From IMG/VR virus record IMGVR_UViG_3300026549_000070: a stretch of DNA of 64,000 bases; one strand, written 5' to 3'. Made by a program: the position numbers and the translations under genes. Of the stretch, positions 1-64,000 are shown piece by piece. The notes below the pieces were generated by a model. It searched no databases, was not told the origin of the DNA, and saw nothing but the letters and a program-made list of their open reading frames with translations. How positions within the stretch are numbered: position 1 is the first letter of the stretch; each line of letters begins with the position of its first letter. The stretch is from a virus (taxonomy: Duplodnaviria > Heunggongvirae > Uroviricota > Caudoviricetes).

Positions 1-832
1 CCAAGCAGATAAAGATGCTGAAGACCAGATGACTGCAGCAATTAAAGCAGCAAATGCTCAAGAAGCTAAAGCAAAAGAATGTATTGCAAAAGAACTTGGT
101 ATTCTTCAATCAATTCTTGCTTTATTAAAAGTTATCAATACATTAAAGAAAGTACTTCTCTTAATTCTTTCTATAGTTGTTCCTGTTGTAAAGATGATTG
201 CATTTGCAGCACAGTGTTGGATAAATCCTCCTGCAGCAGCTCAAGTTGCACAGATGGTTGCAGAAAAAATTGCTGCATTACTTATGTCTGTTATTGGTGA
301 AATCATTCAGATGATCTGGGATTTACTTGATATGGACTGTATGACAGAACAAGTTCAGAAAGTTCTTGACGAAATCAATGAAACACTTTCAGGCGTTGAC
401 TCTGTACTTAGCGTGACAAATAACCTTATTTCATTTGGTATGAAACAATACGATGCTAATAAGAAAAGTCTTGTTGATTCATTCATAAAGTTTGCAGATA
501 AAGGTGATAAGTTTAATAACCCAATCAAAGAATATGGTAATAAAAATGCTTGGAAGAAAGCTGGAGATACATTTAAAGATTCATTTGTTACTTCAATATT
601 TGGCAAAGATGGCATTGGTGAAAACGGCGTAAATGGCGCAGGTCTCAAAAATATTCTTTCAGCTGCTATACCTTCAGATATTAAGTCTGCAATCAATAAT
701 CTTATGGACTCTACACAGGGCATTCTTGAAAGAACTAATGACATTCTTGGAAAAGCTAAAGTTAAAGATACCGTTGTTAATGCTACAATCACTGATATGA
801 CCGACTTCTTAGGTCCAATCAGAATTAAGTAA
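1..832 (+). CDS. C-terminal part of a virion structural protein with a hydrophobic segment (possible tape-measure or internal virion protein); the reading frame is open to the window start
   Basis: ORF 29..832 is in frame with no stop back to position 2. There is a hydrophobic stretch ILALLKVINTLKKVLLLILSIVVPVV. It sits directly upstream of the giant structural gene. Confidence 0.4.
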   Translation, partial: QADKDAEDQMTAAIKAANAQEAKAKECIAKELGILQSILALLKVINTLKKVLLLILSIVVPVVKMIAFAAQCWINPPAAAQVAQMVAEKIAALLMSVIGEIIQMIWDLLDMDCMTEQVQKVLDEINETLSGVDSVLSVTNNLISFGMKQYDANKKSLVDSFIKFADKGDKFNNPIKEYGNKNAWKKAGDTFKDSFVTSIFGKDGIGENGVNGAGLKNILSAAIPSDIKSAINNLMDSTQGILERTNDILGKAKVKDTVVNATITDMTDFLGPIRIK

Positions 833-858
833 TTCTTACTAATTACTTATTAGAGGTT

Positions 859-3800
859 TTGATGAATACAGAAGAATTTTACAATGGCTCACCTTATGAA
901 GTGGGCACTATGGATAACCTTGCAGAAACAAAGGTAAGCTATAATAACCTTGTAAAAGTTGTCCACGATGCTGCAGGCAGAAAAGGTTTAACTCTTTCTG
1001 AGTTTCTTAATTTGCAAAAATCTTCAGAAGAGTCTTCTGAGCTTGTTACATACCTTGATGAAAAAGGGTACTCTGTTCGCTCAATGGGCGAGGACGCAAA
1101 AATCTTTAATAATCAGATAAACACTCAAGCCGCTTTACAAACAATTCAAAACTTCTATGATATGTATATCTCTCCAACACAAGGAGACGCTCAATATCGT
1201 TTAGGAGAAGTTACAGGTCGCGCACTCCCAGGAACTGTAAATAATCAAACTGACGATCAAGGTCGTTTATTTACAAGATCTTTATATAACACAGTACTTA
1301 AATATAAAATTTGGAAAGTTGACCGTCTTGTAGATACTGAAGAATATTATTCTGTTCTTTGGTTCCCACCTTTTAAGCCAAACAGCGTTAAAGCTACTTC
1401 TTGGAAAGGCGCATATGTTTCTGACAACAGTGAAACAATTTCTCTTTCAATGGGAGAATATCTTTCACAAGCAAAAGCAAAGCGACAAGAAGAACTTGAT
1501 GAACTTAATGCAAAGCTGATTGAAGCTGGTGAAGAAGTTACACAAACAGAAGCAGATGATACACGCCTCGTTAAAAATCCATCAGCAACAAATGATAGCG
1601 CAAAATATTATGATACATTTGACTTAAACAAGTTTCTTGCAGCTCGTTCTTCATTTACATACCGTGCGCCTGGCTTCAAAGCAATCAATGATAACATTAA
1701 TATGATTCAGTGGCTTTTTGAAGGCTGCACAGGAATTGTATCAACATATCTTACAGAATGGGATATTTCATTATATCTTCAAGAAGGCCTTATATCTGAT
1801 TTTAATGGCACAATGCCAAATTACATTTTATTGACTCATCGTATGGATAAAGACAATCCTTCAGGATATACTGATGAACGGGCAGCTTCTTACGGTGTAG
1901 TAAACTGTGCTGTTTCAAAACTTAACTCAGATTATCATAAAACTTGGTATATCAATGCTTATCCATATTCGTCTTGGCATACTGCGTATCCTGACCCTTG
2001 GAAGATGGCAGGCTGGCTTGATAAGATTGAACAGAATGGCCAAATCGTTTATGTGCCAAACTGGTTTAAGTTTGGTCGTGAAGGCGTAAGCAACTACCTT
2101 GCTGGTAAAGATCTCGGTTATAAACCACGCCGTGACTGTATTAGTTCACGCTTGCTTTATCAAGATTTTGAAAATGCTGCTCTTTCAGGTTACACTGATT
2201 GGTCTTTTGATAAAAAGATTTGGAAAGCTCTTTACACTGGCGATGATGACGGCTTTACAGATATTGACTTAGTTTATTTATCAACATCTTGTGGTATGTT
2301 CAAAAAAGCTGACTTAATTGACCAAGTTGAAATGATTCTTTATGGCGTTTCTGCTGACGGTGTTCCTTATGATGGTTCAGAAGTCATAGGCGGTGATAAC
2401 GGCTCTGGTAACGGCAATATTACAAATGATGAAGAATATTCTTATTCTTCTGCTGAAGGTTCTGGCGGAAATAAGTACTGTCCAGGAAGTGTTTTCAAAG
2501 GTGCATTAACATTCTTAAATATGTTCAACACAAAAGATAGTAAGAAGAATGCTTCAATGTCACAAGCAGAAAGCCGTTTGCAAAGTGATAGCGGCAACAC
2601 TTATGGAGTAATGCAAGATTCACTTGGTATTACAAAACAGGCATCTACAGGTCAGCCAGCCACTTTAACAGAAGATGGTTACATTCTTGGAACTAAAAAA
2701 GCATTTACTGAAAACTCTATTGGCGTAGGTGTTCCTCAGTACAACCCAACATTATATGGTGGACCTCACGGATACTACCGTTCACCTGAGTCATATCAAT
2801 CTTACTATGAAGAAAACTCTGTTTACTTAAGAAATGTACCTCGTATTGATAAATGTCCTAATAGCTTCAGTCACGACTCTTGGGCAGGAATTACTTGGCC
2901 ATCACTTCCAAACTGGCAAGATAACTACTACTATAAAGGAAATGAAAAATGGACTTCAAACGTTGGCGCAGTTGCAAATGGTGAAAAGCAGTCATTTGAA
3001 CAATCTTGGTCTGCTGGTTTTGCTCGATTAAAGCAAGGTGTTCACTCTTACTCAATGCAAACTGCATACATCAGACGCCGTCACGATACTATCATTGAAG
3101 GTCACTTACATAGAAAACATCGTTGGTGGGCTGGCTGGAGAGGCTGGTACTCTTGGCGTTATTTTGGCTACGACGTTGGTTGGGACCAGCGTGCAAGTAA
3201 CGGTGAGTTGCTTAATCGCTATGGCAACTATTGGTGGGAGTGGCGTAAATCAACATTGTACAGCAATCGTTGGTGGTGGAATTCACTTTGGAATAATTGG
3301 GCATATTATGATGCTTGGCTAAACTATTACAACTTTTATTTCTCTTGGCAATATAGCTGGGGCTGGAAATGCGTATTGCATCGTTATGTACCTTGCACTT
3401 GGGCTTGGCATTATGAATGGTGCTATGCTGACTTCAAAAGATATGTTATTCATAATGGCTTCCACGATTATAAGTGGAAGATTGCTATGGTTCAGCACTA
3501 TAATGCAACTCTTGACCCACGGTCAAATGATAAGTTCCGTAACAGATGGGCTGCAACATTCTCAAAGATGTTTGGCTATTCAACACCTTATGAGAGAGCG
3601 TATCTTTCAGCATCAACAGAAGATTATGAATTATTTATTGACGACTCAGGTAAGCAGCCAGGAACACTGTTTGAAAAATACGATGACAAATATAAACAAG
3701 TAATTTCTTCTTATATGACAGTTAAGGAACATAATGTAATGGACTATTTAGTTGACTGGGGACGAGGCGTCGGTGCCCATAATAAACTTATGTTCTTGAC

Positions 3801-6438
3801 TCGTGGTCCTAAAGATCAACCTGACTGTCTGTTCCGTTGTGAAGTCTATCATAATATGAAGCCAATTTGGTATTGGTGCGAACATTCTAAAAAATATTCA
3901 TCACATAAAACTAAGTATTGGTTTGAAAAACATTGTGGATGGAAGCACTATCTTTCTGTAAGAATTGATACAACAGACAGATTTTATGCTGGTCTTTACA
4001 AGCCTGCATTTACAAACTATGGTTCAGACTATGGTAAGATACCAAGATCAAAAGCAATTCAGGATTCAACTGTTCCTGTAAATGGACAGATAAGTTCAGC
4101 TGTTGCAAAACACAGTTTCTTTGGCTCAGGTTTAGGTAACAACTGTTCTGAAACTCGTAAGTCACCTTATGATCTTATGGAGAATATCAGTGGTCGTCGT
4201 TTTCCTTACTACAATGTTAACAAGGACTCTGACGAAATGCATAATTCATTCAGTGGCATTCGTGGCAAAGGTATTCTTGGTGACATCCCAGGTCTTGACT
4301 TTGTTGCTGACGATTCTAATATTGAAAAGTTTAGTGATAAAACTCGTATTACTAAAGGCGATCCACTTAATACAGCATTTGGACAGCTACACTTTCCGTT
4401 CTGGAAGATTGCATCATTCACTAAAGGTAATGTTGCTCTTAACGGTAATACATACCGTGTAGCAGGCGGACGTATGAATTATGTTGAAGGCAGAGCCCCT
4501 GATTGGTGGAATAAAATGATTCTTAATATGAGTTTAAGAAACACATTCTACCGTGGTGATATGTCAGGTCCAAAAATTGCAACATTCTCATTAAAGAATT
4601 TTGCTATTGATGTAACAAGCCTTGACATAGGTATGGGTAAGCAAACTATTGAAGCAAGAAAATGCAAAGTTAGAAACAATGGCAATGAGTTCCTTATTAC
4701 AGCTGACAACATTCGTTCATATACAACTTATCAGCAGTTAGGCGGTGACGGAAGACTTCACGATTATGTGGATAAGTGTACCTTAAAGAATGCTTGGGTT
4801 GGCGCAAAATATTACTTCACGTCATATGATATTGCTCCAAGATTTATGTATAATCTTGTATCAACTCAAAATGGATTCTTATCGGGCGCAAAAGACTTGC
4901 TCTGTGGACATATTAAAGATTCAAAAGGCCGCGATACTGGTAAGTACATACTGTCTTTTGACTATATTCGTGACATTATGGTAGGTACTAATCGTTCAGC
5001 AGCTCTTGTTTCGCCTCGTTCATACTTTCTTGCAAATCCTGAAGGAAAGTTTAAAGATGAAGAAACTGGCGAAATTTATAATTGTGAAGATATGTATGGT
5101 TACAATCAGTTCTTAGTTTGGGCAAGAGAGTGGTTTGACAATGACTCACTGACCAACTTTAATAAACATAAAGAACTTGAGAACGCATTCAACTTAAGAA
5201 TAAGCACTCTTGCAAATATGAACAGTAAACTTGAAGTTTATAAAGATCTTGATATTAAAACAATGTCATATAATACAATGATTGCAAGTTGGCGTGATAT
5301 GAATGCATTCATTGACTTAAAGTATGACGAAGGTATTGAACAGTTCTTCCTTGCTTATTTGAATGTTTTGTATGAGTCAAGAAGATATTTTATCAATAAA
5401 AGATGTAATAAACAAGACGGAACATTGTGGGCTTGTCGTCATCTTGAGAAAATGATTCCTCAAATGGTTGCTTCAGCTGTTTCATCTGGTGCAGGTGTGT
5501 ATCCTGCTGAGTTTAGCAAATCAACAGGAAAAGAAAATGTCGCATTCTACGAAGTTCAGAATACACTCGAAAAGAAATCTGAAACTTTAAAGAAGATTGC
5601 AAACGGAGAATCTGCTGCACTTGAACCTGATATGATTAAGACTGTTTATGTAAAAGTAAAATATGCAACTGAAGCTGATTATATCAAATGTCAGGAAAAA
5701 CTCAAATCTGGTGAGCTATCTCCAAATGAAGAAACCATTATTAAAGTTCGTCCTTGGAATTATATTAAGAAAAGAGATGGCTCATATAAGAATATAAATG
5801 CAGGTGACACAATCAATACAGCAAAAGGTGAAATGTGGAATAATGCGGGTTGGGCAATCAAATATGGTAAAGAAAAATATATCATCAAGCCTGTAAACGG
5901 ACCTTATGGAATATTCTCAAAAGAAGTAAAAAATGAGTTCAAAACTCGCAAAAAATTGGAGCAAAATGATACATTAAGTCTCACAATACACGAGTATGAT
6001 ATGTACATAAGTCCTGTTTATTCTGATAAAAACTCACTTAAACCATTTGACATCAACTGGGATAATCTTGCTGCAAGCGAGTCAGGAATCGTATTCAACT
6101 TATTCGGCGGTACAGCAGCAGATAAGATTAGAGAACTTACACAAGCTGGTGTTACAGATCCTCAAGCATTACTTTGTGGTGCTAAACAGAGCACAGATTA
6201 TTGGAGAATTCCTGTAAGTGGAAAACTTCCAAAAGCAGAAGGATATAAATCCGACATTACACTTGAATTCTGCAATCAAACAGAAAGTGGACTTATATCA
6301 ACTATGCCATCTAAAAATCCTGCAGCTTTATCTGGCGCAGCTGCTTATGCAATGTGGCCAATCATCGAGGAACAAACTGATGTTATTCCAAACTCAGGAG
6401 ATTTTGCAATTTCATTAAAAGACTTTGGTAAAAACTAA
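859..6438 (+). CDS. Very large (1859 aa) virion structural protein, a putative tail fibre, baseplate or host-recognition protein, containing an unusual Trp-rich segment
   Basis: Uninterrupted 5.6-kb ORF with a GAGG RBS. Residues ~735-890 are extremely W/Y-rich (HRWWAGWRGWYSWRYFGYDVGW...NRWWWNSLWNNWAYYDAW). No enzymatic motifs were recognised. Confidence 0.5.
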   Translation: MMNTEEFYNGSPYEVGTMDNLAETKVSYNNLVKVVHDAAGRKGLTLSEFLNLQKSSEESSELVTYLDEKGYSVRSMGEDAKIFNNQINTQAALQTIQNFYDMYISPTQGDAQYRLGEVTGRALPGTVNNQTDDQGRLFTRSLYNTVLKYKIWKVDRLVDTEEYYSVLWFPPFKPNSVKATSWKGAYVSDNSETISLSMGEYLSQAKAKRQEELDELNAKLIEAGEEVTQTEADDTRLVKNPSATNDSAKYYDTFDLNKFLAARSSFTYRAPGFKAINDNINMIQWLFEGCTGIVSTYLTEWDISLYLQEGLISDFNGTMPNYILLTHRMDKDNPSGYTDERAASYGVVNCAVSKLNSDYHKTWYINAYPYSSWHTAYPDPWKMAGWLDKIEQNGQIVYVPNWFKFGREGVSNYLAGKDLGYKPRRDCISSRLLYQDFENAALSGYTDWSFDKKIWKALYTGDDDGFTDIDLVYLSTSCGMFKKADLIDQVEMILYGVSADGVPYDGSEVIGGDNGSGNGNITNDEEYSYSSAEGSGGNKYCPGSVFKGALTFLNMFNTKDSKKNASMSQAESRLQSDSGNTYGVMQDSLGITKQASTGQPATLTEDGYILGTKKAFTENSIGVGVPQYNPTLYGGPHGYYRSPESYQSYYEENSVYLRNVPRIDKCPNSFSHDSWAGITWPSLPNWQDNYYYKGNEKWTSNVGAVANGEKQSFEQSWSAGFARLKQGVHSYSMQTAYIRRRHDTIIEGHLHRKHRWWAGWRGWYSWRYFGYDVGWDQRASNGELLNRYGNYWWEWRKSTLYSNRWWWNSLWNNWAYYDAWLNYYNFYFSWQYSWGWKCVLHRYVPCTWAWHYEWCYADFKRYVIHNGFHDYKWKIAMVQHYNATLDPRSNDKFRNRWAATFSKMFGYSTPYERAYLSASTEDYELFIDDSGKQPGTLFEKYDDKYKQVISSYMTVKEHNVMDYLVDWGRGVGAHNKLMFLTRGPKDQPDCLFRCEVYHNMKPIWYWCEHSKKYSSHKTKYWFEKHCGWKHYLSVRIDTTDRFYAGLYKPAFTNYGSDYGKIPRSKAIQDSTVPVNGQISSAVAKHSFFGSGLGNNCSETRKSPYDLMENISGRRFPYYNVNKDSDEMHNSFSGIRGKGILGDIPGLDFVADDSNIEKFSDKTRITKGDPLNTAFGQLHFPFWKIASFTKGNVALNGNTYRVAGGRMNYVEGRAPDWWNKMILNMSLRNTFYRGDMSGPKIATFSLKNFAIDVTSLDIGMGKQTIEARKCKVRNNGNEFLITADNIRSYTTYQQLGGDGRLHDYVDKCTLKNAWVGAKYYFTSYDIAPRFMYNLVSTQNGFLSGAKDLLCGHIKDSKGRDTGKYILSFDYIRDIMVGTNRSAALVSPRSYFLANPEGKFKDEETGEIYNCEDMYGYNQFLVWAREWFDNDSLTNFNKHKELENAFNLRISTLANMNSKLEVYKDLDIKTMSYNTMIASWRDMNAFIDLKYDEGIEQFFLAYLNVLYESRRYFINKRCNKQDGTLWACRHLEKMIPQMVASAVSSGAGVYPAEFSKSTGKENVAFYEVQNTLEKKSETLKKIANGESAALEPDMIKTVYVKVKYATEADYIKCQEKLKSGELSPNEETIIKVRPWNYIKKRDGSYKNINAGDTINTAKGEMWNNAGWAIKYGKEKYIIKPVNGPYGIFSKEVKNEFKTRKKLEQNDTLSLTIHEYDMYISPVYSDKNSLKPFDINWDNLAASESGIVFNLFGGTAADKIRELTQAGVTDPQALLCGAKQSTDYWRIPVSGKLPKAEGYKSDITLEFCNQTESGLISTMPSKNPAALSGAAAYAMWPIIEEQTDVIPNSGDFAISLKDFGKN

Positions 6439-6459
6439 TTAAAAGACGGAGGTTATAAA

Positions 6460-6903
6460 ATGACACTTAATTCAAAGTTACCAACTTATAAAGAAGAAGC
6501 TTCAAGAATAGTTGAAGAGTCAAAAGACTCTTCTTATATGAAGTCTCAAATTATAAATCTTGCACAGCGTGCATTCACTGACGGTGTAGTTTCAATTATG
6601 CAGAAGCAAAAAGTAAAGTCAAAGAAGGAAGCTGTCGAAAAACTTAACGAGGATATTTCTGATTACTATCTTGATAAGAACATTGAAGTATTAAATGAAT
6701 ACTTTATGTCAATCATTCGAGAATATACAAAAAACGGAAAGCTTGTTATGGGCTATGAGGAAGCTATCATAAAAGATTTCATAAATGTTGCTAAAGCGAT
6801 TTATGATATGGGACTCATAAGTGGTGTTACAGTTGCACAAGACCCTATCAAGCTTGAAGTATTCTTAAAGAATAAGGAGAAGCTTGAGGATGGAACATAC
6901 TAA
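6460..6903 (+). CDS. hypothetical protein (147 aa)
   Basis: ORF with a GGAGG RBS (gacggaggttataaaatg). Confidence 0.5.
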   Translation: MTLNSKLPTYKEEASRIVEESKDSSYMKSQIINLAQRAFTDGVVSIMQKQKVKSKKEAVEKLNEDISDYYLDKNIEVLNEYFMSIIREYTKNGKLVMGYEEAIIKDFINVAKAIYDMGLISGVTVAQDPIKLEVFLKNKEKLEDGTY

Positions 6904-7168
6904 ACGATATTCATTCACAAACTATTTCTATAAAGTATTTTACGAGCGAGTGGGTATTGAGTTAGATGATGACACAAGAGCTTATATTCTTAGTGTTTGT
7001 CATAACAGTGAACCACATCGCAAAATCGACAATAAAGGTCGCAACTCTGAATACTTTACAATGCGTGTGAATGACCAATTGATTACTGTTGTATGTGATG
7101 GAAATACTCACAAGATCATTACTTGTGTTATTGAAACACATCACAGAAAAGAGTTTGATACTCTTTAA
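6884..7168 (+). CDS. hypothetical protein (94 aa)
   Basis: ORF overlapping the previous stop; RBS gaggatgg. Confidence 0.4.
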   Translation: MRMEHTKRYSFTNYFYKVFYERVGIELDDDTRAYILSVCHNSEPHRKIDNKGRNSEYFTMRVNDQLITVVCDGNTHKIITCVIETHHRKEFDTL

Positions 7169-7173
7169 TCCTT

Positions 7174-7425
7174 TTGGAGGTTTTTATGAAAATGATGTTT
7201 AAGGAAATCAACGGCAAAGATGAGGCAATGCGCTTTATTATTTTGGCTGATGATGACGGCGTTGAAATAAAAAAGTTTCCAATTTACATAAACAAAGAAA
7301 TGACCACAAAGTTGCCTGTTCTTTCTGAAACTTATGGTACACTCCCCGAGCTGTTCAAAATGGTTTATCAGTCAGGTGTTAATGGTGAAGATATAGAATT
7401 TATTGAAGAAAATGTTGAATTATAG
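7174..7425 (+). CDS. hypothetical protein (83 aa)
   Basis: ORF with RBS ttggaggtttttatg. Confidence 0.45.
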   Translation: MEVFMKMMFKEINGKDEAMRFIILADDDGVEIKKFPIYINKEMTTKLPVLSETYGTLPELFKMVYQSGVNGEDIEFIEENVEL

Positions 7426-7455
7426 AACTTTTGATAAAAATCTTTTATATTATTT

Positions 7456-7728
7456 ATGGAGGAACTGGGTATGATACAGACAAAATACTACAAGAGAACT
7501 CCTGACGCCACTGAAAGAAGGGGTTTTCTGACAAAGAATGAGAGTCTTGCTCTCGCAGCTGCAGATCAACTCGCCAAAAACATCAAGGTAAGCTATTACA
7601 ACGATAAGGGCACGATTCTTATGGTGGAAGCAGAAGTTGATGGAAATGATAATCTTAAGGCTATCAATGCGTTACTTGCTGACAATGGTTTCAGCACAGA
7701 TCTTGAAACAATGTTGCGGAAGGCTTAA
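7456..7728 (+). CDS. hypothetical protein (90 aa)
   Basis: ORF with RBS tggaggaactgggtatg. Confidence 0.45.
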   Translation: MEELGMIQTKYYKRTPDATERRGFLTKNESLALAAADQLAKNIKVSYYNDKGTILMVEAEVDGNDNLKAINALLADNGFSTDLETMLRKA

Positions 7729-8483
7729 TGAAAATTATCAACTGTAAGAACGAACGCGACATAAAGAAATGTCTCAGACAGAATCGTCCATATATGGCAA
7801 ACCTTATGGACTTTAATGATAACATAAAACCTCAGCTTTTTGAAGGAGCAGAGAAACTTCACTTTGTCTTAAGTGGTCCTCAAACAGAAACAATCGGTGA
7901 ACGCGCTTTTGCAAACTGTTGGGAACTTGAACGATTCGATGGACTTCCAAAGATCATTGGCCCTGCTGCATTTACTTTCTGTGAATCATTAAAAGACTTT
8001 AACTTTACAACAATAAACAACTTATATCCTGATGCATTTTCTTATTCAGGATTGCAACAAATTGACTTACCGCCGAACATTGAAAATATCCCACCTAGAT
8101 GTTTTCAAGCTTGTCTTAGACTGAGAAATCTTAATCTTAATAAAGTTGAAACAATTGAAGAAGAGGCGTTTCAATCATCTGGGATTAGAGTACTAGACAT
8201 TCCTGTGTCTTTAGCAACAATAGGAAAGAAAGCTTTTGAAGGCTGCATTTATCTTAGTGATATTGTTTGCGAAAGATTCTTGCCGCCTAAGCTTTCTGCA
8301 TCATCTTTTTATGGTTGTTCAATCAAGAATGTTTGGGTTTTCTCAGAAGCTCAACTTGAGTATTATTTGAAAGACCGTTATTGGTCGAAGTTTGATGGAA
8401 TCTTCAGAATTGGTACACCTAAGATTTTGAAACAAAGAATGGAAGACATTCGTAACAACAAGGATTCATTATGGCCTATTTGA
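7728..8483 (+). CDS. BspA-type leucine-rich-repeat protein (putative adhesin or tail accessory protein)
   Basis: Repeated IxxxAFxxCxxLxxIxLP units (e.g. LDIPVSLATIGKKAFEGCIYLSDIV). ATGA start overlaps the previous gene. Confidence 0.45.
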   Translation: MKIINCKNERDIKKCLRQNRPYMANLMDFNDNIKPQLFEGAEKLHFVLSGPQTETIGERAFANCWELERFDGLPKIIGPAAFTFCESLKDFNFTTINNLYPDAFSYSGLQQIDLPPNIENIPPRCFQACLRLRNLNLNKVETIEEEAFQSSGIRVLDIPVSLATIGKKAFEGCIYLSDIVCERFLPPKLSASSFYGCSIKNVWVFSEAQLEYYLKDRYWSKFDGIFRIGTPKILKQRMEDIRNNKDSLWPI

Positions 8484-8577
8484 ACATAAACAACTATGCT
8501 CTTTATCGAGCAATAAAATACATCATCTTTCCCGCAAAACTACTTTTCTGTATTGCGGTACTGTTAATATTGTAATT

Positions 8578-10221
8578 ATGATAGACTATAAGAAATATTT
8601 TCCTTATGACCAAATTCGCCCAGAGCAGGAAACTGTACTTAAAGAAATTGCCTCGCACTGGAATGATAAGAAGTATTTCATTTTGCAACTTGATGTAGGT
8701 ACAGGAAAGTCAGGTATTGCAAAATCAGTTGCTAATTGGAGCAAGGATGCTTTCATTATTACTGAAACGAAACAACTTCAGGAACAGTATGTTCACGACT
8801 TTGGAAGTGATAAAGAGTTCGTTTCAATTAAAGGTAAAGCAAATTATGAATGCAACAAGAATGTCCGTTTGAACTGTGAAAACGGTCCTTGTACTTTGAA
8901 GAAGTCAACTCATCTCCCGCCTTGTATGGCAACTTGTAAGTATTATGCTTTAAGAAAAAGAGCACTTGCATCTCATACAGTTTTGACATCCTATGCATAC
9001 ATTTTCCGCGCGTTTGACTGTGCAGGCTTTTGGAAGCCTCGTCAGTTGATGGCTTTTGATGAATGTCATTTGCTTGAAGATCAACTTGTCAACTTTGCTT
9101 CATTTGAAATCAATCCTGAAGAACTTGACAGAACTTATGGATTGTTTGATCTTTGTGAAGACAGAAAAGATTACTTGGCAAAGTTTACAGAAGAAGGTTG
9201 GGAAGCAAACAAAGAACGCTTTACAAAGTTTCTTAATCTTATTAGATGTAAACGCGATGAGTTGCATACAATGATGGAAGAAGAGATGGAAGGCGAAGAT
9301 GCTGAAAATCTCGATGAAGACACACTCGAGTCATTGGGCAAAACACATAAGCTTTATTACAAAATTGATAAACTTTACAAAAAGATGGATGTCTTTGTAA
9401 GCCAAAGAAAAGATAATTGGATAATTGCGCCTAATTCAACAGATGGTTCACTGTCATTTACTCCGCTTTTCGTTGACTCTTTATTTCATCAGTTCTGTAA
9501 CACTTGGGCTGAAAAGTTTTTGTTTATGTCAGCAACAATTCTTGACATTGATGGATTCATTAAAGACTTAGGCATAAACAAAGATGACTGTCTTGTAATT
9601 AAAATGGAATCAACTTTTGACCCTGCGAAGTCTCCAATTTATTATATGCCTTGTGGTTCAATGAATTATCAAAACATTGAAGAAACTTTGCCTAAAGCTT
9701 GTGCAGCAATTGGAAAAATACTTGACAAAAAACAGAATGAAAAAGGAATTATTCACACAGGAAATTATCGTATTGCAGAAGCAATTTGGAATGACTTTGA
9801 ACATATTGATAAAGATGATCACAATCGTTTACTTGTAAAAGACAAAGATAACAATGAGATAACAAATCAAAACTTATTAAGAGTTCACGAACGCTCAAAA
9901 GACACAGTTTTGCTTTCTCCTTCAATGACAACTGGTGTTGACTTAAAAGATGACTTGTCAAGATTTCAAATTGTTGTAAAGATGCCTTTTAGCTCTTTAG
10001 CAGATCCGCGTATAAAAAGAAAGTCGGAATTGTCTTCCGACTGGTATGCTTGTCAAATGTTGAAAACTTTGGTTCAGGCGTGTGGTCGTTCAACTCGTTC
10101 AGCTGATGATCATTCTGCAACTTTTGTACTTGACTCATCTTTCAATTATTGGATAAACAAATACAAAAAGTGGCTACCTAAGCAGTTTCTTGCACGTCTT
10201 AAAGGCGTTACATTAACCTAA
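8578..10221 (+). CDS. DinG/Rad3 (XPD)-family ATP-dependent helicase
   Basis: Walker A DVGTGKSG, DECH box (FDECHLLED), a four-Cys Fe-S insertion (CECNKNVRLNCENGPCTLKKSTHLPPCMATC), and motif VI QACGRSTRSADDHSATFVLD. Confidence 0.7.
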   Translation: MIDYKKYFPYDQIRPEQETVLKEIASHWNDKKYFILQLDVGTGKSGIAKSVANWSKDAFIITETKQLQEQYVHDFGSDKEFVSIKGKANYECNKNVRLNCENGPCTLKKSTHLPPCMATCKYYALRKRALASHTVLTSYAYIFRAFDCAGFWKPRQLMAFDECHLLEDQLVNFASFEINPEELDRTYGLFDLCEDRKDYLAKFTEEGWEANKERFTKFLNLIRCKRDELHTMMEEEMEGEDAENLDEDTLESLGKTHKLYYKIDKLYKKMDVFVSQRKDNWIIAPNSTDGSLSFTPLFVDSLFHQFCNTWAEKFLFMSATILDIDGFIKDLGINKDDCLVIKMESTFDPAKSPIYYMPCGSMNYQNIEETLPKACAAIGKILDKKQNEKGIIHTGNYRIAEAIWNDFEHIDKDDHNRLLVKDKDNNEITNQNLLRVHERSKDTVLLSPSMTTGVDLKDDLSRFQIVVKMPFSSLADPRIKRKSELSSDWYACQMLKTLVQACGRSTRSADDHSATFVLDSSFNYWINKYKKWLPKQFLARLKGVTLT

Positions 10222-10506
10222 TGGCAACATATCATTTCCATCAGTAAGGCGGCGGTCTGTACGGCGCAAAATCGCTTCAAGATCGCTGTCATTCAAAATG
10301 TTTACAATTTAAGATATTTTTGTATCTCTTTTTCTGTAATACTTTTCTTTTTCTTTTTGAATATGTTCGCGTTTTTCTTTTGATAGTGTTCTTGATTATG
10401 ATCCTGAAACTTCACATAGCTAAACTATAATGAATGGTTGAAAGGAAAACAAACTAAATAATAACTTCGTGGAGACAATAAATGTCTCGATAAATGGGAG
10501 AAAAAA

Positions 10507-12594
10507 ATGGAAATAAAGATTGAGGATGTTAAAGGCAAGAAAGTCCGCTATGTTGAAATGGCAGACGGTCGTAAATTGCCACATATGACTGAGTCAGCAC
10601 TTCGTATGCCCAACTCAACATATAAATTACTTTCTGAGTCAGAATTGTCTACAAGCTTAAGAGAGTCAATTTCAAGAAAAGTCAAATCAACACACTTTAC
10701 AGAATCAGATAACGATGGAGCATTAAAAGCTGCTATTCGTATGCGTGAAAGCGCAACTGAATCTGATAAGAAAGAGTTTGATAAGATCATCAAAAAGCTT
10801 CGTGAAGGTTCTGCATCAACCGAAAGAAAACTTTGGAAGTTTCCTATTTCAAGATTTGGTAATGTAAACGGCAATGGTCGTGTTTACACAAGGGAATTGT
10901 GGGAAAATGTTATCAACAATCAGAGAGACAACTGGGTAGGTTCTTATGGTCTTGCAGATCATCCTATGGACGATTGTGACCCAGGCCAATTCAAGAATGC
11001 GGCAATCGTATGGCTTGATATGATGATTGATGATGCAAACAAATTGATTTGGGCTATTGGTACATTCGTTGGTACTTATGGTCGTTTGGCACAGGAAATT
11101 ATTGAAGCAGGTGGCCGCGTAGGTTTCTCTTCTTCAGGTTTTGGTGAAACACTTTCGGATAAGAAAACAATCAACCCTGAGACTTACATTCTTGAAAGAC
11201 CAGCCGACATTGTTACTAATCCATCACAATCTGTATTCGGCGATGCATCTAATGAATCATACAACCCAGGAAATGTTGAGTACACAAAACAAACTAGAGA
11301 ATCAGTTGAAGCAACTTCAAACTTGAGAGAAGGCGCTCCAAGATCAAATATTTTAAGAGGAAAACAGATGAACACAGTAGACGCAGTTAAAATGGACGAA
11401 GGCAAAAAGCCTAATGTAGGACCTGTCGCTATTGATAAACTTACAAAGAAAGTTATCGAGAAGCAGGTAGAATCAATGATGAACGACACAGACAAAGCAA
11501 CTAACCCTGCTTCAAAATTGTCTGAAGTAAATGAACTCTTGTCAATGGTTCGTGAGTCAAATGATGAAGACCTTATTGCTAAGGTTGAAGAAAAATTAGT
11601 TGCAACTCGTGATGAATTGTTCGCTCTTTGCGAATCTGCATCAAAAGTTCAGAATGAGTTCGGTGACTTGAATGAGTTTGCTGAAAACACAAAGAAAGCA
11701 GTTGTAACTGGCAAGTTGCTTGCTGAACAGGTTGACGACTATAAAACACTTTGTGAAGGACTTGAAGAAAAAGTTCAGAGCCTCAGCAAAGAAAACAACA
11801 TCTTGAAAGCAAAACTCGCAATCAAAGAAAATAAAGAAAAGACTGCTGCTGAAGCTGCTAAAATCCGTGAAAACGAAGATAAAAAAGCTGCTGAAGAAAA
11901 AGCTAAAAAAGATAAAGAATGTGAAGATCTCAAAGAAATGGTTGCTAAACTCAACAAAGCAAACCGCAAACTTGAGTCTGAAAATGGAGTATTACATACA
12001 CGCGGCAACCACGCTCTTGCTCAGATAAAAACATTGAAAGAAGCAGTTGCTTCTGCACAGGCTGAGGTTGAAGCTGCTAAAGCTGAAACAAAGAAAATGG
12101 CAGAAAGCCGCAATGAATATCGTCAGCAGACAATCCGTCTTCAGACAAAACTCCGTGAATCTGCTTCAATGCTTGATGCTGCAAAAGTTGAGTTTGAAGA
12201 ATATAAAGAAGCGCATCAGGAAAAGATTTCATTCAAACCTGCTGAAAAAGACTATGTTGGCAAATATTTGAATATGCGCGAAAACCGTGGTCTTGATGTT
12301 GAAAACTATTGGAATGACTTGGTAACTCAGTTTGGTGAGTCTGTTCTTCCATTTGAACGCCAGATACGTGGTGCAAAAACATATAATGAAGCATTTGCTG
12401 CATTTATGAAATATCGCAACCGCATCGATGAATCCGCTGGTGCTGCAGCTGCTGCAACAATCGACCCAAGTGTTTCTTCTTTGAAAGAAAGAAAAACAAT
12501 TCTTGAGGAAGCAGGAATGCAGAAAATGAGTGAAGACCTTGATGACATCAACGCTCTCGAACTTGAAAGAATGAAGAAAATGGGATTGATGTAA
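10507..12594 (+). CDS. coiled-coil protein (695 aa), possibly a scaffolding or prohead core protein; the N-terminal domain function is unknown
   Basis: About 230 aa of E/K-rich heptad-like sequence in the C-terminal half. RBS gggagaaaaaaatg. Followed by a rho-independent terminator. Confidence 0.4.
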   Translation: MEIKIEDVKGKKVRYVEMADGRKLPHMTESALRMPNSTYKLLSESELSTSLRESISRKVKSTHFTESDNDGALKAAIRMRESATESDKKEFDKIIKKLREGSASTERKLWKFPISRFGNVNGNGRVYTRELWENVINNQRDNWVGSYGLADHPMDDCDPGQFKNAAIVWLDMMIDDANKLIWAIGTFVGTYGRLAQEIIEAGGRVGFSSSGFGETLSDKKTINPETYILERPADIVTNPSQSVFGDASNESYNPGNVEYTKQTRESVEATSNLREGAPRSNILRGKQMNTVDAVKMDEGKKPNVGPVAIDKLTKKVIEKQVESMMNDTDKATNPASKLSEVNELLSMVRESNDEDLIAKVEEKLVATRDELFALCESASKVQNEFGDLNEFAENTKKAVVTGKLLAEQVDDYKTLCEGLEEKVQSLSKENNILKAKLAIKENKEKTAAEAAKIRENEDKKAAEEKAKKDKECEDLKEMVAKLNKANRKLESENGVLHTRGNHALAQIKTLKEAVASAQAEVEAAKAETKKMAESRNEYRQQTIRLQTKLRESASMLDAAKVEFEEYKEAHQEKISFKPAEKDYVGKYLNMRENRGLDVENYWNDLVTQFGESVLPFERQIRGAKTYNEAFAAFMKYRNRIDESAGAAAAATIDPSVSSLKERKTILEEAGMQKMSEDLDDINALELERMKKMGLM

Positions 12595-12610
12595 TCCTGA
12601 AATAATCAAA

Positions 12611-12644
12611 GCCCATTCCACTTCGGAGTGGGCAATTTTCTTTT
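12611..12644 (+). terminator. rho-independent terminator
   Basis: gcccattcc-acttcg-ggagtgggc hairpin followed by aattttctttt. Confidence 0.6.
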
Positions 12645-12655
12645 AAGGGGATCAT

Positions 12656-13087
12656 ATGAACGGAGAATTGACAAACCTTCTTGAAGGTATAGAAACAGCA
12701 AATAAGCTTGAAGAAAAAGCAGGAATTGTCAGCGGTCTTGCAAAAGCTGCAGGCGCTGCAGTAAAAGGTGCTGTGAAAAATGCTGGTCACGCAGTTAGAG
12801 CAGGTGTTCAAGGCGCTTATAATTCTGCAAAAGCAGGTCTTCAAAATGCTGCTAATAACATACAGCAAAAGCAAGCAGGCAAAGATCTTGATAATAAACT
12901 TGAAAACTTAGCAAACAGCTTATCAAGTCTTCTTACTAGTACTGCTGCAGGAGATGTTCAGAAAGACGCTGATAAAGCAAAAGCTGCAAGTACTGAAGCT
13001 AATAATGTTAAGAGAAATGCCAATAAAGAACTGCAAAATGCAGAAAAAGAGGCTAATGATGGCGGAGATAAGGGGGCTCAGGTATAA
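12656..13087 (+). CDS. Ala/Lys-rich low-complexity protein (possible internal virion or DNA-associated protein)
   Basis: ORF with RBS aaggggatcatatg; composition is A/K/G/N-rich. Confidence 0.45.
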   Translation: MNGELTNLLEGIETANKLEEKAGIVSGLAKAAGAAVKGAVKNAGHAVRAGVQGAYNSAKAGLQNAANNIQQKQAGKDLDNKLENLANSLSSLLTSTAAGDVQKDADKAKAASTEANNVKRNANKELQNAEKEANDGGDKGAQV

Positions 13088-13701
13088 TGATTGATACTTC
13101 ATTTGAGAAAGCGTTATTTGAAAATGCTCCAAAAGATCCTGTTCAGCAAGCTGCTGAAAATGCAGAAGCTGCTAACAAAGCATCTGCACAAGCACACAAA
13201 GATGCAAACAAAGCTCAAGCAAACTCTAATGCAGCAAACAATTTAGCTGCAGAAGTTTTGGGACTTAAACAAGGCGCAACATTAAAACCTGCTGATGTTT
13301 TAGCAAAGTTGAAAGCAGATCCTTCAATACTTGATAAGATTGCAGGAAATGGAAATCTTTTAGGATTGTTGAAAACTTCTAAAGAAAACATTCTTGCATT
13401 AAAGAATGCTCCAATGTTAAAACCTGAAGAAACTCAACAGAATGATTCTGAGTCTGCACAAACAAATCAAGGCGAAGCTGCACCAGCAACAAACACAGAA
13501 GGTCAGCCAGAAAATGCTGAAAATGCTCCCGCTCCAGATGGTTCACAGCCTCAACCACAACCTGCACAGCCACAGCCTGAACAACCTCAGGGAGATGCAA
13601 GTAAAGTAACTGCTGCAGATCAAAACTTGCTTAATACAAGAATACTTAAAAACTGTTCACCACAAGATCTTATTGCATATTTACAACAGCAACAAAAATA
13701 A
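13087..13701 (+). CDS. Ala/Gln/Pro-rich low-complexity protein
   Basis: ATGA start overlaps the previous gene. Contains PQPQPAQPQPEQPQ repeats. Confidence 0.45.
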   Translation: MIDTSFEKALFENAPKDPVQQAAENAEAANKASAQAHKDANKAQANSNAANNLAAEVLGLKQGATLKPADVLAKLKADPSILDKIAGNGNLLGLLKTSKENILALKNAPMLKPEETQQNDSESAQTNQGEAAPATNTEGQPENAENAPAPDGSQPQPQPAQPQPEQPQGDASKVTAADQNLLNTRILKNCSPQDLIAYLQQQQK

Positions 13702-13710
13702 ATCTATAAA

Positions 13711-13736
13711 GGCGAGCTTCCTGCTCGCCTTTTTTG
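13711..13736 (+). terminator. rho-independent terminator at a convergent gene junction
   Basis: ggcgagc-ttcct-gctcgcc followed by tttttt. Confidence 0.65.
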
Positions 13737-13764
13737 ACCTCCAATAAACCTCCGAAAAATTACT

Positions 13765-14418
13765 TTAGTTTATAACTTTAGGGCTAAAAGCAACTTTCTT
13801 TGGTTCAAAAGAAATCTTTACAGTGCCATTCTTGAACTCAACAGTTGACTGTTCAATGTCGTAACGGTCACGGTCGACATAGAATGGACAAGTGTGATCT
13901 TTTACAACAAACTTCTGGTAGTCGTAAATGATCGCCTTTTCAACTTTTGGCTCTTCTTTCTTGTCCTCATCGTCATCTTCTTTTTCAGATTCCTTAACCT
14001 CAGTTAAGCCAGACTTGAGAATAAGATTGATGTAAGATGGATTGTTTTCGTCTACAGCAAATGAAACATTTTTAGGGTCATAGCCTGCGATTGCAAACTC
14101 ATAAACCTTTCTTTTGTTTTCATCAGTGTAAATGTTACAAGGAGGATAATTACTGCCAACAAGACTTGATGGCGCATTAGAACGACCTGATGAGTATGTG
14201 CGAACAATAGTCTTTCCAACTTTGTTGCCATCATCATCAAGAATGTCTTTCTGATAAGTACGAGTTCCTTCAGGACACTCACCTGTCATCAAGGCATTCA
14301 AAATCTTTTCTCCAAAAAGTGGAGAACCAAAGACTCCCAAACCAGGGACGTCAAAATCCAATGATCCACGCATAGTGCGATCTCCTATAAAAATATATTC
14401 TATCCGCTTTCGCGGCAT
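13765..14418 (-). CDS. Hsp20/alpha-crystallin-like small heat-shock protein (tentative)
   Basis: C-terminal region EFAIAGYDPKNVSFAVDENN...VEFKNGTVKISFEPKK resembles the alpha-crystallin domain ending (AxxxNGVLxIxxPK). Confidence 0.35.
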   Translation of the reverse strand: MPRKRIEYIFIGDRTMRGSLDFDVPGLGVFGSPLFGEKILNALMTGECPEGTRTYQKDILDDDGNKVGKTIVRTYSSGRSNAPSSLVGSNYPPCNIYTDENKRKVYEFAIAGYDPKNVSFAVDENNPSYINLILKSGLTEVKESEKEDDDEDKKEEPKVEKAIIYDYQKFVVKDHTCPFYVDRDRYDIEQSTVEFKNGTVKISFEPKKVAFSPKVIN

Positions 14419-14501
14419 AGTTGCAAAATGAAGGCCAAACCGAGCCGAAGCTCGCGTTTGGTACTGTTATCCATTTAGTATATTTTACAAAAATGTAGGC
14501 T

Positions 14502-15179
14502 TTATTGTTGTCCCATTGCAGCAAGTGCAAGTGTTGCAGTATCAACTGGGTCCTGATCTTCGTACTTGTCAGTCATATCAGAAGAGTTCTTTTCTGCAAT
14601 ACCATTTCTTGACAACTGACCGAGCTGGAATGCGTATTGGTTCCAACTGTCAATCAATCTTCTGAACAATGAAACTTTTGCATCAGCAAGTTGGATTCTT
14701 GCTTTGAAGTCTGCAACTTCTTTTGTATATTTTGCAATAATCATATACTCGATTTCAGTGTCCTTAAACCACTTTGCTCGAGCATCTTCTTTCTTGTTTA
14801 CCTCCATACGGATTTCAAGAAACTTTTTTGCGTGCCATTCTGCATAAGATTCTTTCGCAGTGTTCCAAGCCCATCGAGCCTGTTCATAAAGAGCAGTCAA
14901 TGCCATTGTGACATGCTCGTGCTGCATAATAGCTTTATCAATTAAAGGTAACGGAGGAGACGAGTTTCCATCAAAGAGCAGCTTTTGGTCCATTTTTGTA
15001 ACTTGTTCAGAAACAAACTTAATAAGCTGATCTTCATAGAAGTTCATTACTCCTGAAATGCTTGTATCATTTATGTCTGCTTCTGCTGAGCCAATACCAT
15101 CATCTGCAGGTTGATACAAAGTTTGTGGAGCTTCTTGTGTATTTACCGTCTCTTCTTTTTCAACGATAGTTCTTCCCAT
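14502..15179 (-). CDS. hypothetical protein (225 aa)
   Basis: Minus-strand ORF in an operon with its neighbours. Confidence 0.45.
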   Translation of the reverse strand: MGRTIVEKEETVNTQEAPQTLYQPADDGIGSAEADINDTSISGVMNFYEDQLIKFVSEQVTKMDQKLLFDGNSSPPLPLIDKAIMQHEHVTMALTALYEQARWAWNTAKESYAEWHAKKFLEIRMEVNKKEDARAKWFKDTEIEYMIIAKYTKEVADFKARIQLADAKVSLFRRLIDSWNQYAFQLGQLSRNGIAEKNSSDMTDKYEDQDPVDTATLALAAMGQQ

Positions 15180-15188
15180 AATGATATA

Positions 15189-15545
15189 TTAACATTTTTT
15201 GCCGCGCTTCATTGATGCAATACGCATCTTAATAAAGTCATCTTCATCACGAAGTCTTTTCTCGTATCTTCCGCAAGCGCATTTTCCTTCACTGTCACGC
15301 AAACGGAAATCTTTACACATACAAGTGTTTGATTTATTTGTTAAGCAGTGATGATTGCTTTCAACAAACAAAGGCTTAAACTTGGCTTCATCTACAATGT
15401 AAACACCGTACTTATCTTCAAGAAAGATGTCAAGCTGACTTTCAGTTGTTGGAGGAGTTATCAACTCTTTGAGCAAATACCCGCCGTACTGATTTCTTTC
15501 TTCCTGTTCTCGTTTCTCTTTATCAGTCATTTTCTCTTTAGCCAT
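15189..15545 (-). CDS. hypothetical Cys-rich protein (118 aa)
   Basis: ORF with a Cys cluster CLTNKSNTCMCKDF...CACGRYEK. Confidence 0.4.
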   Translation of the reverse strand: MAKEKMTDKEKREQEERNQYGGYLLKELITPPTTESQLDIFLEDKYGVYIVDEAKFKPLFVESNHHCLTNKSNTCMCKDFRLRDSEGKCACGRYEKRLRDEDDFIKMRIASMKRGKKC

Positions 15546-15556
15546 TTTAACACCTC

Positions 15557-15805
15557 TTATTCGTTTTCTGTTTCAATAAACACTGCATCATTGTTTTTAC
15601 CTGCAAGGTAAAGCGTCTTGATGATGTCAGTGAAACTCATCTTATCATTTGTTGAAATAGCATCACCTTCAACTTCCTGAAAGTTGAACTCACGATTTGA
15701 ACTCTCAAAAACTACAGTTGTTCTGTCTTTTGATTTCTTTACTTTAATGTCCATTTGACAGTCCTCCAATAAAAATATTAACATAAATAATAAATAAAAT
15801 ATCAT
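15557..15805 (-). CDS. hypothetical protein (82 aa)
   Basis: First gene of the minus-strand operon; RBS ttggaggactgtcaaatg on the minus strand. Confidence 0.45.
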   Translation of the reverse strand: MIFYLLFMLIFLLEDCQMDIKVKKSKDRTTVVFESSNREFNFQEVEGDAISTNDKMSFTDIIKTLYLAGKNNDAVFIETENE

Positions 15806-15845
15806 TTCTTATTATTTATTATTGTCCAATATAGCTAAAAAAGTG
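15805..15845 (-). promoter_or_regulatory. class II conserved promoter-like element (reverse complement of TTTTTTAGCTATATTGGACAATAATAAAT) driving the minus-strand operon
   Basis: The same 23-nt core recurs at 46769 and 54142 on the plus strand. Confidence 0.45.
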
Positions 15846-15854
15846 GGAAATTAT

Positions 15855-15893
15855 TTGAACTTTGATTTAGTTTCTTTTATATTATTTTTGTAA
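15855..15893 (+). promoter_or_regulatory. class I conserved promoter (TTGAAC-N17-TATATT with CTTTTATATTATT context)
   Basis: ttgaactttgatttagtttcttttatattatttttg. It diverges from the class II element. Confidence 0.55.
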
Positions 15894-15917
15894 AAAACAA
15901 AAAATAGGAGGATATAT

Positions 15918-16124
15918 ATGAGAGCAGTTGTTAAGGTTATGTTGAAAGACAAAGCAGCAAAAAAGATGTTGTCTGTAAAAGACACACTTGAAGATATGTA
16001 CGGCTTGACCGTATCAAAAACAGGCCGTGTTGTTGAAGGTCTTGCTGAGGATCTTGATGACGCTGGCCAGGCTTATTCTGAAATAAGCGAGGCAATGTAC
16101 AATGGCGACACAGAATACATCTGA
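15918..16124 (+). CDS. hypothetical small early protein (68 aa)
   Basis: RBS aataggaggatatatatg located downstream of a class I promoter. Confidence 0.45.
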   Translation: MRAVVKVMLKDKAAKKMLSVKDTLEDMYGLTVSKTGRVVEGLAEDLDDAGQAYSEISEAMYNGDTEYI

Positions 16125-16473
16125 TGATATAAAGACAGTTGACATTCTTGGGTCAACTTGGACAATCAAATATGTCGATGATGACCCTGCTTTTGAACAA
16201 GCGAATGGTATCACAAATGATGCCGCTCGTGAAATTATCATAGAGAATGTCAAAATGACAGATGATCCTCTTGCGTTTGATATGCAGTCACAGTATATCA
16301 ATCAGAAAAGGGTTCTTCGTCATGAATTGATACACGCGTATCTTTATGAAAGTGGTCTTGGCGACAGTTCAAACAGTTGTGATGCTTGGGCTGTAAATGA
16401 AGAAATGGTTGATTGGTTTGCGAGAAACATTCCTAAAATGCTTGCAACCTTTAAGGAGCTGAAATGCTTGTAG
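16102..16473 (+). CDS. putative zinc metallopeptidase-like protein (HExxH)
   Basis: A single HELIH motif (RHELIHAYLYESG). Confidence 0.3.
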   Translation: MATQNTSDDIKTVDILGSTWTIKYVDDDPAFEQANGITNDAAREIIIENVKMTDDPLAFDMQSQYINQKRVLRHELIHAYLYESGLGDSSNSCDAWAVNEEMVDWFARNIPKMLATFKELKCL

Positions 16474-16727
16474 CGAAAATTGTTTACTTCACTTTCGCAT
16501 TTGGAATGGCTTTAATCGACATCTTTTGGTTTACGCAGAAGTTGTCGCAGCAGAAAGTGTGGAATTATCTTATGGGAGTTTTGGGCTTTCTAAAGTTTTT
16601 GCTTATTGCAATGGACTTTGGTACTGAAAACTTTACACCAAAAATGATTCAGGTTATAACTGAGCCACTGTTCGCAGTTTCTGTAGGACTTTGTGCTTGG
16701 TTCTTGTGGAGGACAAAACACCAATGA
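16464..16727 (+). CDS. small membrane protein
   Basis: Two to three hydrophobic helices. Confidence 0.4.
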   Translation: MLVAKIVYFTFAFGMALIDIFWFTQKLSQQKVWNYLMGVLGFLKFLLIAMDFGTENFTPKMIQVITEPLFAVSVGLCAWFLWRTKHQ

Positions 16728-16927
16728 GATTTATCATACCTTATTTTGCAGGTTCGATTTCAACTGCTTTAATAATCGGATGTGTTCTTGGCGCATCTGA
16801 TCCTAATCAATTTGGAATGGGAATTGCTCTTGCAATCATCATAACGGTTGCCGCAATTATTGCTTGTTTCAAAAGACATAAGCGTAAGCAGAAGGAATAC
16901 TACGACCGCTTTAGGAGCAAGAAATGA
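16691..16927 (+). CDS. small membrane protein
   Basis: Hydrophobic helices followed by a basic C-terminus. Confidence 0.4.
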   Translation: MCLVLVEDKTPMRFIIPYFAGSISTALIIGCVLGASDPNQFGMGIALAIIITVAAIIACFKRHKRKQKEYYDRFRSKK

Positions 16928-17289
16928 TTACAATTAAACATCGCGGAGAAGAATTGACTTCCGCGGAATTGAAAGAGATTTATGACAATCTCTTTATTTC
17001 TGAACATGCTCGTGAAAGACTGCGGGAAAGAGTTCATGTTAATATAAAACAGTTGTTTGAGAGTCCACTTGTTGCATATTTCAATACTGATGGTTCAGTT
17101 AATGTGGCTCTTGATGAATACAATTACTTGGTTGTTCAATACTGTGAACATTTCCAAAATTGGAAGGTTGTTACTTGGAAAGAGAAGTCTTGGAACAGTA
17201 AGACAGTTTTTGACAAGCAGCGAATGGCAAAAGCAGGATACGGACGAAAGGTTAAAAATGAAGATAAGATTTGCGTGCCAAAAGCCTGA
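16924..17289 (+). CDS. hypothetical protein (121 aa)
   Basis: ATGA start overlap with the previous gene. Confidence 0.4.
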   Translation: MITIKHRGEELTSAELKEIYDNLFISEHARERLRERVHVNIKQLFESPLVAYFNTDGSVNVALDEYNYLVVQYCEHFQNWKVVTWKEKSWNSKTVFDKQRMAKAGYGRKVKNEDKICVPKA

Positions 17290-17560
17290 GCAGGAAAAGG
17301 AACTCAAACATATTGTTGAAGTTGAGGCAAAGAAACACTTCAAAAGATGGATTTCTTTGTATGGCAATTTTGGCGGTAAAGTCCCTGGTGTAAAGGAAGA
17401 TCATTTCTGTCTTCAACTCGACATTTGGGACAGTGACTTCTTTGATGATTTGCAGCGGGCAAAGCAGGAAATGTACAAAAACGGCAGAGTTATGCTGCCT
17501 GACTTTTTGTCTGATGTCGAGGATAACTTAAGTTTTGTTTCAAAGGTAGGATGTGTATGA
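17257..17560 (+). CDS. hypothetical protein (~101 aa; start adjusted to an internal ATG with RBS gaaagg)
   Basis: The track ORF 17057..17560 overlaps the previous gene in another frame, so its 5' part is probably not coding. Confidence 0.35.
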
Positions 17561-17787
17561 AAAAGATTTTGATTATTTCATTGGTTGCAGTACTTGCATT
17601 GTTTACAAGTTGTACATACATGTCTGAAAAAGATGATGCCACAGGATACTATAACACTCTTTACAGCGGAAGAGTTTATCACAATCAAATTGTTCTTTTT
17701 AATCAGAATGAAAAGATTCTTGAAAATCAGGAACTCATTATTAAACAGAACGAAGAAATATTGAAGGCATTGAATGAAAAGAATTGA
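17551..17787 (+). CDS. small lipoprotein
   Basis: Signal peptide with lipobox LFTSC. Confidence 0.45.
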   Translation: MCMKKILIISLVAVLALFTSCTYMSEKDDATGYYNTLYSGRVYHNQIVLFNQNEKILENQELIIKQNEEILKALNEKN

Positions 17788-17838
17788 CGACATAAAATAT
17801 GTTATTTCTATGGAAGAAACTTTAAGAAAACTTGGATT

Positions 17839-18351
17839 TTGGAAAGGAGACAAATAATGTACGCACCAAAGATATATGTTACCGTGGGAATCTCGGGAGC
17901 GGGTAAGAGTCATTTTGCAAAAAGATATTGTTCTGCTTTTAACGCGGTTGAACTTAATCTTGACAATTTCCGTAAAAAGATAAGCGGAGACATCTCAAAT
18001 CAGAATGTTACTTTCGAAGCAATTAAGCTTCGTGACAAAGAATTGATTGCCCACTTGGCAGGCGGTCACAATGTAATGATTTCTGATACAAACTTGCACG
18101 CAAAAGGCATTAACGATATTGCGAAAAAGTTTCCTTACAATGATGTTGAAGTTTTCTTTATTACCGACTCAGAAAATGTTCAGCTTTGTAAAGACCGCAT
18201 TGCTGATGATCTTGCAAATAAAGTTGACCGCAGTAATGTACCCGATGAAGTTATTGACCATCAGCACGAAAACTATATGAAGATGATGGACGCAACTTTT
18301 GCTGAAAACGTCCACATTCATTTTGTTGATACAAACGGCAAAGTATCTTAA
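17839..18351 (+). CDS. polynucleotide 5'-kinase-like P-loop kinase (T4 Pnk kinase-domain homolog; stand-alone)
   Basis: P-loop GISGAGKS. An exact ISDTNL motif and the NLDNFRKKI region parallel T4 Pnk (GCPGSGKS, ISDTNL, NRDDYRQSI). Confidence 0.55.
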   Translation: MERRQIMYAPKIYVTVGISGAGKSHFAKRYCSAFNAVELNLDNFRKKISGDISNQNVTFEAIKLRDKELIAHLAGGHNVMISDTNLHAKGINDIAKKFPYNDVEVFFITDSENVQLCKDRIADDLANKVDRSNVPDEVIDHQHENYMKMMDATFAENVHIHFVDTNGKVS

Positions 18352-18379
18352 AAGACTAATTTAATCAATAGGAGTTCGT

Positions 18380-18709
18380 ATGAGTGAGAAAAAAGCTCCA
18401 GAAACTCCCGTTGATAAGTACAATAAACTTATTCGGGAAATAAAGCATCAAAAGAAGGTTTTAGAAACTGCTCAACGCAATGTTGAGAAGTCAACTAAAG
18501 CCTTAAATGATTTAATGAAAAAATTGTGGTTTTGTCCTGTCTGTAATAAGCCACAGCTTATCCCAAACAAAAAAGAAATAAAAGAAGTCCTTGAAAGCAA
18601 AATGAATGAAGACGGCACAGATTCTTTCTATAAATGTAGTTATGCTCAATGTTCAATATGTAATAGGTTTGTTCTTATTGGAAAGGACTTTATGGGCGAT
18701 GATGACTAA
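18380..18709 (+). CDS. zinc-ribbon protein (109 aa)
   Basis: CPVCNK...CSYAQCSICNR. Confidence 0.4.
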   Translation: MSEKKAPETPVDKYNKLIREIKHQKKVLETAQRNVEKSTKALNDLMKKLWFCPVCNKPQLIPNKKEIKEVLESKMNEDGTDSFYKCSYAQCSICNRFVLIGKDFMGDDD

Positions 18710-18727
18710 ATACTAGGAGTAGCGAAA

Positions 18728-21700
18728 GTGAACGAAACATTATTTAAGGCAATTCGTGAAGGCGGTAATATGTCTATAGCAGGTGAAGACGGAACCGAAG
18801 TAATGGCAACAAAACTTCAAGTTGCAAAAATGACACCTGAACAGTTTGAAGAATTCAAGACGTCGTTCTTTTCATTTTTGATGGAATTGAGCGATATGTA
18901 TAATGAAAGATTTGGAACTCCAATTTGGAAAGATGAATCTTTGATAACAAAAGGAAAGATTTACTCAGGCTCAACAAGAGCTTTCTTTCAAAAGCCTTTT
19001 GAAGAGTTTACAAAATATAAGAAATCAGTAGGTGACTTCGATATACAGTTGCCTGAAAGTACAATGGAACACTTCCCAAGTTTTGTTGAAGAACTTACAG
19101 GAAAAACTGTTGGCGACTTTACTTTTTACGGAAGTAGAACGAAGTCAATGCAGTCACATTCTTTGGTAACAGCAAATCCTGAAAAGTTTGCAGGCATTGG
19201 CGCAGAATATATGCAGTTTGATTGGGAATACACTCAATGGGATGATGAAGCAGGAAAGCCTGCTGAATGGAATGATGTATCACATTATTCTTCTTGGGAA
19301 GACATTGAGAATAACATTAAAGGTGCATTTGTAAAGATACTTCTTAAAGCAGCTGTTGCAGTAAAATCACAAAGAACTGATAAGCCATTTTACTCAATTA
19401 AGACAGGAAAGCCCGTTAAAACTCCTGCTGATGCAAAAGAATACTCATTCCACGTTGATAATGGCGTAACACGCTTACTTAAAGATGTAAATGATGGTTA
19501 TGCAAAACTTGACATTGGCGACAGAACATCATCACATAGTATGGACTTCTTGTTTGAAGTTCTTTTTGATAGAAAACCTGAAGCTGATGAAAAGCGCAAC
19601 CTTGTATCTTTTGTTCGTTTGATTAAGTTTATGAACAAAGAGTACGATGACGCTCTTTTAAGAAACATCTTTACAAAGTTTACAAAACTTCTTTTTGATG
19701 TTCACGAACAGCAGATATCTCGTGACCTTACAGAAGATCGTGAAGTTAAGCACGCAGCTGAAATGAAGTTTATTGAACTTTGTCCTGCAGTTGCTGATAT
19801 GAAAGATTATGCTGCAGATGCTGAAGAAGATTACTACACTTCTGAGTTCCGCAAGGAAGGCAACCGTTATGGACAAGCTGATAAGAGAGCTGCTCGTCTT
19901 GCAGCACAACAGGAAGGCATATCTTTTAATGGAAGCCATTTGAAGGAAGAGGTGGCTGCTGATGGAAAGACATTATATGTTTACTCTTCCTCAAAAGACC
20001 AAGACTTATTCAAATACTATTTTGGAAGAAATCTTAAGTTTGGTTTGAACGGCGGTTCTGCTTATGGTTTTGCAACATACGCAATTATGTCTGATCCTTT
20101 TAGTGGTGCATCTGATGTAGGCTATTCTGAAGCAGCTCGTGATAACCTTTATGGCACAAACTGCTTCGAGTTTGAAATTCCTACAGATAAAGTTTTCTTC
20201 TTTGAGTATGCTGACTATGTAAAGACATTAAGAGGAAAGAACTCAACACCTGCCAACTTTGTAAAGCAGCAGGTTGACTTTTTCAAACTTCCACTTAGTG
20301 ATGAACAGATTGCAAGTCTTACTCCTGAAGAAGGCGCTGAGTTTAGTTCAAAAGCGGCTCAGGCATTCTTCCGCTATATGAGCCGCATTTACTATCAGGA
20401 CAAACTTGGTGCTCTTATTACACCTTGTGCAGGTTTTGTTTACAAAGGAAGAAACGACGGCCGTACATATGTAGGCTGGGATGGTTATGCTCTTATACCA
20501 AGACGCTTTACAAATGATTTTGGAAAGACTTGGAAAGAAGTTGATAGAAACTCTCCTGAGTACAAAGAGTATGTTGAAAAAGCAAATGGTGAGCGTGAAG
20601 CAGCAGATGTGTTTGATGGACACAAAACTCCATTAAAAGAAGCAGTGTACCGCTTGTTTATGAAGTTTGGCTCAGGCGATGATACTGCAGACAAACTTGT
20701 AGATGGATTGTTTACTGACATTGTAATTCACGATGATAAGACAGTTGACTGTACATTCAAAAGCAACTTACCATACATTGACCAAGACAGACATTATCTT
20801 CGCTTGACAAATGACAATCATCTTATTCGTTCGCTTCACAAATTGGGATTTAAGTTTGGTAAGCTTAACGCAGGTATCAAGATTGGTAAAGAATCACTTG
20901 AACTTTATAAAGATGACTTGATTGAGTCTATTGACCCAAGCATTTGGCCTGATAGTTGTACAGGTGGAATTAAGATTGCAGGCGGTCGAATTGCAAAAGA
21001 TACTTTCCAAAAGATTCCAACCACAATTGGTGAACACTATGCTTATATTGTAAATTGTCAAATTGATGACGATGTACTTAAAGGATATGAACTTCACGGA
21101 AATCCTGACAAGCCAAACTGGACTACTGGTGAAGAAACAAAAGCTAAATTAGTTGCTGCTTATGGTGAGTTTGCAGAAAATTGTATCTTGCCTGAAAAGC
21201 CGTTACCAAAAGCAAAAAGACAGTTGAAGAATCCTGATGCTATTGCAAAAGCTGAAGCAAGAGCAAAAGAGAAAGCTGAAAAAGAAAAAGCGGACTGGGA
21301 AAGAGTTACAAAGAACTGGGACGATGACGTTGAAAAAGCAATGAAGTTTACTGAAGCAATGGCTGGTAAGTCTCATTTGCCACATTTGTTCAATTCAGGT
21401 TCTTCAACACAGATGAAACAGAAACAGTTTGATGAACTATTGAATTACATCCAAGAAAGCGGCAATGTTTTTGATGAAGAGCACTTCAATGTATCTGAAA
21501 AGATTGACGGTTCAACAACTTTATTTGGTGTTGATGAAAAAGGCGTCTTTGTTGAAAAGTTTGGTATGAAAGAAATCTACCGTCCTGTTGATTTGCAGCG
21601 AGAAGACCTTTCAAGAAAAGTACGCGCATTCCTTGAAATTGCAAATAACCCAGAACTTGTTGACTTTCTTGACGATACAAGAAAAGAGTACAATATGCAG

Positions 21701-22846
21701 TTCATTAAGGTTCAAATTGAAATGCTTTTGACTGGTGCTTCAAAACACGAAGACAAGTCATTAATGCAAATCGTACTTGTACCTTATAAGCGTGAAAAGT
21801 TTGCAGAAGAAGGCGGTGCTTTTGTTGTAAGAGTTATCGGTGATGATCTTCAGCCTCTTCCAGGACAGGAAGAATTGCTTTCTGCAATTTCTTCAATTCT
21901 TACAACACCAAAGTTTATTGTAAAGCCAATTTCTGATACAGATCTTGACTTTGCTCCAATCGACTTAAACGAATACATTGCTGAAGTTCTTCCTACATTA
22001 AATGTAAAAGACAGAAGCGAAAGAAAAGCTGCTTATGAAGCTGCTCAAGAGAAGTTGCAAACACTTTTAACATCACATTTCCCAGAAGGAAAGTATGGTG
22101 AATTTTATGAAGGTCTTGTTGTTACTTGCAACAATGGATTCACTTTCAAGATGACTTCTCCACAGTTTAAGGAATGGATGGCAAAACATAACGAAAGAAA
22201 GCCTGTAACATTAAGTCCTGATGATCCTTACGGATTGGTTATGAAAGATTACGGTGAAAAGAAAATACTTCTTAATCACATTGGCCCAGGCACTGAACTC
22301 GTTGGTTTATTGTTTGGACATTTTGCTCCGTTTACAGGACCTAAAGGTCACGGCAGAATGATCACTGCTTTTAGAGAAAAGGGTTGTAACAAGTTCTTAA
22401 TTGGTATCCCAAGAAGTGGAAAGTCTTTTGATGATGACAGAGAAATGTACACAACAGAGCAAAGAGCTGAAATATGTGATGCATATTTGAAGCAAGAAGG
22501 ACTTGAAGGCAAAGCAGTTATACTGAAAACAGGAATGCCCGCCATTACAGTCAAAGGACTTGTTTGGGAAGCATATAATATGTTTGGACCAAAGATTCGT
22601 CCTGTTTACATTGTGGGTCCTGACCGTGCTGATTTGTTCTCAAAGAACAAAGATTTTGATACTGACCCAACAACAACATTCCCAGAAAAGATGGTTCTTA
22701 CTGATAGAGGTGAAGGAGCAGTTTCAGGTACAAAAGTTCGTGAGTTGATACGAAAAGGTGATGTTGATGGAATTGCTGAAATGACGGGCTACTCCAAACA
22801 AATTGCACAAGAACTTGTTGACTTACGAGAAGACAATTTGATGTAA
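18728..22846 (+). CDS. 1372-aa multidomain enzyme. It carries an ATP-dependent (RNA or DNA) ligase-like nucleotidyltransferase domain and a C-terminal HxGH cytidylyltransferase-like nucleotidyltransferase domain. The N-terminal and middle domains are unassigned; the middle may be ART-like.
   Basis: Motif I SEKIDGSTTLFG with motif IV/V-like EGLVVTCNNGFTFK about 200 aa downstream. C-terminal LLFGHFAPFTGPKGHGRMI matches the GxFxPxHxGH signature of NMNAT, PPAT and TagD-type enzymes. Residues ~420-500 carry YVYSSSKD...CFEFEI, reminiscent of the STS and ExE motifs of ADP-ribosyltransferases; this last point is weak. Confidence 0.45.
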   Translation: MNETLFKAIREGGNMSIAGEDGTEVMATKLQVAKMTPEQFEEFKTSFFSFLMELSDMYNERFGTPIWKDESLITKGKIYSGSTRAFFQKPFEEFTKYKKSVGDFDIQLPESTMEHFPSFVEELTGKTVGDFTFYGSRTKSMQSHSLVTANPEKFAGIGAEYMQFDWEYTQWDDEAGKPAEWNDVSHYSSWEDIENNIKGAFVKILLKAAVAVKSQRTDKPFYSIKTGKPVKTPADAKEYSFHVDNGVTRLLKDVNDGYAKLDIGDRTSSHSMDFLFEVLFDRKPEADEKRNLVSFVRLIKFMNKEYDDALLRNIFTKFTKLLFDVHEQQISRDLTEDREVKHAAEMKFIELCPAVADMKDYAADAEEDYYTSEFRKEGNRYGQADKRAARLAAQQEGISFNGSHLKEEVAADGKTLYVYSSSKDQDLFKYYFGRNLKFGLNGGSAYGFATYAIMSDPFSGASDVGYSEAARDNLYGTNCFEFEIPTDKVFFFEYADYVKTLRGKNSTPANFVKQQVDFFKLPLSDEQIASLTPEEGAEFSSKAAQAFFRYMSRIYYQDKLGALITPCAGFVYKGRNDGRTYVGWDGYALIPRRFTNDFGKTWKEVDRNSPEYKEYVEKANGEREAADVFDGHKTPLKEAVYRLFMKFGSGDDTADKLVDGLFTDIVIHDDKTVDCTFKSNLPYIDQDRHYLRLTNDNHLIRSLHKLGFKFGKLNAGIKIGKESLELYKDDLIESIDPSIWPDSCTGGIKIAGGRIAKDTFQKIPTTIGEHYAYIVNCQIDDDVLKGYELHGNPDKPNWTTGEETKAKLVAAYGEFAENCILPEKPLPKAKRQLKNPDAIAKAEARAKEKAEKEKADWERVTKNWDDDVEKAMKFTEAMAGKSHLPHLFNSGSSTQMKQKQFDELLNYIQESGNVFDEEHFNVSEKIDGSTTLFGVDEKGVFVEKFGMKEIYRPVDLQREDLSRKVRAFLEIANNPELVDFLDDTRKEYNMQFIKVQIEMLLTGASKHEDKSLMQIVLVPYKREKFAEEGGAFVVRVIGDDLQPLPGQEELLSAISSILTTPKFIVKPISDTDLDFAPIDLNEYIAEVLPTLNVKDRSERKAAYEAAQEKLQTLLTSHFPEGKYGEFYEGLVVTCNNGFTFKMTSPQFKEWMAKHNERKPVTLSPDDPYGLVMKDYGEKKILLNHIGPGTELVGLLFGHFAPFTGPKGHGRMITAFREKGCNKFLIGIPRSGKSFDDDREMYTTEQRAEICDAYLKQEGLEGKAVILKTGMPAITVKGLVWEAYNMFGPKIRPVYIVGPDRADLFSKNKDFDTDPTTTFPEKMVLTDRGEGAVSGTKVRELIRKGDVDGIAEMTGYSKQIAQELVDLREDNLM

Positions 22847-22854
22847 AAAAAATA

Positions 22855-22882
22855 AAGGCAGCGGTAAGCTGCCTTCTTTGTT
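22855..22882 (+). terminator. rho-independent terminator
   Basis: aaggcagc-ggtaa-gctgcctt followed by ctttgtt. Confidence 0.55.
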
Positions 22883-22915
22883 AATATATCAATATGAAAA
22901 CTTTTAGGAGAAACA

Positions 22916-23617
22916 ATGAGAAAGATAACGATTTTACCACAAACAACTAAAGATCCTTTACAGCTTATAGGGATAACATCCGCTGTATGTTATAATTCAG
23001 ACACTAGTGATAAAGAAAAGAACATAAAACGCGCATTAGATTGCATACACTCAGGACACGGCAGAGTATTAGAATGGCCGAATGTTGAAGTTATAGTTGA
23101 AGGATTTTCTGCAAAGATGATGAGAGAAGCTATGCGACATATTGTTGGTACAAGTGTTTTGCAAGCATCAACTCGTTACATTGATTATGAAAAAGGATTT
23201 GACGTTATCACCCCACCTGCTATTGCAAACAACAATGATGCAATGGAAGTTTGGTGTAAAGCTATAAGTGACATCAAAATGGCTATGGGTGCATTGAAAG
23301 CTTTGGGCGTTCCTAAAGAAGACTACACTAACTTACTTCCGCTCGCTTATCAGTCAAAAATGATTTGGAAAGTTAACTTAAGAGCTTTAACTCATTTTAT
23401 GAACACAAGAACCTGTTCTCGCGCCTATTGGGAAATCCGTGAGTTTTCGAATATGCTGAAGAAAGCTCTTATGGAATACTCACCTGAATGGGAAATCATT
23501 TGTAAAGAACTTTTCGTTCCTAAGTGTGATGCTGTAGGATACTGTACAGAAGCAAAATGCTGCGGAAGACACAAAACAAAGTCGGAGGTTATTGGTGAAG
23601 ATGTCAAACAAGATTGA
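22916..23617 (+). CDS. thyX: flavin-dependent thymidylate synthase ThyX-like protein (variant motif RHI instead of RHR)
   Basis: HGRVLEWPNVEVIVEGFSAKMMREAMRHIVGTSVLQASTRY aligns to the ThyX core HxSVLEH...RHRxxxxxxxSxRY. NLRALTHFMNTRTCSRAYWEIREF matches the ThyX C-terminal motif. Confidence 0.65.
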   Translation: MRKITILPQTTKDPLQLIGITSAVCYNSDTSDKEKNIKRALDCIHSGHGRVLEWPNVEVIVEGFSAKMMREAMRHIVGTSVLQASTRYIDYEKGFDVITPPAIANNNDAMEVWCKAISDIKMAMGALKALGVPKEDYTNLLPLAYQSKMIWKVNLRALTHFMNTRTCSRAYWEIREFSNMLKKALMEYSPEWEIICKELFVPKCDAVGYCTEAKCCGRHKTKSEVIGEDVKQD

Positions 23618-23987
23618 TGATAAAGATGAATGGGAAGAAGAAGACACCATTCTTGATGAATACCAAAGACAAAAAGAATTAGAAGAAGCTTCTGTTAATA
23701 AGTTTCTCACAAGAGAAGACTTTGCTGATATGATAGCACAACAGACTGGTTCTGGTGTTGGTGATCCTTTCCAAAGGATGGCTTACACAAATGACTACAT
23801 TGCAAAAGCATTGGAAAGAAGCCCTAATGGTTGGATGGTTACTTCTGTAAATCAAATGATGAACAATGACTTAAGCATTCACGGCTTTCAAATAGCACCG
23901 CCAGGCCCTGAAGCAGAAGTAAACATAAAAGTTTCAGATCCTCAACTTATAGCAACATTGCATCACGCAATGCAAGGATATTGTTAA
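23592..23987 (+). CDS. hypothetical acidic protein (131 aa)
   Basis: ORF overlapping the thyX end. Confidence 0.4.
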   Translation: MVKMSNKIDDKDEWEEEDTILDEYQRQKELEEASVNKFLTREDFADMIAQQTGSGVGDPFQRMAYTNDYIAKALERSPNGWMVTSVNQMMNNDLSIHGFQIAPPGPEAEVNIKVSDPQLIATLHHAMQGYC

Positions 23988-24709
23988 TGAATTATATTCA
24001 GCTTAATGACCATTCAAGATTTGATGATGAAGAATGGGAAGTTGCACACAAACTTGGTTTTCAGAATGTAACGCCTTTTTATAAAAAGCATCTTATACAA
24101 AGAAAGTTTAAGATTGACAAAGGCGACTTTATTATGGGTGAAATACCCGTAATGTTGAACGCAATGAAACAGCTCGGAATTGAGTATCATTATAATGACT
24201 ATCCTGAGAGTTTGCAAAAGTACTTACATCGTAAAGTATGGACTTCTACAATGAAAGAAGTTCGTAATCTTATGTATGACAGTAAAGATGGTACACTTGA
24301 TTGGTTCATTAAGCCGAAAGACAAATTGAAACGCTTCACAGGATTTGTTTGCTCAATAATTGATGATTTGCAATTTGTAAATGGCGCAGGAAATCAAACA
24401 AAGCTTTGGTGCAGCGAGCCTGTTATATTTGTAAGTGAGTATCGTTGTCCTGTAATAAATGGCAAAGTAATGGGAATGTATGCAGCTCCTGGGAAAGATG
24501 GGACACTTCCTGATATGAAAGTTGTTGAACAGATGGCGAAAGACTTCGTTGATGCGCCGTCTGCTTATGCACTAGATGTTGGCGTTTTGCATACAGGAGA
24601 GACTGCTTTAATTGAAGTCAATGACGGATTTTCATTAGGCAGATATGGAATCCCAGTTGACATATACACACAATTATTGCAAACAAGATGGAGTGAATTA
24701 TGTTCATAA
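23981..24709 (+). CDS. ATP-grasp family ligase
   Basis: FIKPKDKLKRFTGFV (ATP-binding Lys region), SEPVIFVSEYRCPVINGKV, and ALDVGVLHTGETALIEVNDG (ATP-grasp Mg/ATP loop). Confidence 0.5.
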   Translation: MLMNYIQLNDHSRFDDEEWEVAHKLGFQNVTPFYKKHLIQRKFKIDKGDFIMGEIPVMLNAMKQLGIEYHYNDYPESLQKYLHRKVWTSTMKEVRNLMYDSKDGTLDWFIKPKDKLKRFTGFVCSIIDDLQFVNGAGNQTKLWCSEPVIFVSEYRCPVINGKVMGMYAAPGKDGTLPDMKVVEQMAKDFVDAPSAYALDVGVLHTGETALIEVNDGFSLGRYGIPVDIYTQLLQTRWSELCS

Positions 24710-24894
24710 GCCTTATCAACAGACAAACACGAAAGCCCAATGATGTTAATGTTGACCACATCGTTTCAATTTGGTCAGCAGATGACACAACTGGAGTTTG
24801 GGAAGTTACCCGATGCCGTGATGTAAATGGCATTGAATATGAAATGCCTATCCTAAAAGATTTATTTTTACAAAGAGTTGGCATAAAAAATTGA
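24700..24894 (+). CDS. hypothetical small protein (64 aa)
   Basis: ATG overlaps the previous stop (ATGTTCATAA). Confidence 0.3.
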   Translation: MFISLINRQTRKPNDVNVDHIVSIWSADDTTGVWEVTRCRDVNGIEYEMPILKDLFLQRVGIKN

Positions 24895-24930
24895 ACTTTT
24901 TAATTGCTTCTTTTATATTATTATCGTAAC
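24891..24930 (+). promoter_or_regulatory. class I conserved promoter
   Basis: ttgaactttttaattgcttcttttatattattat, followed by the aaaggagcaatttatg RBS and start. Confidence 0.55.
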
Positions 24931-24953
24931 AAACCTGATAAAAGGAGCAATTT

Positions 24954-25292
24954 ATGGAATATACTTCTAGAGCCCAGCTTGTAACACAGATGAAGATCAA
25001 TCTTGAAACACACAAGGATGTTCGCGTACGGGCTTTACTCCGCATTTTTGAAAATCAGACATTTGACGAGCAGAGAACCGAGTCAACAAACCGCTACAAC
25101 GGAATCGGTTTTACAGGTTCTGATGCTCGTTTTCTTTCTTCTCTCGCAAAACAGTACAAATACAAAAAGTTTCTTACTGACAAGCAGGATGCAGTTCTTC
25201 GCAGAAAGATTGTAAAGTATGCTGCACAACTTATCAATGGTTCAATCAATGAAGGCAAAATCCGCTATGTTGACGGAAAATATATTTGGTAG
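24954..25292 (+). CDS. hypothetical early protein (112 aa)
   Basis: Class I cassette upstream. Confidence 0.5.
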   Translation: MEYTSRAQLVTQMKINLETHKDVRVRALLRIFENQTFDEQRTESTNRYNGIGFTGSDARFLSSLAKQYKYKKFLTDKQDAVLRRKIVKYAAQLINGSINEGKIRYVDGKYIW

Positions 25293-25302
25293 GAGTAACA
25301 TT

Positions 25303-25761
25303 ATGAAGAAGACTTGGAAATCATTGGAACATCTTTCAGAAACAGAACTGAAATCATATTATCTTCACGGAGCAAAAGCTCTTCCTTTTGGGGTTGTAAA
25401 TCGCAATTCACAGAATGGCTACACAATGGGAAGGGGAAAGAAAAATTCTCAGTATGCAACTGTTCTTCGTGACCTTGAAGCAAATGGACCTTCAAAGAAA
25501 ATTGAAACATTGGTTCGCGCTTTTGGAATCGATGAAGAAGACGCTGTTCGCCGACACAAGAATTGGATTGCAGCTTGTAAAGCTCGCCATCCTGATTGGA
25601 ACTGGGTTCACCTTGAAAACGGACATCCACTTCGCGGTCAGAACTGCTGCGTTTATTCTGCTCTTCATCAGGGCAAATTGATTTCCTACTCTGCAAAAAC
25701 TCGCAAGTGGGACTTGACAGAGTTGGGTCGCTGGTACATCCGTGAAGTTTTGAATAAGTAA
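25303..25761 (+). CDS. hypothetical protein (~152 aa; start adjusted to MKKTWKSL with RBS aggagtaacattatg)
   Basis: The track ORF 25219..25761 has no RBS at its first Met; the internal ATG has a strong SD. Confidence 0.45.
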   Translation: MKKTWKSLEHLSETELKSYYLHGAKALPFGVVNRNSQNGYTMGRGKKNSQYATVLRDLEANGPSKKIETLVRAFGIDEEDAVRRHKNWIAACKARHPDWNWVHLENGHPLRGQNCCVYSALHQGKLISYSAKTRKWDLTELGRWYIREVLNK

Positions 25762-26099
25762 TGGCTTTAATTACAATACACGAAGCAAAGAGACAGAAGC
25801 CAAGTAACATTGAAGTTTCTGCCTCAATGCAGGAACTACAGAAACATCTTCCTGACATCGTTAAAGCAGTTAACGAAGGTCAGTCTGCCTATGTCTTTAT
25901 TAACCACTTATCAATGGTTCACGAGCCACGCTTGCTCGATAACATTCGAGGAGTTAAAGACAAAAATGAAGTTTTGAGTAGGATATACAATTATGTCCTA
26001 TACGCTGAAGGAAATGGCGTTTTGAAAGAATACGAAAGTAGAGTTATTAGATATAAAGGCTCTGCAATTGGAGGAATGGAATGTCACAGCCCAAGATAG
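25761..26099 (+). CDS. hypothetical protein (112 aa)
   Basis: ATGG overlap start. Confidence 0.4.
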   Translation: MALITIHEAKRQKPSNIEVSASMQELQKHLPDIVKAVNEGQSAYVFINHLSMVHEPRLLDNIRGVKDKNEVLSRIYNYVLYAEGNGVLKEYESRVIRYKGSAIGGMECHSPR

Positions 26100-26269
26100 C
26101 TTGTGTTTATTGCAACAATTGGATTCCGCCTTTTATAACAAGTACAGGAAAACTCATTGATGCAACTTGTAAAATTGAGATGTGTTGTCCTCTTTATACA
26201 AATAGGAGTAAATATGAATCATACAACACACGCCAACAGCAGCAAATGGAGGAGTGTTAATATACAATT

Positions 26270-26488
26270 ATGTTGAATCCGAATGAAATCCCAAAAGCGT
26301 GGGAAAACTTTAAGCAGCTTGAAAGCGGCGTTGCAAAATATCCAACTCTTATTCGTTTCCGTCTTATGGACTTAGTTTACTTTGGAGCAGTTGATAACAA
26401 AGGCAAATATTGGATAAGACGGGCACCAATATCAATAAAAGATCTTACAGGCTGTTCAGCAGCAAAAATTAAGGAGTTGCAAAAATGA
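26270..26488 (+). CDS. hypothetical protein (72 aa)
   Basis: Plus-strand ORF with an AGGAG RBS 17 nt upstream of the ATG (ggaggagtgttaatatacaattatg). Confidence 0.35.
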   Translation: MLNPNEIPKAWENFKQLESGVAKYPTLIRFRLMDLVYFGAVDNKGKYWIRRAPISIKDLTGCSAAKIKELQK

Positions 26489-27183
26489 TTCAGAACTTGG
26501 TATTTTTCAGAAATCACAAAAGAGATAATAATGTATGTTGGGATAACTGTCACGAGTTTGATGACATAACGGATGTTGAAGTTTGGACTCATCACAACGA
26601 AAATGATGATGTTTATGACTTTACAGATGAAGCCGCAAGAGTTTCAAAATTGATTGACGACTTTCCTGAAGCAAACATTATTGGAAGAGTTGACAGTGAT
26701 AAAGGCTTTGGTACAAACATCATTACAATAAATCTTCGTCAGGCAAAAGCTTTCCTTGGAGTTACTGAATCATTGAAGCAGCTTTCAAAATGTACACGCC
26801 TTAAAGTTTGTTGCGTTATTGAAAAGAACGGACGAATCGTTTCCACAGGACTCAACGGCACTCCTTCAGGTTTCAAAAACTGTAGTGAAGTATTTACTCC
26901 TATGGACCGTCTTAAGAAAGATTACAGTACAAGACACCACGAGTTTTCAGAAGCTTATGAAGTTCACGCAGAAATGAATGCTGTTCTCGAACTTGGTAAG
27001 AACAGCTCAATGGACAACTATGATGACTTGACCTTGTACTGTTCAACTTGTCCTTGCCCAGGCTGCGCTAAAATGATTGCACAGGCTGGTATCAAATATG
27101 TGTTCTATCACAATGAATATGATCGTTTACCTGAAGGTGCAAAGCATCTTAAAGAGTTCGGCATTTATGTATTCAAATGTTAG
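26485..27183 (+). CDS. dCMP deaminase (cytidine/deoxycytidylate deaminase family)
   Basis: Zinc-binding motifs VHAEMNAV and TLYCSTCPCPGCAKMI (HAE...PCxxC). Confidence 0.75.
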   Translation: MIQNLVFFRNHKRDNNVCWDNCHEFDDITDVEVWTHHNENDDVYDFTDEAARVSKLIDDFPEANIIGRVDSDKGFGTNIITINLRQAKAFLGVTESLKQLSKCTRLKVCCVIEKNGRIVSTGLNGTPSGFKNCSEVFTPMDRLKKDYSTRHHEFSEAYEVHAEMNAVLELGKNSSMDNYDDLTLYCSTCPCPGCAKMIAQAGIKYVFYHNEYDRLPEGAKHLKEFGIYVFKC

Positions 27184-27194
27184 GAGTCAGCATA

Positions 27195-27386
27195 ATGGAA
27201 AACGAAGAAACAATGAGCGATGAAGAGTTTGATAATCTTTATGAAGACATTCTCAACAACGGACTCGTAAATGAAGAGTATAAGCAGAAGCTTATAAAGT
27301 TGATGGATGCCTACAGAAAGAATGTTGATGCTCTTTCTGATTATGCTGAAATTGATGTTACGCAGTGGGGAAATCTGATTTATTAG
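27195..27386 (+). CDS. hypothetical acidic small protein
   Basis: RBS taggagtcagcataatg. Confidence 0.4.
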   Translation: MENEETMSDEEFDNLYEDILNNGLVNEEYKQKLIKLMDAYRKNVDALSDYAEIDVTQWGNLIY

Positions 27387-27400
27387 GTGGGAGAGATAAT

Positions 27401-27622
27401 ATGATTGTTTTTACAGTAAATGAAGATCTTGCAAACGCAGCTTATCGTAAGGCACAGGAGTTTGCAAATACATATAAAGAGTGGAGATGGGGTCAGTGTA
27501 TCTTTAACGCATATTATGCATTCTTCCCAAATGAATGTAATGAGCTGCGTGGCACTGATGATGACTGCTTTTATCAAAATGATAGAGTAGAAAAGTTTCT
27601 TTCTCATTTCAATGTGGAGTAA
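27401..27622 (+). CDS. hypothetical small protein
   Basis: RBS ggtgggagagataatatg. Confidence 0.4.
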   Translation: MIVFTVNEDLANAAYRKAQEFANTYKEWRWGQCIFNAYYAFFPNECNELRGTDDDCFYQNDRVEKFLSHFNVE

Positions 27623-27625
27623 AAT

Positions 27626-28165
27626 ATGGCAATAAAGTATGTTTGTGACTTTTGCGGACAAGAAGCAAAAAATTTTCATAAAGAGTTCTCATCAGGTGAA
27701 ATAGTTTGCGATAATTGCTATGATCATCTTAAGAAGCAAACTTGGCGCCTTGCGGAAGAGCCTGCTGAACTTGAAAAAGCAAAAGAAAGTATTCGACAGG
27801 AATCACGACAGATTGAAAGTCAAAGAAAAGAACTTGCAAAAGAACAAGCAATGGACAGCAGAATGGCTGCTCGTTATCAGAACGGCTTTCACACAGTCAT
27901 TCGACTTTATAATCAAATGGTAAAAGCTTTAGATGATGCTGTACCTAAAGGCTTTTTATTCAGAAGAAATCCTTTTAGAATGATTTCTGAAACTGAGGTC
28001 TGTGACTTGGAACAGCGAGCTGTCGACGATGTTATACGAGAAGTTGAAAGAAACTTTCACGACAACTTTGACTATCTCTTTGAGAGAGACCCTTTACGCG
28101 ACAGAGAAGCTTTGCGTCTCAATGATATTCCAACAGTGAACTTACCTTGGGACAAAGATAACTAA
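27626..28165 (+). CDS. zinc-ribbon protein with a coiled-coil region (179 aa)
   Basis: CDFCGQ...CDNCYDH at the N-terminus. Confidence 0.4.
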   Translation: MAIKYVCDFCGQEAKNFHKEFSSGEIVCDNCYDHLKKQTWRLAEEPAELEKAKESIRQESRQIESQRKELAKEQAMDSRMAARYQNGFHTVIRLYNQMVKALDDAVPKGFLFRRNPFRMISETEVCDLEQRAVDDVIREVERNFHDNFDYLFERDPLRDREALRLNDIPTVNLPWDKDN

Positions 28166-28276
28166 ATATTGTTCATAAAACACAAGTAAGTGTTAATATT
28201 AAAATTGCAAGTAACTGCATAGCAGTTATAAATAAATTATAGATGCCAAGTTCAAGGCGTCAAATAGGAGAAACAA

Positions 28277-29785
28277 ATGAACGAAACACAATTCACTGCA
28301 TCGAACGACGATGACATCTTTAACTCTTGGGTTGCCTCTGAAGACGAAAGAAAAAAGAAGGAAGAGGAACGCAAGAAAAATTCCGGAAACTATCAGAAAC
28401 GCGAGTATGAAGCAATTAAGTATGTTGGCCTTTCAAAAGAGCATCCAACTATCGTACGCTTTGTAGGCAACTTTGTTGCAGAAGACCTTAAGGCTCATCG
28501 CCCAAATCCTTCTGATATGAAGTTTATGCACATCTCAAAAGTTAAGTCTGATGACGGAAAAACTGTTTTCTATCTCTACCTCCCACTTCGTGCTGATGAA
28601 CCTGAACAGGATCACTTGATGTGGAAAATCATTGACAAGGTTTATGCAAAGGAATGGGTAAAGGACCCTGCTACAGGAAAGAACAAACCTATTGAAACAT
28701 TCAAAATCAATCACCCAGATGTATACGAAAAGGTAAACAAAGGCGGCTATACAGAAGCTGACGGCAAATGGCCTTATATGTATGCACGCGGTTGGAAAGG
28801 TCCTGAAATGTTGCTCATCAATGTTATCGACCGCCGCGACGATTGGTGTAAAACAAATAAACACACAAAGTTGATTTCAAAGAATGTAAATGTTACACCT
28901 GATGGAAAGGAATATGCTGACTTCGGTGTACCTGCATTTGGATTCTTTGGTCCACTTACAAATCTTCGCAACAACTTCAAAATGGGTTGGGAGAAGTATG
29001 ATGTTGTAATCACAAAGACAGGTGAAAAGCTTGATACTGTAACAAATATGTTCAACGGTACAGCATTTACAAATCCTGCTGCAATCAAGGCAAATCTTGA
29101 CAAGTCAATGGGTATTGACCCTGCTGAGTACAAGTTCATTTCTCAGGAACCTGCTTTGACAGCAGAAGAGTTGAATTACGCTCGTTACGACCTTGACGAA
29201 AACTTCCGCGTAACATCTTATCATACTATTGATAAGTACCTTGGAAAGACAATTCAGTTGATTGATGCTGCTTGTAATGAAGACGCTTTGAAAGCAGGAA
29301 AGAAGGCAGACAGCCACTTCTATGAAGATCTTCAGGCACTTGTGAAAGAAGAGTCTGAACAGTGGGCAAAGGAAAAGGCTGCAAGAGAAGCCGCAGCTGC
29401 AAATGCTGCTCCAGCTGAAACTCCTGCACAGGAAACTGCTCCAGCTGCTGATGCTGCTCCTACAACACAGGCTGCTCCTTCATTCGACAATATTGCTCCA
29501 GTACAGGAAGCCGCTCCAGTAACAAGAACTGTTGCTCAGGAAGCACCTGCTTCAGGTTTGACTCCTGAAAAGCTTGCAGTTCTCAAAGGCTACAATGAAC
29601 TTTCAGCAGAACAGAAATCTTACATCAAAGATGTAATTCTCAACTCTGACGGTTCGCTTAACCACATTGAATGGACTGACACAGCTCCTTCACTTCTCGA
29701 TTGCCCAGTAGAACAGGGAGGATGTGGACAGCTGAGTCCCAACTCATTTGCGGTCTGTCCAGCTTGTTCAAAACATTTTCAGTAA
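28277..29785 (+). CDS. 502-aa protein with an Ala/Pro-rich low-complexity linker and a C-terminal zinc ribbon; possibly a DNA-binding protein such as an SSB, but unproven
   Basis: RBS aataggagaaacaaatg. Repeat-like linker AAPAETPAQETAPAADAAP. C-terminal CPVEQGGCGQ...CPACSKH. Confidence 0.4.
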   Translation: MNETQFTASNDDDIFNSWVASEDERKKKEEERKKNSGNYQKREYEAIKYVGLSKEHPTIVRFVGNFVAEDLKAHRPNPSDMKFMHISKVKSDDGKTVFYLYLPLRADEPEQDHLMWKIIDKVYAKEWVKDPATGKNKPIETFKINHPDVYEKVNKGGYTEADGKWPYMYARGWKGPEMLLINVIDRRDDWCKTNKHTKLISKNVNVTPDGKEYADFGVPAFGFFGPLTNLRNNFKMGWEKYDVVITKTGEKLDTVTNMFNGTAFTNPAAIKANLDKSMGIDPAEYKFISQEPALTAEELNYARYDLDENFRVTSYHTIDKYLGKTIQLIDAACNEDALKAGKKADSHFYEDLQALVKEESEQWAKEKAAREAAAANAAPAETPAQETAPAADAAPTTQAAPSFDNIAPVQEAAPVTRTVAQEAPASGLTPEKLAVLKGYNELSAEQKSYIKDVILNSDGSLNHIEWTDTAPSLLDCPVEQGGCGQLSPNSFAVCPACSKHFQ

Positions 29786-29823
29786 TAACTAATTCATATA
29801 GGATAAAACACAATGCCACTGTG

Positions 29824-29864
29824 GGCCAGCAATTTCCTAAGTTGCTGGCCTCCTATGTTTTTAT
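29824..29864 (+). terminator. probable rho-independent terminator
   Basis: ggccagcaa-tttcctaa-gttgctggcc followed by tcctatgttttta. Confidence 0.4.
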
Positions 29865-30040
29865 ACACCTGACAGAGAGTTTGCATTGACTTATGAATAC
29901 GACTGTTGTGACTGTCTTGTTATGGGCCTTTTTACAGCAGACGGAATAAAAATGTACGGAACATATGATAAATTAAAAAGTTGTATTGAATTTAATGTAT
30001 TTGCAGACGGCGACCTTTTAGAAGATTTTTGCATAAATAT

Positions 30041-30080
30041 TTGAACTTTCAAATATTTGCTTTTATATTATTACTGTAAA
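30041..30080 (+). promoter_or_regulatory. class I conserved promoter
   Basis: ttgaactttcaaatatttgcttttatattattactg, followed by aaggagcaaattatg. Confidence 0.55.
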
Positions 30081-30101
30081 TCAAACAACAAGGAGCAAAT
30101 T

Positions 30102-30437
30102 ATGGCAAAGGCCCAGTACACCGAAGAACAGTTTAAAGATTTTGGAGACTTCTACGCTTACACTGATGTTTTTGACTGGCATTATGTAAATATCCTTGAA
30201 TGGAAGAATGGAATTGCTCTTGTTGAACTTGAGAACGGTAAGGCAATTTTCAACGGACACAACAACAAAGCTTATTTCTTCGAGGAAGGTAAAGTTCCTG
30301 AAGATTGGATAAAAGATCAGTTTGACAAATGCGCAATCAAATACAGCTGCGCTTATACCGTTGCAAAGATGATTGAAGACAAAGCTTATAATGAGCTTCA
30401 GGAAATCTGGGAAGCAAAAAGAAGAGCTGACTACTAG
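30102..30437 (+). CDS. hypothetical early protein (start adjusted to MAKAQYTEEQ)
   Basis: The class I cassette RBS sits directly before the ATG at 30102. The track start at 30057 lies inside the promoter. Confidence 0.5.
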   Translation: MAKAQYTEEQFKDFGDFYAYTDVFDWHYVNILEWKNGIALVELENGKAIFNGHNNKAYFFEEGKVPEDWIKDQFDKCAIKYSCAYTVAKMIEDKAYNELQEIWEAKRRADY

Positions 30438-30449
30438 GAGGTAGGATAT

Positions 30450-30839
30450 ATGGAAGAAAGATTGCACATGCTGACTCAACAGTCAATCGATGCTATGAAT
30501 GAAAACGAGAATGACAAGAAGTACAAAGTTGCTTCAGTCGGCATTTCCAAACGGAAGGTAAGCTTCTGGGAACGCTGGACAGGATGGTACACATTCCTTG
30601 TTGCTGATCTTGTTGCAGATGTTGCATTTGAAATTGCAAAAGGACTGGGTGCTGTTGCAGGATTTATCGCAATGTTCGTAGCTGTTGCTGCTTTTGTTGC
30701 CGCAGGTCTTTGGTACTACAGATGGTTTGAAAAAATCTTGGAAAGAACTTATGTTGTTAATTTAATTGAAAAGGAGAAAGCTGATGTCAAAGAATCAGAA
30801 GGAAACGAAAAAGTTTCCGAAAGTGAAAGTAATTCTTAA
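30450..30839 (+). CDS. membrane protein (129 aa)
   Basis: RBS ggaggtaggatatatg; two TM helices. Confidence 0.45.
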   Translation: MEERLHMLTQQSIDAMNENENDKKYKVASVGISKRKVSFWERWTGWYTFLVADLVADVAFEIAKGLGAVAGFIAMFVAVAAFVAAGLWYYRWFEKILERTYVVNLIEKEKADVKESEGNEKVSESESNS

Positions 30840-31089
30840 TACAGTTCTTGCTTTGCTTTTCGGTTCTGCTGGCCCGCTTGCTGAAACTTTTGTTCAGAAC
30901 AATGCCCAGACGGCTGCAGTAATTGAAGGTTTGAAAAATGGCAGCAATGCAGTTGCAACTTATACTGCAAGCTTGCCACACATCGCTGCGGTTATCTTTG
31001 TGATTATCGCAATATGTTTTGCAATCAGAGCAGCAGATCTTGTAGTAAGATATATCAAGGACAAGATCGATGAAGACAAAGACAATTAA
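30784..31089 (+). CDS. membrane protein (~101 aa; start adjusted)
   Basis: RBS aaaggagaaagctgatg; hydrophobic helices. Confidence 0.4.
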   Translation: MSKNQKETKKFPKVKVILNTVLALLFGSAGPLAETFVQNNAQTAAVIEGLKNGSNAVATYTASLPHIAAVIFVIIAICFAIRAADLVVRYIKDKIDEDKDN

Positions 31090-31453
31090 GTTGCTTTTTG
31101 CAACATTACTTGTTGGACTTCTTGCTTCCTGCGAGCCTGCGAAAAGCTATTACCCGTGGGAAAATGAAAGTCCAATTGAGAAGCCCGCTCCTGTTACAGA
31201 ACAGGTTGTTCCTAAGCAGTTTTCAACAAATGCAAAACTGCTTGATACTAAGGCAGGTTATAACGGGTATTTATTTCTGTTGTACTATCCAGGGAATGAC
31301 AAAGCACCTGGTGAATGGAAAACAGAGAAATATGTTATAGTTGCTTTGTGGTTTGATGGAGATAAATCTTATCACGATGATTCGCAAACTTATACAGATT
31401 ACACTACAGCTAGAGACACCTTTGATAAAGGTCGTGTAAAGCCTAAAAACTAA
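31070..31453 (+). CDS. lipoprotein (127 aa)
   Basis: Lipobox LLASC. Confidence 0.45.
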   Translation: MKTKTIKLLFATLLVGLLASCEPAKSYYPWENESPIEKPAPVTEQVVPKQFSTNAKLLDTKAGYNGYLFLLYYPGNDKAPGEWKTEKYVIVALWFDGDKSYHDDSQTYTDYTTARDTFDKGRVKPKN

Positions 31454-31476
31454 AATAATTTTTTGGAGGTATATGA

Positions 31477-32478
31477 ATGAAAAAGTTGTCATTCATATTC
31501 GCATTGCTTGTTGCAATGACAGTATCTTTTACAGGTTGTGTTCGTCCTTACGACAAGCCTGAGTATGTGGAAGTTGGTCCTAATGAGACTGCCTTCGTAA
31601 TTCCGATGTTCACTGACAAAAATGTGAAAACAGAAGATCAGGTTCAGTTGAACGAAAATGTTGAGTTTTATCAGAACCACTTGGTTTCAAGCAAACTCAT
31701 TCAGATTCCGCACAAGTGGATTAAGACAGGCCGCTTTGCCCGCTCAGGTTATTACAAAGGTACAGTTCGTGTAATTACAGTCGACTTAACACCGCGCTCA
31801 GGAAACTGGCTACCGAATGAAAAGAATGCAATCAAAGTTGAAACAGCAGCTTCACAGGGTATTACAATTCCTATGTCATACACAGTACGAATTAAGCCTG
31901 AGGATGCAGCTCTATACTTAAGTTACTACAAAGCAGTTGACTTCCAGTCGGTAATTGATACGCAGATTAACCGTTACTTTGCACAGGAAGCAGGAAAGGC
32001 ATTTCATACAGTTGAATATAAAGATGTTGCTAAACAGCGTGATGTAATTTTAGAAGCTGCAGTTAAATCGACTAAAGAACACTTCAAGGCGCAAGGCATT
32101 ACTATTGACCAGTTGGCAATCGTTGATGGTTTAGTTTACGAAGATAAGTCTTTACAGACAAATATTGATGAACAGGCTAAGATTCAGGCACAGATTGTTC
32201 TTGAGGAACAGAAAGCAAGTCTTATATCTAAACAGAAAGCAAACAAGATTGCAGAAGCAAACATTGAAGCAGATGTTGCTCGTGCTAAAGCATCTACTCT
32301 TGACCTTGAATTAAAGCGTAAGCGTGGTGAGCAGGAAATTGAAAATACAAAAGTTATTGCACAGGCTCAGGCTGAAGCAATCAAGCAGGGTAAATACGCT
32401 CCTGTACCTGATACAGTTGTAGTTCAGGATTTGAAAGCACTCGGTTCGGTTCGAGATTTGATGCAGCCAAATAAATAA
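31477..32478 (+). CDS. SPFH/band-7-like lipoprotein with a C-terminal coiled coil (tentative)
   Basis: Signal with lipobox FTGC. GITIDQLAIVDGLVYEDKSLQTNIDEQ plus an AQ/AE-rich coiled coil resembles the HflK/C or stomatin C-terminus. Confidence 0.35.
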   Translation: MKKLSFIFALLVAMTVSFTGCVRPYDKPEYVEVGPNETAFVIPMFTDKNVKTEDQVQLNENVEFYQNHLVSSKLIQIPHKWIKTGRFARSGYYKGTVRVITVDLTPRSGNWLPNEKNAIKVETAASQGITIPMSYTVRIKPEDAALYLSYYKAVDFQSVIDTQINRYFAQEAGKAFHTVEYKDVAKQRDVILEAAVKSTKEHFKAQGITIDQLAIVDGLVYEDKSLQTNIDEQAKIQAQIVLEEQKASLISKQKANKIAEANIEADVARAKASTLDLELKRKRGEQEIENTKVIAQAQAEAIKQGKYAPVPDTVVVQDLKALGSVRDLMQPNK

Positions 32479-32492
32479 TAAATCTAAAAATT

Positions 32493-32530
32493 AAGGCCAG
32501 GTTACAAGCCTGGCCTTAAATGTTTTTGTT
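32493..32530 (+). terminator. rho-independent terminator
   Basis: aaggccagg-ttacaag-cctggcctt followed by aaatgtttttgtt. Confidence 0.6.
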
Positions 32531-32551
32531 AATATTTTATTGGAGGCTTAA

Positions 32552-33382
32552 ATGAGAAAATTTACAGTTGAAGAACCGATTGAGAAAAGTCGTAACAATG
32601 ATGATATCGTTGCAGGATCTTTTCTTTACCCACTTTACAACAAAATTATTAGAAAGGACTTTGTTACCACAGGCACTAATGCTTCACAAACTGCAGGACA
32701 GGAAGCTTATGTTGAGATACTTGCGAAGCAAGTTCAACTTGACCCTTATGCTCCTTACATTTATCTTGACAAAAACTTTCAAACACCAAAGAAGTATGTA
32801 AAATCTGAACTTGACTGGTATAAGTCAATGGACTTAAGTATCATTGGTCACGAAGGAATTGAAAGCAACCCTACTTGGCAGTCGTGTTGTACAAAAGACG
32901 AGAAGAAAGAAATCAACAGTAATTATGGTTGGTGTGTGTTCAGTGAAGAAAATGGCTCACAGTATGACAACTGTCTTGAAGTATTGAAAAAAGACAAGAC
33001 AACAAGAAACGCTATCATTGTGTATAACCGCCCAGAAATCTACAAAGATTACAAGCGCGATGGAATGCACGATATGATATGTACAATGCATTCCCACTTC
33101 TTTATCAGAAACAACAAACTTTATATGATTCACAATATGAGAAGTAACGACATTCGTTATGGCTTCATTTGTTCGGATCTCGCTTGGAATTGTTTCGTTT
33201 ATCAGAATATGTATGAAGACTTGAAATCAACATATCCTGACCTTGAAGTAGGAACAATTATTTGGACAAGTGACTCAATGCATCTTTACTCAAGACACTT
33301 TGATGATCTTAAAAACTTTTTTGAGTCTGAGCGAGAATTCAGAAACTCTATGATAAATCCTTCAGGAGGAGAATACTACTAA
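32552..33382 (+). CDS. ThyA-family pyrimidine C5-modifying enzyme, related to thymidylate synthase and dNMP hydroxymethylases; substrate uncertain, possibly dCMP-specific
   Basis: QYDNCLEVLKKDKTTRNAIIVYNRPEIY...MHDMICTMHSHFFI aligns to the ThyA DQL..VI..LK.NP.SRR.I..AWNP.DL...ALPPCH..CQFYV block; the catalytic Cys is retained. NMRSNDIRYGFICSDLAW aligns to QRSxDxxLGxPFNIASY, and an Asp may replace the Asn177 equivalent. Confidence 0.6.
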   Translation: MRKFTVEEPIEKSRNNDDIVAGSFLYPLYNKIIRKDFVTTGTNASQTAGQEAYVEILAKQVQLDPYAPYIYLDKNFQTPKKYVKSELDWYKSMDLSIIGHEGIESNPTWQSCCTKDEKKEINSNYGWCVFSEENGSQYDNCLEVLKKDKTTRNAIIVYNRPEIYKDYKRDGMHDMICTMHSHFFIRNNKLYMIHNMRSNDIRYGFICSDLAWNCFVYQNMYEDLKSTYPDLEVGTIIWTSDSMHLYSRHFDDLKNFFESEREFRNSMINPSGGEYY

Positions 33383-34131
33383 TGGAATTCATACCTTGCA
33401 AAAAGTGCAATAACGGCTGGCTTTATAAAATGACCGATGATGGTATGGTTGCTGTTGAATGCGAATGCCACAAAAAGTGGGATCACGAGAACACAGTTGA
33501 AAAAACTTACAAGCACAACGGCTTTGACATAAGACACTACAATTACAATCCTCGCACTTATGCGGGTACAAAGTCAGTTAAAGATAAAGACCGCATCATC
33601 AACTATGTTGAGCAGTTTGATAAAAATCCTGCGGTTCGTTCTTTAGTATGTTATCTTTACGGACCAAACGGAACTCAGAAAACAACAATGATGTCTTGGG
33701 TAGGACACCAGCTGCTTGATAAAGGCTATTCAGTTCGTTATATGCTGATGAATGACCTCGTAAAGTTGTTAATGGATGCTGAAGATTTCAATCAAGAAAA
33801 AGCAGAAAAAGCAAAAGCAATGGTTGAAAAGCTTGAAGAAACTGATTTGATTATCATTGATGAGGCTTTTGATAAAGAAAAGATGAAATTATATCGGTCA
33901 GGCTATCAACTTTCATACATCGACTCGTGGATTCGCAGAAGAGTTGGAGCATTGAATAAAGGCATCTTTTTTATAAGTAATGTTGAAATCAAAAACATTG
34001 AAGCAAACGGCTTGAGTCATTCAATTCAGGATTTCGTTGAAAGAGAAGTTATGTTGCATAATTGCTATCTTCAGTTCTTGGACAACTATATGCAGTCAAC
34101 AGTAAAAGAGTTTGATGGCAGCTTATTCTAA
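33382..34131 (+). CDS. DnaC/IstB-like AAA+ helicase loader with an N-terminal zinc finger
   Basis: CKKCNNGWLY...CECHKKW. Walker A GPNGTQKTT. Walker B DLIIIDEAF. Confidence 0.55.
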   Translation: MEFIPCKKCNNGWLYKMTDDGMVAVECECHKKWDHENTVEKTYKHNGFDIRHYNYNPRTYAGTKSVKDKDRIINYVEQFDKNPAVRSLVCYLYGPNGTQKTTMMSWVGHQLLDKGYSVRYMLMNDLVKLLMDAEDFNQEKAEKAKAMVEKLEETDLIIIDEAFDKEKMKLYRSGYQLSYIDSWIRRRVGALNKGIFFISNVEIKNIEANGLSHSIQDFVEREVMLHNCYLQFLDNYMQSTVKEFDGSLF

Positions 34132-34152
34132 CTTGGGAGTTAATATAACTAT

Positions 34153-35574
34153 ATGAACCGAACGATTGAAAATCTTGATGAGCAGAACCCAGTACTTATT
34201 GCTGAGTACCGTTTATTAAATGCTCTTTACTTAAATCCACAAAACTTCCTCGAGACTGGTGTTGAAAGAGATGTCTTTGTTCACGAAACTTGTAAAGATA
34301 CTTTTGATGCAATGCAGAAGTTGAATGCAGCAGGCATTCCACAATCAAAAAACGCAATCTTTCAGGATGCATCAGCCCGTAACATTAATGTTACACCAGA
34401 CTTTATTCAGGCATTTATAAATGTAAACACTGACCCAAATGTTGTTATCAAAGATGCAGTTGAGATGCTTCAGGATACTGCTTGTTCTTTGAAAGGACTT
34501 GATTATCTTGAGAAAGTTAAAAAGATTATCAATTCAAATCCTTTAAGAAGCGAAGCCGATAATGAAAAGATTCGTAATTTGCTTTATCAGGCAGAAAATG
34601 AATTGATGCCAATTACAAAGAAAGCAAGAATCAAAACTTTTGATGAAGTTGAACAGTCATATCTTGAAAACTTTGAAGCTCGTAAGAATGGTAAACAGTA
34701 TAAGTTTGGTGATCCTATTTTGGATAAAGCTGTTAAGTATGGACCTGCACCAGGAAGTGGCGGCTTGATTGCAGCAGCAACAGGTATGGGTAAGTCTGCA
34801 TTCTGTCTTAACTTAATCAACCGTTGTATCAATCAAAGAGTTCCTTTAATGTACTATTCATTGGAAATGGGCGAAACAGATACATTTGACCGTATGATGG
34901 CTTTAAGAAGCAACATCGATATGGAAGATCTTGTAAACCCTACTGACCAAGAAACTTGGCAAATGATTAAAGATCAGATTAAAGCACAGTTTGACATTTT
35001 GAAACAGAATCCCAACTTCCGCTTTTCTGAATGTGCTTCAATTTCTTTAACACAAGTTAAGCAGGATATTAAAAAGTTTCAGCAGGACATCGGACAGGAA
35101 TACTGCATTGTTGTATTTGACCTTCTTTCAATGGTTAAAGAGTTTATGATAACTGATGATAAAGGTATGAACTTTGCTCAAGGTATTGAAGTTGCAATCA
35201 ACATTCTTAATGCTATGGCAAAGGAACTTGGTTTTCATTACATTGCTGTTCTTCAGATGAATCGTAAGGGTGAAGGTGAAGGTCGTGCAGATGACCTTGA
35301 TGACTTGAAGAAGTTCCGTCCTGTAAGAAATCAAATCAAAAACTCAGGTGCATTCCTTGAACGCGTTCGTTGGGCAATTGGTTTGTTCCGCGCAAAGTAC
35401 TATGCTGAACTTTACATTGAAGATGAAGACCTTTGGAAAGATATGCCTGACTATTGTGAAGTATCTTTATTGAAGCAAAACCAGGGGACGATAGGCGCAG
35501 TGGGCAAGTATCTTTTTGACCCAAGCATAATGTCAATGGTTCCTGTGGAGGACTCAAATGAAGACGGAGAATGA
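34153..35574 (+). CDS. dnaB: DnaB-family replicative DNA helicase
   Basis: Walker A AATGMGKSAF, YYSLEMGETDTFDRMMAL (the SLEM motif), and the C-terminal RxxxxLxxxKxxRxxxKNSGAFLERVRWAIGLFRAKYY. Confidence 0.75.
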   Translation: MNRTIENLDEQNPVLIAEYRLLNALYLNPQNFLETGVERDVFVHETCKDTFDAMQKLNAAGIPQSKNAIFQDASARNINVTPDFIQAFINVNTDPNVVIKDAVEMLQDTACSLKGLDYLEKVKKIINSNPLRSEADNEKIRNLLYQAENELMPITKKARIKTFDEVEQSYLENFEARKNGKQYKFGDPILDKAVKYGPAPGSGGLIAAATGMGKSAFCLNLINRCINQRVPLMYYSLEMGETDTFDRMMALRSNIDMEDLVNPTDQETWQMIKDQIKAQFDILKQNPNFRFSECASISLTQVKQDIKKFQQDIGQEYCIVVFDLLSMVKEFMITDDKGMNFAQGIEVAINILNAMAKELGFHYIAVLQMNRKGEGEGRADDLDDLKKFRPVRNQIKNSGAFLERVRWAIGLFRAKYYAELYIEDEDLWKDMPDYCEVSLLKQNQGTIGAVGKYLFDPSIMSMVPVEDSNEDGE

Positions 35575-35743
35575 TGATGTAAAGTTTAGAAGTTGCAGCT
35601 GCGGTGCAACTCTAATTCCTATATGGAACGATTGGTGGGATGGCAATAAACACATCAGAGGCATAGACTGCTTCCGTTGTCCTGAATGTTTACAAGACTA
35701 CCCAGCGCCGTCTGACTTTGATACTATTTTGGAAACTCGTTAA
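35558..35743 (+). CDS. small zinc-ribbon protein
   Basis: CSCGA...CFRCPEC. Confidence 0.35.
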   Translation: MKTENDDVKFRSCSCGATLIPIWNDWWDGNKHIRGIDCFRCPECLQDYPAPSDFDTILETR

Positions 35744-35932
35744 TCAAGACAAGGTACAATAACTTTGTACCCAAGAAGTTCAGCAGCGCGTTCTAATGGA
35801 ACTGCTTGTTGTCGATTAAGACAATGTCTGCCTGTTTCTGCATCAGCCATTGAATGATACGGCCCATAGAAATTAAAATTATCATATAGATAATATTCAT
35901 TATGGGAAAAAACAATTTTGAACATATACGAT

Positions 35933-36829
35933 TTAGTTAATATTGATGAACTTCCAATGTAAAGGCTCACCTGTTATAGGATGATGATATGCAAAATTGG
36001 TAATACCCCTTGCTTGAGCAGATATATTACATCCTTTAGCTTTTGGCCCAATCCACTTTGCAGCATCTAATAATGAGTCAAATACTTCATTTGTTTCAAC
36101 ACACATTATTTTCTTTTTTCTGAGTTTACTACTCTTTCTTAGTCCGTTAATTCTTCTTTCAGAGAGTTCTTTATCAGTTTCATATTGCCTTTTCACAATA
36201 AGGGATATTAGCTTTTTATGTTCATCTGAAAGATGTGTTCCTTGTTTAGATTGTGATAATGCTTTTCTAAAATGTTCCTTTTGTTCTTCTGTCATTTTTG
36301 CACATCTTCTTTTTCCACTTTCAGACATTCTTTTCTTCGTATCTTCAGACTTTGGTCTTTTCCCGCCAACGCCTTGTCTTTTATGAATTTCAGCAAGTTC
36401 TTCAGCACTTTTCAAAGACATAGTATGTTTCTGTTTCTCAACTATTGCTTTAAGTTCTTCTGGTGTCTTTCTTGACATAGTCAATTTCTTCTTATTGATT
36501 GAAGCTTGCTTTTCTTCTGGTGTTCTAAATCCTGTAGAAAATTTATGAAAGAAATTACCTAAGTTGTAATTCACATTGGTTTTTGGATTGTATGCTTTAT
36601 CACTTAAAATGCACCAAGTTTCTATAAAAGACGCTTCAAACTCATCATTCGTTTGAAACAAAATGTCGCGTGAAACAAGTCTATCTTCTGGATGATTATG
36701 ATAATAAGATGATGATGTTATGTAGTTATCATTAAGTTTCTTTTGTTTATGAAATCCTACATAAGAATTCCCACTTTGAAATGTTAATTTATAAACATAA
36801 AAGACTGGTGTGACTAATTGATTAGACAT
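35933..36829 (-). CDS. GIY-YIG homing endonuclease with NUMOD-like repeats
   Basis: FYVYKLTFQSGNSYVGF (GIY...YIG) near the N-terminus; C-terminal repeats of the GKRPKSEDTKKRMSES type. Confidence 0.65.
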   Translation of the reverse strand: MSNQLVTPVFYVYKLTFQSGNSYVGFHKQKKLNDNYITSSSYYHNHPEDRLVSRDILFQTNDEFEASFIETWCILSDKAYNPKTNVNYNLGNFFHKFSTGFRTPEEKQASINKKKLTMSRKTPEELKAIVEKQKHTMSLKSAEELAEIHKRQGVGGKRPKSEDTKKRMSESGKRRCAKMTEEQKEHFRKALSQSKQGTHLSDEHKKLISLIVKRQYETDKELSERRINGLRKSSKLRKKKIMCVETNEVFDSLLDAAKWIGPKAKGCNISAQARGITNFAYHHPITGEPLHWKFININ

Positions 36830-36960
36830 TGATTATTCTCCCAAAATAATTGATGTTTAGAGAAAGAAACTGATTGCAGTCAGTTTCTTTTTCGTTTATT
36901 AAATTAGTTATGTTAATATAAAAATGTAGATAAAATTAAAGTAAAAGAGGAAAACAGTTT

Positions 36961-37020
36961 ATGGTAATTAAACGCAAACCGAACTGCCGTGAAGGTGGTA
37001 ATCGGTCTTTTTTTTTTTAG
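36961..37020 (+). CDS. possible 19-aa leader mini-ORF embedded in a terminator
   Basis: atggtaatt...tcttttttttttag encodes MVIKRKPNCREGGNRSFFF. It coincides with a strong hairpin and a T10 run. Confidence 0.2.
   Translation: MVIKRKPNCREGGNRSFFF
36978..37018 (+). terminator. strong rho-independent terminator (or attenuator) ending 8 nt before the 37026 start codon
   Basis: accgaactgcc-gtgaa-ggtggtaatcggt followed by ctttttttttttt. Confidence 0.55.
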
Positions 37021-37025
37021 CAACT

Positions 37026-37379
37026 ATGGACTTCGCTTCACTTCAGGCGCGTCTTGCTTCTATTGACACATTCTTAAATGAATGCCCTGAAGCAACATTT
37101 GATTCACCAGAAGGTCAAGCTGCAAAAGCAGACCCAGTTTTGTACAATGTTTATCGTGATGGTAGTGACACATCAGACTTGCACTCGATGACAGGATTCG
37201 GAACATTCGTTGGTTCAACACATATGAAAGGCATAAAAGTTCACGATGATGTTGATAATAAAGACTATGTTTTTGCTGCAAAGTCAAAGTGCAAAGTTCT
37301 CCGTGATGGAAATGAAGTAACAGTATTTGCTTCAGAATTGATTCCTACAGATCATATCATTGAACATCTTAAGAAATAA
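37026..37379 (+). CDS. hypothetical protein (117 aa)
   Basis: ORF; no RBS-like sequence because the terminator T-run is immediately upstream. Confidence 0.35.
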   Translation: MDFASLQARLASIDTFLNECPEATFDSPEGQAAKADPVLYNVYRDGSDTSDLHSMTGFGTFVGSTHMKGIKVHDDVDNKDYVFAAKSKCKVLRDGNEVTVFASELIPTDHIIEHLKK

Positions 37380-37592
37380 TGGTTGGTGTTATGGTAAGTC
37401 TGCAGGTTATCTTCGCAATGTTGATATGGTTGATAGATGTGATTACTGTTTAATCTTATGGGGGTGGAAAGTCAAAAGGAACAAAACACGACATTGACCT
37501 ATGTATTTCAAAAGATAAACCTCACAAGATAGTCATTTATAATAACACAAGAACGATAGTGTCATAACTAATTTATAAGAGGAAATTAAAGT

Positions 37593-38489
37593 ATGGCAAA
37601 AATGACTGAAGCTCTCGGTGTTGAAAATGTTGAGAGCCTTGACAAAAATGACTATATAGAATTCCGCAATGAACTTAAGAGGAATGGATCACTCTCATCA
37701 AAGTTTGATGAAGAGTTCTTTAACGCAGTTTACCCAGGAAGCGGATATAAAGAATATGTTGCATCGGTCGATGAAGATCTCGGCAAGATTATTGAAGACG
37801 CAAAAGCAGGAAACGAATATGCAGAATGTTATTTGATTATTGCTGCTCGTAAGATGTGCTACTATGTCTTCTGGAAGGTATTCATTGGTTCTGCTGCTTC
37901 AGCAAAAGTTATTAAAGCTCGTCTTGATAATGGCGACTTCAATGATTTTATTGGAATTATGTATATTGCTTTTGATAAAGCAATTAAGAGTTTCAAGCCA
38001 AAAGTTTACAAAGATGGTACAATGAAGATTGGTAACTGGCAGTATTGGTTCGGTCAGTACCTTCGTATGGATGCAATCTCTGAAAACATCCAGCGTGCAA
38101 AAGATCCTAACGAAAACGCTTTGAATCCTGATGGAATGGACGATAGCGAAAAGGGCGGAGCAACGGCTTGGGATAAATTGACAGGAGACAATGCAACAGA
38201 ACTTGATGTTGACGACTTCTCTGCTGATTGGCGTGACTTCTGTAATGATCCTGAAATGAACGAATCTGCATCAAAGAAAGTAAATGTACCAAAAAGAAAA
38301 ATCCTTGCAATGGTTCTTAAAGGAAAGTCAATTCCTGAAATTGCTTCTGAACTTGATGTTGCAAAGAACACAATTTATGCTGCAATGAATGTTGGAGATT
38401 TGATGAAAAAGTACAACATTGACCAAGGCGAATTGGCACAGAAACTTCACAATGATCCTGATTTCATAATCGGTTGTTTGGAAAAATAA
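37593..38489 (+). CDS. sigma-factor-like protein (divergent sigma70 region 2 plus a region-4 HTH); candidate phage middle/late transcription factor
   Basis: NDFIGIMYIAFDKAIKSFKPKVYKDGTMKIGNWQYWFGQYLRM resembles sigma70 region 2.1-2.4. C-terminal ILAMVLKGKSIPEIASELDVAKNTIYAAM is a region-4-like HTH. Confidence 0.5.
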   Translation: MAKMTEALGVENVESLDKNDYIEFRNELKRNGSLSSKFDEEFFNAVYPGSGYKEYVASVDEDLGKIIEDAKAGNEYAECYLIIAARKMCYYVFWKVFIGSAASAKVIKARLDNGDFNDFIGIMYIAFDKAIKSFKPKVYKDGTMKIGNWQYWFGQYLRMDAISENIQRAKDPNENALNPDGMDDSEKGGATAWDKLTGDNATELDVDDFSADWRDFCNDPEMNESASKKVNVPKRKILAMVLKGKSIPEIASELDVAKNTIYAAMNVGDLMKKYNIDQGELAQKLHNDPDFIIGCLEK

Positions 38490-38527
38490 AAATAAAAGGC
38501 AGCTTTCGAGCTGCCTTCTTTTTTAAG
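38483..38527. terminator. bidirectional rho-independent terminator between convergent genes
   Basis: An A-run, then aaggcagc-tttcgag-gctgcctt, then cttttttaa. Confidence 0.6.
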
Positions 38528-38741
38528 AGTATAACATCTTTTGTCCTAAGTCAATCATATCATCAGAAACAACATCGCCAATTTGAACTTTTCCAAAAAT
38601 GCGATTCATTTCTTCCCCGCATTCACATTTTGGCGGTATGGGTAGTTCTCCTACATTAAACTTCTTTACTAAGGTCTTTTGGCACTTCGGACATTGAAAC
38701 ATTGCTTTCGTCATAAATTGATTCTCCATAAATGGAAACAA
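38523..38741 (-). CDS. zinc-ribbon protein (72 aa)
   Basis: CPKCQK...CECGEE. Confidence 0.4.
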   Translation of the reverse strand: MFPFMENQFMTKAMFQCPKCQKTLVKKFNVGELPIPPKCECGEEMNRIFGKVQIGDVVSDDMIDLGQKMLYS

Positions 38742-39198
38742 GTGTTTCCTTTGTTATTATATTATCAAAAGTAAAGATATCTTTCTTAATAAGATTGTAA
38801 GGCAACTTTTCCAACTCCTTTTTATGAATTGAAAAACCTTTATGATATAATTGTGACATTGATTCATCCCACTTAAAGATATACGCTCTTTTATTACCTC
38901 TACCGCAGTCAACACCTAAGATCACATAACACAAGACATTTTTTGCGTGTGAATATGATGCCAAATAGTCATTTTGCCACTCTCTTATATTTTTGAAATT
39001 AAATGCTGACATCTGCTTTAATACCTTAGCTTCCCAGCATACAAAATGAAGTTCATCATTTACTTTACGCATCCCAATCCCATCAAAACACCTTATAGAT
39101 GATTTTGCGCCATATTGAAATCCTGATTCATCTGGTATTTTATAGCCGTCAACTAATGAATGGACTACAATAGTACAAAATCTAGCTTCATTCCACAT
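38656..39198 (-). CDS. hypothetical protein (180 aa), possibly nuclease-like
   Basis: ORF only; no firm motif. Confidence 0.35.
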   Translation of the reverse strand: MWNEARFCTIVVHSLVDGYKIPDESGFQYGAKSSIRCFDGIGMRKVNDELHFVCWEAKVLKQMSAFNFKNIREWQNDYLASYSHAKNVLCYVILGVDCGRGNKRAYIFKWDESMSQLYHKGFSIHKKELEKLPYNLIKKDIFTFDNIITKETLVSIYGESIYDESNVSMSEVPKDLSKEV

Positions 39199-40396
39199 AC
39201 AATAAGTCCTCTCTTAAAATGTTTTTTGTTGACACAACATAATCAACAAATATTTTATAGTCTTTTGACCTCAATATTTTTATGTCGTTATTTTTCATAC
39301 ATTGATATTTTAATTTATATAGCTCGTCACACTCCGGAGACCTGTCCCAAGGATTTATAAAACTTTCGCCGTCAAAAAACATATCGCCTTTTAATTCATA
39401 AAATGTGTCACCTATTAAAAAGTCTGGAAAATATCTATGTTGAATCCCATTACATTCATATATAAAATAAGCTTCTGGTTGATATATAAAGTCAATATCA
39501 AAGTCTTCTAAAAATATGTAGAAGCACACCTCTGGATAAGAATCGAACATAATGTCATTATACACTAACTTTTTCTTTCTCTTTTTATTTATTATAGCCC
39601 ATTCTTCTGGAGTTCTTTTTTGAAGCGTTTCTCGTTGTTTAAGTTTTACACGCTCATTTTTAGCAGGATTCTCAAATCCGTAAGTTTCAATGAAATATTG
39701 CTTTCTGTGTTCAATAACGCTTGGGATTTTGAAATTATGGTCCACATTATATCTCGCTAAAAGAGCGTTTCTCCTTTTTTCAAAAATCTTTTTATCATAC
39801 TCACTATCAGATTCTCTTTTTGCGTTTATTGTTTGTCTGCTTTTATTTTTAATAACCTCTAAAAAATTAGGATCTTTACAATGCTCATAATAAGTTTGCT
39901 TTCTTTTTGCAATAACATCTTGTAAATATGATACATTTGTCACTCCATATTTTTCTAAAAGAGTGTTTTCTCTTGCTTCTTTCATACTGTTATATGCTTC
40001 ATCAATAGATCCATATTTTTTAGTCCAAGTCTCTCTTATTTTTTCTTTGACACTGCTGGCTTGAAATGAGCATTCACATCCATATTTTTCTATGCAAGTT
40101 TTAATACTCTTTTCTTTTACAACTTTTTTATAGTTGTCTAATGATCCATATTTTTCTATGCAAGTTTTAAGTCTCTTCTCATTTTTCACAGCTAAGTCAA
40201 CACTTTTTGCTGAAATCTTCATATTACAAGACTTACACACAAGGCTTTTGAAATTACCTAAAAGTCCCGTATAAGTTTGTCCACATACACTGCAAGTAAA
40301 ACTTACAGTCTGTCTTTGTGGGTAAGTTTGCTTTAACTTATCCACGTCATCAATAGATTTAATAAATATTGGTTCATCAGAAAACTTCTTTTTCAT
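39188..40396 (-). CDS. putative homing endonuclease with an N-terminal zinc finger, tandem ~30-aa xEKYGxxN repeats and a C-terminal PD-(D/E)xK-like nuclease motif
   Basis: CSVCGQ...CKSC. Repeats CIEKYGSLDN / CIEKYGCECS / TKKYGSIDE / LEKYGVTNV / IETYGFENP. C-terminal HRYFPDFLIGDTFYELKG. Confidence 0.4.
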   Translation of the reverse strand: MKKKFSDEPIFIKSIDDVDKLKQTYPQRQTVSFTCSVCGQTYTGLLGNFKSLVCKSCNMKISAKSVDLAVKNEKRLKTCIEKYGSLDNYKKVVKEKSIKTCIEKYGCECSFQASSVKEKIRETWTKKYGSIDEAYNSMKEARENTLLEKYGVTNVSYLQDVIAKRKQTYYEHCKDPNFLEVIKNKSRQTINAKRESDSEYDKKIFEKRRNALLARYNVDHNFKIPSVIEHRKQYFIETYGFENPAKNERVKLKQRETLQKRTPEEWAIINKKRKKKLVYNDIMFDSYPEVCFYIFLEDFDIDFIYQPEAYFIYECNGIQHRYFPDFLIGDTFYELKGDMFFDGESFINPWDRSPECDELYKLKYQCMKNNDIKILRSKDYKIFVDYVVSTKNILREDLLYVE

Positions 40397-40495
40397 ATTA
40401 AATTAGTTAATATCATTTAATATGAAGCGTTGTCATATTGAACTTTAATAATTCTTAGATGAAAAGATATTTTACAAAGACGACTAAATACTAAT

Positions 40496-41212
40496 ATGAA
40501 GGAATCTTTATTTGAAAGTATTTATATCGGCTCAAGATTAGATGAAACGAAAGTAAACGCGTATCGACATCATTCAAAAGAAGAAGCTGAAGCAGTTGTT
40601 GCAACCATTAAAGATTCAATTAAAAGATATAAGTTTGACATCATAAACCGCGATAAGAATCTCGACTTTATGCATAATGAAAAACTTGACAAGAAAACTT
40701 CAATGTACATTATTGATAAGTTTCTTGAGCCTCGTTCTCTTATTGCAGTTGTTCAGAACCGCAACAATCCTGATGAAGAACTTTATGTGTTCTCTGTTAT
40801 GGTTCCTGTTCGTGACAGAAAGAAATACATTTATTTGAAAGTATCAATGAGAAGTGATGGTGTTGTAAAAGCAATCAGTTGGCACGGACAAACTGAAATG
40901 ATGCATCCTGACTATCGTATGGCAGTTGATAAAAGTGATGATGATAACAGATACTTTTATCGTAAGCTGTTCCAAAACTGGGAAAGAGTTTACAACAAGT
41001 TTAATGATAACAAGATGGTAGACGTTTTGCCTAATGGTCCTGAGGATGTTACAATCGTGTTTGAACATCCTATAGACGATACAGAAGAATGGCGGAAAAA
41101 CTTCTGTAAAACTGTACCTAAAGATTATGGGTACCATTACAAAGATATTGAAAAGAATATGATAGTCGACAATGATTGTGTTCGACTTCATCTTACAATA
41201 GGGAGATTCTAA
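40496..41212 (+). CDS. hypothetical protein (238 aa)
   Basis: Plus-strand ORF starting at an ATG (ctaatatgaag) with no SD-like sequence upstream. Confidence 0.4.
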   Translation: MKESLFESIYIGSRLDETKVNAYRHHSKEEAEAVVATIKDSIKRYKFDIINRDKNLDFMHNEKLDKKTSMYIIDKFLEPRSLIAVVQNRNNPDEELYVFSVMVPVRDRKKYIYLKVSMRSDGVVKAISWHGQTEMMHPDYRMAVDKSDDDNRYFYRKLFQNWERVYNKFNDNKMVDVLPNGPEDVTIVFEHPIDDTEEWRKNFCKTVPKDYGYHYKDIEKNMIVDNDCVRLHLTIGRF

Positions 41213-41214
41213 AA

Positions 41215-41232
41215 TTTTACCGAGCGGTAAAA
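41215..41232. promoter_or_regulatory. 18-bp palindrome TTTTACCGagCGGTAAAA (putative operator O1)
   Basis: Perfect 8-bp arms; a second copy lies 50 bp downstream. Confidence 0.45.
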
Positions 41233-41264
41233 TTATACCAAAATACTATACATTTTAAGAAAAA

Positions 41265-41282
41265 TTTTACCGAGCGGTAAAA
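41265..41282. promoter_or_regulatory. second copy of the 18-bp palindrome (putative operator O2)
   Basis: Identical to the 41215 copy. Confidence 0.45.
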
Positions 41283-41298
41283 ATTTTTTGAAAAATAT

Positions 41299-41344
41299 GC
41301 GGACAAATTGAACTTTGTCCGCTTTTCTTTTATATTATTATTGT
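41299..41344 (+). promoter_or_regulatory. class I conserved promoter whose -35 hexamer is embedded in a 9-bp inverted repeat (GCGGACAAA-ttgaac-TTTGTCCGC)
   Basis: gcggacaaattgaactttgtccgcttttcttttatattattattgt. Confidence 0.5.
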
Positions 41345-41440
41345 CTGGTGCTAAACCAGCGTTGAACCGAGGAAGTTCCTCGGGGGATTCGGGGTTTGTA
41401 GGCTGACCCAAGGAGTGGGAAACCTTCGCCATTTTTCAAA
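41345..41440 (+). ncRNA. structured ~100-nt leader or possible small RNA downstream of the regulated promoter
   Basis: Hairpins ccgagg-aagtt-cctcgg and gggattcgggg; GC-rich relative to its surroundings. Confidence 0.25.
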
Positions 41441-41453
41441 CAAGGAGCATACT

Positions 41454-41654
41454 ATGAATAAAGCAAGAATTGCATCAATTCTTATTAAAGGCCGTAGAGA
41501 TCAAATCAATTCAGATCAGAAGATTGTTCACAACATCAACGGCTGGGAAGTTTCTTACAACAAAGTAGGAAAAGTTTTTGTTGCAGAGAAAGGCTCACAG
41601 AGAGTAATTCGTTCTAATGAAGCAATCTTGGCAGGAGTTCTTGCAAATGCTTAA
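41454..41654 (+). CDS. hypothetical small protein (start adjusted to MNKARIAS with RBS caaggagcatactatg)
   Basis: A strong SD directly precedes the ATG at 41454. Confidence 0.45.
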   Translation: MNKARIASILIKGRRDQINSDQKIVHNINGWEVSYNKVGKVFVAEKGSQRVIRSNEAILAGVLANA

Positions 41655-41928
41655 AACTTATGTAAATCAGGTTAAGAAGGTTGTTCGAGATTTCGGAAAC
41701 GGCAGAAAGCGTCCACAGGATTTCTACATTATGTGGTCAAAGCTGCACGATCTTGGAGTTGCAGGCATTGTTCCGAATGTTACTGAAATGCAACTTCCTG
41801 ATGGTTCAATCAAAAGAAAGGCAAACTTTCACAAAGATAACGGCGAAGTTATTCCACTGATTCTTGTTCAAATAGTAAATGAAGGTGAGTACACAACTGA
41901 AATGACTGCCTATGTAGTGGAGGAATAA
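41646..41928 (+). CDS. hypothetical protein (~94 aa)
   Basis: ATGCTTAA overlap with the previous stop. Confidence 0.4.
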
Positions 41929-42350
41929 TGAGAGACACAGTTATAAAGCCAGGTGATACTTATAAAGTATTCCTTAGGAATGATATAATTTTTCCACACG
42001 CAGAAGTTCTTTCCATTGATGACAACTGGATTGAGTTTGCAATTATGCAGAGAGATGGCTCTTTCATATTTGAAACATATCCAAAGGATATGATCAAAAA
42101 GATGCTGTATCCTGAGGACCTTGACAAAAAAGTTTGGGTACTTATGAATGACGAAGAAGAAGCCAAGTTTACAGAAAGAGACTTGTCGGAGGATGAAATC
42201 AACTTCTCTCATATCAAGAACAGTACGATTATTCTTGATTCTCGAGATGATGCAATCGAGTACCTTAAGGATTTGAAAGACAAAGAGGACAATCCTCAAA
42301 AGGCGTATAAAATACAGTTAAAAGTAGGTTTTGGATATGAAGCTGTGTAA
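41928..42350 (+). CDS. hypothetical protein (140 aa)
   Basis: ATGA overlap. Confidence 0.45.
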   Translation: MRDTVIKPGDTYKVFLRNDIIFPHAEVLSIDDNWIEFAIMQRDGSFIFETYPKDMIKKMLYPEDLDKKVWVLMNDEEEAKFTERDLSEDEINFSHIKNSTIILDSRDDAIEYLKDLKDKEDNPQKAYKIQLKVGFGYEAV

Positions 42351-42518
42351 TGCAATTATTGATTGGTTGGGAAAAGATCCTGTGTTTCCTTGGTTCGCAG
42401 GAAGCGGATTGGCTTTCGTTTTCTGTTGTGTTACAGTTGCTTTCATTGTTGCACTTATTGCAAACAAAAAGCTTCGCAACAAGTTTTTCTAACTAACTCC
42501 TTATATGGAGGTTAGGTA

Positions 42519-42881
42519 ATGAAGGCATACAAACCTAATGAATGCGACTTCCTTATTCTCAATCTTTTGAATGAGTATGATAAGGAATCATTAATGAAGT
42601 CTCTTTTGCAGGATGCGAAAGAAAGACAGGAAACTTTTGGTGATGAGTTTGAAAACTGTGTTCAGTTTGCTCAAACTTTTTCAAATGCGGTTTTCACACA
42701 GACAGCTCGCTGCCTTGTAAATGAAAAACTTATAAAAGAGAAGGTTAACGAAGTTGGAGAATTTCCACAGTTTGTCAATGACTATGAATTGACAGCTGCA
42801 GGTATTGAACTTTGGGAAAATCTTAAACAGAAGTTTAAGGACGATGTTCAAAAGCCTGGGTGGACAAAATTCTATCGGTAA
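42519..42881 (+). CDS. hypothetical protein (120 aa)
   Basis: RBS atggaggttaggtaatg. Confidence 0.45.
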   Translation: MKAYKPNECDFLILNLLNEYDKESLMKSLLQDAKERQETFGDEFENCVQFAQTFSNAVFTQTARCLVNEKLIKEKVNEVGEFPQFVNDYELTAAGIELWENLKQKFKDDVQKPGWTKFYR

Positions 42882-42919
42882 TTCTTCAACAGCTGTTAAT
42901 ATAAAATTACAGTTTAATC

Positions 42920-43298
42920 GGGCGTGAGTAATGGAATCGATTGGCTGAATAGTTCTTTAACATCAGGTAAAGGTGCCGACCTTAATACGGAAAAGAATAA
43001 CTGCAACTAAACGTTCAGTTGTTGCTCGTGGTTCACGCGCAGCTTTCGCTCGCGCTGCCTAAGGCAACACCTAGTTGGACCCTTTGAGGACCAACTGCGA
43101 CTTTCACGACTCAGATAGTGGAATGTTCGTATCGCCCATCTGATAAGTTGAACAAGAGTTGGGTTGCTTGCTCAGTTCAATCGAAAACTGAAAGTAAATA
43201 TGGGTTATGACCGTCCCTACCGTCAATTCGGTTTTAAGCCTGTAAAAAGTGTTATTGGGCAGCAGAGCAAGATTTGGGTTCGACACCCAACACGTCCA
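42920..43298 (+). ncRNA. ssrA: candidate tmRNA (ssrA-like), ~379 nt
   Basis: The 5' end GGGCGUG-AGUAAU-GGAAUCGAUUGG parallels the tmRNA 5' consensus GGGGCUG-AUUCU-GGAUUCGACGGG. AAGGUGC follows, then AAUAACU-GCA (compare the E. coli AAUAGUC-GCA resume context). A 19-codon frame follows (GCA...GCU GCC UAA). The 3' end is a T-arm UUGGG-UUCGACA-CCCAA plus CACGUCC-A that pairs with the 5' end, including a G3:U70 wobble and A73 (Ala identity). Confidence 0.55.
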
Positions 43299-43523
43299 GA
43301 TCCGCTATAAGATGAGATTCGGTTTTGCGGAGCCGACGATTTGAAGTGGACTTATTGTGAGGTTTTATCCGGAGAAACAATTCTCAGAATAAGCTGCGTT
43401 CAAATAACTTTTAATATCGTTTACTAGTATAAAAATGGCTGGCGATATTAAAAGAAACCAATGAATTATAAAAGCCATTTGCTCAATGGATGAAATAGTA
43501 GTTGAAATTGAGCACAAACTTAC

Positions 43524-43638
43524 GGGGCTTGCGGGCACTAGGATTGAGTTGGTCGCATTAAAAAATGGTACTGCGCGGGTCCAACGGAATAGGGACGCTC
43601 GGAAACGAGAGAACTGGGTTCGACTCCCAGGTGCGGAA
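43524..43638 (+). ncRNA. tRNA-like or tmRNA-like structured RNA unit with a canonical T-arm (unresolved fold)
   Basis: Starts GGGGCUUGCGGGCACUAGGAUUGAGUUGG and ends with the T-arm CUGGG-UUCGACU-CCCAG. Confidence 0.3.
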
Positions 43639-44008
43639 GTTGGATATTCTTTGTTCACCGTCTAAAAAGAACAAAGTGGTGGAAGGTATGCTTGAGAAAT
43701 CGGGCATCCCCAAATGAACAAGAGCTTGTAGACAATCAACCTAGTATGCCTTATTGCTGCAGGTTTGATAGGAGAGCTCCACGCGGAAAGTTTCCTTCTA
43801 AGCAGTTGAAGGTTTAGGTTCCGCACATGTAGGACATTCAGAGTTTCTTCGGAGAGTCTGAAAAAACCTTCCACGTCATAAAATGTGGGTAACAACACTA
43901 AGACGCTAAATAAGAGATTGTTACAAAGCTACGGTTTGTCCGCTTCTAGGATTGAGAAACGCGGGTGGAATTGCGGGGAAGCATATCCCGTTGAATGAGG
44001 CAACTCAT

Positions 44009-44082
44009 ACTTCAATGGTGTAACTTGGTTAGCATACTGCCGGTGAATGGCGGCGATGTGGGTTCAAATCCTACTTGAAGTT
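44009..44082 (+). ncRNA. tRNA-like element (acceptor ACUUCAA/UUGAAGU, T-arm GUGGG-UUCAAAU-CCUAC); D and anticodon arms imperfect
   Basis: Acceptor complementarity plus a T-arm. Confidence 0.3.
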
Positions 44083-44243
44083 TTTAAGTTTTCAATTTCT
44101 TTCAAAAATTGATGGTGGAGGACTCACTTCGGTGCGTCCCTAGTTGAAAGCAGATTAGGTCGCAAGCTTTGGTAAGACCCTACAGTTTTCAACTTTTTGC
44201 GGAAATGGAATACTTGCGAATAAGCAATTTCCGCACATGTTAC

Positions 44244-44334
44244 GCGGGTCTGATAAAGGTAGGGGTTAACCGTGACCACTGCGGAGTGTACATATGCTTT
44301 GGTGCTATGGCAGGTTCGAATCCTGCGACCCGCA
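44244..44334 (+). ncRNA. 91-nt tRNA-like element (perfect 7-bp acceptor GCGGGUC/GACCCGC, T-arm GCAGG-UUCGAAU-CCUGC); interior does not fold as a canonical tRNA
   Basis: Perfect acceptor and T-arm; a long interior. Confidence 0.3.
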
Positions 44335-44351
44335 TTATAAATACGAGAATT

Positions 44352-44384
44352 AGGGAAATCTTTCATTGATTTCCCTATTTTTTT
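44352..44384 (+). terminator. rho-independent terminator closing the structured-RNA cluster
   Basis: agggaaatc-tttcattg-atttccct followed by attttttttt. Confidence 0.55.
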
Positions 44385-44424
44385 TTGAACTTTTAATGTA
44401 AGTCTTTTATATTATTTTTGTAAA
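44385..44424 (+). promoter_or_regulatory. class I conserved promoter
   Basis: ttgaacttttaatgtaagtcttttatattatttttg, then aaaggagcaaattatg. Confidence 0.55.
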
Positions 44425-44448
44425 TTAAAAAAATAAAAGGAGCAAATT

Positions 44449-44658
44449 ATGGCAAAACATCCTACAAAAAGAATTGATACTATGAAATGGTTTTGGTATG
44501 TATTGGCGGCTTGCCTTGCAGTTGCACTTGGCTGCTTTGGACACCCTATCTTAGGAGTAATTATTGCTCGTTTGATTTGGTGTATTCCGAATAAAAGAAA
44601 CAGCAAAACTATTGATGCAGAAGAAGTTGAGTACGAGGTACACGATGCAGATGATTAA
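44449..44658 (+). CDS. small membrane early protein (69 aa)
   Basis: Class I cassette; one TM helix. Confidence 0.5.
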   Translation: MAKHPTKRIDTMKWFWYVLAACLAVALGCFGHPILGVIIARLIWCIPNKRNSKTIDAEEVEYEVHDADD

Positions 44659-45034
44659 GTTCCTTAAAGGACATACGAGCTACAAAGGTATTCAATTCCT
44701 TGAAGGAAGTGAGTTTAAGGAAGATGTCATTCGCGAGTTTGCAGGCGTGATACAGGATGATCCTGTAATTCACAGTCAAGTTGTGGGAAACAATTTTCTC
44801 GCTCAGCTGCTTCTTACAAAAGATGTAAAAACTGGTAAGATAAATAATTGGAATGACTTTAAGAAAAGTATGGAAGTTGCAATTATTCAGGAAGGCACTT
44901 CTAATTCATTTTTTCAAACTTTGTATGTATTCCATAATGACTGGCTTCTTCTTGACGAAAGTACAAACCACTTATTGGTTGTTGATGAAAACAAAATATC
45001 CAACTTTATGAAGCGGATAGATGTTGAGGCCTAA
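44645..45034 (+). CDS. hypothetical protein (~129 aa)
   Basis: Overlaps the previous stop. Confidence 0.4.
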   Translation: MQMIKFLKGHTSYKGIQFLEGSEFKEDVIREFAGVIQDDPVIHSQVVGNNFLAQLLLTKDVKTGKINNWNDFKKSMEVAIIQEGTSNSFFQTLYVFHNDWLLLDESTNHLLVVDENKISNFMKRIDVEA

Positions 45035-45205
45035 ATATGTGGGTATTGACAATTCGTTATGAGAACGGTAAGTCTCGAGTCGAAAGATTTAGATTTGAAG
45101 ACGAAGCTTACAAGTTTCTCGTTGAAGTAAAAAAGAAGCGTAAAGTGAAAGATTTTGACATAACTTTCTTTTTACAAAGTTAATATATTTTTTGGAGGTA
45201 TTTCT

Positions 45206-45826
45206 ATGGGAAGAAAAGAAGATGCTATTGCGGGACTTAATGCTTTAACAGACAAAACAATCGAGAATGTAAAACTCATTCTCAATCACTATGGCTTTGA
45301 TTCATTTGAACGCAAAGCCAAGGTACTTGAAGATATGCTTGGCATTCATAGAGACTGGGGAGATGTTGACCGTAAGGCTCGCTTTGAAATGCTTGCACAG
45401 TATTTCATTGAGCAGGCTTCAAAAGCTCCAAAATCAACTGCAAAACCTAAGGCAGAAAAGAAACCTGAAGTTCACATTGTTGAAATGCCATCAGGTATGT
45501 CACGTGCAGAAGCTCTCCGCTTTATCCGCGACAAAATCGCTGAAGTAACAGGCCAGGCAATCGATGAAGAAGAGAGCGATGACGCATCAGCAAAAGTAAC
45601 ACGCGAGGCTCGCATCAATGAAATCACTTCAATGTTGAAAGACTTTGATGATGAAGAAATTGAAAAGATCCACGAAGTACTTTCTGAGCTACACGAAAAG
45701 TATGAAATCTCTGAAGAAGAGAAAGCATTCCGCGCTCTTTGCCGCAAGTTAAGTCTCGATGAAGATGATCCTATGGCAAGACGCCTTTTCCTTGCAGGCC
45801 TGTCTTTCGCAAGACAGGAGGCCTAA
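45206..45826 (+). CDS. hypothetical protein (206 aa)
   Basis: RBS ttggaggtatttctatg. Confidence 0.45.
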   Translation: MGRKEDAIAGLNALTDKTIENVKLILNHYGFDSFERKAKVLEDMLGIHRDWGDVDRKARFEMLAQYFIEQASKAPKSTAKPKAEKKPEVHIVEMPSGMSRAEALRFIRDKIAEVTGQAIDEEESDDASAKVTREARINEITSMLKDFDDEEIEKIHEVLSELHEKYEISEEEKAFRALCRKLSLDEDDPMARRLFLAGLSFARQEA

Positions 45827-45829
45827 TAT

Positions 45830-46067
45830 GGACGACGGCATCCTCAAAGAGATCTGCGAAAAGTTTCATCTCAAAAATGAAGATGCCGTTGAACTTGTTG
45901 AGTTGATAAAAAGCCACAATGAAAAGTGGCTTGAGTCAATCGGAGTAGGTTGCTCAGTCTGCAAGTTCAACAAAAGAAACAACCCAAAAGCTCATTGTGA
46001 AGGTGCAGAGAAGTCTTCTCCGCTTCCTTTTTGCAAAGACTATTGGGTTAGCGAGGGCGAGTGGTAA
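45830..46067 (+). CDS. hypothetical Cys-containing protein (~79 aa; start adjusted)
   Basis: RBS acaggaggcctaatatg. Confidence 0.4.
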
Positions 46068-46723
46068 TGCAGGACTTTAGTAAAGGATCAAATTCATTAT
46101 TGAGGATGGTTCAAAATTGGGCTAAATGGATGTGCCCGCCGAAGCCCTATTCTCAATTCATAAAGGGGATATACGATATGGATGAAGAAATGGATGTAGA
46201 ATGCTGCGAGAAAGCAGAAAAGATTGACAGAGAAGTTCTTGACATCGACAGTGACAAGTTTGATATGGATGTCTGGAAAGTCTTTACACGCGAAAAGTTG
46301 ATGCGTCAGAAAGAACGCGCCGAAAAAGAAAGAGCTTGTAAAGAAGCCTTGAAAGAAATCAAGGAAGAGATTGGCTACAAAGATGAAGATGACGACCGCA
46401 AGTCGTTTGCTTACAAGTTGAAAAAAGACTGTGAAGAGTCTTGGCTTTCAAAAGAAGAACTTGAAAAGTACAAACAAAGATACAAGGATATCCGCGATGA
46501 GCAGGATTTGATTGTGTCATCTCTTATCAATTTGAGCTTCCCAAATGACTTTATGAAAGGTTCTTATGTTCAGCAGTACAAACAGTTGGAAGCGCAGAAG
46601 ATGATTGTTGTTGATACAATTATGAATTCCTACGGCGGAAGACGCAGTGCAGACCGTGGCATTTGGAACGACAAACTGACTGAAAAAAATGTAAACACTG
46701 TTTACGCAGAAGTAGATGGCTAA
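46067..46723 (+). CDS. hypothetical acidic protein (~218 aa)
   Basis: TAATG overlap. Confidence 0.4.
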   Translation: MQDFSKGSNSLLRMVQNWAKWMCPPKPYSQFIKGIYDMDEEMDVECCEKAEKIDREVLDIDSDKFDMDVWKVFTREKLMRQKERAEKERACKEALKEIKEEIGYKDEDDDRKSFAYKLKKDCEESWLSKEELEKYKQRYKDIRDEQDLIVSSLINLSFPNDFMKGSYVQQYKQLEAQKMIVVDTIMNSYGGRRSADRGIWNDKLTEKNVNTVYAEVDG

Positions 46724-46727
46724 TACA

Positions 46728-46759
46728 AAAAGGCAACGAAAAGTTGCCTTTAATTTTTC
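46728..46759 (+). terminator. rho-independent terminator
   Basis: aaaggcaac-gaaaa-gttgccttt followed by aattttt. Confidence 0.6.
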
Positions 46760-46764
46760 AAACT

Positions 46765-46805
46765 CGAGTTTTTTAGCTATATTGGACAATAATAAATATA
46801 AGAAA
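46765..46805 (+). promoter_or_regulatory. class II conserved promoter-like element (TTTTTTAGCTATATTGGACAATAATAAATA)
   Basis: Shares a 23-nt core with the elements at 54142 (+) and 15820 (-). Confidence 0.45.
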
Positions 46806-46823
46806 TAAGGAGTATTATTTATT

Positions 46824-47171
46824 ATGAATTGTAATGTTGTTTATGAAATAACTGGAATGGATGATGCTCATTCTGTTCCACTTGGACATATCATTGATAT
46901 TGATATGTGGATTTCTCATACTCCTTGGAAAGAAGAATCATATCATTGGCACGGCAATGTTTCTGACAGAAGACATCGCCTGTTTATCAAGTCGTTAGCA
47001 ATGTTGTTGATTGTTTATCAGGAAAGTGTTTGTTTGAAAGACATTAAGAAAATGAGCTCTTATGACATTATCAAAGATTGTGAAAGTATGGACGATTGTG
47101 AAGACTTTACTTATCTTGCACATAGAAGAAGACATAAATTTTCTGATATAAAATTGAACTTTCTTGAATAG
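46824..47171 (+). CDS. hypothetical protein (115 aa)
   Basis: RBS aaggagtattatttattatg. Confidence 0.45.
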   Translation: MNCNVVYEITGMDDAHSVPLGHIIDIDMWISHTPWKEESYHWHGNVSDRRHRLFIKSLAMLLIVYQESVCLKDIKKMSSYDIIKDCESMDDCEDFTYLAHRRRHKFSDIKLNFLE

Positions 47172-47192
47172 TCTTTTATATTATATCTGTAA
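47154..47192 (+). promoter_or_regulatory. class I conserved promoter
   Basis: ttgaactttcttgaatagtcttttatattatatctg, then aaaggagcaaattatg. Confidence 0.55.
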
Positions 47193-47213
47193 ATCACCGA
47201 AAAGGAGCAAATT

Positions 47214-47504
47214 ATGACAGGAAAAATGATACAGAAATGGCTTGATTCACGCACAGATTTTACAGATTATCAGATGAAAACAAAAGACCCTCGCATCGAC
47301 ATCGAGTTTGAGTTTTTTGAAAGAGATGAAATCGGCAATTACATCGAACCTAAAGATCGAACATTTGACCGTGCTGATATTGTTCTTCCTCAGATTGGTG
47401 CAATCTTTCAGGTTGTTCAGAGAGACGGCGAATCTATGGACTCTTTCTTGACAAGAGTTGCAAATAAATACAATAAAATTGAAAAGGGAATGCCTAATGA
47501 TTAA
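47214..47504 (+). CDS. hypothetical early protein (96 aa)
   Basis: Class I cassette. Confidence 0.5.
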   Translation: MTGKMIQKWLDSRTDFTDYQMKTKDPRIDIEFEFFERDEIGNYIEPKDRTFDRADIVLPQIGAIFQVVQRDGESMDSFLTRVANKYNKIEKGMPND

Positions 47505-48270
47505 GAATTACCAAAGATCTGGAGGTTCGATTAAGGACTTCATTAAATTGTTAAGTCACTGTTATCACAATGACCAAGCAGTAAAAATGGGAGAACTTCA
47601 TATCTTCTCAGAAGTTCCAATCTCAAAAGAAAAAGCCACAGACATTTATACAGATGTTCAAAATAGGATTTATGCAATCACAAAAGCAGATATGGATGAA
47701 CCTTGTAATTATGTCATTGAAATGTTTAGTCCTGATCGTTGGGAAAGATCTGAAGATCCTGCAATAAACAGACGATATGAAACAGTTGCTAAAAAGATTT
47801 CTCGTTTGTTCTTTTATGAACGCCCTGAAGAATGGGCATTCCACATTATCGATGTAAAACAAAAGTACAACAGAACATCTGGAGAATGGGAACACGGAAA
47901 TGAACTTATTGTTGAACTCTGGTGCAAAGAGATGGAGAACATCGATGTAAAGGCTGAGTTTGACAAGATACTTGAAAAGTACAACATCGACTCAAATGTC
48001 AGTACAAACTTCAAACTTAAAAATGTAAAATACTCATCAACTCCTGCTGGTGAAGAGTACCTTGAAAAAGATTGTCTTGGAAACATTCCTGAGCCAGGTG
48101 ATACAGTAATTCTTACTGAATGCGGAGCTGATATTTTTGTTGGATTCAATAAAGCATCTTGGCGCTGTCTTAAATCTTATGGATATGGATATGTTGTAAA
48201 AAAGCATCCTGCAAATACAAACGGCGGAAAACCACTTAAAACACCGGAGGACTTTGATGTTCAAGCTTAA
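47497..48270 (+). CDS. hypothetical protein (~257 aa; start adjusted to the ATG overlapping the previous stop)
   Basis: ORF in frame; RBS gaaaaggg. Confidence 0.4.
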   Translation: MIKNYQRSGGSIKDFIKLLSHCYHNDQAVKMGELHIFSEVPISKEKATDIYTDVQNRIYAITKADMDEPCNYVIEMFSPDRWERSEDPAINRRYETVAKKISRLFFYERPEEWAFHIIDVKQKYNRTSGEWEHGNELIVELWCKEMENIDVKAEFDKILEKYNIDSNVSTNFKLKNVKYSSTPAGEEYLEKDCLGNIPEPGDTVILTECGADIFVGFNKASWRCLKSYGYGYVVKKHPANTNGGKPLKTPEDFDVQA

Positions 48271-48967
48271 GAACACTTGTAAAGGTTGGGCCCGTATGCA
48301 GGCTGCAATCAAAAAGAAGAAGACAGTTTATCACTCAATCCGAATTGCATATGATGCAAGAGACAATGAGTTCTTTGAATTAGTGCAGGCATTGAATCCA
48401 AATGATCCAAAGCTTTCGCCTATTGAAGTTGAAGGCATTAAGAACTTCAACAAAAATGAAATCGGAGAATATTGTACTCCTTCAGGAGAAGTTGCTTGGG
48501 AATGTTTGAGGATTTTTATTCGTCAGCGTTTGGAAAAGTTTCCAGAATCAGGAAGACCTGACAGTGATGCATATGACAACGAGTGGAAGTGGAGTTGCGA
48601 GTACAATGTGTATCTTGATGACGACGACAAGTGGCACGACTTCCTTACATACTTCGGTGAGATTTTGAAAGAGATCAAATGCATCACAGGGAAAGACATT
48701 TATCTTAAAAGCGAAAGTCAGTCAAGCGCAGGCATTCCTAAAGCAGAGCCTCTCGCAAACAAGTTTGCTTATGACCAGTATGGAAACAAGTTTGAAGTGG
48801 GAGACTTTGTCGCAAGAAGCAAAGTGGGAACTACAGGAACTTTTGCTGATGTAATTATTGGAACAACAGAAAAGTCGCTGGCACTTTTAAGCGGTGGAAA
48901 TTGTTCTCCTGAAAGTGTATTCGTTATCAAAAAAGGAAACGGACAGCCTGCTAATATTGCATATTAA
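48257..48967 (+). CDS. hypothetical protein (~236 aa)
   Basis: Overlaps the previous stop. Confidence 0.4.
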   Translation: MFKLKNTCKGWARMQAAIKKKKTVYHSIRIAYDARDNEFFELVQALNPNDPKLSPIEVEGIKNFNKNEIGEYCTPSGEVAWECLRIFIRQRLEKFPESGRPDSDAYDNEWKWSCEYNVYLDDDDKWHDFLTYFGEILKEIKCITGKDIYLKSESQSSAGIPKAEPLANKFAYDQYGNKFEVGDFVARSKVGTTGTFADVIIGTTEKSLALLSGGNCSPESVFVIKKGNGQPANIAY

Positions 48968-48982
48968 TGTTAATATATACAT

Positions 48983-49381
48983 ATGACAGTAGCAGTTGAT
49001 TTTGATGGAACAATAACACAGCGAAATATGTATCCTGATGTAGGGCCTTTTAGAAAGAATGCTATCAATGTTTTGAAGGCTTTACAGGAAAAAGGAAATG
49101 ATATCTGTTTATGGACTTGCCGTCACGGAGAAACTCTTGCTCAAGCACTAGCAAACTTGAAAGCACAAGGGTTTACTCCAAATTATGTAAACTGCGCTCC
49201 GTACACAACAGGCTCACAGAAGATTGTTGCAAATGTTTACATTGACGACGCTTCTTGGCCAAATTGTTGCTTTCCTGAAGAAAAAAGAATTGATTGGAAT
49301 GAAATAGGAAAATCCTTTGGACTTTCTGAGGAAGAGATAAATGCCACAGAGATTAAATGTGACACCGCGCCAGACAAATGA
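48983..49381 (+). CDS. HAD-family phosphatase resembling the 3'-phosphatase domain of T4 polynucleotide kinase (stand-alone)
   Basis: Motif I VDFDGTIT; downstream TCRHG and IDD motifs; overall pattern parallels the T4 Pnk segment DVDGTLAKMNGRGPYD...VVSGRESG...IDD. Confidence 0.5.
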   Translation: MTVAVDFDGTITQRNMYPDVGPFRKNAINVLKALQEKGNDICLWTCRHGETLAQALANLKAQGFTPNYVNCAPYTTGSQKIVANVYIDDASWPNCCFPEEKRIDWNEIGKSFGLSEEEINATEIKCDTAPDK

Positions 49382-49856
49382 AGATGAGTTCGCAGATCTT
49401 AACGAAAAGTTGAAGATTGAGATGCGTAAGATGGCTCACGATCATCTCGCTTCTCAGGAGTCTGAACTTGTTATGCAGTCTTATGGAATGTCAGCTTATT
49501 GGTGGAATAAAATTCACGATAAGAAAGAAGAGATTGAAAATGCCATAAGTAAACTTGAAAGACTTAATAAGCAACTTGATGATATGTGTAAGCCTTTTGG
49601 TGGAATTGATAAAGTTGAAGAAATCTTTAAGAATGTAGACGAAGTTGAAGCAAACTTTACTTGTTCTGATGAGGACCTTGACTATTACATTTTCAATCAA
49701 GATAAAGTTGATGAAGCACATAGTGCAAAACTTAAAAAGTTGAAAGTATATGACGGACTTCCTCAAGCTGAATGTCCGAATTGTAAAACTCTTTCACCTT
49801 TAACTGTTACAAAATGTCCATTCTGTGGAATGCAGTTTGAAGAGGAGACTAAATGA
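49341..49856 (+). CDS. hypothetical protein with a C-terminal zinc ribbon (171 aa)
   Basis: CPNCKT...CPFCGM. Confidence 0.4.
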   Translation: MPQRLNVTPRQTNEDEFADLNEKLKIEMRKMAHDHLASQESELVMQSYGMSAYWWNKIHDKKEEIENAISKLERLNKQLDDMCKPFGGIDKVEEIFKNVDEVEANFTCSDEDLDYYIFNQDKVDEAHSAKLKKLKVYDGLPQAECPNCKTLSPLTVTKCPFCGMQFEEETK

Positions 49857-50344
49857 ACGAAGATACAAGAGTAAATCATCCTTCTTATTACGAGAAGAAA
49901 GTAAATGACAACCGAGTACATCCTGAATGTATTGAACTGCTCGAAGTCATTACAAGAGGCTTCCCTGGTATTCTTGCACTTGATGCAGGTCAGTTGAAGT
50001 ATTGTTACCGTTTCGGTTCAAAAGCAGAGGAAGGACTCTCGAGAAAAGAGAAAGCTGCTGAAGATACTCGAAAGATTGTTTGGTATATGAAAGACTTCAC
50101 AAAGCGCTTCTATGATTACAAGATTGAAGAAGTTGATGAAGACTCTTACTTCAAGACAATTACAGCTTTGGTTGCAGAAGAGTTCGCTTTTGATAAACCT
50201 GAGTCAATTAAACCTGCTGTAAGAAAGTTGATTACAATGGTTATGCGTGCAAAGACAAATCACTATGATGAAACAGAACTTGTTCACGCAGCAGAGAATC
50301 TTGTAAACGCTGTTGAAATATCGGACGAAAGCGAATGGAATTAA
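49853..50344 (+). CDS. hypothetical protein (163 aa)
   Basis: ATGA overlap. Confidence 0.4.
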   Translation: MNEDTRVNHPSYYEKKVNDNRVHPECIELLEVITRGFPGILALDAGQLKYCYRFGSKAEEGLSRKEKAAEDTRKIVWYMKDFTKRFYDYKIEEVDEDSYFKTITALVAEEFAFDKPESIKPAVRKLITMVMRAKTNHYDETELVHAAENLVNAVEISDESEWN

Positions 50345-50598
50345 GCGTTTTTGAAAACGAAAAAGTTCCCAATTCTCTGTCTTGTACAGAGCCGCCTGAA
50401 ACTGGAATGTATTTGATACTTGGTACTTCCATCACAGGAAAGACCGAGTTCCAAATCGTTTATTATCGTACTGATACGAAAAAGTTTTATATGAATCTTG
50501 ACTGTCCTAAAGATCGTGACTTATCAGGATTTTGGCGGATTGAAGTAGAAGAATGGATTTTGTTGAAAAAATTGCCAATTTCTGCCTTTGAAAATTGA
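50335..50598 (+). CDS. hypothetical protein (87 aa)
   Basis: ATGGAATTAAG start overlaps the previous stop codon; no separate RBS. Confidence 0.35.
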   Translation: MELSVFENEKVPNSLSCTEPPETGMYLILGTSITGKTEFQIVYYRTDTKKFYMNLDCPKDRDLSGFWRIEVEEWILLKKLPISAFEN

Positions 50599-50641
50599 AC
50601 TTCTTAACGGCGTCTTTTATATTATTACTGTAAAACGCCGT
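50595..50641 (+). promoter_or_regulatory. class I conserved promoter with a 7-bp inverted repeat (ACGGCGT/ACGCCGT) flanking the -10 region
   Basis: ttgaacttcttaacggcgtcttttatattattactgtaaaacgccgt. Confidence 0.5.
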
Positions 50642-50657
50642 AAAGGAGGATTAAATT

Positions 50658-50951
50658 ATGGCAAAACCAACAATCATCGAAAACTTCATTCCTTGTACAC
50701 CACGCTGGGGAATCCGCGTTCAGGATGAAGCTTGCTGGGGATACGGAAAGACAATTCTTTTCATTGACCGCAAATATGCAAAGAATGATGGCAGTGATTG
50801 GGATAAAGGACAGCCCACATACTCTTACGGAGTTGATACAATCGCTGCTCACAAACACAATGTTCCGCTCTGCCTTGATATGGGTCAGGATTGGCTTGTT
50901 GATGCAGATGCAATGAATGTTGCAGTTGAAGTTGCAAAGAATTACCTTTAA
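50658..50951 (+). CDS. hypothetical early protein (97 aa)
   Basis: RBS aaaggaggattaaattatg. Confidence 0.5.
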   Translation: MAKPTIIENFIPCTPRWGIRVQDEACWGYGKTILFIDRKYAKNDGSDWDKGQPTYSYGVDTIAAHKHNVPLCLDMGQDWLVDADAMNVAVEVAKNYL

Positions 50952-50965
50952 TAAGGAGGTCCTTG

Positions 50966-51205
50966 ATGGACAAATATAAAGTTGAAGTTGAGAACACTTC
51001 TGAAGGTCCAGTTTTCTGGGTTCGCAAGAACGGAAATCGTTGGGTTCGACAGGAGCTTAAGAAAGATGTTGAAGAACTTTTGGCAATTATGATTCTTTCA
51101 ACTGCTGAAGGAACGCCAATCGAAATTGAGGATGATGTTGAAAACTCAAACTTACTTGTTACTTTTGACACTCACAAACAGAGAGTTTTGCTTGTTGAAA
51201 AGTAG
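50966..51205 (+). CDS. hypothetical protein (~79 aa)
   Basis: RBS taaggaggtccttgatg. Confidence 0.45.
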   Translation: MDKYKVEVENTSEGPVFWVRKNGNRWVRQELKKDVEELLAIMILSTAEGTPIEIEDDVENSNLLVTFDTHKQRVLLVEK

Positions 51206-51329
51206 GTTACTTTTTGACAATTAAGACTAAATAAATTATCGGCATAAGAGGTTCCTATTTACAATTGGCATTTGTTTTACTTCTCGCCGACCGTGTTTAC
51301 TGAGCATAGGAATGTTCCTATCTTAACGA

Positions 51330-51460
51330 AAATTATACTTCAGCGCTCGGGCATCTTCGGATGCAAGTGGATTGCTACACTTTCCCGAGCTGGGGAGAAG
51401 CCGCTAAGGACGGGCTTCAATAATTCCCGCTCTGCTAAACATTATCTTTTGGAGGTTTTT
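51330..51460 (+). ncRNA. structured RNA region (nested hairpins with a UUCG tetraloop), possibly the 5' part of a self-splicing intron or an ncRNA; it overlaps the 5' part of track ORF 51272
   Basis: gctcggg-[gcatc-ttcg-gatgc]-...-cccgagc and gaagcc-gctaaggacg-ggcttc. Confidence 0.3.
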
Positions 51461-51475
51461 ACGGTTCTACAGAAT

Positions 51476-51814
51476 CATTGGGTTGTAAGCTGCAATTATA
51501 ACGGCGAAATCTATGGCGTTGAACTTAAGCCTGGAAAACGGCCTGACTTGAGAATCCCAGAACTTTCAAAAGAAAAAACTGCTGTTGTTCATTATACGAT
51601 ACTTGACAAATGTAAAGCAAAGAACTACAATCAGAAGCTTTACAACAATGTAAAGAAGCTTATAACAAAGAGTCTTAAAACAAAATACAAAAACTTTGAA
51701 CTTGTCATTTCCAGAGTTGGTTCGGCCACTGCTCCTTTCAAAGTTGAACAGTTAGAAACTGTTTCAGTTGGATATTGGGGAAATGCAAAAATATTATGGA
51801 GTGAACGGGACTAG
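51476..51814 (+). CDS. hypothetical protein (C-terminal ~110 codons of track ORF 51272..51814 appear coding); possibly intron-associated; start uncertain
   Basis: The ORF is in frame but there is no convincing ATG with an RBS; the upstream half overlaps stable RNA hairpins. Confidence 0.25.
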   Translation, partial: HWVVSCNYNGEIYGVELKPGKRPDLRIPELSKEKTAVVHYTILDKCKAKNYNQKLYNNVKKLITKSLKTKYKNFELVISRVGSATAPFKVEQLETVSVGYWGNAKILWSERD

Positions 51815-52052
51815 AAGAAAGTTCGTTGGCCGCGAACAAGTATTTCTAGCCAAAGTGGAATCCAAAGTAAGACTTTGGGCATTCCGATTGGGTTTGTTAT
51901 TAGGGGGTATGCAGACCACTGAAAGCAAGCTAAGGGTCGGGTGTTGCTATGAAAGGCTGATGGTTGCGACTGCAATGATCTCACATCAGTAATCAGATGC
52001 TGCGCGATTTAAGATGGTATCGTAAGATGCTGTCTAGGGAGGTTCGACTCCT
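51815..52052 (+). ncRNA. non-coding structured region with group I intron-like R/S elements, ending in a tRNA-type T-arm plus acceptor 3' strand
   Basis: tgcAGACCActGAAAGcaAG (compare GACUAnAnGAAAG) and AAGATggtatcG (compare AAGAUAUAGUC); T-arm GGAGG-UUCGACU-CCUUC-CCACUUC-G at 52028..52052. Confidence 0.25.
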
Positions 52053-52148
52053 TCCCACTTCGCTACTTAGGCAACGGTTGTTCCTAATAAGGAATAATGA
52101 AAGTTTTTCAAATTACAACCCGCCTGTTACTTTTTAAGAGGTTCTTGA

Positions 52149-54053
52149 ATGAACTGGAAACTTATTCAGCTTTTTAACAAAGCTCCTTCTTGTACTTGTG
52201 ACCTTGCAACATTCAAAGCAGTAAACGAAAAGGCTATGAAGGCAGGTTATCTTGTCCACCCAGACTGCTGCGGAAGCAAAGAAATCAAAAAGTTTCTCGA
52301 GAACGAAACTTACAATCCAAACTCAACTTTCTACAAAACATTTGAAGATGTTGTATCAAAGGACCGCCTCGAGCTCGCTTTTGATCAGTGGATGCACTAT
52401 GCTTCAACTTATGGTACAGGCCATACTCAGGAAGGCAACGGTTATGTTCCAAACGATGAACCGCCTGTAATCGAGTTCAAAAAGTACAAAGTTATTCTTC
52501 CTGCAACAGAAGAGGAAATCTTCGAAGAATGCTATGGAATGTTGAAGTCAGGTATCGCAATCAACGAAAAGACTCTTCAGCTTTTGATGGACTACATCAA
52601 AGATTATGACTTCTTAAACAAAGTTGATGTTGATGAAATTGCAAACAAAGAAGCGCAGGCTATCTTCGCTGTTCAGATGGGCGCATACCCTAAGCAGCCA
52701 ATTTCAGTATTGCGTGTTATTATGTATCTTTTGACACAAGACACTGCAATGCTTGTTAAGTCAAGAGAGTCAATCGCTCGTATCAAAGGTTTGGTTGCTG
52801 CATTGCCTGCAAAGCAGAAGAAAGATTTGAACAAGATCTTGAGCGAAAGAGACGTTGCTTTGTCAACTATCTTCTATCGTTACAAGCCGCTTATTCTTGC
52901 AATGAAATGCGCTGAAACACATACAACAATCAACCACATCCGTAAGTTGGCTGTTAAGAACCATAAGCCGATGAAAGTTGGTTTCTGGGAAAGATGTTTC
53001 AATCCTGAAAATCAGCAGGATGCTTACCTTAAAGAAGCAGCAGAAAAAGTTGATTCTTTGACTGCCTTCAAGAAAGGCCAGCTTATGCAGGGCATTATGG
53101 AACGCGTGAACGGTCAGGATGTCAAAGGCCGTATGTTCGTTATCAGAAATGGAAAGACTTTCGTTCGTGAAGGTTATAAAGCTTCTTGTGATGAAAAGTA
53201 CCTTGCTGAGTTGTATGCAATCCTTAAGGACTCATACATCAACAACTTGGCAAAGAAAGCTATCACAAAAGTAACAACAAAAGATGCCGAAGGAAACGAT
53301 GTTGTTCTTGAAAGACCAACAAGAATCAAACTTCCTAAAGGAATTGAGTTGACAATTCCAACTTCTGAAAAGAACTTTGTTGGTAACTATCCTATGGGTA
53401 CTGCGATTCCTCTTGCAGAAAAAGACAATGTAATTGGCATTTATTGGCGTAATGAATGGGGTGTATATGATTATGACCTCCACTTTGTCAGCAAGTCAGG
53501 TCAGCATTATGGTTGGAATGGTGACTATCACGGTGGTAAGTATGGCAAGATCATTTACTCTGGTGATATGACAAATGCAGATCCTGAAGCAGCAGAATGC
53601 ATTTACATTGAAAATGGAGCTCCTGATGGCGTGATTTCAGTCAACAAGTTCTCAGGAGATAAGAACTCAAAGTTCAAACTCTTTGTTGCTGTTGACCCAA
53701 GTAAAGCAAATATGGACAGAAGAGACCGTTGGAACAGCAGCGCCAAAAATGCAATGGTTGATCCAAACAAGATTGTGTTTGAAGCAGAGCTCGAACACGA
53801 TACTTATGGTCAGAAGGTTGTTGCAAAAATTGAAGATGGCAAAATCTTTATGTCAGCTTTGGAAGCTGGTGCTACCCGCGTACCTTCTGTTTCAATGATG
53901 AAAATTATTGAAGCACAGGGCAAGGTAAAAGCAAACAGCTATATCAAGTTGAACGACTTGCTTGTTGCTGCAGGTTTTGAGTTTGTCGAAGATGAACCTG
54001 ATATTGATTTTACTCAGATGAGCAAAAACGATCTTATTAAACTTGTTGAGTAA
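52149..54053 (+). CDS. hypothetical 634-aa protein (function unknown)
   Basis: RBS ttaagaggttcttgaatg; long uninterrupted ORF. Confidence 0.5.
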   Translation: MNWKLIQLFNKAPSCTCDLATFKAVNEKAMKAGYLVHPDCCGSKEIKKFLENETYNPNSTFYKTFEDVVSKDRLELAFDQWMHYASTYGTGHTQEGNGYVPNDEPPVIEFKKYKVILPATEEEIFEECYGMLKSGIAINEKTLQLLMDYIKDYDFLNKVDVDEIANKEAQAIFAVQMGAYPKQPISVLRVIMYLLTQDTAMLVKSRESIARIKGLVAALPAKQKKDLNKILSERDVALSTIFYRYKPLILAMKCAETHTTINHIRKLAVKNHKPMKVGFWERCFNPENQQDAYLKEAAEKVDSLTAFKKGQLMQGIMERVNGQDVKGRMFVIRNGKTFVREGYKASCDEKYLAELYAILKDSYINNLAKKAITKVTTKDAEGNDVVLERPTRIKLPKGIELTIPTSEKNFVGNYPMGTAIPLAEKDNVIGIYWRNEWGVYDYDLHFVSKSGQHYGWNGDYHGGKYGKIIYSGDMTNADPEAAECIYIENGAPDGVISVNKFSGDKNSKFKLFVAVDPSKANMDRRDRWNSSAKNAMVDPNKIVFEAELEHDTYGQKVVAKIEDGKIFMSALEAGATRVPSVSMMKIIEAQGKVKANSYIKLNDLLVAAGFEFVEDEPDIDFTQMSKNDLIKLVE

Positions 54054-54067
54054 TCAACAATTGAGTC

Positions 54068-54102
54068 GAGAACCTGGGATTCTATTCTCAGGTTCTTTTT
54101 TC
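54068..54102 (+). terminator. rho-independent terminator
   Basis: gagaacctg-ggattctattct-caggttct followed by tttttc. Confidence 0.6.
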
Positions 54103-54136
54103 ATATCATTTAGACAGATTGACAGAAAATGTCAAC

Positions 54137-54180
54137 TTGACTTTTTTAGCTATATTGGACAATATAATAATAAGAATACA
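54137..54180 (+). promoter_or_regulatory. class II conserved promoter-like element
   Basis: cttttttagctatattggacaatataataataag. Confidence 0.45.
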
Positions 54181-54200
54181 AGGATAATTTATTATGATTT

Positions 54201-54240
54201 TTGAACTTTTAATGTAAATCTTTTATATTATTTTTGTAAA
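54201..54240 (+). promoter_or_regulatory. class I conserved promoter, in tandem with the class II element
   Basis: ttgaacttttaatgtaaatcttttatattatttttg. Confidence 0.5.
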
Positions 54241-54297
54241 GGAGCAAATTCGACTTCCTTAAAGAAGTTTGTTAATATTTATACGGAGGTCTCATAA

Positions 54298-55533
54298 ATG
54301 AAACATTTTGAAAAACTCGAAAACTTCGTAAAGTCAAATCCAAACTGGGAAGACATTCTCAGACCAAATATGAAATCCATTTATCCTGTTGAAGGTCGTA
54401 ACTGGGTTGTACTTATGTACAATCTTATGGATATGCCTAAAGACAAGGAAATATTTGATATAATGTGTCAGTGCCGTGGTACTGTAATTGACAAAACCAC
54501 AGGTGAAATCATCTGTGCACCGTTCACAAAGTTTTGGAATTACAAAGATGAAGGCGTTGCTGCTGATATTGATTGGGACTCTGCTTGGGTTTCACATAAG
54601 CGTGACGGCTGGATTTTCAAAGCATTCAAATGGCACGGCAATGTTTATTGGATGTCAAATGGTCGTGTGATTACTGAGAATGAGAAGGGCGCTCCTGTTG
54701 ACTATGTCCCAGGCTTGCCAAGATTGAACAATATGTCTGATGTTCTTTTACGGGCATTGACAAACGACGGTTCATCTGCTTTCTTCTCAGATGGCTTCTT
54801 GTTCTCAGATTGTGAATGGGCAAAAAGAATGCCTGAAGGTTCAACAGCAATGTTTGAATTGGAGTCACCTTGGAACAGAATTCATACTGACTTGGTAAAA
54901 GATGCAAAACTTTGGCTTATCGGTTTCCGTATGCCAAGCGGCGATGAAATAACTTTCACTGAAGCAAAAGAAAGATTCAACTTTCCTTTTGAAACGCCAA
55001 AGATGTATGATTTCAAGTCCGCAAAAGAAATGCTTGATGTACTTGCAGGTTGGAATGTAAAAGACAACGGTGAAGGTGTTGTTGTATGTGACAAATACTT
55101 CAACCGTGTAAAAGTCAAAATTGATGATTACATTCGTGTAAAGTTTGAATCAAGAGGCGAAGACTTTGGTGACAACCGCTTGTTCAAATATTATTGTATG
55201 AATGAAGTTGATGACCTTTGTGCTGCTGATCCAAAAGTAAAAGCTCGTGTTGAGGAAATCTCTCACAATGTTCAGTTGTACCGTAAATGGCTTGAAGAAA
55301 AAGTTGAATATGTCAACACTGTAATTGCAACAAAATATGCAGACAAGAAAGAGTTCTTCACTTCTGTTGATGATGACTTCCCTGAGGATGCTGCTTTGTT
55401 CAAACAGCTTTACGGCAAGAATGCAGAAAATCTTTTTAAGAACTTTATCGAAAAAGGTAAAGTGTCAAAAACTTTATACCGTGATACTCTCCATCTTATG
55501 GGTATGGAGATGACTGATGGAACAGAGGAGTAA
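54298..55533 (+). CDS. RNA ligase 1 (T4 RnlA-like)
   Basis: MCQCRGTVIDKTTGEI parallels LECRGIMFEMDGEK. Motif I SHKRDGWIF parallels TKEDGSLVS. EGVVVCDKYFNRVKVKIDDY parallels [20 protein letters not shown]. Confidence 0.7.
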   Translation: MKHFEKLENFVKSNPNWEDILRPNMKSIYPVEGRNWVVLMYNLMDMPKDKEIFDIMCQCRGTVIDKTTGEIICAPFTKFWNYKDEGVAADIDWDSAWVSHKRDGWIFKAFKWHGNVYWMSNGRVITENEKGAPVDYVPGLPRLNNMSDVLLRALTNDGSSAFFSDGFLFSDCEWAKRMPEGSTAMFELESPWNRIHTDLVKDAKLWLIGFRMPSGDEITFTEAKERFNFPFETPKMYDFKSAKEMLDVLAGWNVKDNGEGVVVCDKYFNRVKVKIDDYIRVKFESRGEDFGDNRLFKYYCMNEVDDLCAADPKVKARVEEISHNVQLYRKWLEEKVEYVNTVIATKYADKKEFFTSVDDDFPEDAALFKQLYGKNAENLFKNFIEKGKVSKTLYRDTLHLMGMEMTDGTEE

Positions 55534-55537
55534 CAAA

Positions 55538-55732
55538 ATGGGCGAATGGGAACAGAAACTTTTTGACAAAATTAAGAATCAAGAAAAGCTTGACTACGAT
55601 GACTTGCAGGTTATCGAAAGATGTTTGAGAATACACTCATTGTGGGATGAGTTGTTGGAAACATTGAAAATGAATGCTGATGATTTTCAAAATCTTGTTT
55701 GTGATCTTTGGACAAATGAAGGTGAAAACTGA
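55538..55732 (+). CDS. hypothetical small protein (~64 aa)
   Basis: RBS acagaggagtaacaaaatg. Confidence 0.4.
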   Translation: MGEWEQKLFDKIKNQEKLDYDDLQVIERCLRIHSLWDELLETLKMNADDFQNLVCDLWTNEGEN

Positions 55733-55835
55733 GAAAAAGACTATCAGAAAGAACATCAGCAGGACCCATCTCGTTTCAAAACATTTTCTTGGGGCTGCCG
55801 CTTGATGTTGAAACATTTAGTAATTGAGGTGACAA

Positions 55836-56132
55836 ATGACTAAGTATGACAAGAAAGCCGCTTGGGAAACTGTTGAAGTTGTTTATTGGATTGGCAACAC
55901 AAAATGCCACGAAACATTACGGAGTTTCTTTTCAAAAAGGCCTGTGTATCACTTCCATAAGACAATGAAATATATGGGAGTTGTTGTTGCATTCAATCCA
56001 ATTTACACTGACAGTGAATCACATCTTCCAAAAGATTGTGTTATATTTTCTTGTACAAGTCTTTATTGGAAGGCTTGCAAAAAAGTTATAAAATGGGGTA
56101 TGAAATATGACCGTAAAGTTAATATAGATTAA
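55836..56132 (+). CDS. hypothetical protein (98 aa)
   Basis: RBS attgaggtgacaaatg. Confidence 0.45.
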   Translation: MTKYDKKAAWETVEVVYWIGNTKCHETLRSFFSKRPVYHFHKTMKYMGVVVAFNPIYTDSESHLPKDCVIFSCTSLYWKACKKVIKWGMKYDRKVNID

Positions 56133-56141
56133 GGAGTCAAT

Positions 56142-56759
56142 ATGTTTGGAAAGAAGAAAGATTTTACAGATTTTGTAATCAGAAAATATGAAGGACAGGA
56201 TATTTATTATTCTGCACCTGAATATGTTGACGGCGTACAAAAAGGTGAAAAAGAAAGAGACCAACTTCTTAAAGAAAAGTTTGTTAAAATTTGGAATCAC
56301 AACATTCCTAACCTCGAACAGTATTATGCACAAGCTGAGTCTCACGAATGGAACAAGAGAGAGAAGCGCTTCATAATAAGAGGCTACAACATCAACTATG
56401 AATATTATTTGAAAAGTGAAATTGAAGCTTTGGGATTTGTTCCACTTACAAAAAACTATGAAAATATGATTGGCGTTTTGGATGTAAAGTACTATCATAT
56501 TTATAACGGTGGTGGCTATTATGTATCACCTATAGATTTGAAAAGAATTGAAAAAGCAGTTGAAACAGAACAGAAGCCGCTGGTATTAAAAGGTACCGAT
56601 TGGCCTTATTGGTTTAAGATTGATGGTGAACTTATTCCAAGTACAACATCAAATTGGTTCAATTATCTTTATACAGACCGTAAAATTATTACAGAAAAGA
56701 TGCTAGAAGTTTACACCGGCCCTGACAAATATGAGGGACACAGGAATGAATGCAAATGA
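56142..56759 (+). CDS. hypothetical protein (205 aa)
   Basis: RBS taaggagtcaatatg. Confidence 0.45.
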   Translation: MFGKKKDFTDFVIRKYEGQDIYYSAPEYVDGVQKGEKERDQLLKEKFVKIWNHNIPNLEQYYAQAESHEWNKREKRFIIRGYNINYEYYLKSEIEALGFVPLTKNYENMIGVLDVKYYHIYNGGGYYVSPIDLKRIEKAVETEQKPLVLKGTDWPYWFKIDGELIPSTTSNWFNYLYTDRKIITEKMLEVYTGPDKYEGHRNECK

Positions 56760-56922
56760 GCTGTTAATTAAACTTGGGATGATTGTTTCAAAACATCTTA
56801 ATGCGGAGGTGGTTATTCGCGATCGTTATGGTAATGATTATCATATTACTGATGTTTGTGATAACAACGATGTAATCGCTATTAAGCTCGAGCAATCAAT
56901 CTGTGAGGACGATGGAAAATGA
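56731..56922 (+). CDS. hypothetical small protein (63 aa)
   Basis: ORF overlapping the previous gene. Confidence 0.3.
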   Translation: MRDTGMNANELLIKLGMIVSKHLNAEVVIRDRYGNDYHITDVCDNNDVIAIKLEQSICEDDGK

Positions 56923-57179
56923 AAGATAATTGGTGTGTTCACGAGAACTGCTTAATTTACACAGGCCTTGACTTTGTTGCTTTTGTTGAGCCAACAAATA
57001 AACCTGAACTTGTAAAGTATCAGGTAAGAATTACAAAAGGTGATGGCAGCGAAGATAAGTCGGAGATCAAAAACTATTATTATACCTTACAATCGGCAGT
57101 ACAGTATGTTGAGCGATTCTTTGATATGCCAATCTTCAAACAACGAGAACAGTTCTCGATGGAAAGCAAAGTATCATAA
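56919..57179 (+). CDS. hypothetical protein (86 aa)
   Basis: ATGA overlap. Confidence 0.4.
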   Translation: MKDNWCVHENCLIYTGLDFVAFVEPTNKPELVKYQVRITKGDGSEDKSEIKNYYYTLQSAVQYVERFFDMPIFKQREQFSMESKVS

Positions 57180-57203
57180 AAAATTGAAACTTTTAAAATA
57201 AAT

Positions 57204-57240
57204 AAGGCGGGCTTTTTGCTCGCCTTTACTAATTTATAAG
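57204..57240 (+). terminator. possible terminator
   Basis: aaggcgggc-ttttt-gctcgcctt followed by tactaattt (imperfect stem, weak T-run). Confidence 0.3.
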
Positions 57241-57251
57241 AGGATATTTTA

Positions 57252-58439
57252 ATGGAAAAGATGATTGAAGACCTCCTTAACAGAGGATATGCATATGATA
57301 CTTTCCGTGAAGGAAATCTTTTTGATTCTTACGATGGTCTTGAAGCTGATGTTGACTTTTGGTATGGCAGATATTGCGAAGATGTTGACGCAGGCGTAAA
57401 TGACCCAGATGTAGGAATTGTTGAATATATCGCAGGAAAGATTGATGAAGAACACCCAACAGAAAATCCTGAACAGTTTAACAGCTTGATGAGATGGGTA
57501 AGAGAAATACTTCCAAAAATTGAAAAGAACTGGTCAGTAAATATTCGTGAAGCACAGATTGGCGGAACAATGCAGTACGCAAATGGCGAAGCATCAGGCC
57601 GCGCTCTTGCTGGCGATCTTGCTAACAAAGGCATTCGTGATATAACACCAGGGCCTAACGGAAGAGGACAGGCAGAAGTTGATAAAACAGGCGTTTATGT
57701 AGGCGTTCCTATGGGACCTGATAAAACCGCTTGGGCTAACCCAGTTGCAGCAAAGAACTCAATGTCTCCTGCCGCAGCTGCTCGTGTTGATAAGTTTCAG
57801 AAAGCTTACGCTGCAGCTCCAGCAAAAGAAAAGGCAGCAATGCAGGACTGGTCTCCTGAAAAGCCTGATATGTCAATGAACAAGAATGCTCAGGTTGTTG
57901 ATAACAACACTGGAACTGTAATGCCAACTGCACAACAGCCACAGGCAAAATCTTCAATTCTTCAGAAGCTTGGCCTCAAAGAAAGTTTGTTTAATAAAAT
58001 CCTTGAAGCTGATAAGCCCGCTAAAGATGAAAAGACAACATTCTTTGAAAGTCTTATTCAAATAAATGAGTCTTCTGCTAACAAAACTGCAAATGCAATC
58101 GTAAAGCAACTTAACAATTTTGATGGTACCGATGCAGGAGCTAAAGAATTGGTAAATTATATTTCTAAGTTCTTAGGTCAGGCAAATGCACAGGGAGAGC
58201 AAGGACTTCAGAATGATCTTCCTCAGTTCTTCCAAAATCACAATGGAGTCGAGAATATGATTCTCGCCGCAGCAGCAATTCGCTGTAAGAATGTTGGTGC
58301 AGCTCTTAATTTCTATAAAAGATATGGAAATCAACTTGGTGCAAATATCAATCCTGATGTCGTTGCTCGGGCAATTCAGGCTGCTCAAGAAAATCCAAAC
58401 TTGGCTTTGGAGCAAGCACAACAACAGGTTCAACAGTAA
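57252..58439 (+). CDS. hypothetical Ala/Gln/Asn-rich protein (395 aa), possibly structural
   Basis: RBS taagaggatattttaatg. Confidence 0.45.
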   Translation: MEKMIEDLLNRGYAYDTFREGNLFDSYDGLEADVDFWYGRYCEDVDAGVNDPDVGIVEYIAGKIDEEHPTENPEQFNSLMRWVREILPKIEKNWSVNIREAQIGGTMQYANGEASGRALAGDLANKGIRDITPGPNGRGQAEVDKTGVYVGVPMGPDKTAWANPVAAKNSMSPAAAARVDKFQKAYAAAPAKEKAAMQDWSPEKPDMSMNKNAQVVDNNTGTVMPTAQQPQAKSSILQKLGLKESLFNKILEADKPAKDEKTTFFESLIQINESSANKTANAIVKQLNNFDGTDAGAKELVNYISKFLGQANAQGEQGLQNDLPQFFQNHNGVENMILAAAAIRCKNVGAALNFYKRYGNQLGANINPDVVARAIQAAQENPNLALEQAQQQVQQ

Positions 58440-58460
58440 CAGCTTAAAGTGTTAATATAA

Positions 58461-58496
58461 TACCTGTGGCTGTTGCTGCAGGTATTTTTTTTTTGA
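58461..58496 (+). terminator. rho-independent terminator
   Basis: acctgtggc-tgttg-ctgcaggt followed by T10. Confidence 0.55.
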
Positions 58497-58552
58497 AAAT
58501 ATTTAAGAATTTTTTGAACTTTTTCAAACATTCTTTTATATTATTATTGTCA
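58496..58552 (+). promoter_or_regulatory. class I conserved promoter with an extended upstream element; this 54-nt block is repeated exactly at 60965..61018
   Basis: aaaatatttaagaattttttgaactttttcaaacattcttttatattattattgt. Confidence 0.55.
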
Positions 58553-58575
58553 AAAACGTAAACAAGGAGGCAGGT

Positions 58576-58800
58576 ATGACAAAGACAGTAACAGCAACTT
58601 GGAACTTCGATTTGGATGCAGGAAAGGATAAGGGATTTGTTCTTCTTGTAGGTTTCAACAGTGACGGTTCAAAGGGTATTGGATATGGTCTTTGGGATGA
58701 TCACAAAAATGCTTGGTTGTCTGACTCAACTCTTGAGCCGATGCCAAATTTCACTCCTAAAGCTTGGTTGAAAGACGCAACTCTCATTCCTGAGATGTAA
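58576..58800 (+). CDS. hypothetical early protein (74 aa)
   Basis: RBS acaaggaggcaggtatg. Confidence 0.5.
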   Translation: MTKTVTATWNFDLDAGKDKGFVLLVGFNSDGSKGIGYGLWDDHKNAWLSDSTLEPMPNFTPKAWLKDATLIPEM

Positions 58801-58806
58801 TTTTTT

Positions 58807-58879
58807 GGTTCCTTCGAATAACTGGTTAATTCGCGAGCCTCTCAAGCTCGAAAAATGGGTTCAAGCCCCGTAGGAACCA
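58807..58879 (+). tRNA. tRNA-Glu (anticodon CUC)
   Basis: Full cloverleaf by hand: acceptor GGUUCCU/AGGAACC; D stem GAAU/AUUC; anticodon stem CGAGC/GCUCG with loop CUCUCAA; T-arm with UUCAAGC loop. Confidence 0.55.
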
Positions 58880-59008
58880 TATTTGACAACTTCGATGTAG
58901 ATGGCTACACAGAGAACGGGAAATATGAGGAGTTATACTCAACCGCTGGAAGCACCGGATGGTAAAGGCCTGTATATGACGACGCAGGATGAAGTCGATA
59001 CCGTCAAA

Positions 59009-59121
59009 GGAGAACATTAGTTCGAAAGCTCAAAAAGCAGTGCACGGCAAAGTAGAGCAGGGTCTAGAACGCTGGGTGTAGTATGCTCAGAAACTGAGGT
59101 TCGAATCCTCTATGTTCTAAA
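59009..59121 (+). ncRNA. tRNA-like element, 113 nt (acceptor AGAACAU/AUGUUCU plus T-arm); too long for a simple tRNA, so possibly intron-containing
   Basis: Perfect acceptor complementarity flanks the T-arm UGAGG-UUCGAAU-CCUCU. Confidence 0.25.
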
Positions 59122-59179
59122 GGTTGGCAACCAAACCTCTAAGGTTCCATACAAGCAGGAGCAATCTGTAAGGCTTGTT

Positions 59180-59266
59180 AAGTGCGATGAAGGAAAAAGG
59201 TAAGGCTTATACACCCTCTGGGTTGACGCACACTGAGAGCGGGTTCAATTCCCGACTGCACTTATA
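59180..59266 (+). ncRNA. tRNA-like element (T-arm GCGGG-UUCAAUU-CCCGA; acceptor AGUGCGA/CUGCACU with one mismatch)
   Basis: T-arm plus acceptor complementarity; the D arm is unresolved. Confidence 0.25.
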
Positions 59267-59271
59267 CTGAT

Positions 59272-59346
59272 GGTGGAAATTGTTGGATCCGTGAAGTTCG
59301 CAAGGCTGGAGTAACGGCAAGGTTCAAGTCCTTGTTTCACTTATAT
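59272..59346 (+). ncRNA. tRNA-like element (T-arm CAAGG-UUCAAGU-CCUUG; acceptor GGUGGAA/UUUCACU with G-U pairs)
   Basis: T-arm plus acceptor complementarity; interior unresolved. Confidence 0.25.
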
Positions 59347-59351
59347 CTTAC

Positions 59352-59440
59352 TCGGGAGTAAAGAGTAATTGGTACCTCCCCAGACTTTGATTCTGGTGAC
59401 GCATATCAGCGTCGTGCAGGTTCGAATCCCGCCTTCCGAA
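59352..59440 (+). tRNA. type II-like tRNA (long variable-arm hairpin GACGC-auauca-GCGUC) with an anticodon loop reading UUG; two extra nt before the D stem; identity uncertain
   Basis: Acceptor UCGGGAG/CUUCCGA; anticodon stem CCAGA/UCUGG with loop CUUUGAU; T-arm GCAGG-UUCGAAU-CCCGC. Confidence 0.3.
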
Positions 59441-59604
59441 CTAGGAGTTCATTAAACGTCACTATGGGTGAAAGTCCCATCAACCTCGCAGCAGTGATGC
59501 TACTCGTATGGCTTGCAAAAATCGAATGCAGGTAGCGGGGCTGTAGTTTGAGAAAGTAAAACCGGCAAGAACTCTTTCTCCTTACTAATTATTAAGAGGA
59601 CAAT

Positions 59605-60204
59605 ATGATTGAACAAAATGATGCACAAGAATGTTTAGACAGTTTGCTTGATAAGCTTGAGGATGCAGGTATTCCGTGTCCAACACTTTCTATAAATGTT
59701 GTCGACTTTGACTTCACAGGAATGAAAGCAAAGTACAACATTTCAGAAAAAAGTATTTCTGTTTGGAAAAAAGTTTCTAAAGAGGACTTGTCTAAATATG
59801 TTGCACACGAATTATGTCACGCATTTGAAAGATTGAATGGTGTCCCAGTTATTGTAGGCGGCGAACTTTCAGATATGTATGATGTAATCAACACTGACTC
59901 TTTGCGTCATAAGTTTATGAAGTTGATAAGTTTATTCCAAATTCTCTCAAGAGTTTGGACAAGCTTTGAAGCAGCAGAAAATTGCATCGAGAAGCTTGAT
60001 ACACTTATTGATGAGCTTTATGATATTGCCAGCGATGGCGATCCTGAGAACAAAGAGTTCTGCAAAGCTTTCTTTTCAAATTATGATAAGATTTATGACA
60101 GCGTAACTTATTATGCAGATGGCGGTCATAACGAAGATTTCCTTAATTGGAAAGATAAGTTATCAAAATTGTTTGGAATTGAAATTCCTACAGCAGAAGA
60201 CTAA
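59605..60204 (+). CDS. hypothetical protein (199 aa)
   Basis: RBS aagaggacaatatg. Confidence 0.45.
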   Translation: MIEQNDAQECLDSLLDKLEDAGIPCPTLSINVVDFDFTGMKAKYNISEKSISVWKKVSKEDLSKYVAHELCHAFERLNGVPVIVGGELSDMYDVINTDSLRHKFMKLISLFQILSRVWTSFEAAENCIEKLDTLIDELYDIASDGDPENKEFCKAFFSNYDKIYDSVTYYADGGHNEDFLNWKDKLSKLFGIEIPTAED

Positions 60205-60446
60205 AAATATGTTAATATAAAAATACGAAAAATAAATTACCACTCTTACATTTTTTAAGAGTGGTACTAATTGAAATATATTAAGGAAGGGTTATTAAAA
60301 ATGACTTCATTGTATTCATTGACAGCAGAAGTTCTCACAACAAGATCATTATTGAATAATGATGTTAGAACTGCTATCACTACAGATGAATACGATTATA
60401 ATGAAGAAGATACGAGGTTGCCTTAGAGAACTGAGAAATGTTTCCC

Positions 60447-60484
60447 TGAGGCAAACCGATGAAGGTTTGCCTTTTTTGTTTTAT
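60447..60484 (+). terminator. rho-independent terminator
   Basis: gaggcaaacc-gatgaa-ggtttgcct followed by tttttgtttt. Confidence 0.6.
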
Positions 60485-60513
60485 ACAAAAATTGCAAAAA
60501 AAATAAAAATTTT

Positions 60514-60550
60514 TGAACTTTGAAAAAACTTCTTTTATATTATTATTGTC
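60514..60550 (+). promoter_or_regulatory. class I conserved promoter
   Basis: ttgaactttgaaaaaacttcttttatattattattgt. Confidence 0.55.
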
Positions 60551-60584
60551 AAAACGCAATATTGTTTTTATAAAGGAGTAAAAC

Positions 60585-60893
60585 ATGAAAACAATTCATT
60601 TGGAAAACATTAAAAAAATTGATGGTAAGCCTTGCAAAATTATTTACAATGGAGCTTGTGCTTTTGAAATTGATGTCGATTATATGGACGGCAGACGAAA
60701 CCTTAATTATATCATCAATAAAATCTGTGAAACCAATACAGAAACTTTTGTTATTCGTCCAGGAGACAAAATTATTTCTGATGGTAAAACAGGCGAAATT
60801 GTAAAATACAGTGATTTTGCATACGGCATCGATTATGAGGACGGCAAATCAGGTGATTTTGAGTTTTTACCTGAATGTTTCAAGATACTTTAA
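60585..60893 (+). CDS. hypothetical early protein (102 aa)
   Basis: RBS taaaggagtaaaacatg. Confidence 0.5.
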   Translation: MKTIHLENIKKIDGKPCKIIYNGACAFEIDVDYMDGRRNLNYIINKICETNTETFVIRPGDKIISDGKTGEIVKYSDFAYGIDYEDGKSGDFEFLPECFKIL

Positions 60894-60921
60894 TTGCTCC
60901 TTATAATTTGTTGTTCTTAAG

Positions 60922-60960
60922 CTCGAGAAACGAGAAAACTTATTTCTCGAGTTAATTATT
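60922..60960 (+). terminator. probable terminator
   Basis: ctcgagaaa-cgagaaaacttat-tttctcgag followed by ttaattatt. Confidence 0.4.
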
Positions 60961-60964
60961 GACA

Positions 60965-61018
60965 AAAATATTTAAGAATTTTTTGAACTTTTTCAAACAT
61001 TCTTTTATATTATTATTG
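60965..61018 (+). promoter_or_regulatory. class I conserved promoter (exact 54-nt repeat of 58496..58549) driving the downstream tRNA array
   Basis: Identical 54-mer; the first tRNA begins ~50 nt downstream. Confidence 0.55.
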
Positions 61019-61065
61019 TAAACTGATACAAAAGGTTTACAACAAAAGAAGGAAACTTCAAATAT

Positions 61066-61138
61066 GGTTCCGTAGATCAACTGGTTAGATCGCGGCCCTT
61101 TCAAGGCTGAAATCCGAGTTCAAGTCTCGGCGGATCTA
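61066..61138 (+). tRNA. tRNA-Glu (anticodon UUC), with one U-U mismatch in the acceptor
   Basis: Acceptor GGUUCCG/CGGAUCU; D stem GAUC/GAUC; anticodon stem CGGCC/GGCUG with loop CUUUCAA; T-arm CCGAG-UUCAAGU-CUCGG. Confidence 0.5.
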
Positions 61139-61144
61139 AGAACG

Positions 61145-61224
61145 TTAAACGGAATAAAATAACAGCTTGGTTGCTGCCACCTCGTGGTATCGTTCGGTGG
61201 AAGGTTCGAATCCTTGAAAAAGCA
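61145..61224 (+). ncRNA. orphan T-arm-containing tRNA-like fragment
   Basis: GAAGG-UUCGAAU-CCUUG, but no complementary 5' acceptor was found upstream. Confidence 0.2.
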
Positions 61225-61273
61225 TACGGGTAATTCTTTTCCTTGCAAAAGGTTTCTTATACCTAGAATTTTT

Positions 61274-61312
61274 GGGGTATTGGTGGAGTTGGCTACCACG
61301 CTAGCCTGTGAT
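61274..61312 (+). tRNA. 5' half of a tRNA-His-like gene (acceptor GGGGUAU, D-arm GUGG-AGUUGGCUA-CCAC, anticodon stem CUAGC and loop CUGUGAU, so anticodon GUG), interrupted after the anticodon loop
   Basis: Canonical 5' half by hand; the 3' anticodon strand GCUAG does not follow here but is found at 62008, downstream of the inserted ORF. Confidence 0.4.
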
Positions 61313-61328
61313 ATATACTAATTATTAT

Positions 61329-61988
61329 ATGAGAGAACAGAAAAACGCATATAACAATTGGAAATGTACAGTTTGCGGAAATGTTTTTAGAACAAGAGCT
61401 TTGCTTCAAACTCATAGAAAAGAGCAGCATAGTGAAATTAAGATGACGTCTAGTTTTACAGACTTAATTTCTTATGATTGTCCTTTTTGTGGAAGGCATA
61501 GAGCTAATGTTAGAAGATGCGCTAAATCAGCACATATTTTACATTGTTCTAAAAACCCAGACAGAGTTCCTAAAAAGGGGCATAAACTGTCTGATGAACA
61601 AAAAAAGCTTATTTCTGAAAAAATGAAAAAAGCACATCTAGAAGGACGTGCTGGGACATTTCCTTCTAGAAAAAATTGTGAGCACAGCTATCCAGAAAAA
61701 TGGCTAATTGGTGTTCTTAATAGAGAGCTTGGTTTTATAGAAGATAAAGATTATAAAACTGAGTATTTCTTTCATAAACAGTTTTTAGATTTTGCTTGGC
61801 CAGAAAGAAAATTATGTATTGAAATTGATGGTCAACAACACGAAAGATTTGTTGAAAGAAAATTAAATGATGCTAAAAAAGATGAAAATCTTAAAGCAGA
61901 AAATTGGAAACTTTTAAGGCTTAGGTGGTCTGATATTTGTAATAATACCCAAGAGTATATTCAGCAAATATTAAGTTTTCTAAAATAA
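61329..61988 (+). CDS. homing endonuclease-like protein (C2H2-type zinc fingers, a NUMOD-like motif, and a DUF559/Vsr-like endonuclease domain) inserted within the tRNA array
   Basis: WKCTVCGNVFRTRALLQTHRKEQH; KGHKLSDEQKKLISEKM; FLDFAWPERKLCIEIDGQQH...LLRLRW (the DUF559 signature). Confidence 0.6.
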   Translation: MREQKNAYNNWKCTVCGNVFRTRALLQTHRKEQHSEIKMTSSFTDLISYDCPFCGRHRANVRRCAKSAHILHCSKNPDRVPKKGHKLSDEQKKLISEKMKKAHLEGRAGTFPSRKNCEHSYPEKWLIGVLNRELGFIEDKDYKTEYFFHKQFLDFAWPERKLCIEIDGQQHERFVERKLNDAKKDENLKAENWKLLRLRWSDICNNTQEYIQQILSFLK

Positions 61989-62007
61989 ATGGTTTTGCAA
62001 GCAGCAG

Positions 62008-62062
62008 CTAGCAGGTCAGACTGTTTATCGGAAGGTCGCGAGTTCGATGCTCGCATATCCCG
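62008..62062 (+). tRNA. candidate 3' portion of the split tRNA-His-like gene: GCUAG complementary to the 5' anticodon strand, a 25-nt spacer, T-arm GCGAG-UUCGAUG-CUCGC, and acceptor 3' strand AUAUCCC complementary to GGGGUAU
   Basis: The acceptor 3' strand pairs with the 5' half at 61274, with G-U pairs allowed. The long spacer is atypical for tRNA-His. Confidence 0.3.
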
Positions 62063-62067
62063 CTACC

Positions 62068-62124
62068 GACAATAGGAACCGACGATAAGATGTTGACAAT
62101 AGGTTCCGACGATAGGGAATATTT
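62068..62124. repeat. four tandem ~11-bp direct repeats (CCGACAATAGG / CCGACGATAAG / TTGACAATAGG / CCGACGATAGG)
   Basis: Seen directly in the sequence between the tRNA-His 3' part and tRNA-Asn. Confidence 0.5.
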
Positions 62125-62199
62125 GCTCCGTTAGCTCTTAACGGTTAGAGCGGAGGACTGTTAATCCTAAGGTTGCAGGTTCGAATCCTGCACGGAGCG
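62125..62199 (+). tRNA. tRNA-Asn (anticodon GUU)
   Basis: Clean cloverleaf: acceptor GCUCCGU/ACGGAGC; D stem GCUC/GAGC; anticodon loop CUGUUAA; T-arm GCAGG-UUCGAAU-CCUGC. Confidence 0.65.
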
Positions 62200-62276
62200 T
62201 AAAGTTTGAAAGTCAATATATCTTTTGAACGAGCTGCTATACTTCCGTCCAGTCTTAGAAGTAGTTCACAGTTTTT

Positions 62277-62348
62277 GGTTCCGTCGGCTAACGGCTAGGC
62301 CATCTGGTTTTCATCCAGAGAACGAAGGTTCGACTCCTTTCGGAACTG
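62277..62348 (+). tRNA. tRNA-Glu (anticodon UUC), second copy
   Basis: Acceptor GGUUCCG/CGGAACU; D stem GGCU/GGCC; anticodon stem UCUGG/CCAGA with loop UUUUCAU; T-arm GAAGG-UUCGACU-CCUUU. Confidence 0.55.
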
Positions 62349-62360
62349 TACATTATGCTT

Positions 62361-62436
62361 GCCCTTGTAGCTTAGTTGGTCTAAAGCACCCGCCCTGTAA
62401 GCGGGAGATCCACGGTTCGAATCCAGTGCTAGGGCT
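62361..62436 (+). tRNA. tRNA-Thr-like (anticodon UGU) with non-canonical C33 and a bulged T-stem; possibly degenerate
   Basis: Acceptor GCCCUUG/CUAGGGC (one mismatch); D stem GCUU/AAGC; anticodon stem CCCGC/GCGGG with loop CCUGUAA. Confidence 0.35.
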
Positions 62437-62444
62437 TACAATTT

Positions 62445-62532
62445 GGGATGGTATGTCCAGTGGCGAAGACAAATGACTGTAAATCATTCACCCTTGTGGT
62501 AAACATCGGGGGTTCGACTCCCTCTCATCCCA
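62445..62532 (+). tRNA. tRNA-Tyr (anticodon GUA), type II with a 19-nt variable arm
   Basis: Acceptor GGGAUGG/UCAUCCC; D stem UGUC/GACA; anticodon stem AAUGA/UCAUU with loop CUGUAAA; T-arm GGGGG-UUCGACU-CCCUC. Confidence 0.6.
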
Positions 62533-62877
62533 CTACTTTCAACTTCATTCTAGACAGAAGTTGACAAAAGTACAAACCTTTGTGAGACGAGCTCGCATTT
62601 GTTGGCTTAATCGTAGTAAGCCTAGGCACCTGTAGCTCCTTAACCCCTGAGAGTTTCTCGCGCGAAACGAAACTCTTGGATAAGTGCGGACATTAAGATC
62701 AAGTATCGGGCGTTCCGTTTGAAAGGTGGTTTGTTTATTGGTCTATTAGTGAAGCAGCTAACACGCCTGCCTGTCACGCAGGAGATGACCGGGGCAGCAC
62801 CGGTATAGACCGTACATATCGCAAATAGCGCGATAAGTTCTTTGACATATATGATTTCTTTGTTTTGTTTTTTACAT
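62533..62877 (+). ncRNA. ~345-nt non-coding, GC-rich structured spacer between tRNA-Tyr and the next tRNA-like gene (function unknown)
   Basis: No plausible ORF on either strand; many local hairpins, e.g. gagagtttctcgcgcgaaacgaaactcttgg. Confidence 0.25.
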
Positions 62878-62958
62878 TTCAGGGTATCACTAATGGTAAG
62901 TTGCAAGGCTCATAACCTTGTGCCGAAAGGCTTGTGGGTTCAAATCCCACCCCTGAGT
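62878..62958 (+). tRNA. tRNA-like gene with a CAU anticodon and an unusual hairpin variable arm (GCC-gaaa-GGC); acceptor and D stems imperfect
   Basis: Anticodon stem CAAGG/CCUUG with loop CUCAUAA; T-arm GUGGG-UUCAAAU-CCCAC; acceptor UUCAGGG/CCCUGAG with a U-G pair. Confidence 0.35.
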
Positions 62959-63099
62959 CTTTTGGAGGACAGTAAGAAATCCTACTTCTTATTGAAGAGT
63001 TTTCATTCGAGACTTTTCTAACTCCAAGTTTCATTTTTTTTCCTTTTTATACTAAATTGTATAAAGAGCCGTAGGAAGCTCGTTAAAGGAGAAAATCGA

Positions 63100-63909
63100 A
63101 TGTATATGAAAACTTATCAATGTGAGTTCTGTAATAGAACTATTGACTATACTAATATAGGTCGTCACCGAAAAACTTGTATTAAAAATCCCAATTCTGA
63201 GAAGTGTAAAGAACAAAACAAAGAAAGGACTTGTGAAAGGTGCAAATGCATTTATACATTAAGTGAAGCAGGAAGCACGAAAAGATTCTGTTCTAGGTCT
63301 TGTGCTAATGCTAGAGATCATTCTAGTGAGACTAAACTTAAAATGAGTGAATCTTTAAAAGTTTTTTACGAAGAACATCCTAAATGTAATGCAAAATCAA
63401 AATTACCCGAAAGTTTCTGCATTGTTTGTAATAAACAAATATCTAGAAAAAATAAGTCTGGATATTGTAAGGGATGCTTTCACTTAAGGCCAGTTTCATT
63501 GGAAACAAGAGAAAAGCTTTCTAGAGCAGGAAAGAAAAGCGCTCAAGTTCAAAAGAACAATAGACGTTCAAAAATAGAAGCGTTGTTCTTTGAAAAGATA
63601 AAAAAGATTTTTGATGATGCTGAGTCAAATAAAATCTTAGTTGACGGCTGGGACACAGATGTATTTCTCCCGACGCAACAAATTGCTATATTTTGGAATG
63701 GCCCGTGCCATTACTATCCAATATATGGTCAAAAAAGTTTAAATCAAACTCAAAATAGAGACAGAATTAAAAAGTCTTTGTTTGAGAAAGCAGGATATAA
63801 AGTTTATATTGTAAAAGATGTAGATGAGGCGTATCCGAAAGAAATTCGGAAAAACAGAGATAAAAGAACAGATGTCCAATTAGACTTGTTTTTAGAATTT
63901 CTAGGGTGA
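63100..63909 (+). CDS. homing endonuclease-like protein (multiple Cys zinc-finger repeats plus a DUF559/Vsr-like endonuclease domain)
   Basis: CEFCNR...CIKN, CERCKC, FCIVCNK...CKGC. The C-terminal region aligns with the DUF559 domain of the 61329 protein. Confidence 0.55.
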   Translation: MYMKTYQCEFCNRTIDYTNIGRHRKTCIKNPNSEKCKEQNKERTCERCKCIYTLSEAGSTKRFCSRSCANARDHSSETKLKMSESLKVFYEEHPKCNAKSKLPESFCIVCNKQISRKNKSGYCKGCFHLRPVSLETREKLSRAGKKSAQVQKNNRRSKIEALFFEKIKKIFDDAESNKILVDGWDTDVFLPTQQIAIFWNGPCHYYPIYGQKSLNQTQNRDRIKKSLFEKAGYKVYIVKDVDEAYPKEIRKNRDKRTDVQLDLFLEFLG

Positions 63910-63940
63910 AGGTTCGATTCCATCACCCGCAATCATTTGG
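63910..63940 (+). ncRNA. T-arm-like remnant (AAGGUUCGAUUCC) immediately after the HEG stop; possibly another tRNA fragment
   Basis: ggtgaaggttcgattccatcacccgca. Confidence 0.15.
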
Positions 63941-64000
63941 GCAAATGGCGGAACTAGGTATACGCTCCTGTCTCAAAAGCAGGCGCCGAAAGGATTGAGA

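Follow-up and report, generated by a model that had tools for sequence, protein, structure and literature searches.

A stretch of 64,000 nt (the window), part of a 160-kb contig of an uncultivated jumbo phage from the ruminant gut distantly related to Bacillus phage G, contains twelve sites that are likely to be strong sigma-70-family promoters heading most operons of this phage, whose probable host is a rumen Treponema. The repetition is genuine, and its combination of promoter and stem-loop follows a design already known in T4-like phages. Judging from sequence, transcription would start at the motif sites and the motif would be read by the host primary sigma factor, with the promoters (termed class I) probably being early or constitutive.

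Anatomy and conservation of the motif

The pattern TTGAAC-N17-TATATT gave 11 exact matches in the 64,000-nt window, every one on the + strand, where shuffled sequence would give 0.02, in agreement with the eleven recurrences listed in an earlier note on this DNA. The matches start at 15855, 24891, 30041, 41308, 44385, 47154, 50595, 54201, 58514, 60513 and 60983; the note had placed the first eight correctly and the last three one nucleotide too high. A degenerate twelfth copy lies at 7423 with the -35 element TAGAACTT (TAGAAC), and its orthologues in two relatives read TTGAACTT. The near-invariant cassette of ~65 bp proposed previously shrinks to a conserved frame of ~40 bp with ~25 fixed positions, composed of TTGAACTT, 11 variable bases, CTTTTATATTAT, N3 and TGT(AA), while the spacer and flanks are unrelated from copy to copy. 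The string CTTTTATATTATT(A/T)TTGT, put forward in that note for all copies, fits 7 of the 11; the remaining ones carry TATCGT, TACTGT or ATCTGT.

Conservation was evaluated over 45 copies, taken from the window and from related contigs with redundancy removed. A G occupies the predicted +1, 7 nt past the -10 hexamer, in all twelve window copies and in 96% of the 45. Positions outside the selection pattern are also conserved (T+8 in 78%, T+18 in 91%, TGTAA in 87-96%), whereas the 9-10 intervening spacer positions are near random, indicating that the motif is conserved by constraint and not by recent copying. Upstream of the motif, tracts of A and of T follow each other in alternation with ~10-bp periodicity across the 45 copies.

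The layout is that of a sigma-70 promoter, with a TTGnnn-like -35, a TAnnnT-like -10 and 17-bp spacing in 11 copies; the twelfth has TAGAAC as its -35. Against the textbook TTGACA/TATAAT the hexamers agree at 9 of 12 positions, a score that dozens of sites in the window equal by chance; despite this they are invariant and never drift towards the consensus. In addition, C-16 and the T-run before the -10 (C-16TTT) and TGTAA after the +1, which belong to the ~25 near-invariant positions, lie outside the standard sigma-70 contacts. Both observations favour reading of the motif with a dedicated specificity factor, namely a phage sigma, a MotA/AsiA-like replacement of -35 recognition or a host alternative sigma, which would make class I a middle or special promoter class. 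The -35 sequence GAACTT, which resembles ECF-type -35 elements, favours the same reading. We regard a dedicated factor as unlikely, though worth weighing: all key sigma-70 determinants are in place (TTG, TAnnnT, 17 bp between them and a purine at 7 nt past the -10), and the CGT-like -10 of the ECF type is absent. ECF-sigma promoters have a consensus of an AAC-containing -35 and a CGT-type -10; this candidate was rejected, since only the first of these is present, as GAAC, the -10 region being TATATT.

Predicted promoter sites and downstream units

Each window copy lies directly 5' of a gene start (gene calls of the public record) or of a tRNA array. The sites, all on the + strand, are as follows, with promoter and terminator assignments and +1 positions being predictions.

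7423..7462, +, class I promoter with degenerate -35 TAGAACTT; +1 G 7458, where the Shine-Dalgarno sequence begins; unit of an 85-aa ORFan (7471), an LRR protein and a helicase
15855..15894, +, class I promoter diverging from a class II motif at 15840 (minus strand); +1 G 15890, 28-nt leader, 68-aa ORFan (15918)
24891..24930, +, class I promoter; +1 G 24926, 28-nt leader, ribosome-binding site (RBS) string AAAGGAGCAATTTATG 24941-24956, 112-aa gene (24954)
30041..30080, +, class I promoter whose -35 is enclosed by a palindrome; +1 G 30076, RBS string 30089-30104, 111-aa ORFan (30102), unit extending to ThyA-like, DnaC-like and DnaB genes
41299..41347, +, hairpin and class I promoter (41308); a 9-bp terminator-like hairpin (41299-41322) has the -35 as its loop; 111-nt leader, 66-aa ORFan (41454)
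44351..44424, +, terminator-like hairpin and T-run 44351-44377, then class I promoter 44385; RBS string 44436-44451, 69-aa membrane ORFan (44449)
47154..47193, +, class I promoter lying partly over the upstream gene's stop codon; RBS string 47201-47216, 96-aa ORFan (47214)
50595..50645, +, class I promoter with the stem ACGGCGT/ACGCCGT flanking the -10 and +1; 97-aa ORFan (50658)
54068..54250, +, composite region heading an RNA ligase gene (54298): terminator 54068-54097, class II motif 54144-54163, class I promoter 54201-54240; a small gene retained in a 259-kb relative has been lost here, leaving a truncated RBS AAAGGAGCAAATT at 54238-54250
58459..58553, +, terminator 58459-58486 and class I promoter 58514; 74-aa ORFan, tRNA-Glu(ctc), tRNA-Gln
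60448..60552, +, terminator 60448-60473 and class I promoter 60513; left flank of the inserted gene
60550..61019, +, inserted segment of the window with no counterpart in the 259-kb relative, consisting of a leader, the 102-aa ORFan 60585-60893, a terminator-like hairpin at 60931-60949 and a copy of the 58514-type promoter (60983)
60983..61022, +, class I promoter; +1 G 61018, tRNA-Glu (61065) 47 nt downstream

A second conserved motif class (class II) is present in the window, at 15840 on the minus strand and at 54144-54163.

Class I copies are spaced 3-9 kb apart in the window and throughout the 259-kb relative, with some gaps of 9-15 kb, and the leader measures 25-29 nt in seven of the twelve. 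In this relative, 33 copies are distributed along the full contig, all of them on a single strand; all 12 copies in the window and all 33 in the relative lie upstream of genes and are co-oriented with them. The RBS string AAAGGAGCAAATTATG was claimed to follow most copies; with up to one mismatch it was found after only four (24941, 30089, 44436 and 47201), and the other protein-coding copies use different Shine-Dalgarno sequences. In a window-wide search the exact string was absent elsewhere, which makes it specific to promoter-proximal genes.

The first genes of 10 units encode proteins of 66-112 aa that are not paralogues and have no Pfam match, one of them matching a PHROG family of unknown function; the host-takeover or anti-defence roles suggested for them in the note are conjectural. 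The description of the downstream genes as small and unrelated therefore suits the first genes and not the units as a whole, which continue into genes for a helicase, DnaB, a DnaC-like protein, ThyX, a ThyA-like protein, dCMP deaminase, an ATP-grasp protein and RNA ligase. Class I comprises putative operon-head promoters in general rather than a small-gene device. The copy at 60983 fronts tRNAs, as had been noted: tRNA-Glu at 61065 opens an array of ~24 tRNAs running past the window end.

Stem-loops and possible recombination

The copies at 41308, 44385, 54201, 58514, 60513 and 60983 have a terminator-like hairpin immediately before them or extending across them. Local hairpins of -10 kcal/mol or stronger accompany 46% of 52 copies, compared with 13% in shuffles, and are located upstream, around the -35 or around the -10/+1. 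These variable positions match the subclasses of the promoter-early stem-loops (PeSLs) of T4-type phages (PMC2839356). Stem-loops, the link to a host and the match to published PeSL cassettes are absent from the earlier note.

The segments 58496-58550 and 60965-61019 are identical over 55 nt (54 nt in the earlier note, which was right about the identity). The suggested recent duplication or recombination of this pair agrees with the 259-kb relative, in which a single promoter stands where the window has promoter, gene, terminator and promoter (60513/60983). Two further promoter-proximal small-gene indels separate the window from this relative. Synteny is broken at 36% of promoters and 27% of other gene starts (odds ratio 1.57, p=0.06, not significant). 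The idea of genes being swapped under a fixed signal is supported in part by the 60513/60983 case and the two indels, with weak enrichment of breakpoints overall. The promoter-bounded insertion at 60513/60983, a single clean case, fits what PeSL-style recombination would produce.

That insertion and the 55-nt pair, together with palindromes around the -35 in some copies, could also be expected if the repeats served recombination or mobility, or bound a protein of DNA organisation or replication, with their promoter likeness incidental. We give this very little credence. The 12 window copies and 33 copies of the relative are all co-oriented with genes, the distance to the Shine-Dalgarno sequence and start codon is fixed, terminators precede copies, and breakpoints are not significantly enriched at them. 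The promoter identity put forward in the earlier note is well supported, at the level of sequence, by the -35/-10 with its 17-bp spacer, the +1 G, the A/T tracts, co-orientation, the succession of leader and Shine-Dalgarno sequence, the upstream terminators and the occurrences in Treponema described below.

Occurrence in Treponema genomes

The exact 20-base pattern was found at 22 loci in the genomes of 185,579 species (one genome per species). Of the 22, 12 belong to spirochaetes, Treponema or others, among them the isolate Treponema sp. C6A8, a strong enrichment in Treponema. In these the motif precedes bacterial genes with a Shine-Dalgarno sequence, or a repeated leader, with a purine at the predicted +1. 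No protein is common to the phage and the Treponema/spirochaete motif loci. Two flagellar proteins of spirochaete type, a FlaB-like flagellin and a FlaA-domain protein, are encoded by the 259-kb relative. The phage host is probably a rumen Treponema.

The occurrence of the motif in Treponema genomes sharing no gene with the phage argues against a dedicated factor, because either something in uninfected cells reads it or these sites are silent. The Treponema genes concerned are of accessory type, or the motif stands before the repeated leader, which weakly resembles the TD-1 RNA motif; in the Treponema genomes examined it was not seen before housekeeping genes. This placement favours a dedicated factor, as the motif could mark a special regulon rather than the primary sigma factor. 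The existence of a second conserved motif class points the same way, since the phage then has more than one transcription signal.

Search for phage transcription proteins

No sigma, RNA polymerase or activator domain was found in 187 ORFs, comprising 85 from the window and 102 further ones from the 259-kb relative, a set covering all but ~96 kb of the source contig and all but ~94 kb of the relative. An approximate SigA query gave no match, and nothing MotA- or AsiA-like was present among the Pfam families listed for these ORFs; in T4 middle promoters, a MotA box centred at -30 takes the place of the -35, and the phage encodes both MotA and AsiA. The negative results weigh against a dedicated factor. 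Jumbo phages of the phage G group have been reported to possess neither a sigma factor nor an RNA polymerase (PMC7824862).

Early promoters for a virion-packaged phage RNA polymerase would be another explanation. In phage AR9 such promoters have the consensus AAATATATATTAT-(6N)-G+1 (PMC5312081), and the motif here shares the TATATTAT core of AR9 and phiKZ, followed by a conserved G; the window also holds giant ORFs of 1858 and 1372 aa without recognisable domains. This explanation is highly improbable. An invariant -35 at 17 bp is foreign to AR9/phiKZ early promoters, and the G sits 5 nt past TATATTAT instead of 7. The DxDGD catalytic motif is absent from every window ORF above 300 aa, the giant ones included, and no polymerase domain occurs in the 187 ORFs of this partial genome set. 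Phage G, the nearest cultured relative, falls in an RNA polymerase-less group, and the motif occurs in bacterial genomes too.

Proposed mode of action

We propose that the holoenzyme of the host RNA polymerase recognises a -35, TTGAAC(TT), and a -10, TATATT, across the 17-bp spacer, assisted by the phased upstream A/T tracts. Transcription would start at the invariant G, 7 nt past the -10 hexamer, and in most units an A-rich leader of 25-29 nt would run into a strong Shine-Dalgarno sequence. A stem-loop is fused to many copies, either as a putative upstream intrinsic terminator or as a hairpin enclosing the -35 or the -10/+1, so that a cassette may close the preceding unit and open the next. 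With ~20-40 bp repeated every 3-9 kb, the copies could also serve as sites of homologous exchange, and the 60513/60983 arrangement would be the expected product of a promoter-plus-gene circle integrating at a resident promoter. Promoter and stem-loop together give the cassettes the composite design of the T4-type PeSLs.

Comparison with known systems

Early promoters that depend on the host sigma factor are known from large lytic phages such as T4, SPO1 and T5. Like the class I copies, they form many strong -35/-10 elements with upstream A/T tracts before small genes of unknown function, and these phage promoters are more conserved than those of the host. Here, however, the -35 is TTGAACTT, and an invariant C and T-run abut the -10 in place of the TG of an extended -10.

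The early promoters of AR9 and phiKZ are likewise AT-rich, near-invariant motifs with TATATTAT followed by a conserved G start (PMC5312081). They have no -35 element and need a multisubunit phage RNA polymerase, whereas here a -35 is present and the 187 ORFs yielded no such polymerase; the distance to the G is also different, and the present motif is also found in bacterial genomes.

An identical TTGAACTT-N11-CTTTTATATTAT precedes the repeated TD-1-like leader in at least five Treponema genomes. The TD-1 and TD-2 motifs were reported by Weinberg et al. 2007 (PMC1950547), without description of a TD-1 promoter. The leader gives full-length but sub-threshold TD-1 matches (~30 bits versus the Rfam cut-off of 64.5), and its units are bacterial, unlike the phage cassettes.

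The closest counterparts are the PeSLs of the T4-type phages phi1, RB49, PST and nt-1 (Arbiol et al. 2010, PMC2839356; Comeau et al. 2014, PMC4122927). The PeSLs belong to T4-like phages, whereas the present cassettes are those of a phage G-like jumbo phage with a probable host in the phylum Spirochaetota, and use a fixed, non-textbook promoter variant with extra invariant positions. The copies are distributed genome-wide, probably without the concentration in hyperplastic regions that marks the PeSLs, breakpoint enrichment at the cassettes is weak (p=0.06), and promoter activity, terminator activity and mini-circles are predictions for the present cassettes. Both share the same order of elements, with an upstream stop codon, an AT-rich region, a sigma-70-like -35/-10, and a Shine-Dalgarno sequence and start codon, usually of an ORFan. 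In both, the position of the stem-loop varies: ahead of the promoter, enclosing the -35 or the -10, or shortly after it. Tens of copies occur per genome in both; recombination between copies gives rise to indels in the PeSLs and may do so here, where the structure at 60513/60983 is the one predicted by the PeSL mini-circle model.

Conserved anatomy of class I

The repeated promoter motif TTGAAC-N17-TATATT (class I, copies named by start position) occurs 11 times without mismatch in the window, always on the plus strand, against 0.02 expected from dinucleotide-preserving shuffles. The eleven copies of the earlier note are thus real and far beyond chance, although the last three start one base lower, at 58514, 60513 and 60983. 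A twelfth copy at 7423, reading TAGAACTT, was found with an extended pattern allowing mismatches. Since its orthologues in two related contigs read TTGAACTT, the window copy bears a -35 substitution.

Alignment of the copies revealed a conserved frame of TTGAACTT, 11 largely variable bases, CTTTTATATTAT, three unspecified bases, TGT and usually AA, with no relation between copies in the flanks and spacer. Instead of a near-invariant 65-bp cassette, as had been claimed, about 25 positions are fixed within 40 bp. A G exactly 7 nt past the TATATT hexamer is invariant in all 12 copies, which is the position expected for a sigma-70-type start. An A-rich leader of 25-29 nt, a GGAG Shine-Dalgarno (SD) sequence and an ATG follow in 7 of the 12. 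The RBS string AAAGGAGCAAATTATG, formerly assigned to most copies, follows only 4, with a truncated remnant after a fifth; as it is absent elsewhere in the window, it is specific to promoter-proximal genes. The exact match between 58496 and 60965 was confirmed, with a length of 55 nt rather than 54 nt.

A conservation profile was computed from 45 non-redundant copies pooled from the window and related contigs. Strong conservation extends to positions that played no part in selecting the copies, with T in 78% at +8 and in 91% at +18 and the T-G-T-A-A surrounding the predicted start in 87-96%, whereas the intervening 9-10 spacer positions carry almost no information. This difference indicates constraint rather than recent copying. 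The upstream region shows alternating A-tracts and T-tracts with a periodicity of about 10 bp, resembling UP-element-like or curved regions. The hexamers match the textbook TTGACA/TATAAT at only 9 of 12 positions; dozens of chance sites score as well, and the window shows weak enrichment at best of generic sigma-70-like sites.

A second conserved motif, class II, reads ACTTTTTTAGCTATAT(T/G)GGACAAT and has no -35-like partner. It may represent a second promoter class. Its copies in the window are:

46771-46790, plus strand, conserved class II motif
54144-54163, plus strand, conserved class II motif
15840-15821, minus strand, class II motif diverging from class I and facing a minus-strand gene cluster

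Among 23 class II copies in phage loci, 12 sit 50-59 nt upstream of class I; the Treponema loci yielded none. Several class II motifs have an inverted repeat, TTGACAGAAAATGTCAA, with GACAGA in front of it, directly on their upstream side; it occurs at 54112-54136 and in the related loci L013, L014, L022, L030, L040 and L046. A candidate third motif, TTTGTTAATATTT (32525 and 54268), was rejected, as 14 occurrences against 10.6 expected are not above chance.

Genes and hairpins around class I

In the gene calls of the public record, every class I copy is directly upstream of a gene start or a tRNA, the latter being tRNA-Glu at a distance of 47 nt from copy 60983. In ten units the first gene encodes 66-112 residues; these genes are not paralogues of one another, none has a Pfam match, and only one matched a PHROG, a family of unknown function. 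The labels "early" and "anti-defence" given to the class I genes by the earlier note are unsupported. The units run on into genes for a helicase, an LRR protein, ThyX, an ATP-grasp protein and dCMP deaminase, as well as a ThyA-like protein, a DnaC-like protein, DnaB and an RNA ligase. Class I copies mark operon heads in general, within a region for replication and nucleotide metabolism. The repeats always point the same way as the genes and keep a fixed geometry towards start codons, which contradicts a non-transcriptional role. That they are promoters, as first claimed, is a prediction well supported by anatomy and context.

Copy 60983 heads an array of about 24 tRNA genes extending beyond the window end, and the following class I copy lies just before the gene of a CCA-adding enzyme. 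In the region 7965-15471 of locus L070 (window 61065 onward), that gene follows the array shortly past the window end, together with genes for a NUDIX hydrolase, an acetyltransferase and a lytic transglycosylase. An extra tRNA at 62740-62812 was called by Rfam and not by ARAGORN; tRNA T-arm-like sequences (GGTTCGAATCC) at 44295-44337 and 61185-61227 were called as tRNAs by neither tool.

Terminator-like hairpins with T-runs are located directly upstream of 44385, 58514 (hairpin at 58459-58486), 60513 and 60983, and such a hairpin also precedes the class II/class I pair at 54201. In copy 41308 a 9-bp hairpin (41299-41322) has the -35 hexamer as its loop. Among 52 class I copies, 46% have a local hairpin of at least this stability, -10 kcal/mol or lower, within 70-80 nt, versus 13% of shuffles, in one of three positions: upstream, enclosing the -35, or enclosing the -10 and +1. 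Class I gives a predicted transcription map of an uncultivated jumbo phage, with operon heads, likely start sites and terminators.

The long leader after 41308 was rejected as a structured RNA, since it folds no better than shuffles (z=-0.36) and has only chance-level Rfam matches. Just upstream of this copy, two copies of the 18-bp palindrome TTTTACCGAGCGGTAAAA (41216-41233 and 41266-41283, 50 bp apart) look like operators. Within the 41308-headed unit, an ORF-free stretch at 42920-43301 (plus strand) gave a full-length tmRNA match of 40.2 bits against the Rfam cut-off of 47 (E=3e-14 in a 1.5-kb search); ARAGORN made no call, and we regard it as a candidate phage-encoded tmRNA. ThyX (22916-23617), dCMP deaminase (26485-27183) and the divergent ThyA-like protein (32552-33382, E=1e-12) occur together in one phage. 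The latter could be a pyrimidine hydroxymethylase, hinting at modified DNA. Two homing-endonuclease-like genes on the minus strand, at 35936-36829 and 39191-40396, interrupt the otherwise plus-strand region, and the second holds four tandem repeats of 66-69 nt at 39943-40184.

Related phages and the possible readers of class I

The window is part of ENA contig ERZ27252065:k141_365900 (159,946 bp). No match was obtained when 8 kb of the window were compared with 50,697 phage records by megablast, or by tblastn with the 1858-residue ORF; the helicase shares 45% identity with that of Bacillus phage G. A 259-kb IMG/VR contig, IMGVR_UViG_3300021255_004000 (hereafter the relative), is syntenic with the source contig at approximately 82-96% nucleotide identity over aligned blocks. 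Its 33 class I copies share one strand and are distributed along the entire contig. A PHROGs run on its ten large opposite-strand ORFs, aimed at whether the class-I-free regions are structural, yielded one exonuclease family and no match for the other nine; gene content therefore gives no temporal class. The relative also encodes a microbial PARG, RecA, an NAD-dependent ligase and a ferritin-like protein.

A dedicated factor, namely a phage sigma factor, a MotA-like activator or an alternative sigma factor of the host, possibly reads class I, as the motif is fixed at positions that sigma-70 normally leaves unspecified. Conservation across "divergent" phages was dropped as a case for it, because most of the other IMG/VR contigs bearing several copies are close relatives, whose median protein identity over shared ORFs is 72-100%. 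No sigma-factor or RNA-polymerase domain was found in 85 window ORFs and 102 further ORFs of the relative, a search that covered all but about 94 kb of the relative and, in the source contig, all but about 96 kb. The DxDGD motif is in none of the window ORFs above 300 residues, including two giant ORFs, which also had no match in a PDB sequence search. A phmmer search of 653 ORFs with a Bacillus subtilis SigA segment gave no match, which is weak negative evidence. In a comparative study, the phage G group of jumbo phages was found to have neither RNAP nor sigma factors (PMC7824862).

The -10 fits none of the ECF, sigma-28, sigma-54 and sigma-32 consensus sequences. Promoters of the AR9/phiKZ virion polymerases have TATATTAT in common with class I (PMC5312081). 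Assignment to that type is contradicted by the invariant -35, the different distance to the G, the lack of RNAP genes among the ORFs searched and the occurrence of the motif in bacteria.

Link to Treponema

In a scan of one genome per species (185,579 species), the exact 20-base pattern was found at 22 loci, 12 of them in genomes assigned to Treponema, Treponemataceae or Spirochaetales, one of which is the isolate Treponema sp. C6A8. About 10 matches are expected by chance in the whole collection, as estimated from base composition; this equals the number of scattered non-spirochaete matches, and the spirochaete matches are in large excess. No homologue of the 653 phage ORFs was found in the spirochaete motif loci, indicating that these are not fragments of this phage. 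In four host loci, 34 nt separate the motif from the SD and ATG downstream of it, which belong to a 150-residue gene orthologous between the loci; the spacers differ among the three species that are not the same in sequence, L054 and L060 being identical. The predicted +1 is a purine in each host copy.

In host genomes the motif is also found ahead of a repeated leader that includes the hairpin GTCGGCAGCNNGACTGCCGC; the TD-1 matches of this leader are full-length but sub-threshold. This leader, with weak TD-1/TD-2 similarity, stands behind class I in L049 (Treponema sp. C6A8), L055, L059, L061, L066 and L067, with up to 3 occurrences within 8 kb between accessory genes such as a PD-(D/E)XK transposase-like gene and DUF1848. 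From this arrangement, the leader units look like a cassette array.

Independently of the motif, two flagellar-type proteins are encoded by the relative, a FlaB-like flagellin (MVINHNMSS...) and one with a spirochaete FlaA outer-layer domain; one of the two ORFs lies at 4470-5321 of L014 on the minus strand. These data are most simply explained by a ruminant-gut Treponema host whose own polymerase would recognise class I. A literature search found neither a TTGAAC promoter of Treponema nor a jumbo phage described for this genus. The host sites seen precede accessory rather than housekeeping genes, which favours a dedicated factor. We consider it improbable that a factor common to the phage and the TD-1-like accessory units of Treponema binds the positions that are invariant yet lie outside the usual sigma-70 contacts (TTGAACTT, C-16TTT and TGTAA). 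If it existed, the phage would have taken over its promoter from a host cassette system present in many copies, or the host cassettes would be wired to fire from a phage-type promoter upon infection; the motif would then define a spirochaete regulon so far undescribed. The enrichment of the motif in Treponema genomes and the flagellar genes of the relative point to a rumen Treponema, a host assignment drawn from a regulatory signal. Class I may also serve spirochaete genetics, a field with few characterised promoters, as a strong and portable promoter.

Possible recombination at class I and comparison with PeSLs

At the 60513/60983 site the relative carries just one promoter, flanked by a terminator and the tRNA leader. 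In the window, promoter 60513 with the resident upstream flank and spacer is followed by a new leader and an ORFan of 102 residues, a terminator-like hairpin and a further promoter copy, 60983, which is identical to promoter 58514 over 55 nt and continues into the resident tRNA leader. The first 12 nt of the new leader are those of the relative's 58514-type leader. A single crossover between the resident promoter and a circle with one promoter and one gene, such as the unit at 60550-61019, would generate this structure. A small gene is present or absent between phages directly after promoters 15855 and 54201, and the difference at 54201 left a truncated RBS at 54238-54250. Across related contigs, homology breaks were found at 36% of class I sites and 27% of other same-strand gene starts, the fairer control (odds ratio 1.57, p=0.06); a two-fold excess over points 1.2-2 kb away was lost under it. 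The proposed swapping of genes under a fixed signal thus has one good example, at 60513/60983, but no significant general signal.

Class I copies reveal no new mechanism: they are conserved phage promoters organised as cassettes like the promoter-early stem-loops (PeSLs) of T4-type phages, an already known class, and the added value is the regulatory-motif link to a Treponema host. A PeSL runs from the preceding gene's stop codon through an AT-rich region and a sigma-70-like promoter to the SD and start of an ORFan, with a variably placed stem-loop (PMC2839356), and recombination between copies yields indels and mini-circles (PMC2839356; PMC4122927). The combination seen around class I matches this layout, tens of copies per genome included. 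Class I carries the promoter/stem-loop design of PeSLs beyond T4-like phages, into a lineage not related to them and a probable host of another phylum.

Follow-up and report, generated by a model that had tools for sequence, protein, structure and literature searches.

The gene under study occupies positions 18728..22846 on the + strand of the window, the whole 64,000-nt stretch of phage DNA that was analysed. As originally predicted, down to the exact coordinates, it encodes 1372 aa plus a stop codon with no interrupting stops; the reverse strand opposite these codons carries stops throughout. Two observations favour the GTG start: an AGGAG box, the ribosome-binding site at about 18714-18718, precedes it by 8 nt, and the first 14 residues are conserved, with E11-G12-G13-N14 invariant (24-25 homologs). 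Full-length homologs show 65-99% identity. All of the strings quoted in the original prediction were located, namely SEKIDGSTTLFG at residues 923-934, YEGLVVT at 1127-1133, GHFAPFTGPKGHGRMI at 1197-1212, VSGTKVRELIRKGD at 1332-1345, YVYSSSKD at 417-424 and FEFEI at 480-484.

Two genes upstream, here as at two homologous loci (L003 and L015), lies an AAA_33, Pnk-like P-loop kinase gene (17839..18351, +; PF13671, E 8e-14; phrog_505, polynucleotide kinase). Its product has 170 aa, consists of AAA_33 only, with no HAD 3'-phosphatase domain attached, and is probably the 5'-kinase partner of the large protein. Between the two genes stands a 109-aa zinc-ribbon/coiled-coil ORF (18380..18709, +), which is syntenic in close relatives only, so that no conserved small partner gene emerges. 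Hence the earlier placement of the gene between the Pnk-kinase gene and thyX stands insofar as ThyX is nearby, but not on the kinase side, where this ORF intervenes. ThyX, dCMP deaminase, dUTPase and DnaB/DnaC form a DNA-precursor and replication neighbourhood here and at L009, L012 and L015. The window also holds 9 tRNA genes, and the phage encodes a separate true Rnl1 homolog. A beta-CASP RNase gene lies near the homolog P0011, and the His_Phos_1 gene found near P0005 has no counterpart at the equivalent position of the window.

Searching Pfam, PHROG and the PDB directly with the query sequence yielded no more than phrog_19290, a family without assigned function, and a match to PF01467 below threshold, and PDB profile searches with domains A, B and C (defined below) gave no matches. 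AlphaFold models (pLDDT 92.9 and 89.1) were matched structurally to RNA ligases and NMN adenylyltransferases; residues 1-1165 were taken for the modelling of A and B, and the A-C-D homologs were anchored on C.

Domain A (residues 1-375; 18728..19852, +) is a Pol-beta-superfamily, Pol X-like nucleotidyltransferase with the motifs E11-G-G-N14, G81-S82, G102-D103-x-D105, Q163-x-D165-x-E167 and K198-G...K203. The pattern hG[GS]...DxD with a third carboxylate on the adjacent strand is present, and G81-S82, D103-x-D105 and D165/E167 are each conserved in 24/24 sequences. In the model, the order of strands and helices fits a Pol-beta-superfamily nucleotidyltransferase, and the fold matches solved members of the superfamily, the best being family-X DNA polymerases over 148-179 aligned residues. 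Given that the 8-kDa/HhH DNA-binding domain of Pol X is not evident and that the activity is only predicted, we file domain A as Pol X-like rather than as a family-X member. The RlaP profile PF10127 matched neither the query nor 9 A-domain homologs at E values up to 10. Alone among the four domains, A is found in cultured phages, those of the Campylobacter CP220-like and Vibrio Va1-like groups (50,697 deposited phage genomes); there it is annotated as hypothetical, and the neighbouring genes give no functional clue. Of the two N-terminal domains previously left unassigned, the first is thus a polymerase-like enzyme, while the second, domain B, is still without a recognisable relative. A disordered linker (residues 376-406; 19853..19945, +; pLDDT <50 for 376-387 and 396-406) separates the two, and the same boundary is visible in permuted homologs.

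Domain B (residues 407-835; 19946..21232, +) is a conserved module of unknown fold that is never found without a ligase-type domain. It contains [YW]-[ST]-S-S-K at 419-423, Y446-G-x-[AG]-x-Y451, R471, Y475-G476 and E481, and further on D577-G578, F-D-G-x-K-T at 629-634, IHDDKTxD at 667-674, N680-x-P, D685 and H689. The proposed resemblance of B to ADP-ribosyltransferase motifs is not supported. The R-S-E or H-Y-E triad does not occur in its canonical order: no conserved R or H precedes S421-S422, R471 comes after them, and in the supposed ExE only E481 is conserved, E483 occurring in 11/37 sequences. No ART or macro similarity was seen in B. An identity with KptA/Tpt1, considered separately, is not supported by any similarity. 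When named relatives were sought for B and D, only unnamed metagenomic proteins came up. We infer that B assists the enzyme domains, either in processing ends or in binding the substrate. No 3'-end phosphoesterase of the kind that heal-and-seal systems (Pnkp/Rnl, Pnkp-Hen1, Trl1) possess was identified alongside the ligase and the kinase two genes upstream, and B is only a candidate for that role. A long K/E-rich helix (residues 836-879; 21233..21364, +; 836-878 in the model) joins B to C.

Domain C (residues 880-1157; 21365..22198, +) is an RNA-ligase-type adenylyltransferase without an OB domain. Motifs I (K925-I-D-G), III (E998), IIIa (Y1020), IV (E1128-G1129) and V (K1141) occur in order; K925-I-D927-G928 is invariant in 9 sequences, and K925, D927, G928, E998, Y1020, E1128, G1129 and K1141 are at least 90% conserved among 71. 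The modelled adenylyltransferase fold matches solved RNA ligases, which in structure comparison score above DNA ligases. Motifs and fold together bear out the earlier call of an ATP-dependent ligase. After motif V, the model has only one helix (residues 1145-1156) before D begins, and the C-terminal OB domain is absent, a lack that sets RNA ligases apart from DNA ligases and capping enzymes. The query gave no hit to Pfam RNA_ligase (PF09414) or RNA_lig_T4_1, and its homolog P0092 reached 20.5 bits against RNA_ligase, where the cut-off is 27. Falling below these cut-offs, domain C therefore represents a new, divergent family within the ligase/covalent nucleotidyltransferase superfamily, one whose RNA ligases may possibly be useful as reagents. 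In P0045, P0048, P0049, P0071 and P0075, C is fused to an extra region of about 550 aa, unrelated to A, B, C, D or DUF6267; the Pfam family DUF6267 is itself likely another ligase-like domain.

The substrate could also be DNA. By analogy with bacterial LigD (POL-PE-LIG) or with the ASFV Pol X and ligase, A might fill short gaps or add (ribo)nucleotides to DNA ends, C seal nicks with a 3'-ribonucleotide, the kinase heal 5'-OH ends and B trim ends, as a "ribo-patch" for breaks and gaps that would protect a possibly base-modified phage genome from nicking or restriction. We regard this scheme, and these assignments within it, as unlikely, if far from negligible. Family-X DNA polymerases do top the structural matches of A, duplex nicks are the substrate of Rnl2/Rnl5-type ligases, the DNA-precursor and replication neighbourhoods (here, L009, L012, L015) would suit such a role, and tRNA is already served by the separate Rnl1. 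However, RNA ligases are better matches to C than DNA ligases are, C has no OB domain such as DNA ligases carry, the Pol X 8-kDa/HhH domain is not seen, and this scheme, too, leaves domain D without a role.

Domain D (residues 1170-1372; 22235..22843, +) is an NMNAT-like HIGH-fold nucleotidyltransferase with the motifs G1197-H-F-A-P-F-T-G-P-K-G-H1208, G-P-D-R at 1297-1300 and S1333-G-T-K-V-R1338. The earlier HxGH call is confirmed, with the correction that the query has a variant of the motif with a two-residue insertion (T1203-G-P-K-G-H1208). The canonical HKGH is kept in distant D homologs (G-H-K-G-H in P0018), the C-terminal ISxTxxR motif is present, and G1207, H1208, S1333, T1335 and R1338 are invariant in the alignment. 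Against PF01467, the query's D scores 13.6 bits (gathering cut-off 21), and the homologs P0054, P0076, P0057 and P0065 pass with 22-25 bits. The fold matches 2qjo, 1m8k (target-normalised TM-score 0.63), 4yp7 and 8aii at E about 4e-5, NMN/NaMN adenylyltransferases being the closest; the best PDB sequence-profile match is an FAD synthetase, the RibF FMN adenylyltransferase (E 0.002), not an NMNAT. HIGH nucleotidyltransferases transfer an NMP to a phosphate monoester.

These folds raise the question of NAD+/ADP-ribose metabolism or counter-defence, the second of the original suggestions, in which D would restore NAD+ lost to host NADase defences and the other domains would act not on polynucleotides but on signals made of nucleotides or derived from ADP-ribose. 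A precedent exists in phage enzymes that reconstitute NAD and have HIGH nucleotidyltransferase domains (PMC9503650), and PARG-like and YAcAr/SLOG genes occur near two other homologous loci. Nevertheless, no Nampt/NadV, Nudix or PRPP-type partner was seen adjoining the module, B has no ART or macro similarity, and the top sequence-profile match of D is the FAD synthetase. Moreover, D is fused to a ligase domain or a polymerase-like nucleotidyltransferase in 48/67 sampled D-containing proteins, which makes little sense for an enzyme of free metabolites. We consider this reading quite improbable.

The KxDG and HxGH matches are not fortuitous, given that their residues are conserved in homologs and that RNA ligases and NMN adenylyltransferases are what the models match. 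That the protein is a structural or virion component with chance motifs and no catalysis, the case named at the outset as refuting the prediction, is scarcely credible. Nothing was found in its favour, the only relevant points being that the query itself falls below Pfam thresholds and that 6 kb upstream there is a head-protease-like gene, whereas the catalytic residues of three enzyme folds are all conserved in distant homologs and confident models match enzymes. Effectively, this possibility is already refuted. Judged by its sequence, the 1372-aa protein carries three separate predicted nucleotidyl-transfer active sites, with catalytic residues intact, and a fourth conserved module. On the whole, the original interpretation is borne out for the ligase and HxGH domains and not for an ADP-ribosyltransferase in B.

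Domains A, C and D form a conserved, evolutionarily coupled triad, fused in permuted orders or encoded in adjacent genes, in about 160 metagenomic phage proteins. A domain could be assigned in 158 homologs, whose architectures include ACD (16), ABCD (8), DA (7), DC (5), DCB (4), DCAB (3), BCD (3) and others. The fused domains occur in at least five orders, and in six independent contigs they are split into neighbouring genes: A + BCD (L015), DA + BC (L012), D-x-A + C-ext (L014), B + CD (L009), A-D-A'-C (L017) and, at L011, C + a small A-like nucleotidyltransferase + a HIGH nucleotidyltransferase. The A-C-D pathway occurs in uncultured phages alone, most of them large; in the 50,697 deposited phage genomes, searched at the nucleotide level and in translation, B, C and D were not detected, and neither the whole gene, C+D nor the stand-alone ligase P0092 had a match there. 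As comparative evidence for a shared pathway, this recurrence in fused and split form is about as strong as such evidence gets. No annotation that we found names the pathway, and we found no literature description of a fusion of ligase, HIGH and Pol-beta nucleotidyltransferases or of DUF6267, though the 2016 RNA-repair survey by Burroughs and Aravind may mention it. Since the three enzyme domains recur together, fused or neighbouring, in many uncultured phages, they look like an undescribed machine for mending or modifying ends.

If RNA ends are modified rather than repaired, particular RNAs of the phage or the host might be tailed, capped or circularised by the three nucleotidyltransferases, for regulation or protection from exonucleases, with A adding 3' nucleotides, D capping a 5'-phosphate or triphosphate (NAD-like or App) and C circularising or joining. 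HIGH chemistry is what 5'-P capping or the addition of NMN to pppA-RNA needs, and D is obligatorily coupled to polynucleotide enzymes; against this, we know of no HIGH nucleotidyltransferase that acts on a polynucleotide. Both the proposal and these roles are very unlikely in our estimate.

We put about even trust in the reading that we prefer, a multifunctional fill-and-seal enzyme for broken nucleic-acid ends, RNA being the more likely substrate, that works with the nearby Pnk-like kinase. The kinase would phosphorylate 5'-OH ends, and domain A, acting like RlaP or a Pol X enzyme, would extend the 3'-OH end by the nucleotide(s) that it lacks. Domain C would adenylylate itself on K925 with ATP, pass the AMP to the 5'-phosphate and then seal the nick in the manner of Rnl2/Rnl5-type ligases, with B as an accessory for end processing or substrate binding. 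Domain D would join the NMP of an NTP to a phosphate monoester; most likely it would make NAD+ from NMN and ATP, feeding an NAD-dependent clean-up of 2'-phosphate ends, and less likely it would itself adenylylate the terminal phosphate of an RNA. During the phage's life cycle, the enzyme would serve to reverse host nuclease attack on tRNA or other RNA during infection by a tRNA-rich jumbo phage. It is doubtful, if conceivable, that D works directly on polynucleotide terminal phosphates in a machine of three nucleotidyltransferases in which B is a new fold with a new end-processing activity; 5'-P or ppp ends might then be adenylylated or receive an NAD-type cap, or 2'/3'-phosphate ends might be activated.

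By repairing RNA that nucleases have damaged, phages mount a major counter-defence, for which the known parts are ligase, kinase, phosphoesterase, RlaP/CCA nucleotidyltransferase and KptA; to our knowledge, neither a HIGH-fold nucleotidyltransferase nor a part like domain B is on this list. Should D make NAD+ on site, the sealing of ends would be physically linked to their NAD-dependent clean-up. Direct action of D on RNA ends would represent new enzymology, that of the first HIGH-fold enzyme on nucleic-acid ends, and would add a branch so far unseen to RNA/DNA repair or RNA modification in phages.

Among known systems, archaeal NMNAT, NadM, NadD and the phage NadM/NadR share with D the Rossmann-like HIGH fold and the GxFxPxT..GH and SxTxxR motifs, with a TM-score of up to 0.64 to the M. 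thermoautotrophicum NMNAT. Unlike them, D has the insertion in HxGH, is closest in sequence profile to RibF, and has a ligase or Pol-beta nucleotidyltransferase as its fusion partner, never Nudix or a ribosylnicotinamide kinase. LigD, the ASFV Pol X and ligase, and eukaryotic PNKP-Pol beta/mu-Lig3/4 likewise unite in one system a polymerase that fills gaps or extends ends, a ligase that seals nicks and a kinase, and LigD also permutes its domain order among homologs; however, its polymerase has the archaeo-eukaryotic primase fold and its ligase an OB domain, where the present protein has a Pol-beta fold and an RNA-ligase type, no detectable PE-like domain and an additional HIGH nucleotidyltransferase. 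In contrast to fungal and plant Trl1 (ligase-kinase-CPDase) with Tpt1, the polypeptide itself contains neither a kinase nor a 2H CPDase, and B is unlike KptA/Tpt1. Compared with tRNA repair by T4 Pnkp and Rnl1/Rnl2, the kinase lacks the HAD 3'-phosphatase domain, C lacks the C-terminal domains of the T4 ligases and lies below Pfam thresholds, and the phage has its Rnl1 homolog besides. For jumbo phages, the association of RNA ligases with a Pol-beta nucleotidyltransferase (RlaP), kinases and NAD-dependent end clean-up is established (PMC7824862, PMC9503650), and damaged RNA 3' ends are extended by RlaP by 1-2 nt (PMC12776372). The RlaP (PF10127) and RNA ligase modules of bacteria and jumbo phages share with the present protein a Pol-beta-superfamily nucleotidyltransferase, template-independent or template-dependent, whose gene is coupled to an RNA ligase, often with a kinase (PMC7824862; PMC12776372), and the proposed logic of restoring lost 3' nucleotides before ligation. 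They differ in that domain A does not match PF10127 and is structurally nearest to family-X polymerases, and in that the parts are here fused in one polypeptide, to which the HIGH nucleotidyltransferase and domain B, both foreign to the RlaP systems described so far, are added. The A-C-D(-B) protein is an extension of the known ligase plus Pol-beta-nucleotidyltransferase repair systems.

The large gene occupies 18728-22846 (+), exactly where the original prediction placed it, and comprises 1372 codons with no competing frame. AGGAG lies upstream of its GTG start, and given that the first 14 residues are kept among homologs, we conclude that this start is correct. A DNA-level search of deposited phage genomes gave no match to the gene; a 91%-identical homolog is found on a 292-kb metagenomic contig, where the order of kinase, 109-aa ORF, large gene and ThyX is the same as in the window. 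Hence, the source of the window is a jumbo phage. The window itself (37% GC) has phage content, namely a helicase, a head-protease-like gene, ThyX (22916-23617), dCMP deaminase (26485-27183), a ThyA-like gene (32552-33382) and DnaC/DnaB; ThyX, the deaminase and the ThyA-like gene are grouped and possibly form a modified-pyrimidine or dTTP-supply block.

An AAA_33/Pnk-like kinase gene (17839-18351) lies two genes upstream of the large gene. The ORF between them (18380-18709, +) encodes a 109-aa coiled-coil and zinc-ribbon (CPVC...CSIC) protein that is kept only in close relatives (contig L003 and probably locus L015). Two genes downstream of ThyX is an R2K-clade ATP-grasp protein (23981-24709, +; PF18299, E 3e-35), whose family is also present in the syntenic contig L003. 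Elsewhere, an ORF of 1859 aa (859-6438, +) has no PHROG match and lies near a BspA-type leucine-rich-repeat protein (7728-8483; PF13306, E 3e-55), while the genes for a RecU-like resolvase (38656-39198, -; PF03838, sub-threshold) and a DUF7487 protein (39188-40396, -) are on the minus strand inside a block that is otherwise plus-strand.

Comparison by BLAST with the initial set of 18 homologs divides the protein into four blocks, A (residues 1-372), B (405-860), C (875-1157) and D (1170-1372), whose order is shuffled among proteins: D-C-A-B (P0011, P0013), D-x-A (P0014-17), B-C-D (P0009, P0010), B-C (P0012) and A-C-D (P0018). When 1.84 billion representatives were searched with a HMMER profile, 213 relatives emerged, and architectures could be assigned by domain HMMs for 158. 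Fused forms among these are ACD (16), ABCD (8), DA (7), DC (5), DCB (4), DCAB (3) and BCD (3), with DAC, AC, BC, DB and CD seen once each; stand-alone forms are C (60), B (29) and D (18), stand-alone A being under-sampled because the profile used for sampling consisted of B+C+D. The triad of A, C and D also recruits additional enzymatic modules, as in P0120 (2078 aa), where it is joined by a second NTP_transf_2 nucleotidyltransferase, an Amidoligase_2 domain and DUF6934.

Residues 9-349 are covered by PHROG 19290, which has no assigned function. Within A, E11-G-G-N14, G81-S82, K98, G102-D103-x-D105, Q163-x-D165-x-E167 and K198/K203 are kept in 24/24 sequences, and the predicted order of elements is helix, GS, helix, strand (DxD), helix and three strands (D/E). 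This motif pattern and element order are those of Pol-beta-superfamily nucleotidyltransferases. A did not fall within the Pfam RlaP family when tested. Campylobacter CP220-like and Vibrio Va1-like phages encode stand-alone A, labelled 'hypothetical protein'.

For C, the original prediction of a ligase domain is borne out. K925, D927, G928, G934, E998, Y1020, G1124, E1128, G1129, V1131 and K1141 are at least 90% conserved among 71 sequences, and correspond in order to ligase motifs I, III, IIIa, IV and V. The AlphaFold model of residues 861-1372 (pLDDT 92.9) matches T4 Rnl2, Naegleria RNA ligase, T4 Rnl1 and Trl1-LIG in Foldseek (E 7e-6 to 1e-4); it places a single helix between motif V and the start of D, so C lacks an OB domain. 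Pfam gives no RNA-ligase match for C in the query, and the homolog P0092 scores 20.5 against PF09414, below the cut-off of 27. C thus represents a new and divergent family of RNA-ligase type.

The HxGH nucleotidyltransferase call for D likewise holds. Its motif, G1197-H-F-A-P-F-T-G-P-K-G-H1208, is GxFxPxTxGH plus a two-residue insertion, and the canonical HKGH is present in distant homologs; G1207, H1208, G-x-D-R (1297-1300) and S1333-x-T-x-x-R1338 are invariant in the alignment. The query's D scores below the PF01467 cut-off (13.6 versus 21), and several homologs score above it. Foldseek matches D to an archaeal NMNAT (target-normalised TM-score ~0.63), NadM and NadD, and the PDB sequence-profile search ranks the FMN-adenylyltransferase module of RibF first (E 0.002); a search for named relatives found none. 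The fold and catalytic motifs of D are established. Such an enzyme could serve free-metabolite NAD salvage, but D is fused to A or C in 48 of the 67 D-containing proteins of the sample, and this tie to polynucleotide enzymes makes salvage less likely.

B is conserved in about 49 proteins and modelled with pLDDT mostly >90, and searches for its structural or sequence relatives gave no match. It had been read as ART-like; this fails the motif test, since a conserved R or H before S421-S422-K423 is absent, R471 comes after it, and E483 is found in 11/37 sequences only. Alignment of B with E. coli KptA by hhalign gives E 0.59. Its many conserved polar residues (D577, T634, K637, D669, D674, N680, D685, H689, K718) suggest that B may be catalytic. 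B is always accompanied by a domain of ligase type, which is C or Pfam DUF6267 (PF19782), the latter forming the N-terminal ~330 aa of P0026, P0030, P0032, P0035, P0040, P0041 and P0069. DUF6267, a 'hypothetical protein' in T4-like cyanophages such as Synechococcus phages S-CAM9 and S-PRM1, has KxDG, EGFVV and K-L-V motifs of its own and a weak hhalign link to C motifs IV-V; in all likelihood, this is a ligase-like adenylyltransferase family that has escaped recognition.

Where A, C and D are unfused, their genes are adjacent. In L015, a 403-aa A protein is encoded just ahead of a B-C-D gene, and the kinase and ThyX genes are arranged as in the window; L012 has D-A then B-C, L014 D-x-A then C plus an extra region, and L009 B then C-D. 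L017, a 266-kb NCBI metagenome-assembled contig, carries A, D, A' and C as four genes in a row. In L011, a C gene precedes a 292-aa nucleotidyltransferase and a HIGH nucleotidyltransferase with canonical GRFQPVHLGH; the 292-aa protein has the EGGN/GS/GDID/QxDL/KG..K motifs of A and aligns globally to it (hhalign E 4.6e-5). It has relatives, at 28-32% identity, in unannotated Prevotella Lak megaphages (for example at 534660-535352 in MK250021.1). Fusion, permutation and fission across such distant sequences argue strongly for a common pathway of A, C and D, to which B and the other appended regions are accessories. The D-C-A-B homolog P0011 has a beta-CASP/RNase J-like metallo-beta-lactamase gene (L006, 3204-4592, -) 1.4 kb upstream.

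RNA repair in phages and bacteria is known to pair a Pol-beta-fold nucleotidyltransferase with an RNA ligase and a polynucleotide kinase. Given this precedent and the kinase gene nearby, we favour the large protein as a fill-and-seal end-repair enzyme, for which the substrate (RNA or DNA) and the roles of D and B are inferred. The kinase would act first, A would then extend the end, and C would seal it through K925-AMP; most simply, D would make NAD+ for NAD-dependent 2'-phosphate removal. RlaP restores 1-2 lost 3' nucleotides ahead of ligation (PMC12776372). RNA ligases, RlaP, kinases and phosphoesterases are common in jumbo phages, and one wing of RNA repair is NAD+-dependent, via KptA or sirtuins (PMC7824862; PMC9503650). 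On two unrelated contigs, the split module is preceded at a distance of a few kb by a PARG-like gene (PF10021; L012, 2241-3059) and a weak YAcAr/SLOG gene (L014, 93-467), respectively, both NAD/ADP-ribose-linked and a loose fit with this role of D.

The window has nine tRNA genes (Ser, Glu x3, Gln, Asn, Thr, Tyr, Met; 44009-62959), most of them grouped at 58.8-63 kb, with a NUMOD3 (homing-endonuclease-like) ORF directly past the cluster (63100-63909). Several observations speak against a simple tRNA-repair role and make LigD-like or ASFV-like 'ribo-patch' DNA repair the main rival. Adjoining tRNA genes is a 411-aa T4 Rnl1-type RNA ligase (54298-55533, +), which at 35.3 bits exceeds the PF09511 cut-off of 28.3; besides C, the phage thus possesses another ligase, of the classical tRNA-repair kind. 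Furthermore, a search for a phosphoesterase found none, A is most like DNA polymerases of family X, and the module is repeatedly placed among dNTP-metabolism genes, with ThyX, dUTPase, dCMP deaminase, HD nucleotidase and nucleoside deoxyribosyltransferase also flanking it in L009, L012 and L015.

Taken together, our results demonstrate the domain identities, their intact active sites and the coupling of A, C and D; a structural protein is excluded. In the searched literature, which did not cover a 2016 survey of RNA-repair systems, we found no account in which a HIGH nucleotidyltransferase is linked with an RNA ligase and a Pol-beta nucleotidyltransferase, and none of domain B or DUF6267; an earlier in-silico mention in that survey is possible. 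The finding includes a domain for which no structural relative could be detected, and it joins the known repair systems of ligase and Pol-beta nucleotidyltransferase, adding two new components to them.

Follow-up and report, generated by a model that had tools for sequence, protein, structure and literature searches.

The T4 pathway consists of the gp42 dCMP hydroxymethylase, the Cd dCMP deaminase and the Td thymidylate synthase, which meet at a branch point at dCMP, together with the gp56 dCTPase, the gp1 dNMP kinase and alpha/beta-glucosyltransferases. RB69 gp48 and DLP3 gp80 share the ThyA fold and produce 5-hydroxy-dCMP (Lee et al., NAR 2026, PMC13326640). According to the residue code described for these enzymes, N177D denotes a dCMP substrate, L143D/E a hydroxymethyl product and D169N a 5-hydroxy-dCMP synthase (PMC13326640). 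In MetaGPA, TS-domain proteins altered at positions 147 and 177 and dCMP deaminase co-occurred on contigs for which cytosine modification had been demonstrated experimentally (PMC8670742). The SPO1-type route also combines a ThyA-fold hydroxymethylase with a dCMP deaminase, but the specificity residue is Asn and the substrate is dUMP.

The locus described here lies in the window, i.e. the whole 64,000-nt stretch of IMG/VR record IMGVR_UViG_3300026549_000070. The source is an uncultivated jumbo phage from gut (animal or human) and rumen metagenomes with a G+C content of 37%. Related contigs are 259–386 kb in length and the genome is probably >250 kb, of which ~74 kb was examined (the window plus 10 kb past its 3′ end). 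A megablast search returned no match and the phage is unrelated to the Straboviridae; it further differs from T4 in its jumbo genome and DnaB/DnaC-type replication genes. The four genes singled out by an earlier sequence-only reading, encoding a ThyX, an ATP-grasp enzyme, a dCMP deaminase and a ThyA-family protein, were all present on the + strand at the positions given there, with HMM E-values far beyond chance expectation. Judged by homology, all three of the T4 pyrimidine enzymes have a counterpart in this phage: a dCMP hydroxymethylase, a dCMP deaminase and a thymidylate synthase. As this three-enzyme set is present, 5hmC is probably put into the phage DNA. Our preferred reading, which we hold with reasonable confidence, is that a new phage lineage has a dCMP branch point in the style of T4, in which 5hmC would be made for DNA, ThyX and the deaminase would provide dTMP and the ATP-grasp enzyme would be accessory.

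The gene at 32552–33382 (+ strand) encodes a 276-aa protein that we assign, from its structure match and active-site columns, as a T4 gp42-type dCMP hydroxymethylase and predicted 5-hydroxymethyl-dCMP synthase. The protein matched Pfam Thymidylat_synt (E 1e-12) and scored far under every NCBIfam ThyA equivalog cutoff. Its top solved-structure match was T4 deoxycytidylate hydroxymethylase (1b49, E 1.2e-39), compared to 7.8e-7 for the best ThyA. Alignments were generated with MAFFT, using E. coli (Ec) ThyA, T4-type gp42 and RB69 gp48, and with HMMER against T4 dCH structures. The active site was identical to T4-type gp42 in 15 of 17 columns, among them E86, W109, Y125, R152, D174 (Ec L143), C177 (Ec C146), T178 (Ec H147), R197, S198, N199, D200 (Ec D169), D209 (Ec N177), H244 and Y246; the exceptions were Ec R127 (Asn153) and Ec R21 (Thr39). 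In T4 gp42 numbering, the matched residues include the catalytic Cys, Glu60, Asp145, Asp171, Asp179 and the deoxyribose-binding His and Tyr. An Asn-to-Asp switch had previously been proposed from one plausible alignment; both of our alignments placed Asp209 at the Asn177 position. The gene is conserved in the close cluster representatives (n = 120, contigs up to 313 kb), and the GMHDMICT, RSND and SDLAW motifs were kept in 118–120 of these 120. As the specificity residue is Asp (dCMP) rather than Asn, the SPO1-type 5hmU route that had also been considered is disfavoured, and Pfam scans detected no 5-HMUDK, aGPT-Pplase or similar protein of SPO1-type hypermodification.

The presence of the catalytic Cys, Asp at positions 177 and 143, and a retained D169 argues for 5-hydroxymethyl-dCMP over 5-hydroxy-dCMP as the predicted product. 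The window protein has the ThyA fold, catalytic Cys, N177D and acidic residue 143 in common with RB69 gp48 and DLP3 gp80. However, Asp200 occupies the position of their diagnostic D169N, which is Asn in RB69 gp48 and in all tested 5hoC synthases. Moreover, identity was 36–38% to the gp42 proteins of T4-type and Acinetobacter phages, which adjoin glucosyltransferases, but only 18% to RB69 gp48, and phmmer detected no arabinosylation or other sugar genes. Formation of another C5 product, either 5-hydroxy-dCMP, 5-methyl-dCMP (XP12) or a new one, so that the DNA base would not be 5hmC, is therefore quite unlikely. In its favour, the gp42 family was recently shown to hold flavin/O2-dependent 5-hydroxylases that were long annotated as hydroxymethylases (PMC13326640), and the window enzyme departs from T4 gp42 by a one-residue insertion just before the specificity Asp (ICSD vs R-ND) and by Asn at the position of the second phosphate-binding Arg (Ec R127). 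Asp at position 143 is associated with hydroxymethylation, not methylation, and life in the gut or rumen, probably without oxygen, would speak against an O2-dependent hydroxylase.

The dCMP deaminase (26485–27183, + strand, 232 aa) matched PF00383 (E 9.5e-19) and phrog_174 'dCMP deaminase' (E 1.3e-47). The translation contains HAE and PCPGC, in agreement with the HAE/PCxxC pattern on which the gene was originally named, and, as in T4, the enzyme would act at the nucleotide branch point shared with the hydroxymethylase. The deaminase domain spans approximately residues 88–232, following an unexplained N-terminal extension of ~85 aa. In a distant phage locus (L013) a deaminase gene directly follows the hydroxymethylase gene. 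In the window, the hydroxymethylase gene is directly followed on its 3′ side by genes for a DnaC-like helicase loader (33382–34131, + strand; phrog_50 DnaC-like, E 1.4e-19) and a DnaB-type helicase (34153–35574, + strand; DnaB_C, E 1e-24), which together provide a replication-module context (33382–35574). The order hydroxymethylase–loader–helicase was retained in relatives L003–L009, as was synteny with the deaminase gene.

The family of each protein, its active-site residues, gene order and distribution were established directly; from these we infer the following pathway, including what is made, its entry into DNA, how far it replaces C and any decoration thereafter. In one branch, the gp42-type enzyme would use Cys177 to transfer the CH2-THF methylene group to C5 of dCMP, and attack of water on this group would yield 5-hydroxymethyl-dCMP. 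Kinases would convert this nucleotide to the triphosphate for incorporation by the phage replisome encoded next door, such that 5hmC would replace some or all of the C. In the other branch, the deaminase would convert dCMP to dUMP, which ThyX would methylate to dTMP. The sequence-only reading, according to which the phage makes a C5-modified pyrimidine, is thus probably correct in the form of 5hmC made by a dCMP-specific, hydroxymethylase-type enzyme; its views of the ThyX change, the ATP-grasp enzyme and the SPO1 route were not supported.

T4 gp56, gp1 and glucosyltransferase homologues were not found in the 74 kb examined. Pfam or PHROGs searches of ~60 ORFs revealed no glycosyltransferase or dCTPase, as previously noted for the window. 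When T4-type gp56, beta-GT, Acinetobacter-phage GTs and RB69 arabinosylation-cluster proteins were used as phmmer queries against the ~74 kb, nothing matched at E ≤ 1. Overall, no dCTPase, clear dNMP kinase or DNA glycosyltransferase was identified within the window or the 10 kb past its 3′ end. The only candidates, both weak and both outside the window, were a NUDIX protein and a P-loop kinase of 188 aa (AAA_28; phrog 'thymidylate kinase', E 2e-14).

The lineage is nearly devoid of CATG (observed/expected 0.03), and CCGG, ACGT and GATC are also depleted. CATG, ACGT and CCGG were not depleted in T4-like and RB69 controls. Fully 5hmC-substituted T4gt DNA resists NlaIII, FatI, HpaII, MspI and HpyCH4IV in vitro (PMC7653180, supplementary table), and avoidance of CATG, CCGG and ACGT is therefore unexpected under complete replacement. 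Restriction evasion as the purpose of the modification would fit uneasily with such extreme avoidance of C-containing 4-bp palindromes. These results, together with the lack of a detected dCTPase to exclude dCTP in the ~74 kb, are consistent with a model in which 5hm-dCMP is made but the enzymes act on nucleotide pools only or replacement is partial, leaving the DNA largely canonical and defence mainly to site avoidance. The deaminase could in principle accept 5-substituted dCMP, as does the T4 cd deaminase, in which case hm-dCMP would be converted to hm-dUMP and give rise to some 5hmU. We consider this model unlikely. Among characterised phages, all those with a gp42-type enzyme have the modified base in their DNA (the T-even paradigm), MetaGPA ties such enzymes to contigs with experimentally demonstrated cytosine modification (PMC8670742), and a dCTPase may lie elsewhere in the genome, beyond the ~74 kb examined. 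In addition, the T4-like controls depleted GATC despite their modified C, and thus site avoidance and modification can coexist.

Incorporation of 5hmC remains our preferred reading, with dTMP supplied by an enzyme that is flavin-dependent here and of the ThyA type (Td) in T4. The 233-aa ThyX (22916–23617, + strand) matched Pfam Thy1 over the full profile (E 6e-39). It retains the equivalents of T. maritima (Tm) H53, E58, R78, H79, S88, R90, Y91, E144, R165 and R174, and thereby resembles canonical ThyX (T. maritima TM0449, M. tuberculosis, PBCV-1). The protein scored 104.4 bits against the TIGR02170 thyX equivalog cutoff of 87.9, so that an ordinary role as dTMP synthase is most likely. It differs from canonical ThyX in that the RHRx7S signature is RHIx8S (M-R74-H75-I76-V-G-T-S...Q-A-S85-T-R87-Y88, one residue more before the motif Ser). 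Relative to T. maritima, the replacements were E71 (Q75), I76 (R80, the Ile of RHI), T138 (R147) and Tyr (Q180), and Arg is newly present at Tm55 and Tm74. The protein also has a motif of four Cys (C167, C204, C210, C216), which T. maritima ThyX does not have but which is shared with the nearest RHR-bearing relatives.

The RHI motif had been reported as a mutated RHR; the substitution is confirmed, yet it is not peculiar to this phage, since it is a trait of a large RHR-less subfamily occurring at ~465 IMG/VR viral metagenome loci and on Lachnospiraceae chromosomes. Counting against an ordinary enzyme, the subfamily lost the reported dUMP/FAD contacts R80 and R147, and most members (mostly T-H-I) also lost R78. 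Moreover, RHR is not simply dUMP-phosphate-binding, as had been stated; it is described mainly as contacting the phosphate, ribityl and isoalloxazine moieties of FAD, and only in part dUMP. In Lachnospiraceae XPB1003 the subfamily thyX is directly upstream of DHFR, and in Lachnospira multipara it lies between PTS/GH1 and HAD/ClpB genes. Gut-phage neighbours encode NrdD/NrdG, NT5C, a dNK-like kinase, ligase and Pol III alpha, and ordinary dNTP-supply genes surround thyX in the IMG/VR loci read (80 of ~465). Given these housekeeping contexts, the hundreds of gut phages and the equivalog score, RHI is most likely not a mark of altered substrate.

A 242-aa R2K-clade ATP-grasp ligase (23981–24709, + strand; PF18299 R2K_2, E 3e-35; R2K_3, E 1e-27; PHROGs match phrog_7313, labelled unknown function) is encoded two genes downstream of ThyX, as originally noted. 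The intervening small ORF (23592–23987, + strand; 131 aa by longest start, 128 aa as called in public contigs) had no Pfam, PHROGs or NCBIfam match. These three contiguous, co-directional genes, the remodelled nucleotide/flavin-contacting positions of the ThyX subfamily (Q75E, R80I, R147 to A/S/G/T, Arg at Tm55 and Tm74) and the lack of a demonstrated substrate for R2K ATP-grasp enzymes (PMC4431377) could be taken to indicate a new hypermodification pathway, in which the substrate or product of ThyX is altered and the ATP-grasp enzyme further decorates the modified pyrimidine. We find this barely plausible, as ThyX keeps the uracil-activating R174 and its subfamily is chromosomal beside DHFR in Lachnospiraceae. 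In 79 of the 80 loci read, no ATP-grasp, deaminase or ThyA-like gene was present within 8 kb. The small ORF and the ATP-grasp gene are conserved beside ThyX in the closest relative only (L021/L103), sister lineages have a TARG1/OARD1-type macrodomain gene in the ATP-grasp slot, and seven R2K homologue loci in other (jumbo) phages had no ThyX, ThyA or deaminase nearby. Judged by this distribution, the ATP-grasp gene is probably an accessory gene of a variable slot, outside the pyrimidine pathway, rather than the decorator once suggested.

The ATP-grasp protein matches both the R2K.2 and R2K.3 Pfam models strongly (Burroughs, Zhang & Aravind 2015, PMC4431377) and is not distinguished from these families; only its adjacency to ThyX is specific to the sub-lineage. 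R2K proteins occur sporadically in jumbo phages, including Noxifer, AH06, FLC9, S-CRM01 and Bacillus phage G (PMC4431377, PMC7824862). The predicted role of the R2K families is that of peptide ligases acting on proteins.

The proteins encoded at 22916–23617, 23981–24709, 26485–27183 and 32552–33382, named in the sequence-only reading as a toolkit for C5 modification of pyrimidines, all gave Pfam or PHROGs matches. The region containing these four genes lies inside a long + strand gene block of the window, which has a G+C content of 37%. The product of the last gene (32552–33382, + strand) has a ThyA fold (Thymidylat_synt, E = 1e-12). When PDB sequences were searched with phmmer, the best match was T4 deoxycytidylate hydroxymethylase (dCH; 1b49, E = 1.2e-39), whereas the top ThyA reached only 7.8e-7. 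The NCBIfam ThyA equivalogs scored 24–37 bits, every one below its cutoff (108–405).

An alignment was made of this protein with E. coli ThyA, T4-type gp42, an Acinetobacter-phage gp42 whose gene adjoins glucosyltransferase genes, RB69 gp48 and six metagenomic relatives. The catalytic Cys is present in an invariant column (C177, equivalent to E. coli C146 and T4 C148). The pyrimidine-specificity position is occupied by Asp in two independent alignments (D209, equivalent to E. coli N177 and T4 D179). An acidic residue, D174, is found at the position of E. coli L143 (T4 D145), and Thr replaces E. coli H147. The Asp at E. coli position 169 is kept as D200 within an RSND motif, as in T4; the corresponding motif of RB69 gp48 is RSQN, with Asn. 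According to published diagnostics, N177D specifies dCMP as substrate, L143D/E gives a hydroxymethyl rather than a methyl product through water access, and D169N is diagnostic of the flavin/O2-dependent 5-hydroxy-dCMP synthases, a recently recognised group that includes RB69 gp48 (PMC13326640). Since the residues at these positions match, the protein reads as a true 5hm-dCMP synthase. It has each sequence-level feature of the gp42 family and does not have that of the 5-hydroxylase branch. The three hydroxymethylase motifs were intact in 118–120 of the 120 closest cluster representatives, with GMHDMICT kept in 118 and SDLAW in all 120. The Asn-to-Asp switch that had been raised as a possibility thus held regardless of alignment, and comparison with ThyA and T4-type gp42 showed that the enzyme is not an ordinary ThyA. 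From its sequence, we conclude that it is a gp42-type dCMP hydroxymethylase and a predicted 5hm-dCMP synthase.

The gene at 26485–27183 (+ strand) encodes a dCMP deaminase (PF00383, E = 1e-18; phrog_174, E = 1e-47). Its synteny with the hydroxymethylase gene is preserved in six related loci at 59–80% identity (L004–L009), and in a distant phage (L013) a deaminase gene lies directly 3' of the hydroxymethylase gene. This arrangement argues for a functional link between the two enzymes. In addition, thymidylate synthase-domain proteins altered at positions 147 and 177 were found to co-occur with dCMP deaminase on contigs for which cytosine modification had been demonstrated by experiment (MetaGPA, PMC8670742). 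Between the two genes, in all relatives, lies a gene for a 502-aa protein (28277–29785, + strand; 58–98% identity) with an Ala/Pro-rich linker, a C-terminal four-Cys ribbon and no family match; it may serve in replication or bind single strands.

By analogy with T4, dCMP would be the branch point of the pathway. The hydroxymethylase would convert a share of dCMP to 5hm-dCMP, which would then be phosphorylated by kinases and incorporated by the adjacent replisome; DnaB/DnaC-type replication genes are present in the window. The remaining dCMP would be converted to dUMP by the deaminase and methylated to dTMP by ThyX. We infer this scheme from its likeness to the gp42/Cd/Td branch point of T4, which follows the same logic. 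It differs in that T4 Td is replaced by ThyX, and in that the known accessory enzymes of T4 were not found in the sequence examined. This sequence comprised ~74 kb of a much larger genome (the window plus 10 kb past its 3' end). Pfam, PHROGs and phmmer searches, the last with T4-type, Acinetobacter-phage and RB69 proteins as queries, identified no gp56-like dCTPase/dUTPase, gp1-like dNMP kinase or DNA glycosyltransferase in it, which agrees with the initial failure to see a glycosyltransferase or dCTPase in the window. A complete T4-type hmC system, i.e. dC exclusion plus glucosylation, was not found within the ~74 kb. The P-loop kinase encoded at 17839–18351 was considered as a dNMP kinase and rejected because it is of the polynucleotide-kinase type. 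Ten larger ORFs in the 40–60 kb stretch that lacked annotation gave no match in PHROGs. Just past the 3' end of the window, positions 15521–19332 of the extension contig (L018) encode an AAA_28 P-loop kinase, a CCA-adding enzyme (PolyA_pol + HD), a NUDIX hydrolase and a GNAT protein; the extension also carries an SLT protein, and nothing in it was clearly pyrimidine-specific. The AAA_28 kinase matched a phrog annotated as thymidylate kinase (E = 2e-14); it did not resemble the RB69 'thymidylate kinase', and nothing in the PDB matched it. These genes could form an NAD or nucleotide module; alternatively, the dNMP kinase and dCTPase that were not found elsewhere could be among them. The NAD+ genes of gut jumbo phages have reportedly been treated in a published paper (PMC11662467).

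The ThyX gene (22916–23617, + strand) encodes a full-length Thy1/ThyX protein (PF02511, E = 6e-39, profile positions 4–190 of 191) that scored 104.4 bits against the TIGR02170 thyX equivalog, above the cutoff of 87.9. The RHRx7S signature is absent and the corresponding residues are R74-H75-I76-x8-S85. The RHR motif had been described as dUMP-phosphate-binding, and the ThyX with its altered motif was listed as part of the toolkit. The description was correct insofar as R78 and R80 contact dUMP; however, RHR in the literature binds chiefly FAD, through its phosphates, ribityl and isoalloxazine. The alteration proved to be a trait of a whole subfamily. We searched 1.84 billion representative proteins, aligned 116 full-length matches and compared 62 RHR-less with 53 RHR-bearing sequences. 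Nearly all of the ~50 nearest clusters are without RHR, the usual form being Y-T-H-I-G-G-x-P-T-R-L-Q-x-S-T-R-Y. Among RHR-less representatives, Ile occupies the R80 position in 41 of 62 and Thr replaces the first Arg in 44 of 62. Relative to T. maritima ThyX (Tm numbering), the group shows Q75 to E, R80 to I and Q180 to Y changes and new Arg residues at positions 55 and 74; R78 is changed to T, yet the window ThyX retains R. Arg is found at position 147 in 51 of the 53 canonical representatives; the window ThyX has Thr there (T138), and the variant subfamily has A, R, S or G. The group retains residues matching H53, E58, S88, R90, Y91, E144, R165 and R174, which serve in flavin stacking, carbinolamine chemistry and uracil activation (PMC8316439, PMC11940539). 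In the window ThyX, H48, S85, R87, Y88 and R165 correspond to Tm H53, S88, R90, Y91 and R174 and are 89–100% conserved in the subfamily. The window ThyX therefore has the domain, the equivalog score and the catalytic residues of the family, and lacks the classical RHR and R147 as does its subfamily as a whole.

RHR-less ThyX occurred 325 times in one-per-species bacterial genomes, mostly of Lachnospiraceae, and T-H-I was found in 78 of the 80 bacterial loci read. Cultured carriers include Lachnospira multipara ATCC 19207 (locus L178), L. pectinoschiza M83, Lachnospiraceae bacterium XPB1003 (locus L172) and Stecheria intestinalis; further T-H-I loci were recorded as L180 and L126. The XPB1003 gene lies between MgtE and DHFR genes, directly upstream of the latter, and that of L. 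multipara lies between a PTS/GH1 operon and HAD/ClpB genes, so both contexts are chromosomal and of a housekeeping kind. There were also ~465 occurrences in viral metagenome contigs, and neighbours in the 80 viral loci read included the anaerobic ribonucleotide reductase NrdD/NrdG, an NT5C nucleotidase, a dNK-like kinase, NAD-ligase, Pol III alpha and RecD2. The RHR-less form thus seems to be the ThyX encoded on Lachnospiraceae chromosomes; the subfamily is not phage-specific, and the variant motif is ordinary within it. Most economically, the window ThyX would be a functional dTMP synthase from a subfamily that has received little study, and it gives no evidence of new base chemistry. We also considered whether Q75E could be a dCMP switch analogous to N177D of ThyA and rejected this idea, since the uracil-activating R174 is kept and the subfamily is chromosomal in bacteria.

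The window ThyX contains four Cys residues (C167, C204, C210 and C216) arranged as R-x-C-x-R-A followed by a C-terminal C-x5-C-x5-C. All four are kept in nearly all of the aligned ThyX proteins and are not found in T. maritima ThyX. They do not define the RHR-less subfamily because its nearest RHR-bearing relatives carry them too. In the ThyX of strict anaerobes, the set may bind a metal or an Fe-S cluster. A literature search, beyond the reach of which some likely relevant papers lay, returned nothing on Fe-S or Cys-rich ThyX or on effects of RHR mutations, and the RHR-less subfamily seems biochemically uncharacterised. With R80 and R147 lost and four invariant Cys residues, it is a reasonable target for biochemistry. 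Its normal and widespread occurrence removes a false lead, and annotators should not infer new chemistry from the missing motif.

The ATP-grasp enzyme (23981–24709, + strand) belongs to the R2K clade (E = 3e-35), with scores of 121.6 and 97.7 bits against R2K_2 and R2K_3 that exceeded the gathering cutoffs of 26.2 and 26.3; a PDB sequence search gave no matches. It had been proposed to decorate a modified pyrimidine, which would predict linkage to the pathway genes. No conserved linkage was observed. The ATP-grasp gene was absent beside ThyX in 79 of 80 viral loci with the variant ThyX, the sole exception being the contig of the closest relative (L003). In three sister lineages (L022, L024 and JAZNWZ010000130.1, the last also L114), a different gene lies between ThyX and a conserved 112-aa ORF (24954–25292 in the window). 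In L022 this gene encodes a 158-aa TARG1/OARD1-type macrodomain (8677–9153; PDB 4j5q, E = 8e-8), and in the other two a 150-aa ORF resembling it (L024, 1958–2410; L114, 7631–8083). Within 8 kb of the R2K homologues at seven loci of other phages (Pseudomonas phage Noxifer, Erwinia phage AH06 and five other viral loci), genes for ThyX, a ThyA-like protein or a deaminase were all absent. As the gene is swapped and its homologues are unlinked, the segment 23592–24894 looks like a variable accessory slot. R2K enzymes are predicted protein-directed peptide ligases of phage-host conflict with no demonstrated substrate (PMC4431377), and the swap beside ThyX suggests a variable counter-defence slot. 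We conclude that the ATP-grasp enzyme is outside the pyrimidine pathway. Hence the surprising parts of the sequence-only reading, the altered ThyX and the ATP-grasp decoration, were not supported.

Restriction-site frequencies bear on the extent of modification. The window contains only nine CATG sites (14912, 16321, 17005, 17035, 17619, 30467, 43826, 44236 and 60584) compared to an expected ~243–271 (O/E 0.03–0.04), and CCGG (0.19), ACGT (0.21) and GATC (0.55) are depleted as well. The same depletion was observed in relatives L003, L004 and L005 and in the 3' extension (L018). In the T4-like controls PP01 and RB69, CATG, ACGT and CCGG were undepleted (O/E 0.81–1.19), and GATC was depleted in these phages too. 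Fully 5hmC-substituted T4gt DNA resists 81.9% of 227 type II enzymes, including NlaIII, FatI, HpaII, MspI, HpyCH4IV and MboI (PMC7653180), so strong counter-selection of CATG, CCGG and ACGT would not be expected if every C were replaced. The extreme avoidance is therefore hard to square with fully 5hmC-substituted DNA. Possible explanations are partial replacement, pressure from modification-dependent nucleases, or avoidance layered with modification as in the GATC-depleting T4-like controls. The site avoidance lowers confidence in fully modified virion DNA and leaves the enzyme assignment unaffected.

A more speculative reading has two parts. The 5hmC could be derivatised, or the DNA otherwise handled, by enzymes unlike the known DNA glycosyl-, carbamoyl- and amino-acid transferases, of which the R2K ATP-grasp could be one in this sub-lineage; in that case, modification-dependent nucleases that recognise palindromes would be what selected against CATG, CCGG and ACGT. 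Relatedly, the RHR-less four-Cys ThyX subfamily could be a thymidylate synthase of distinct mechanism, using flavin (or flavin plus metal) and suited to strictly anaerobic hosts or cells. Taken jointly, we consider these proposals improbable.

Sequence identical to that of the window is present on an ENA contig of 159,946 bp as well as on JGI and Logan contigs. Close homologues of the hydroxymethylase are encoded on contigs of 285–313 kb and on IMG/VR contigs of 259–386 kb, indicating that the source is an uncultivated jumbo phage. When the 10.5-kb region was compared by megablast with 50,697 phage records, none matched. One phage record, MT835469.1, has a 49%-identical ThyX and shares nothing else with the window within 40 kb. 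The sister-lineage contig JAZNWZ010000130.1 (306,108 bp) encodes homologues of a 695-aa protein (51% identity), ThyX (57%) and the 112-aa ORF (61%); it is binned under a 'Candidatus Fimenecus sp.' MAG, a bacterial bin to which it was probably assigned in error, as it is likely the genome of a related jumbo phage. A 5hmC pathway is predicted for this new, abundant lineage of gut and rumen jumbo phages. If confirmed, 5hmC-type DNA would occur in abundant uncultivated jumbo phages of the anaerobic gut and rumen, far from the T-even phages. Modified DNA skews library preparation, bisulfite or enzymatic methylation calls and nanopore basecalling, and bears on predictions of host range and of sensitivity to host defences. 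These phages are also a potential source of new hmC-handling enzymes.

The majority of ORFs here had no family match, and the first ORF of the window runs open past its 5' edge. A BspA-type leucine-rich-repeat protein (7728–8483, + strand; LRR_5, E = 3e-55) is encoded near a 1859-aa ORFan (859–6438, + strand) that is probably a virion protein, an arrangement compatible with a gut-anaerobe host. Nine tRNA genes (Ser, three Glu, Gln, Asn, Thr, Tyr and Met) lie between 44009 and 62959, and probable homing endonucleases are encoded among the tRNAs at 61308–61988 (zf-C2H2 + DUF559) and 63100–63909 (NUMOD3). The 1372-aa protein encoded at 18728–22846 (+ strand) matches phrog_19290 at its N-terminus and has no Pfam or NCBIfam match, and its C-terminal third gave no PDB sequence match. 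By eye, it shows a ligase-type KIDG motif and, towards its C-terminus, a segment GHFAPFTGPKGHG ... ISGTKVR resembling an HxGH nucleotidyltransferase. Together with the polynucleotide-kinase-like protein encoded 5' of it (17839–18351), an Rnl1-type RNA ligase further downstream (54298–55533) and the tRNA cluster, it suggests an RNA-repair module.
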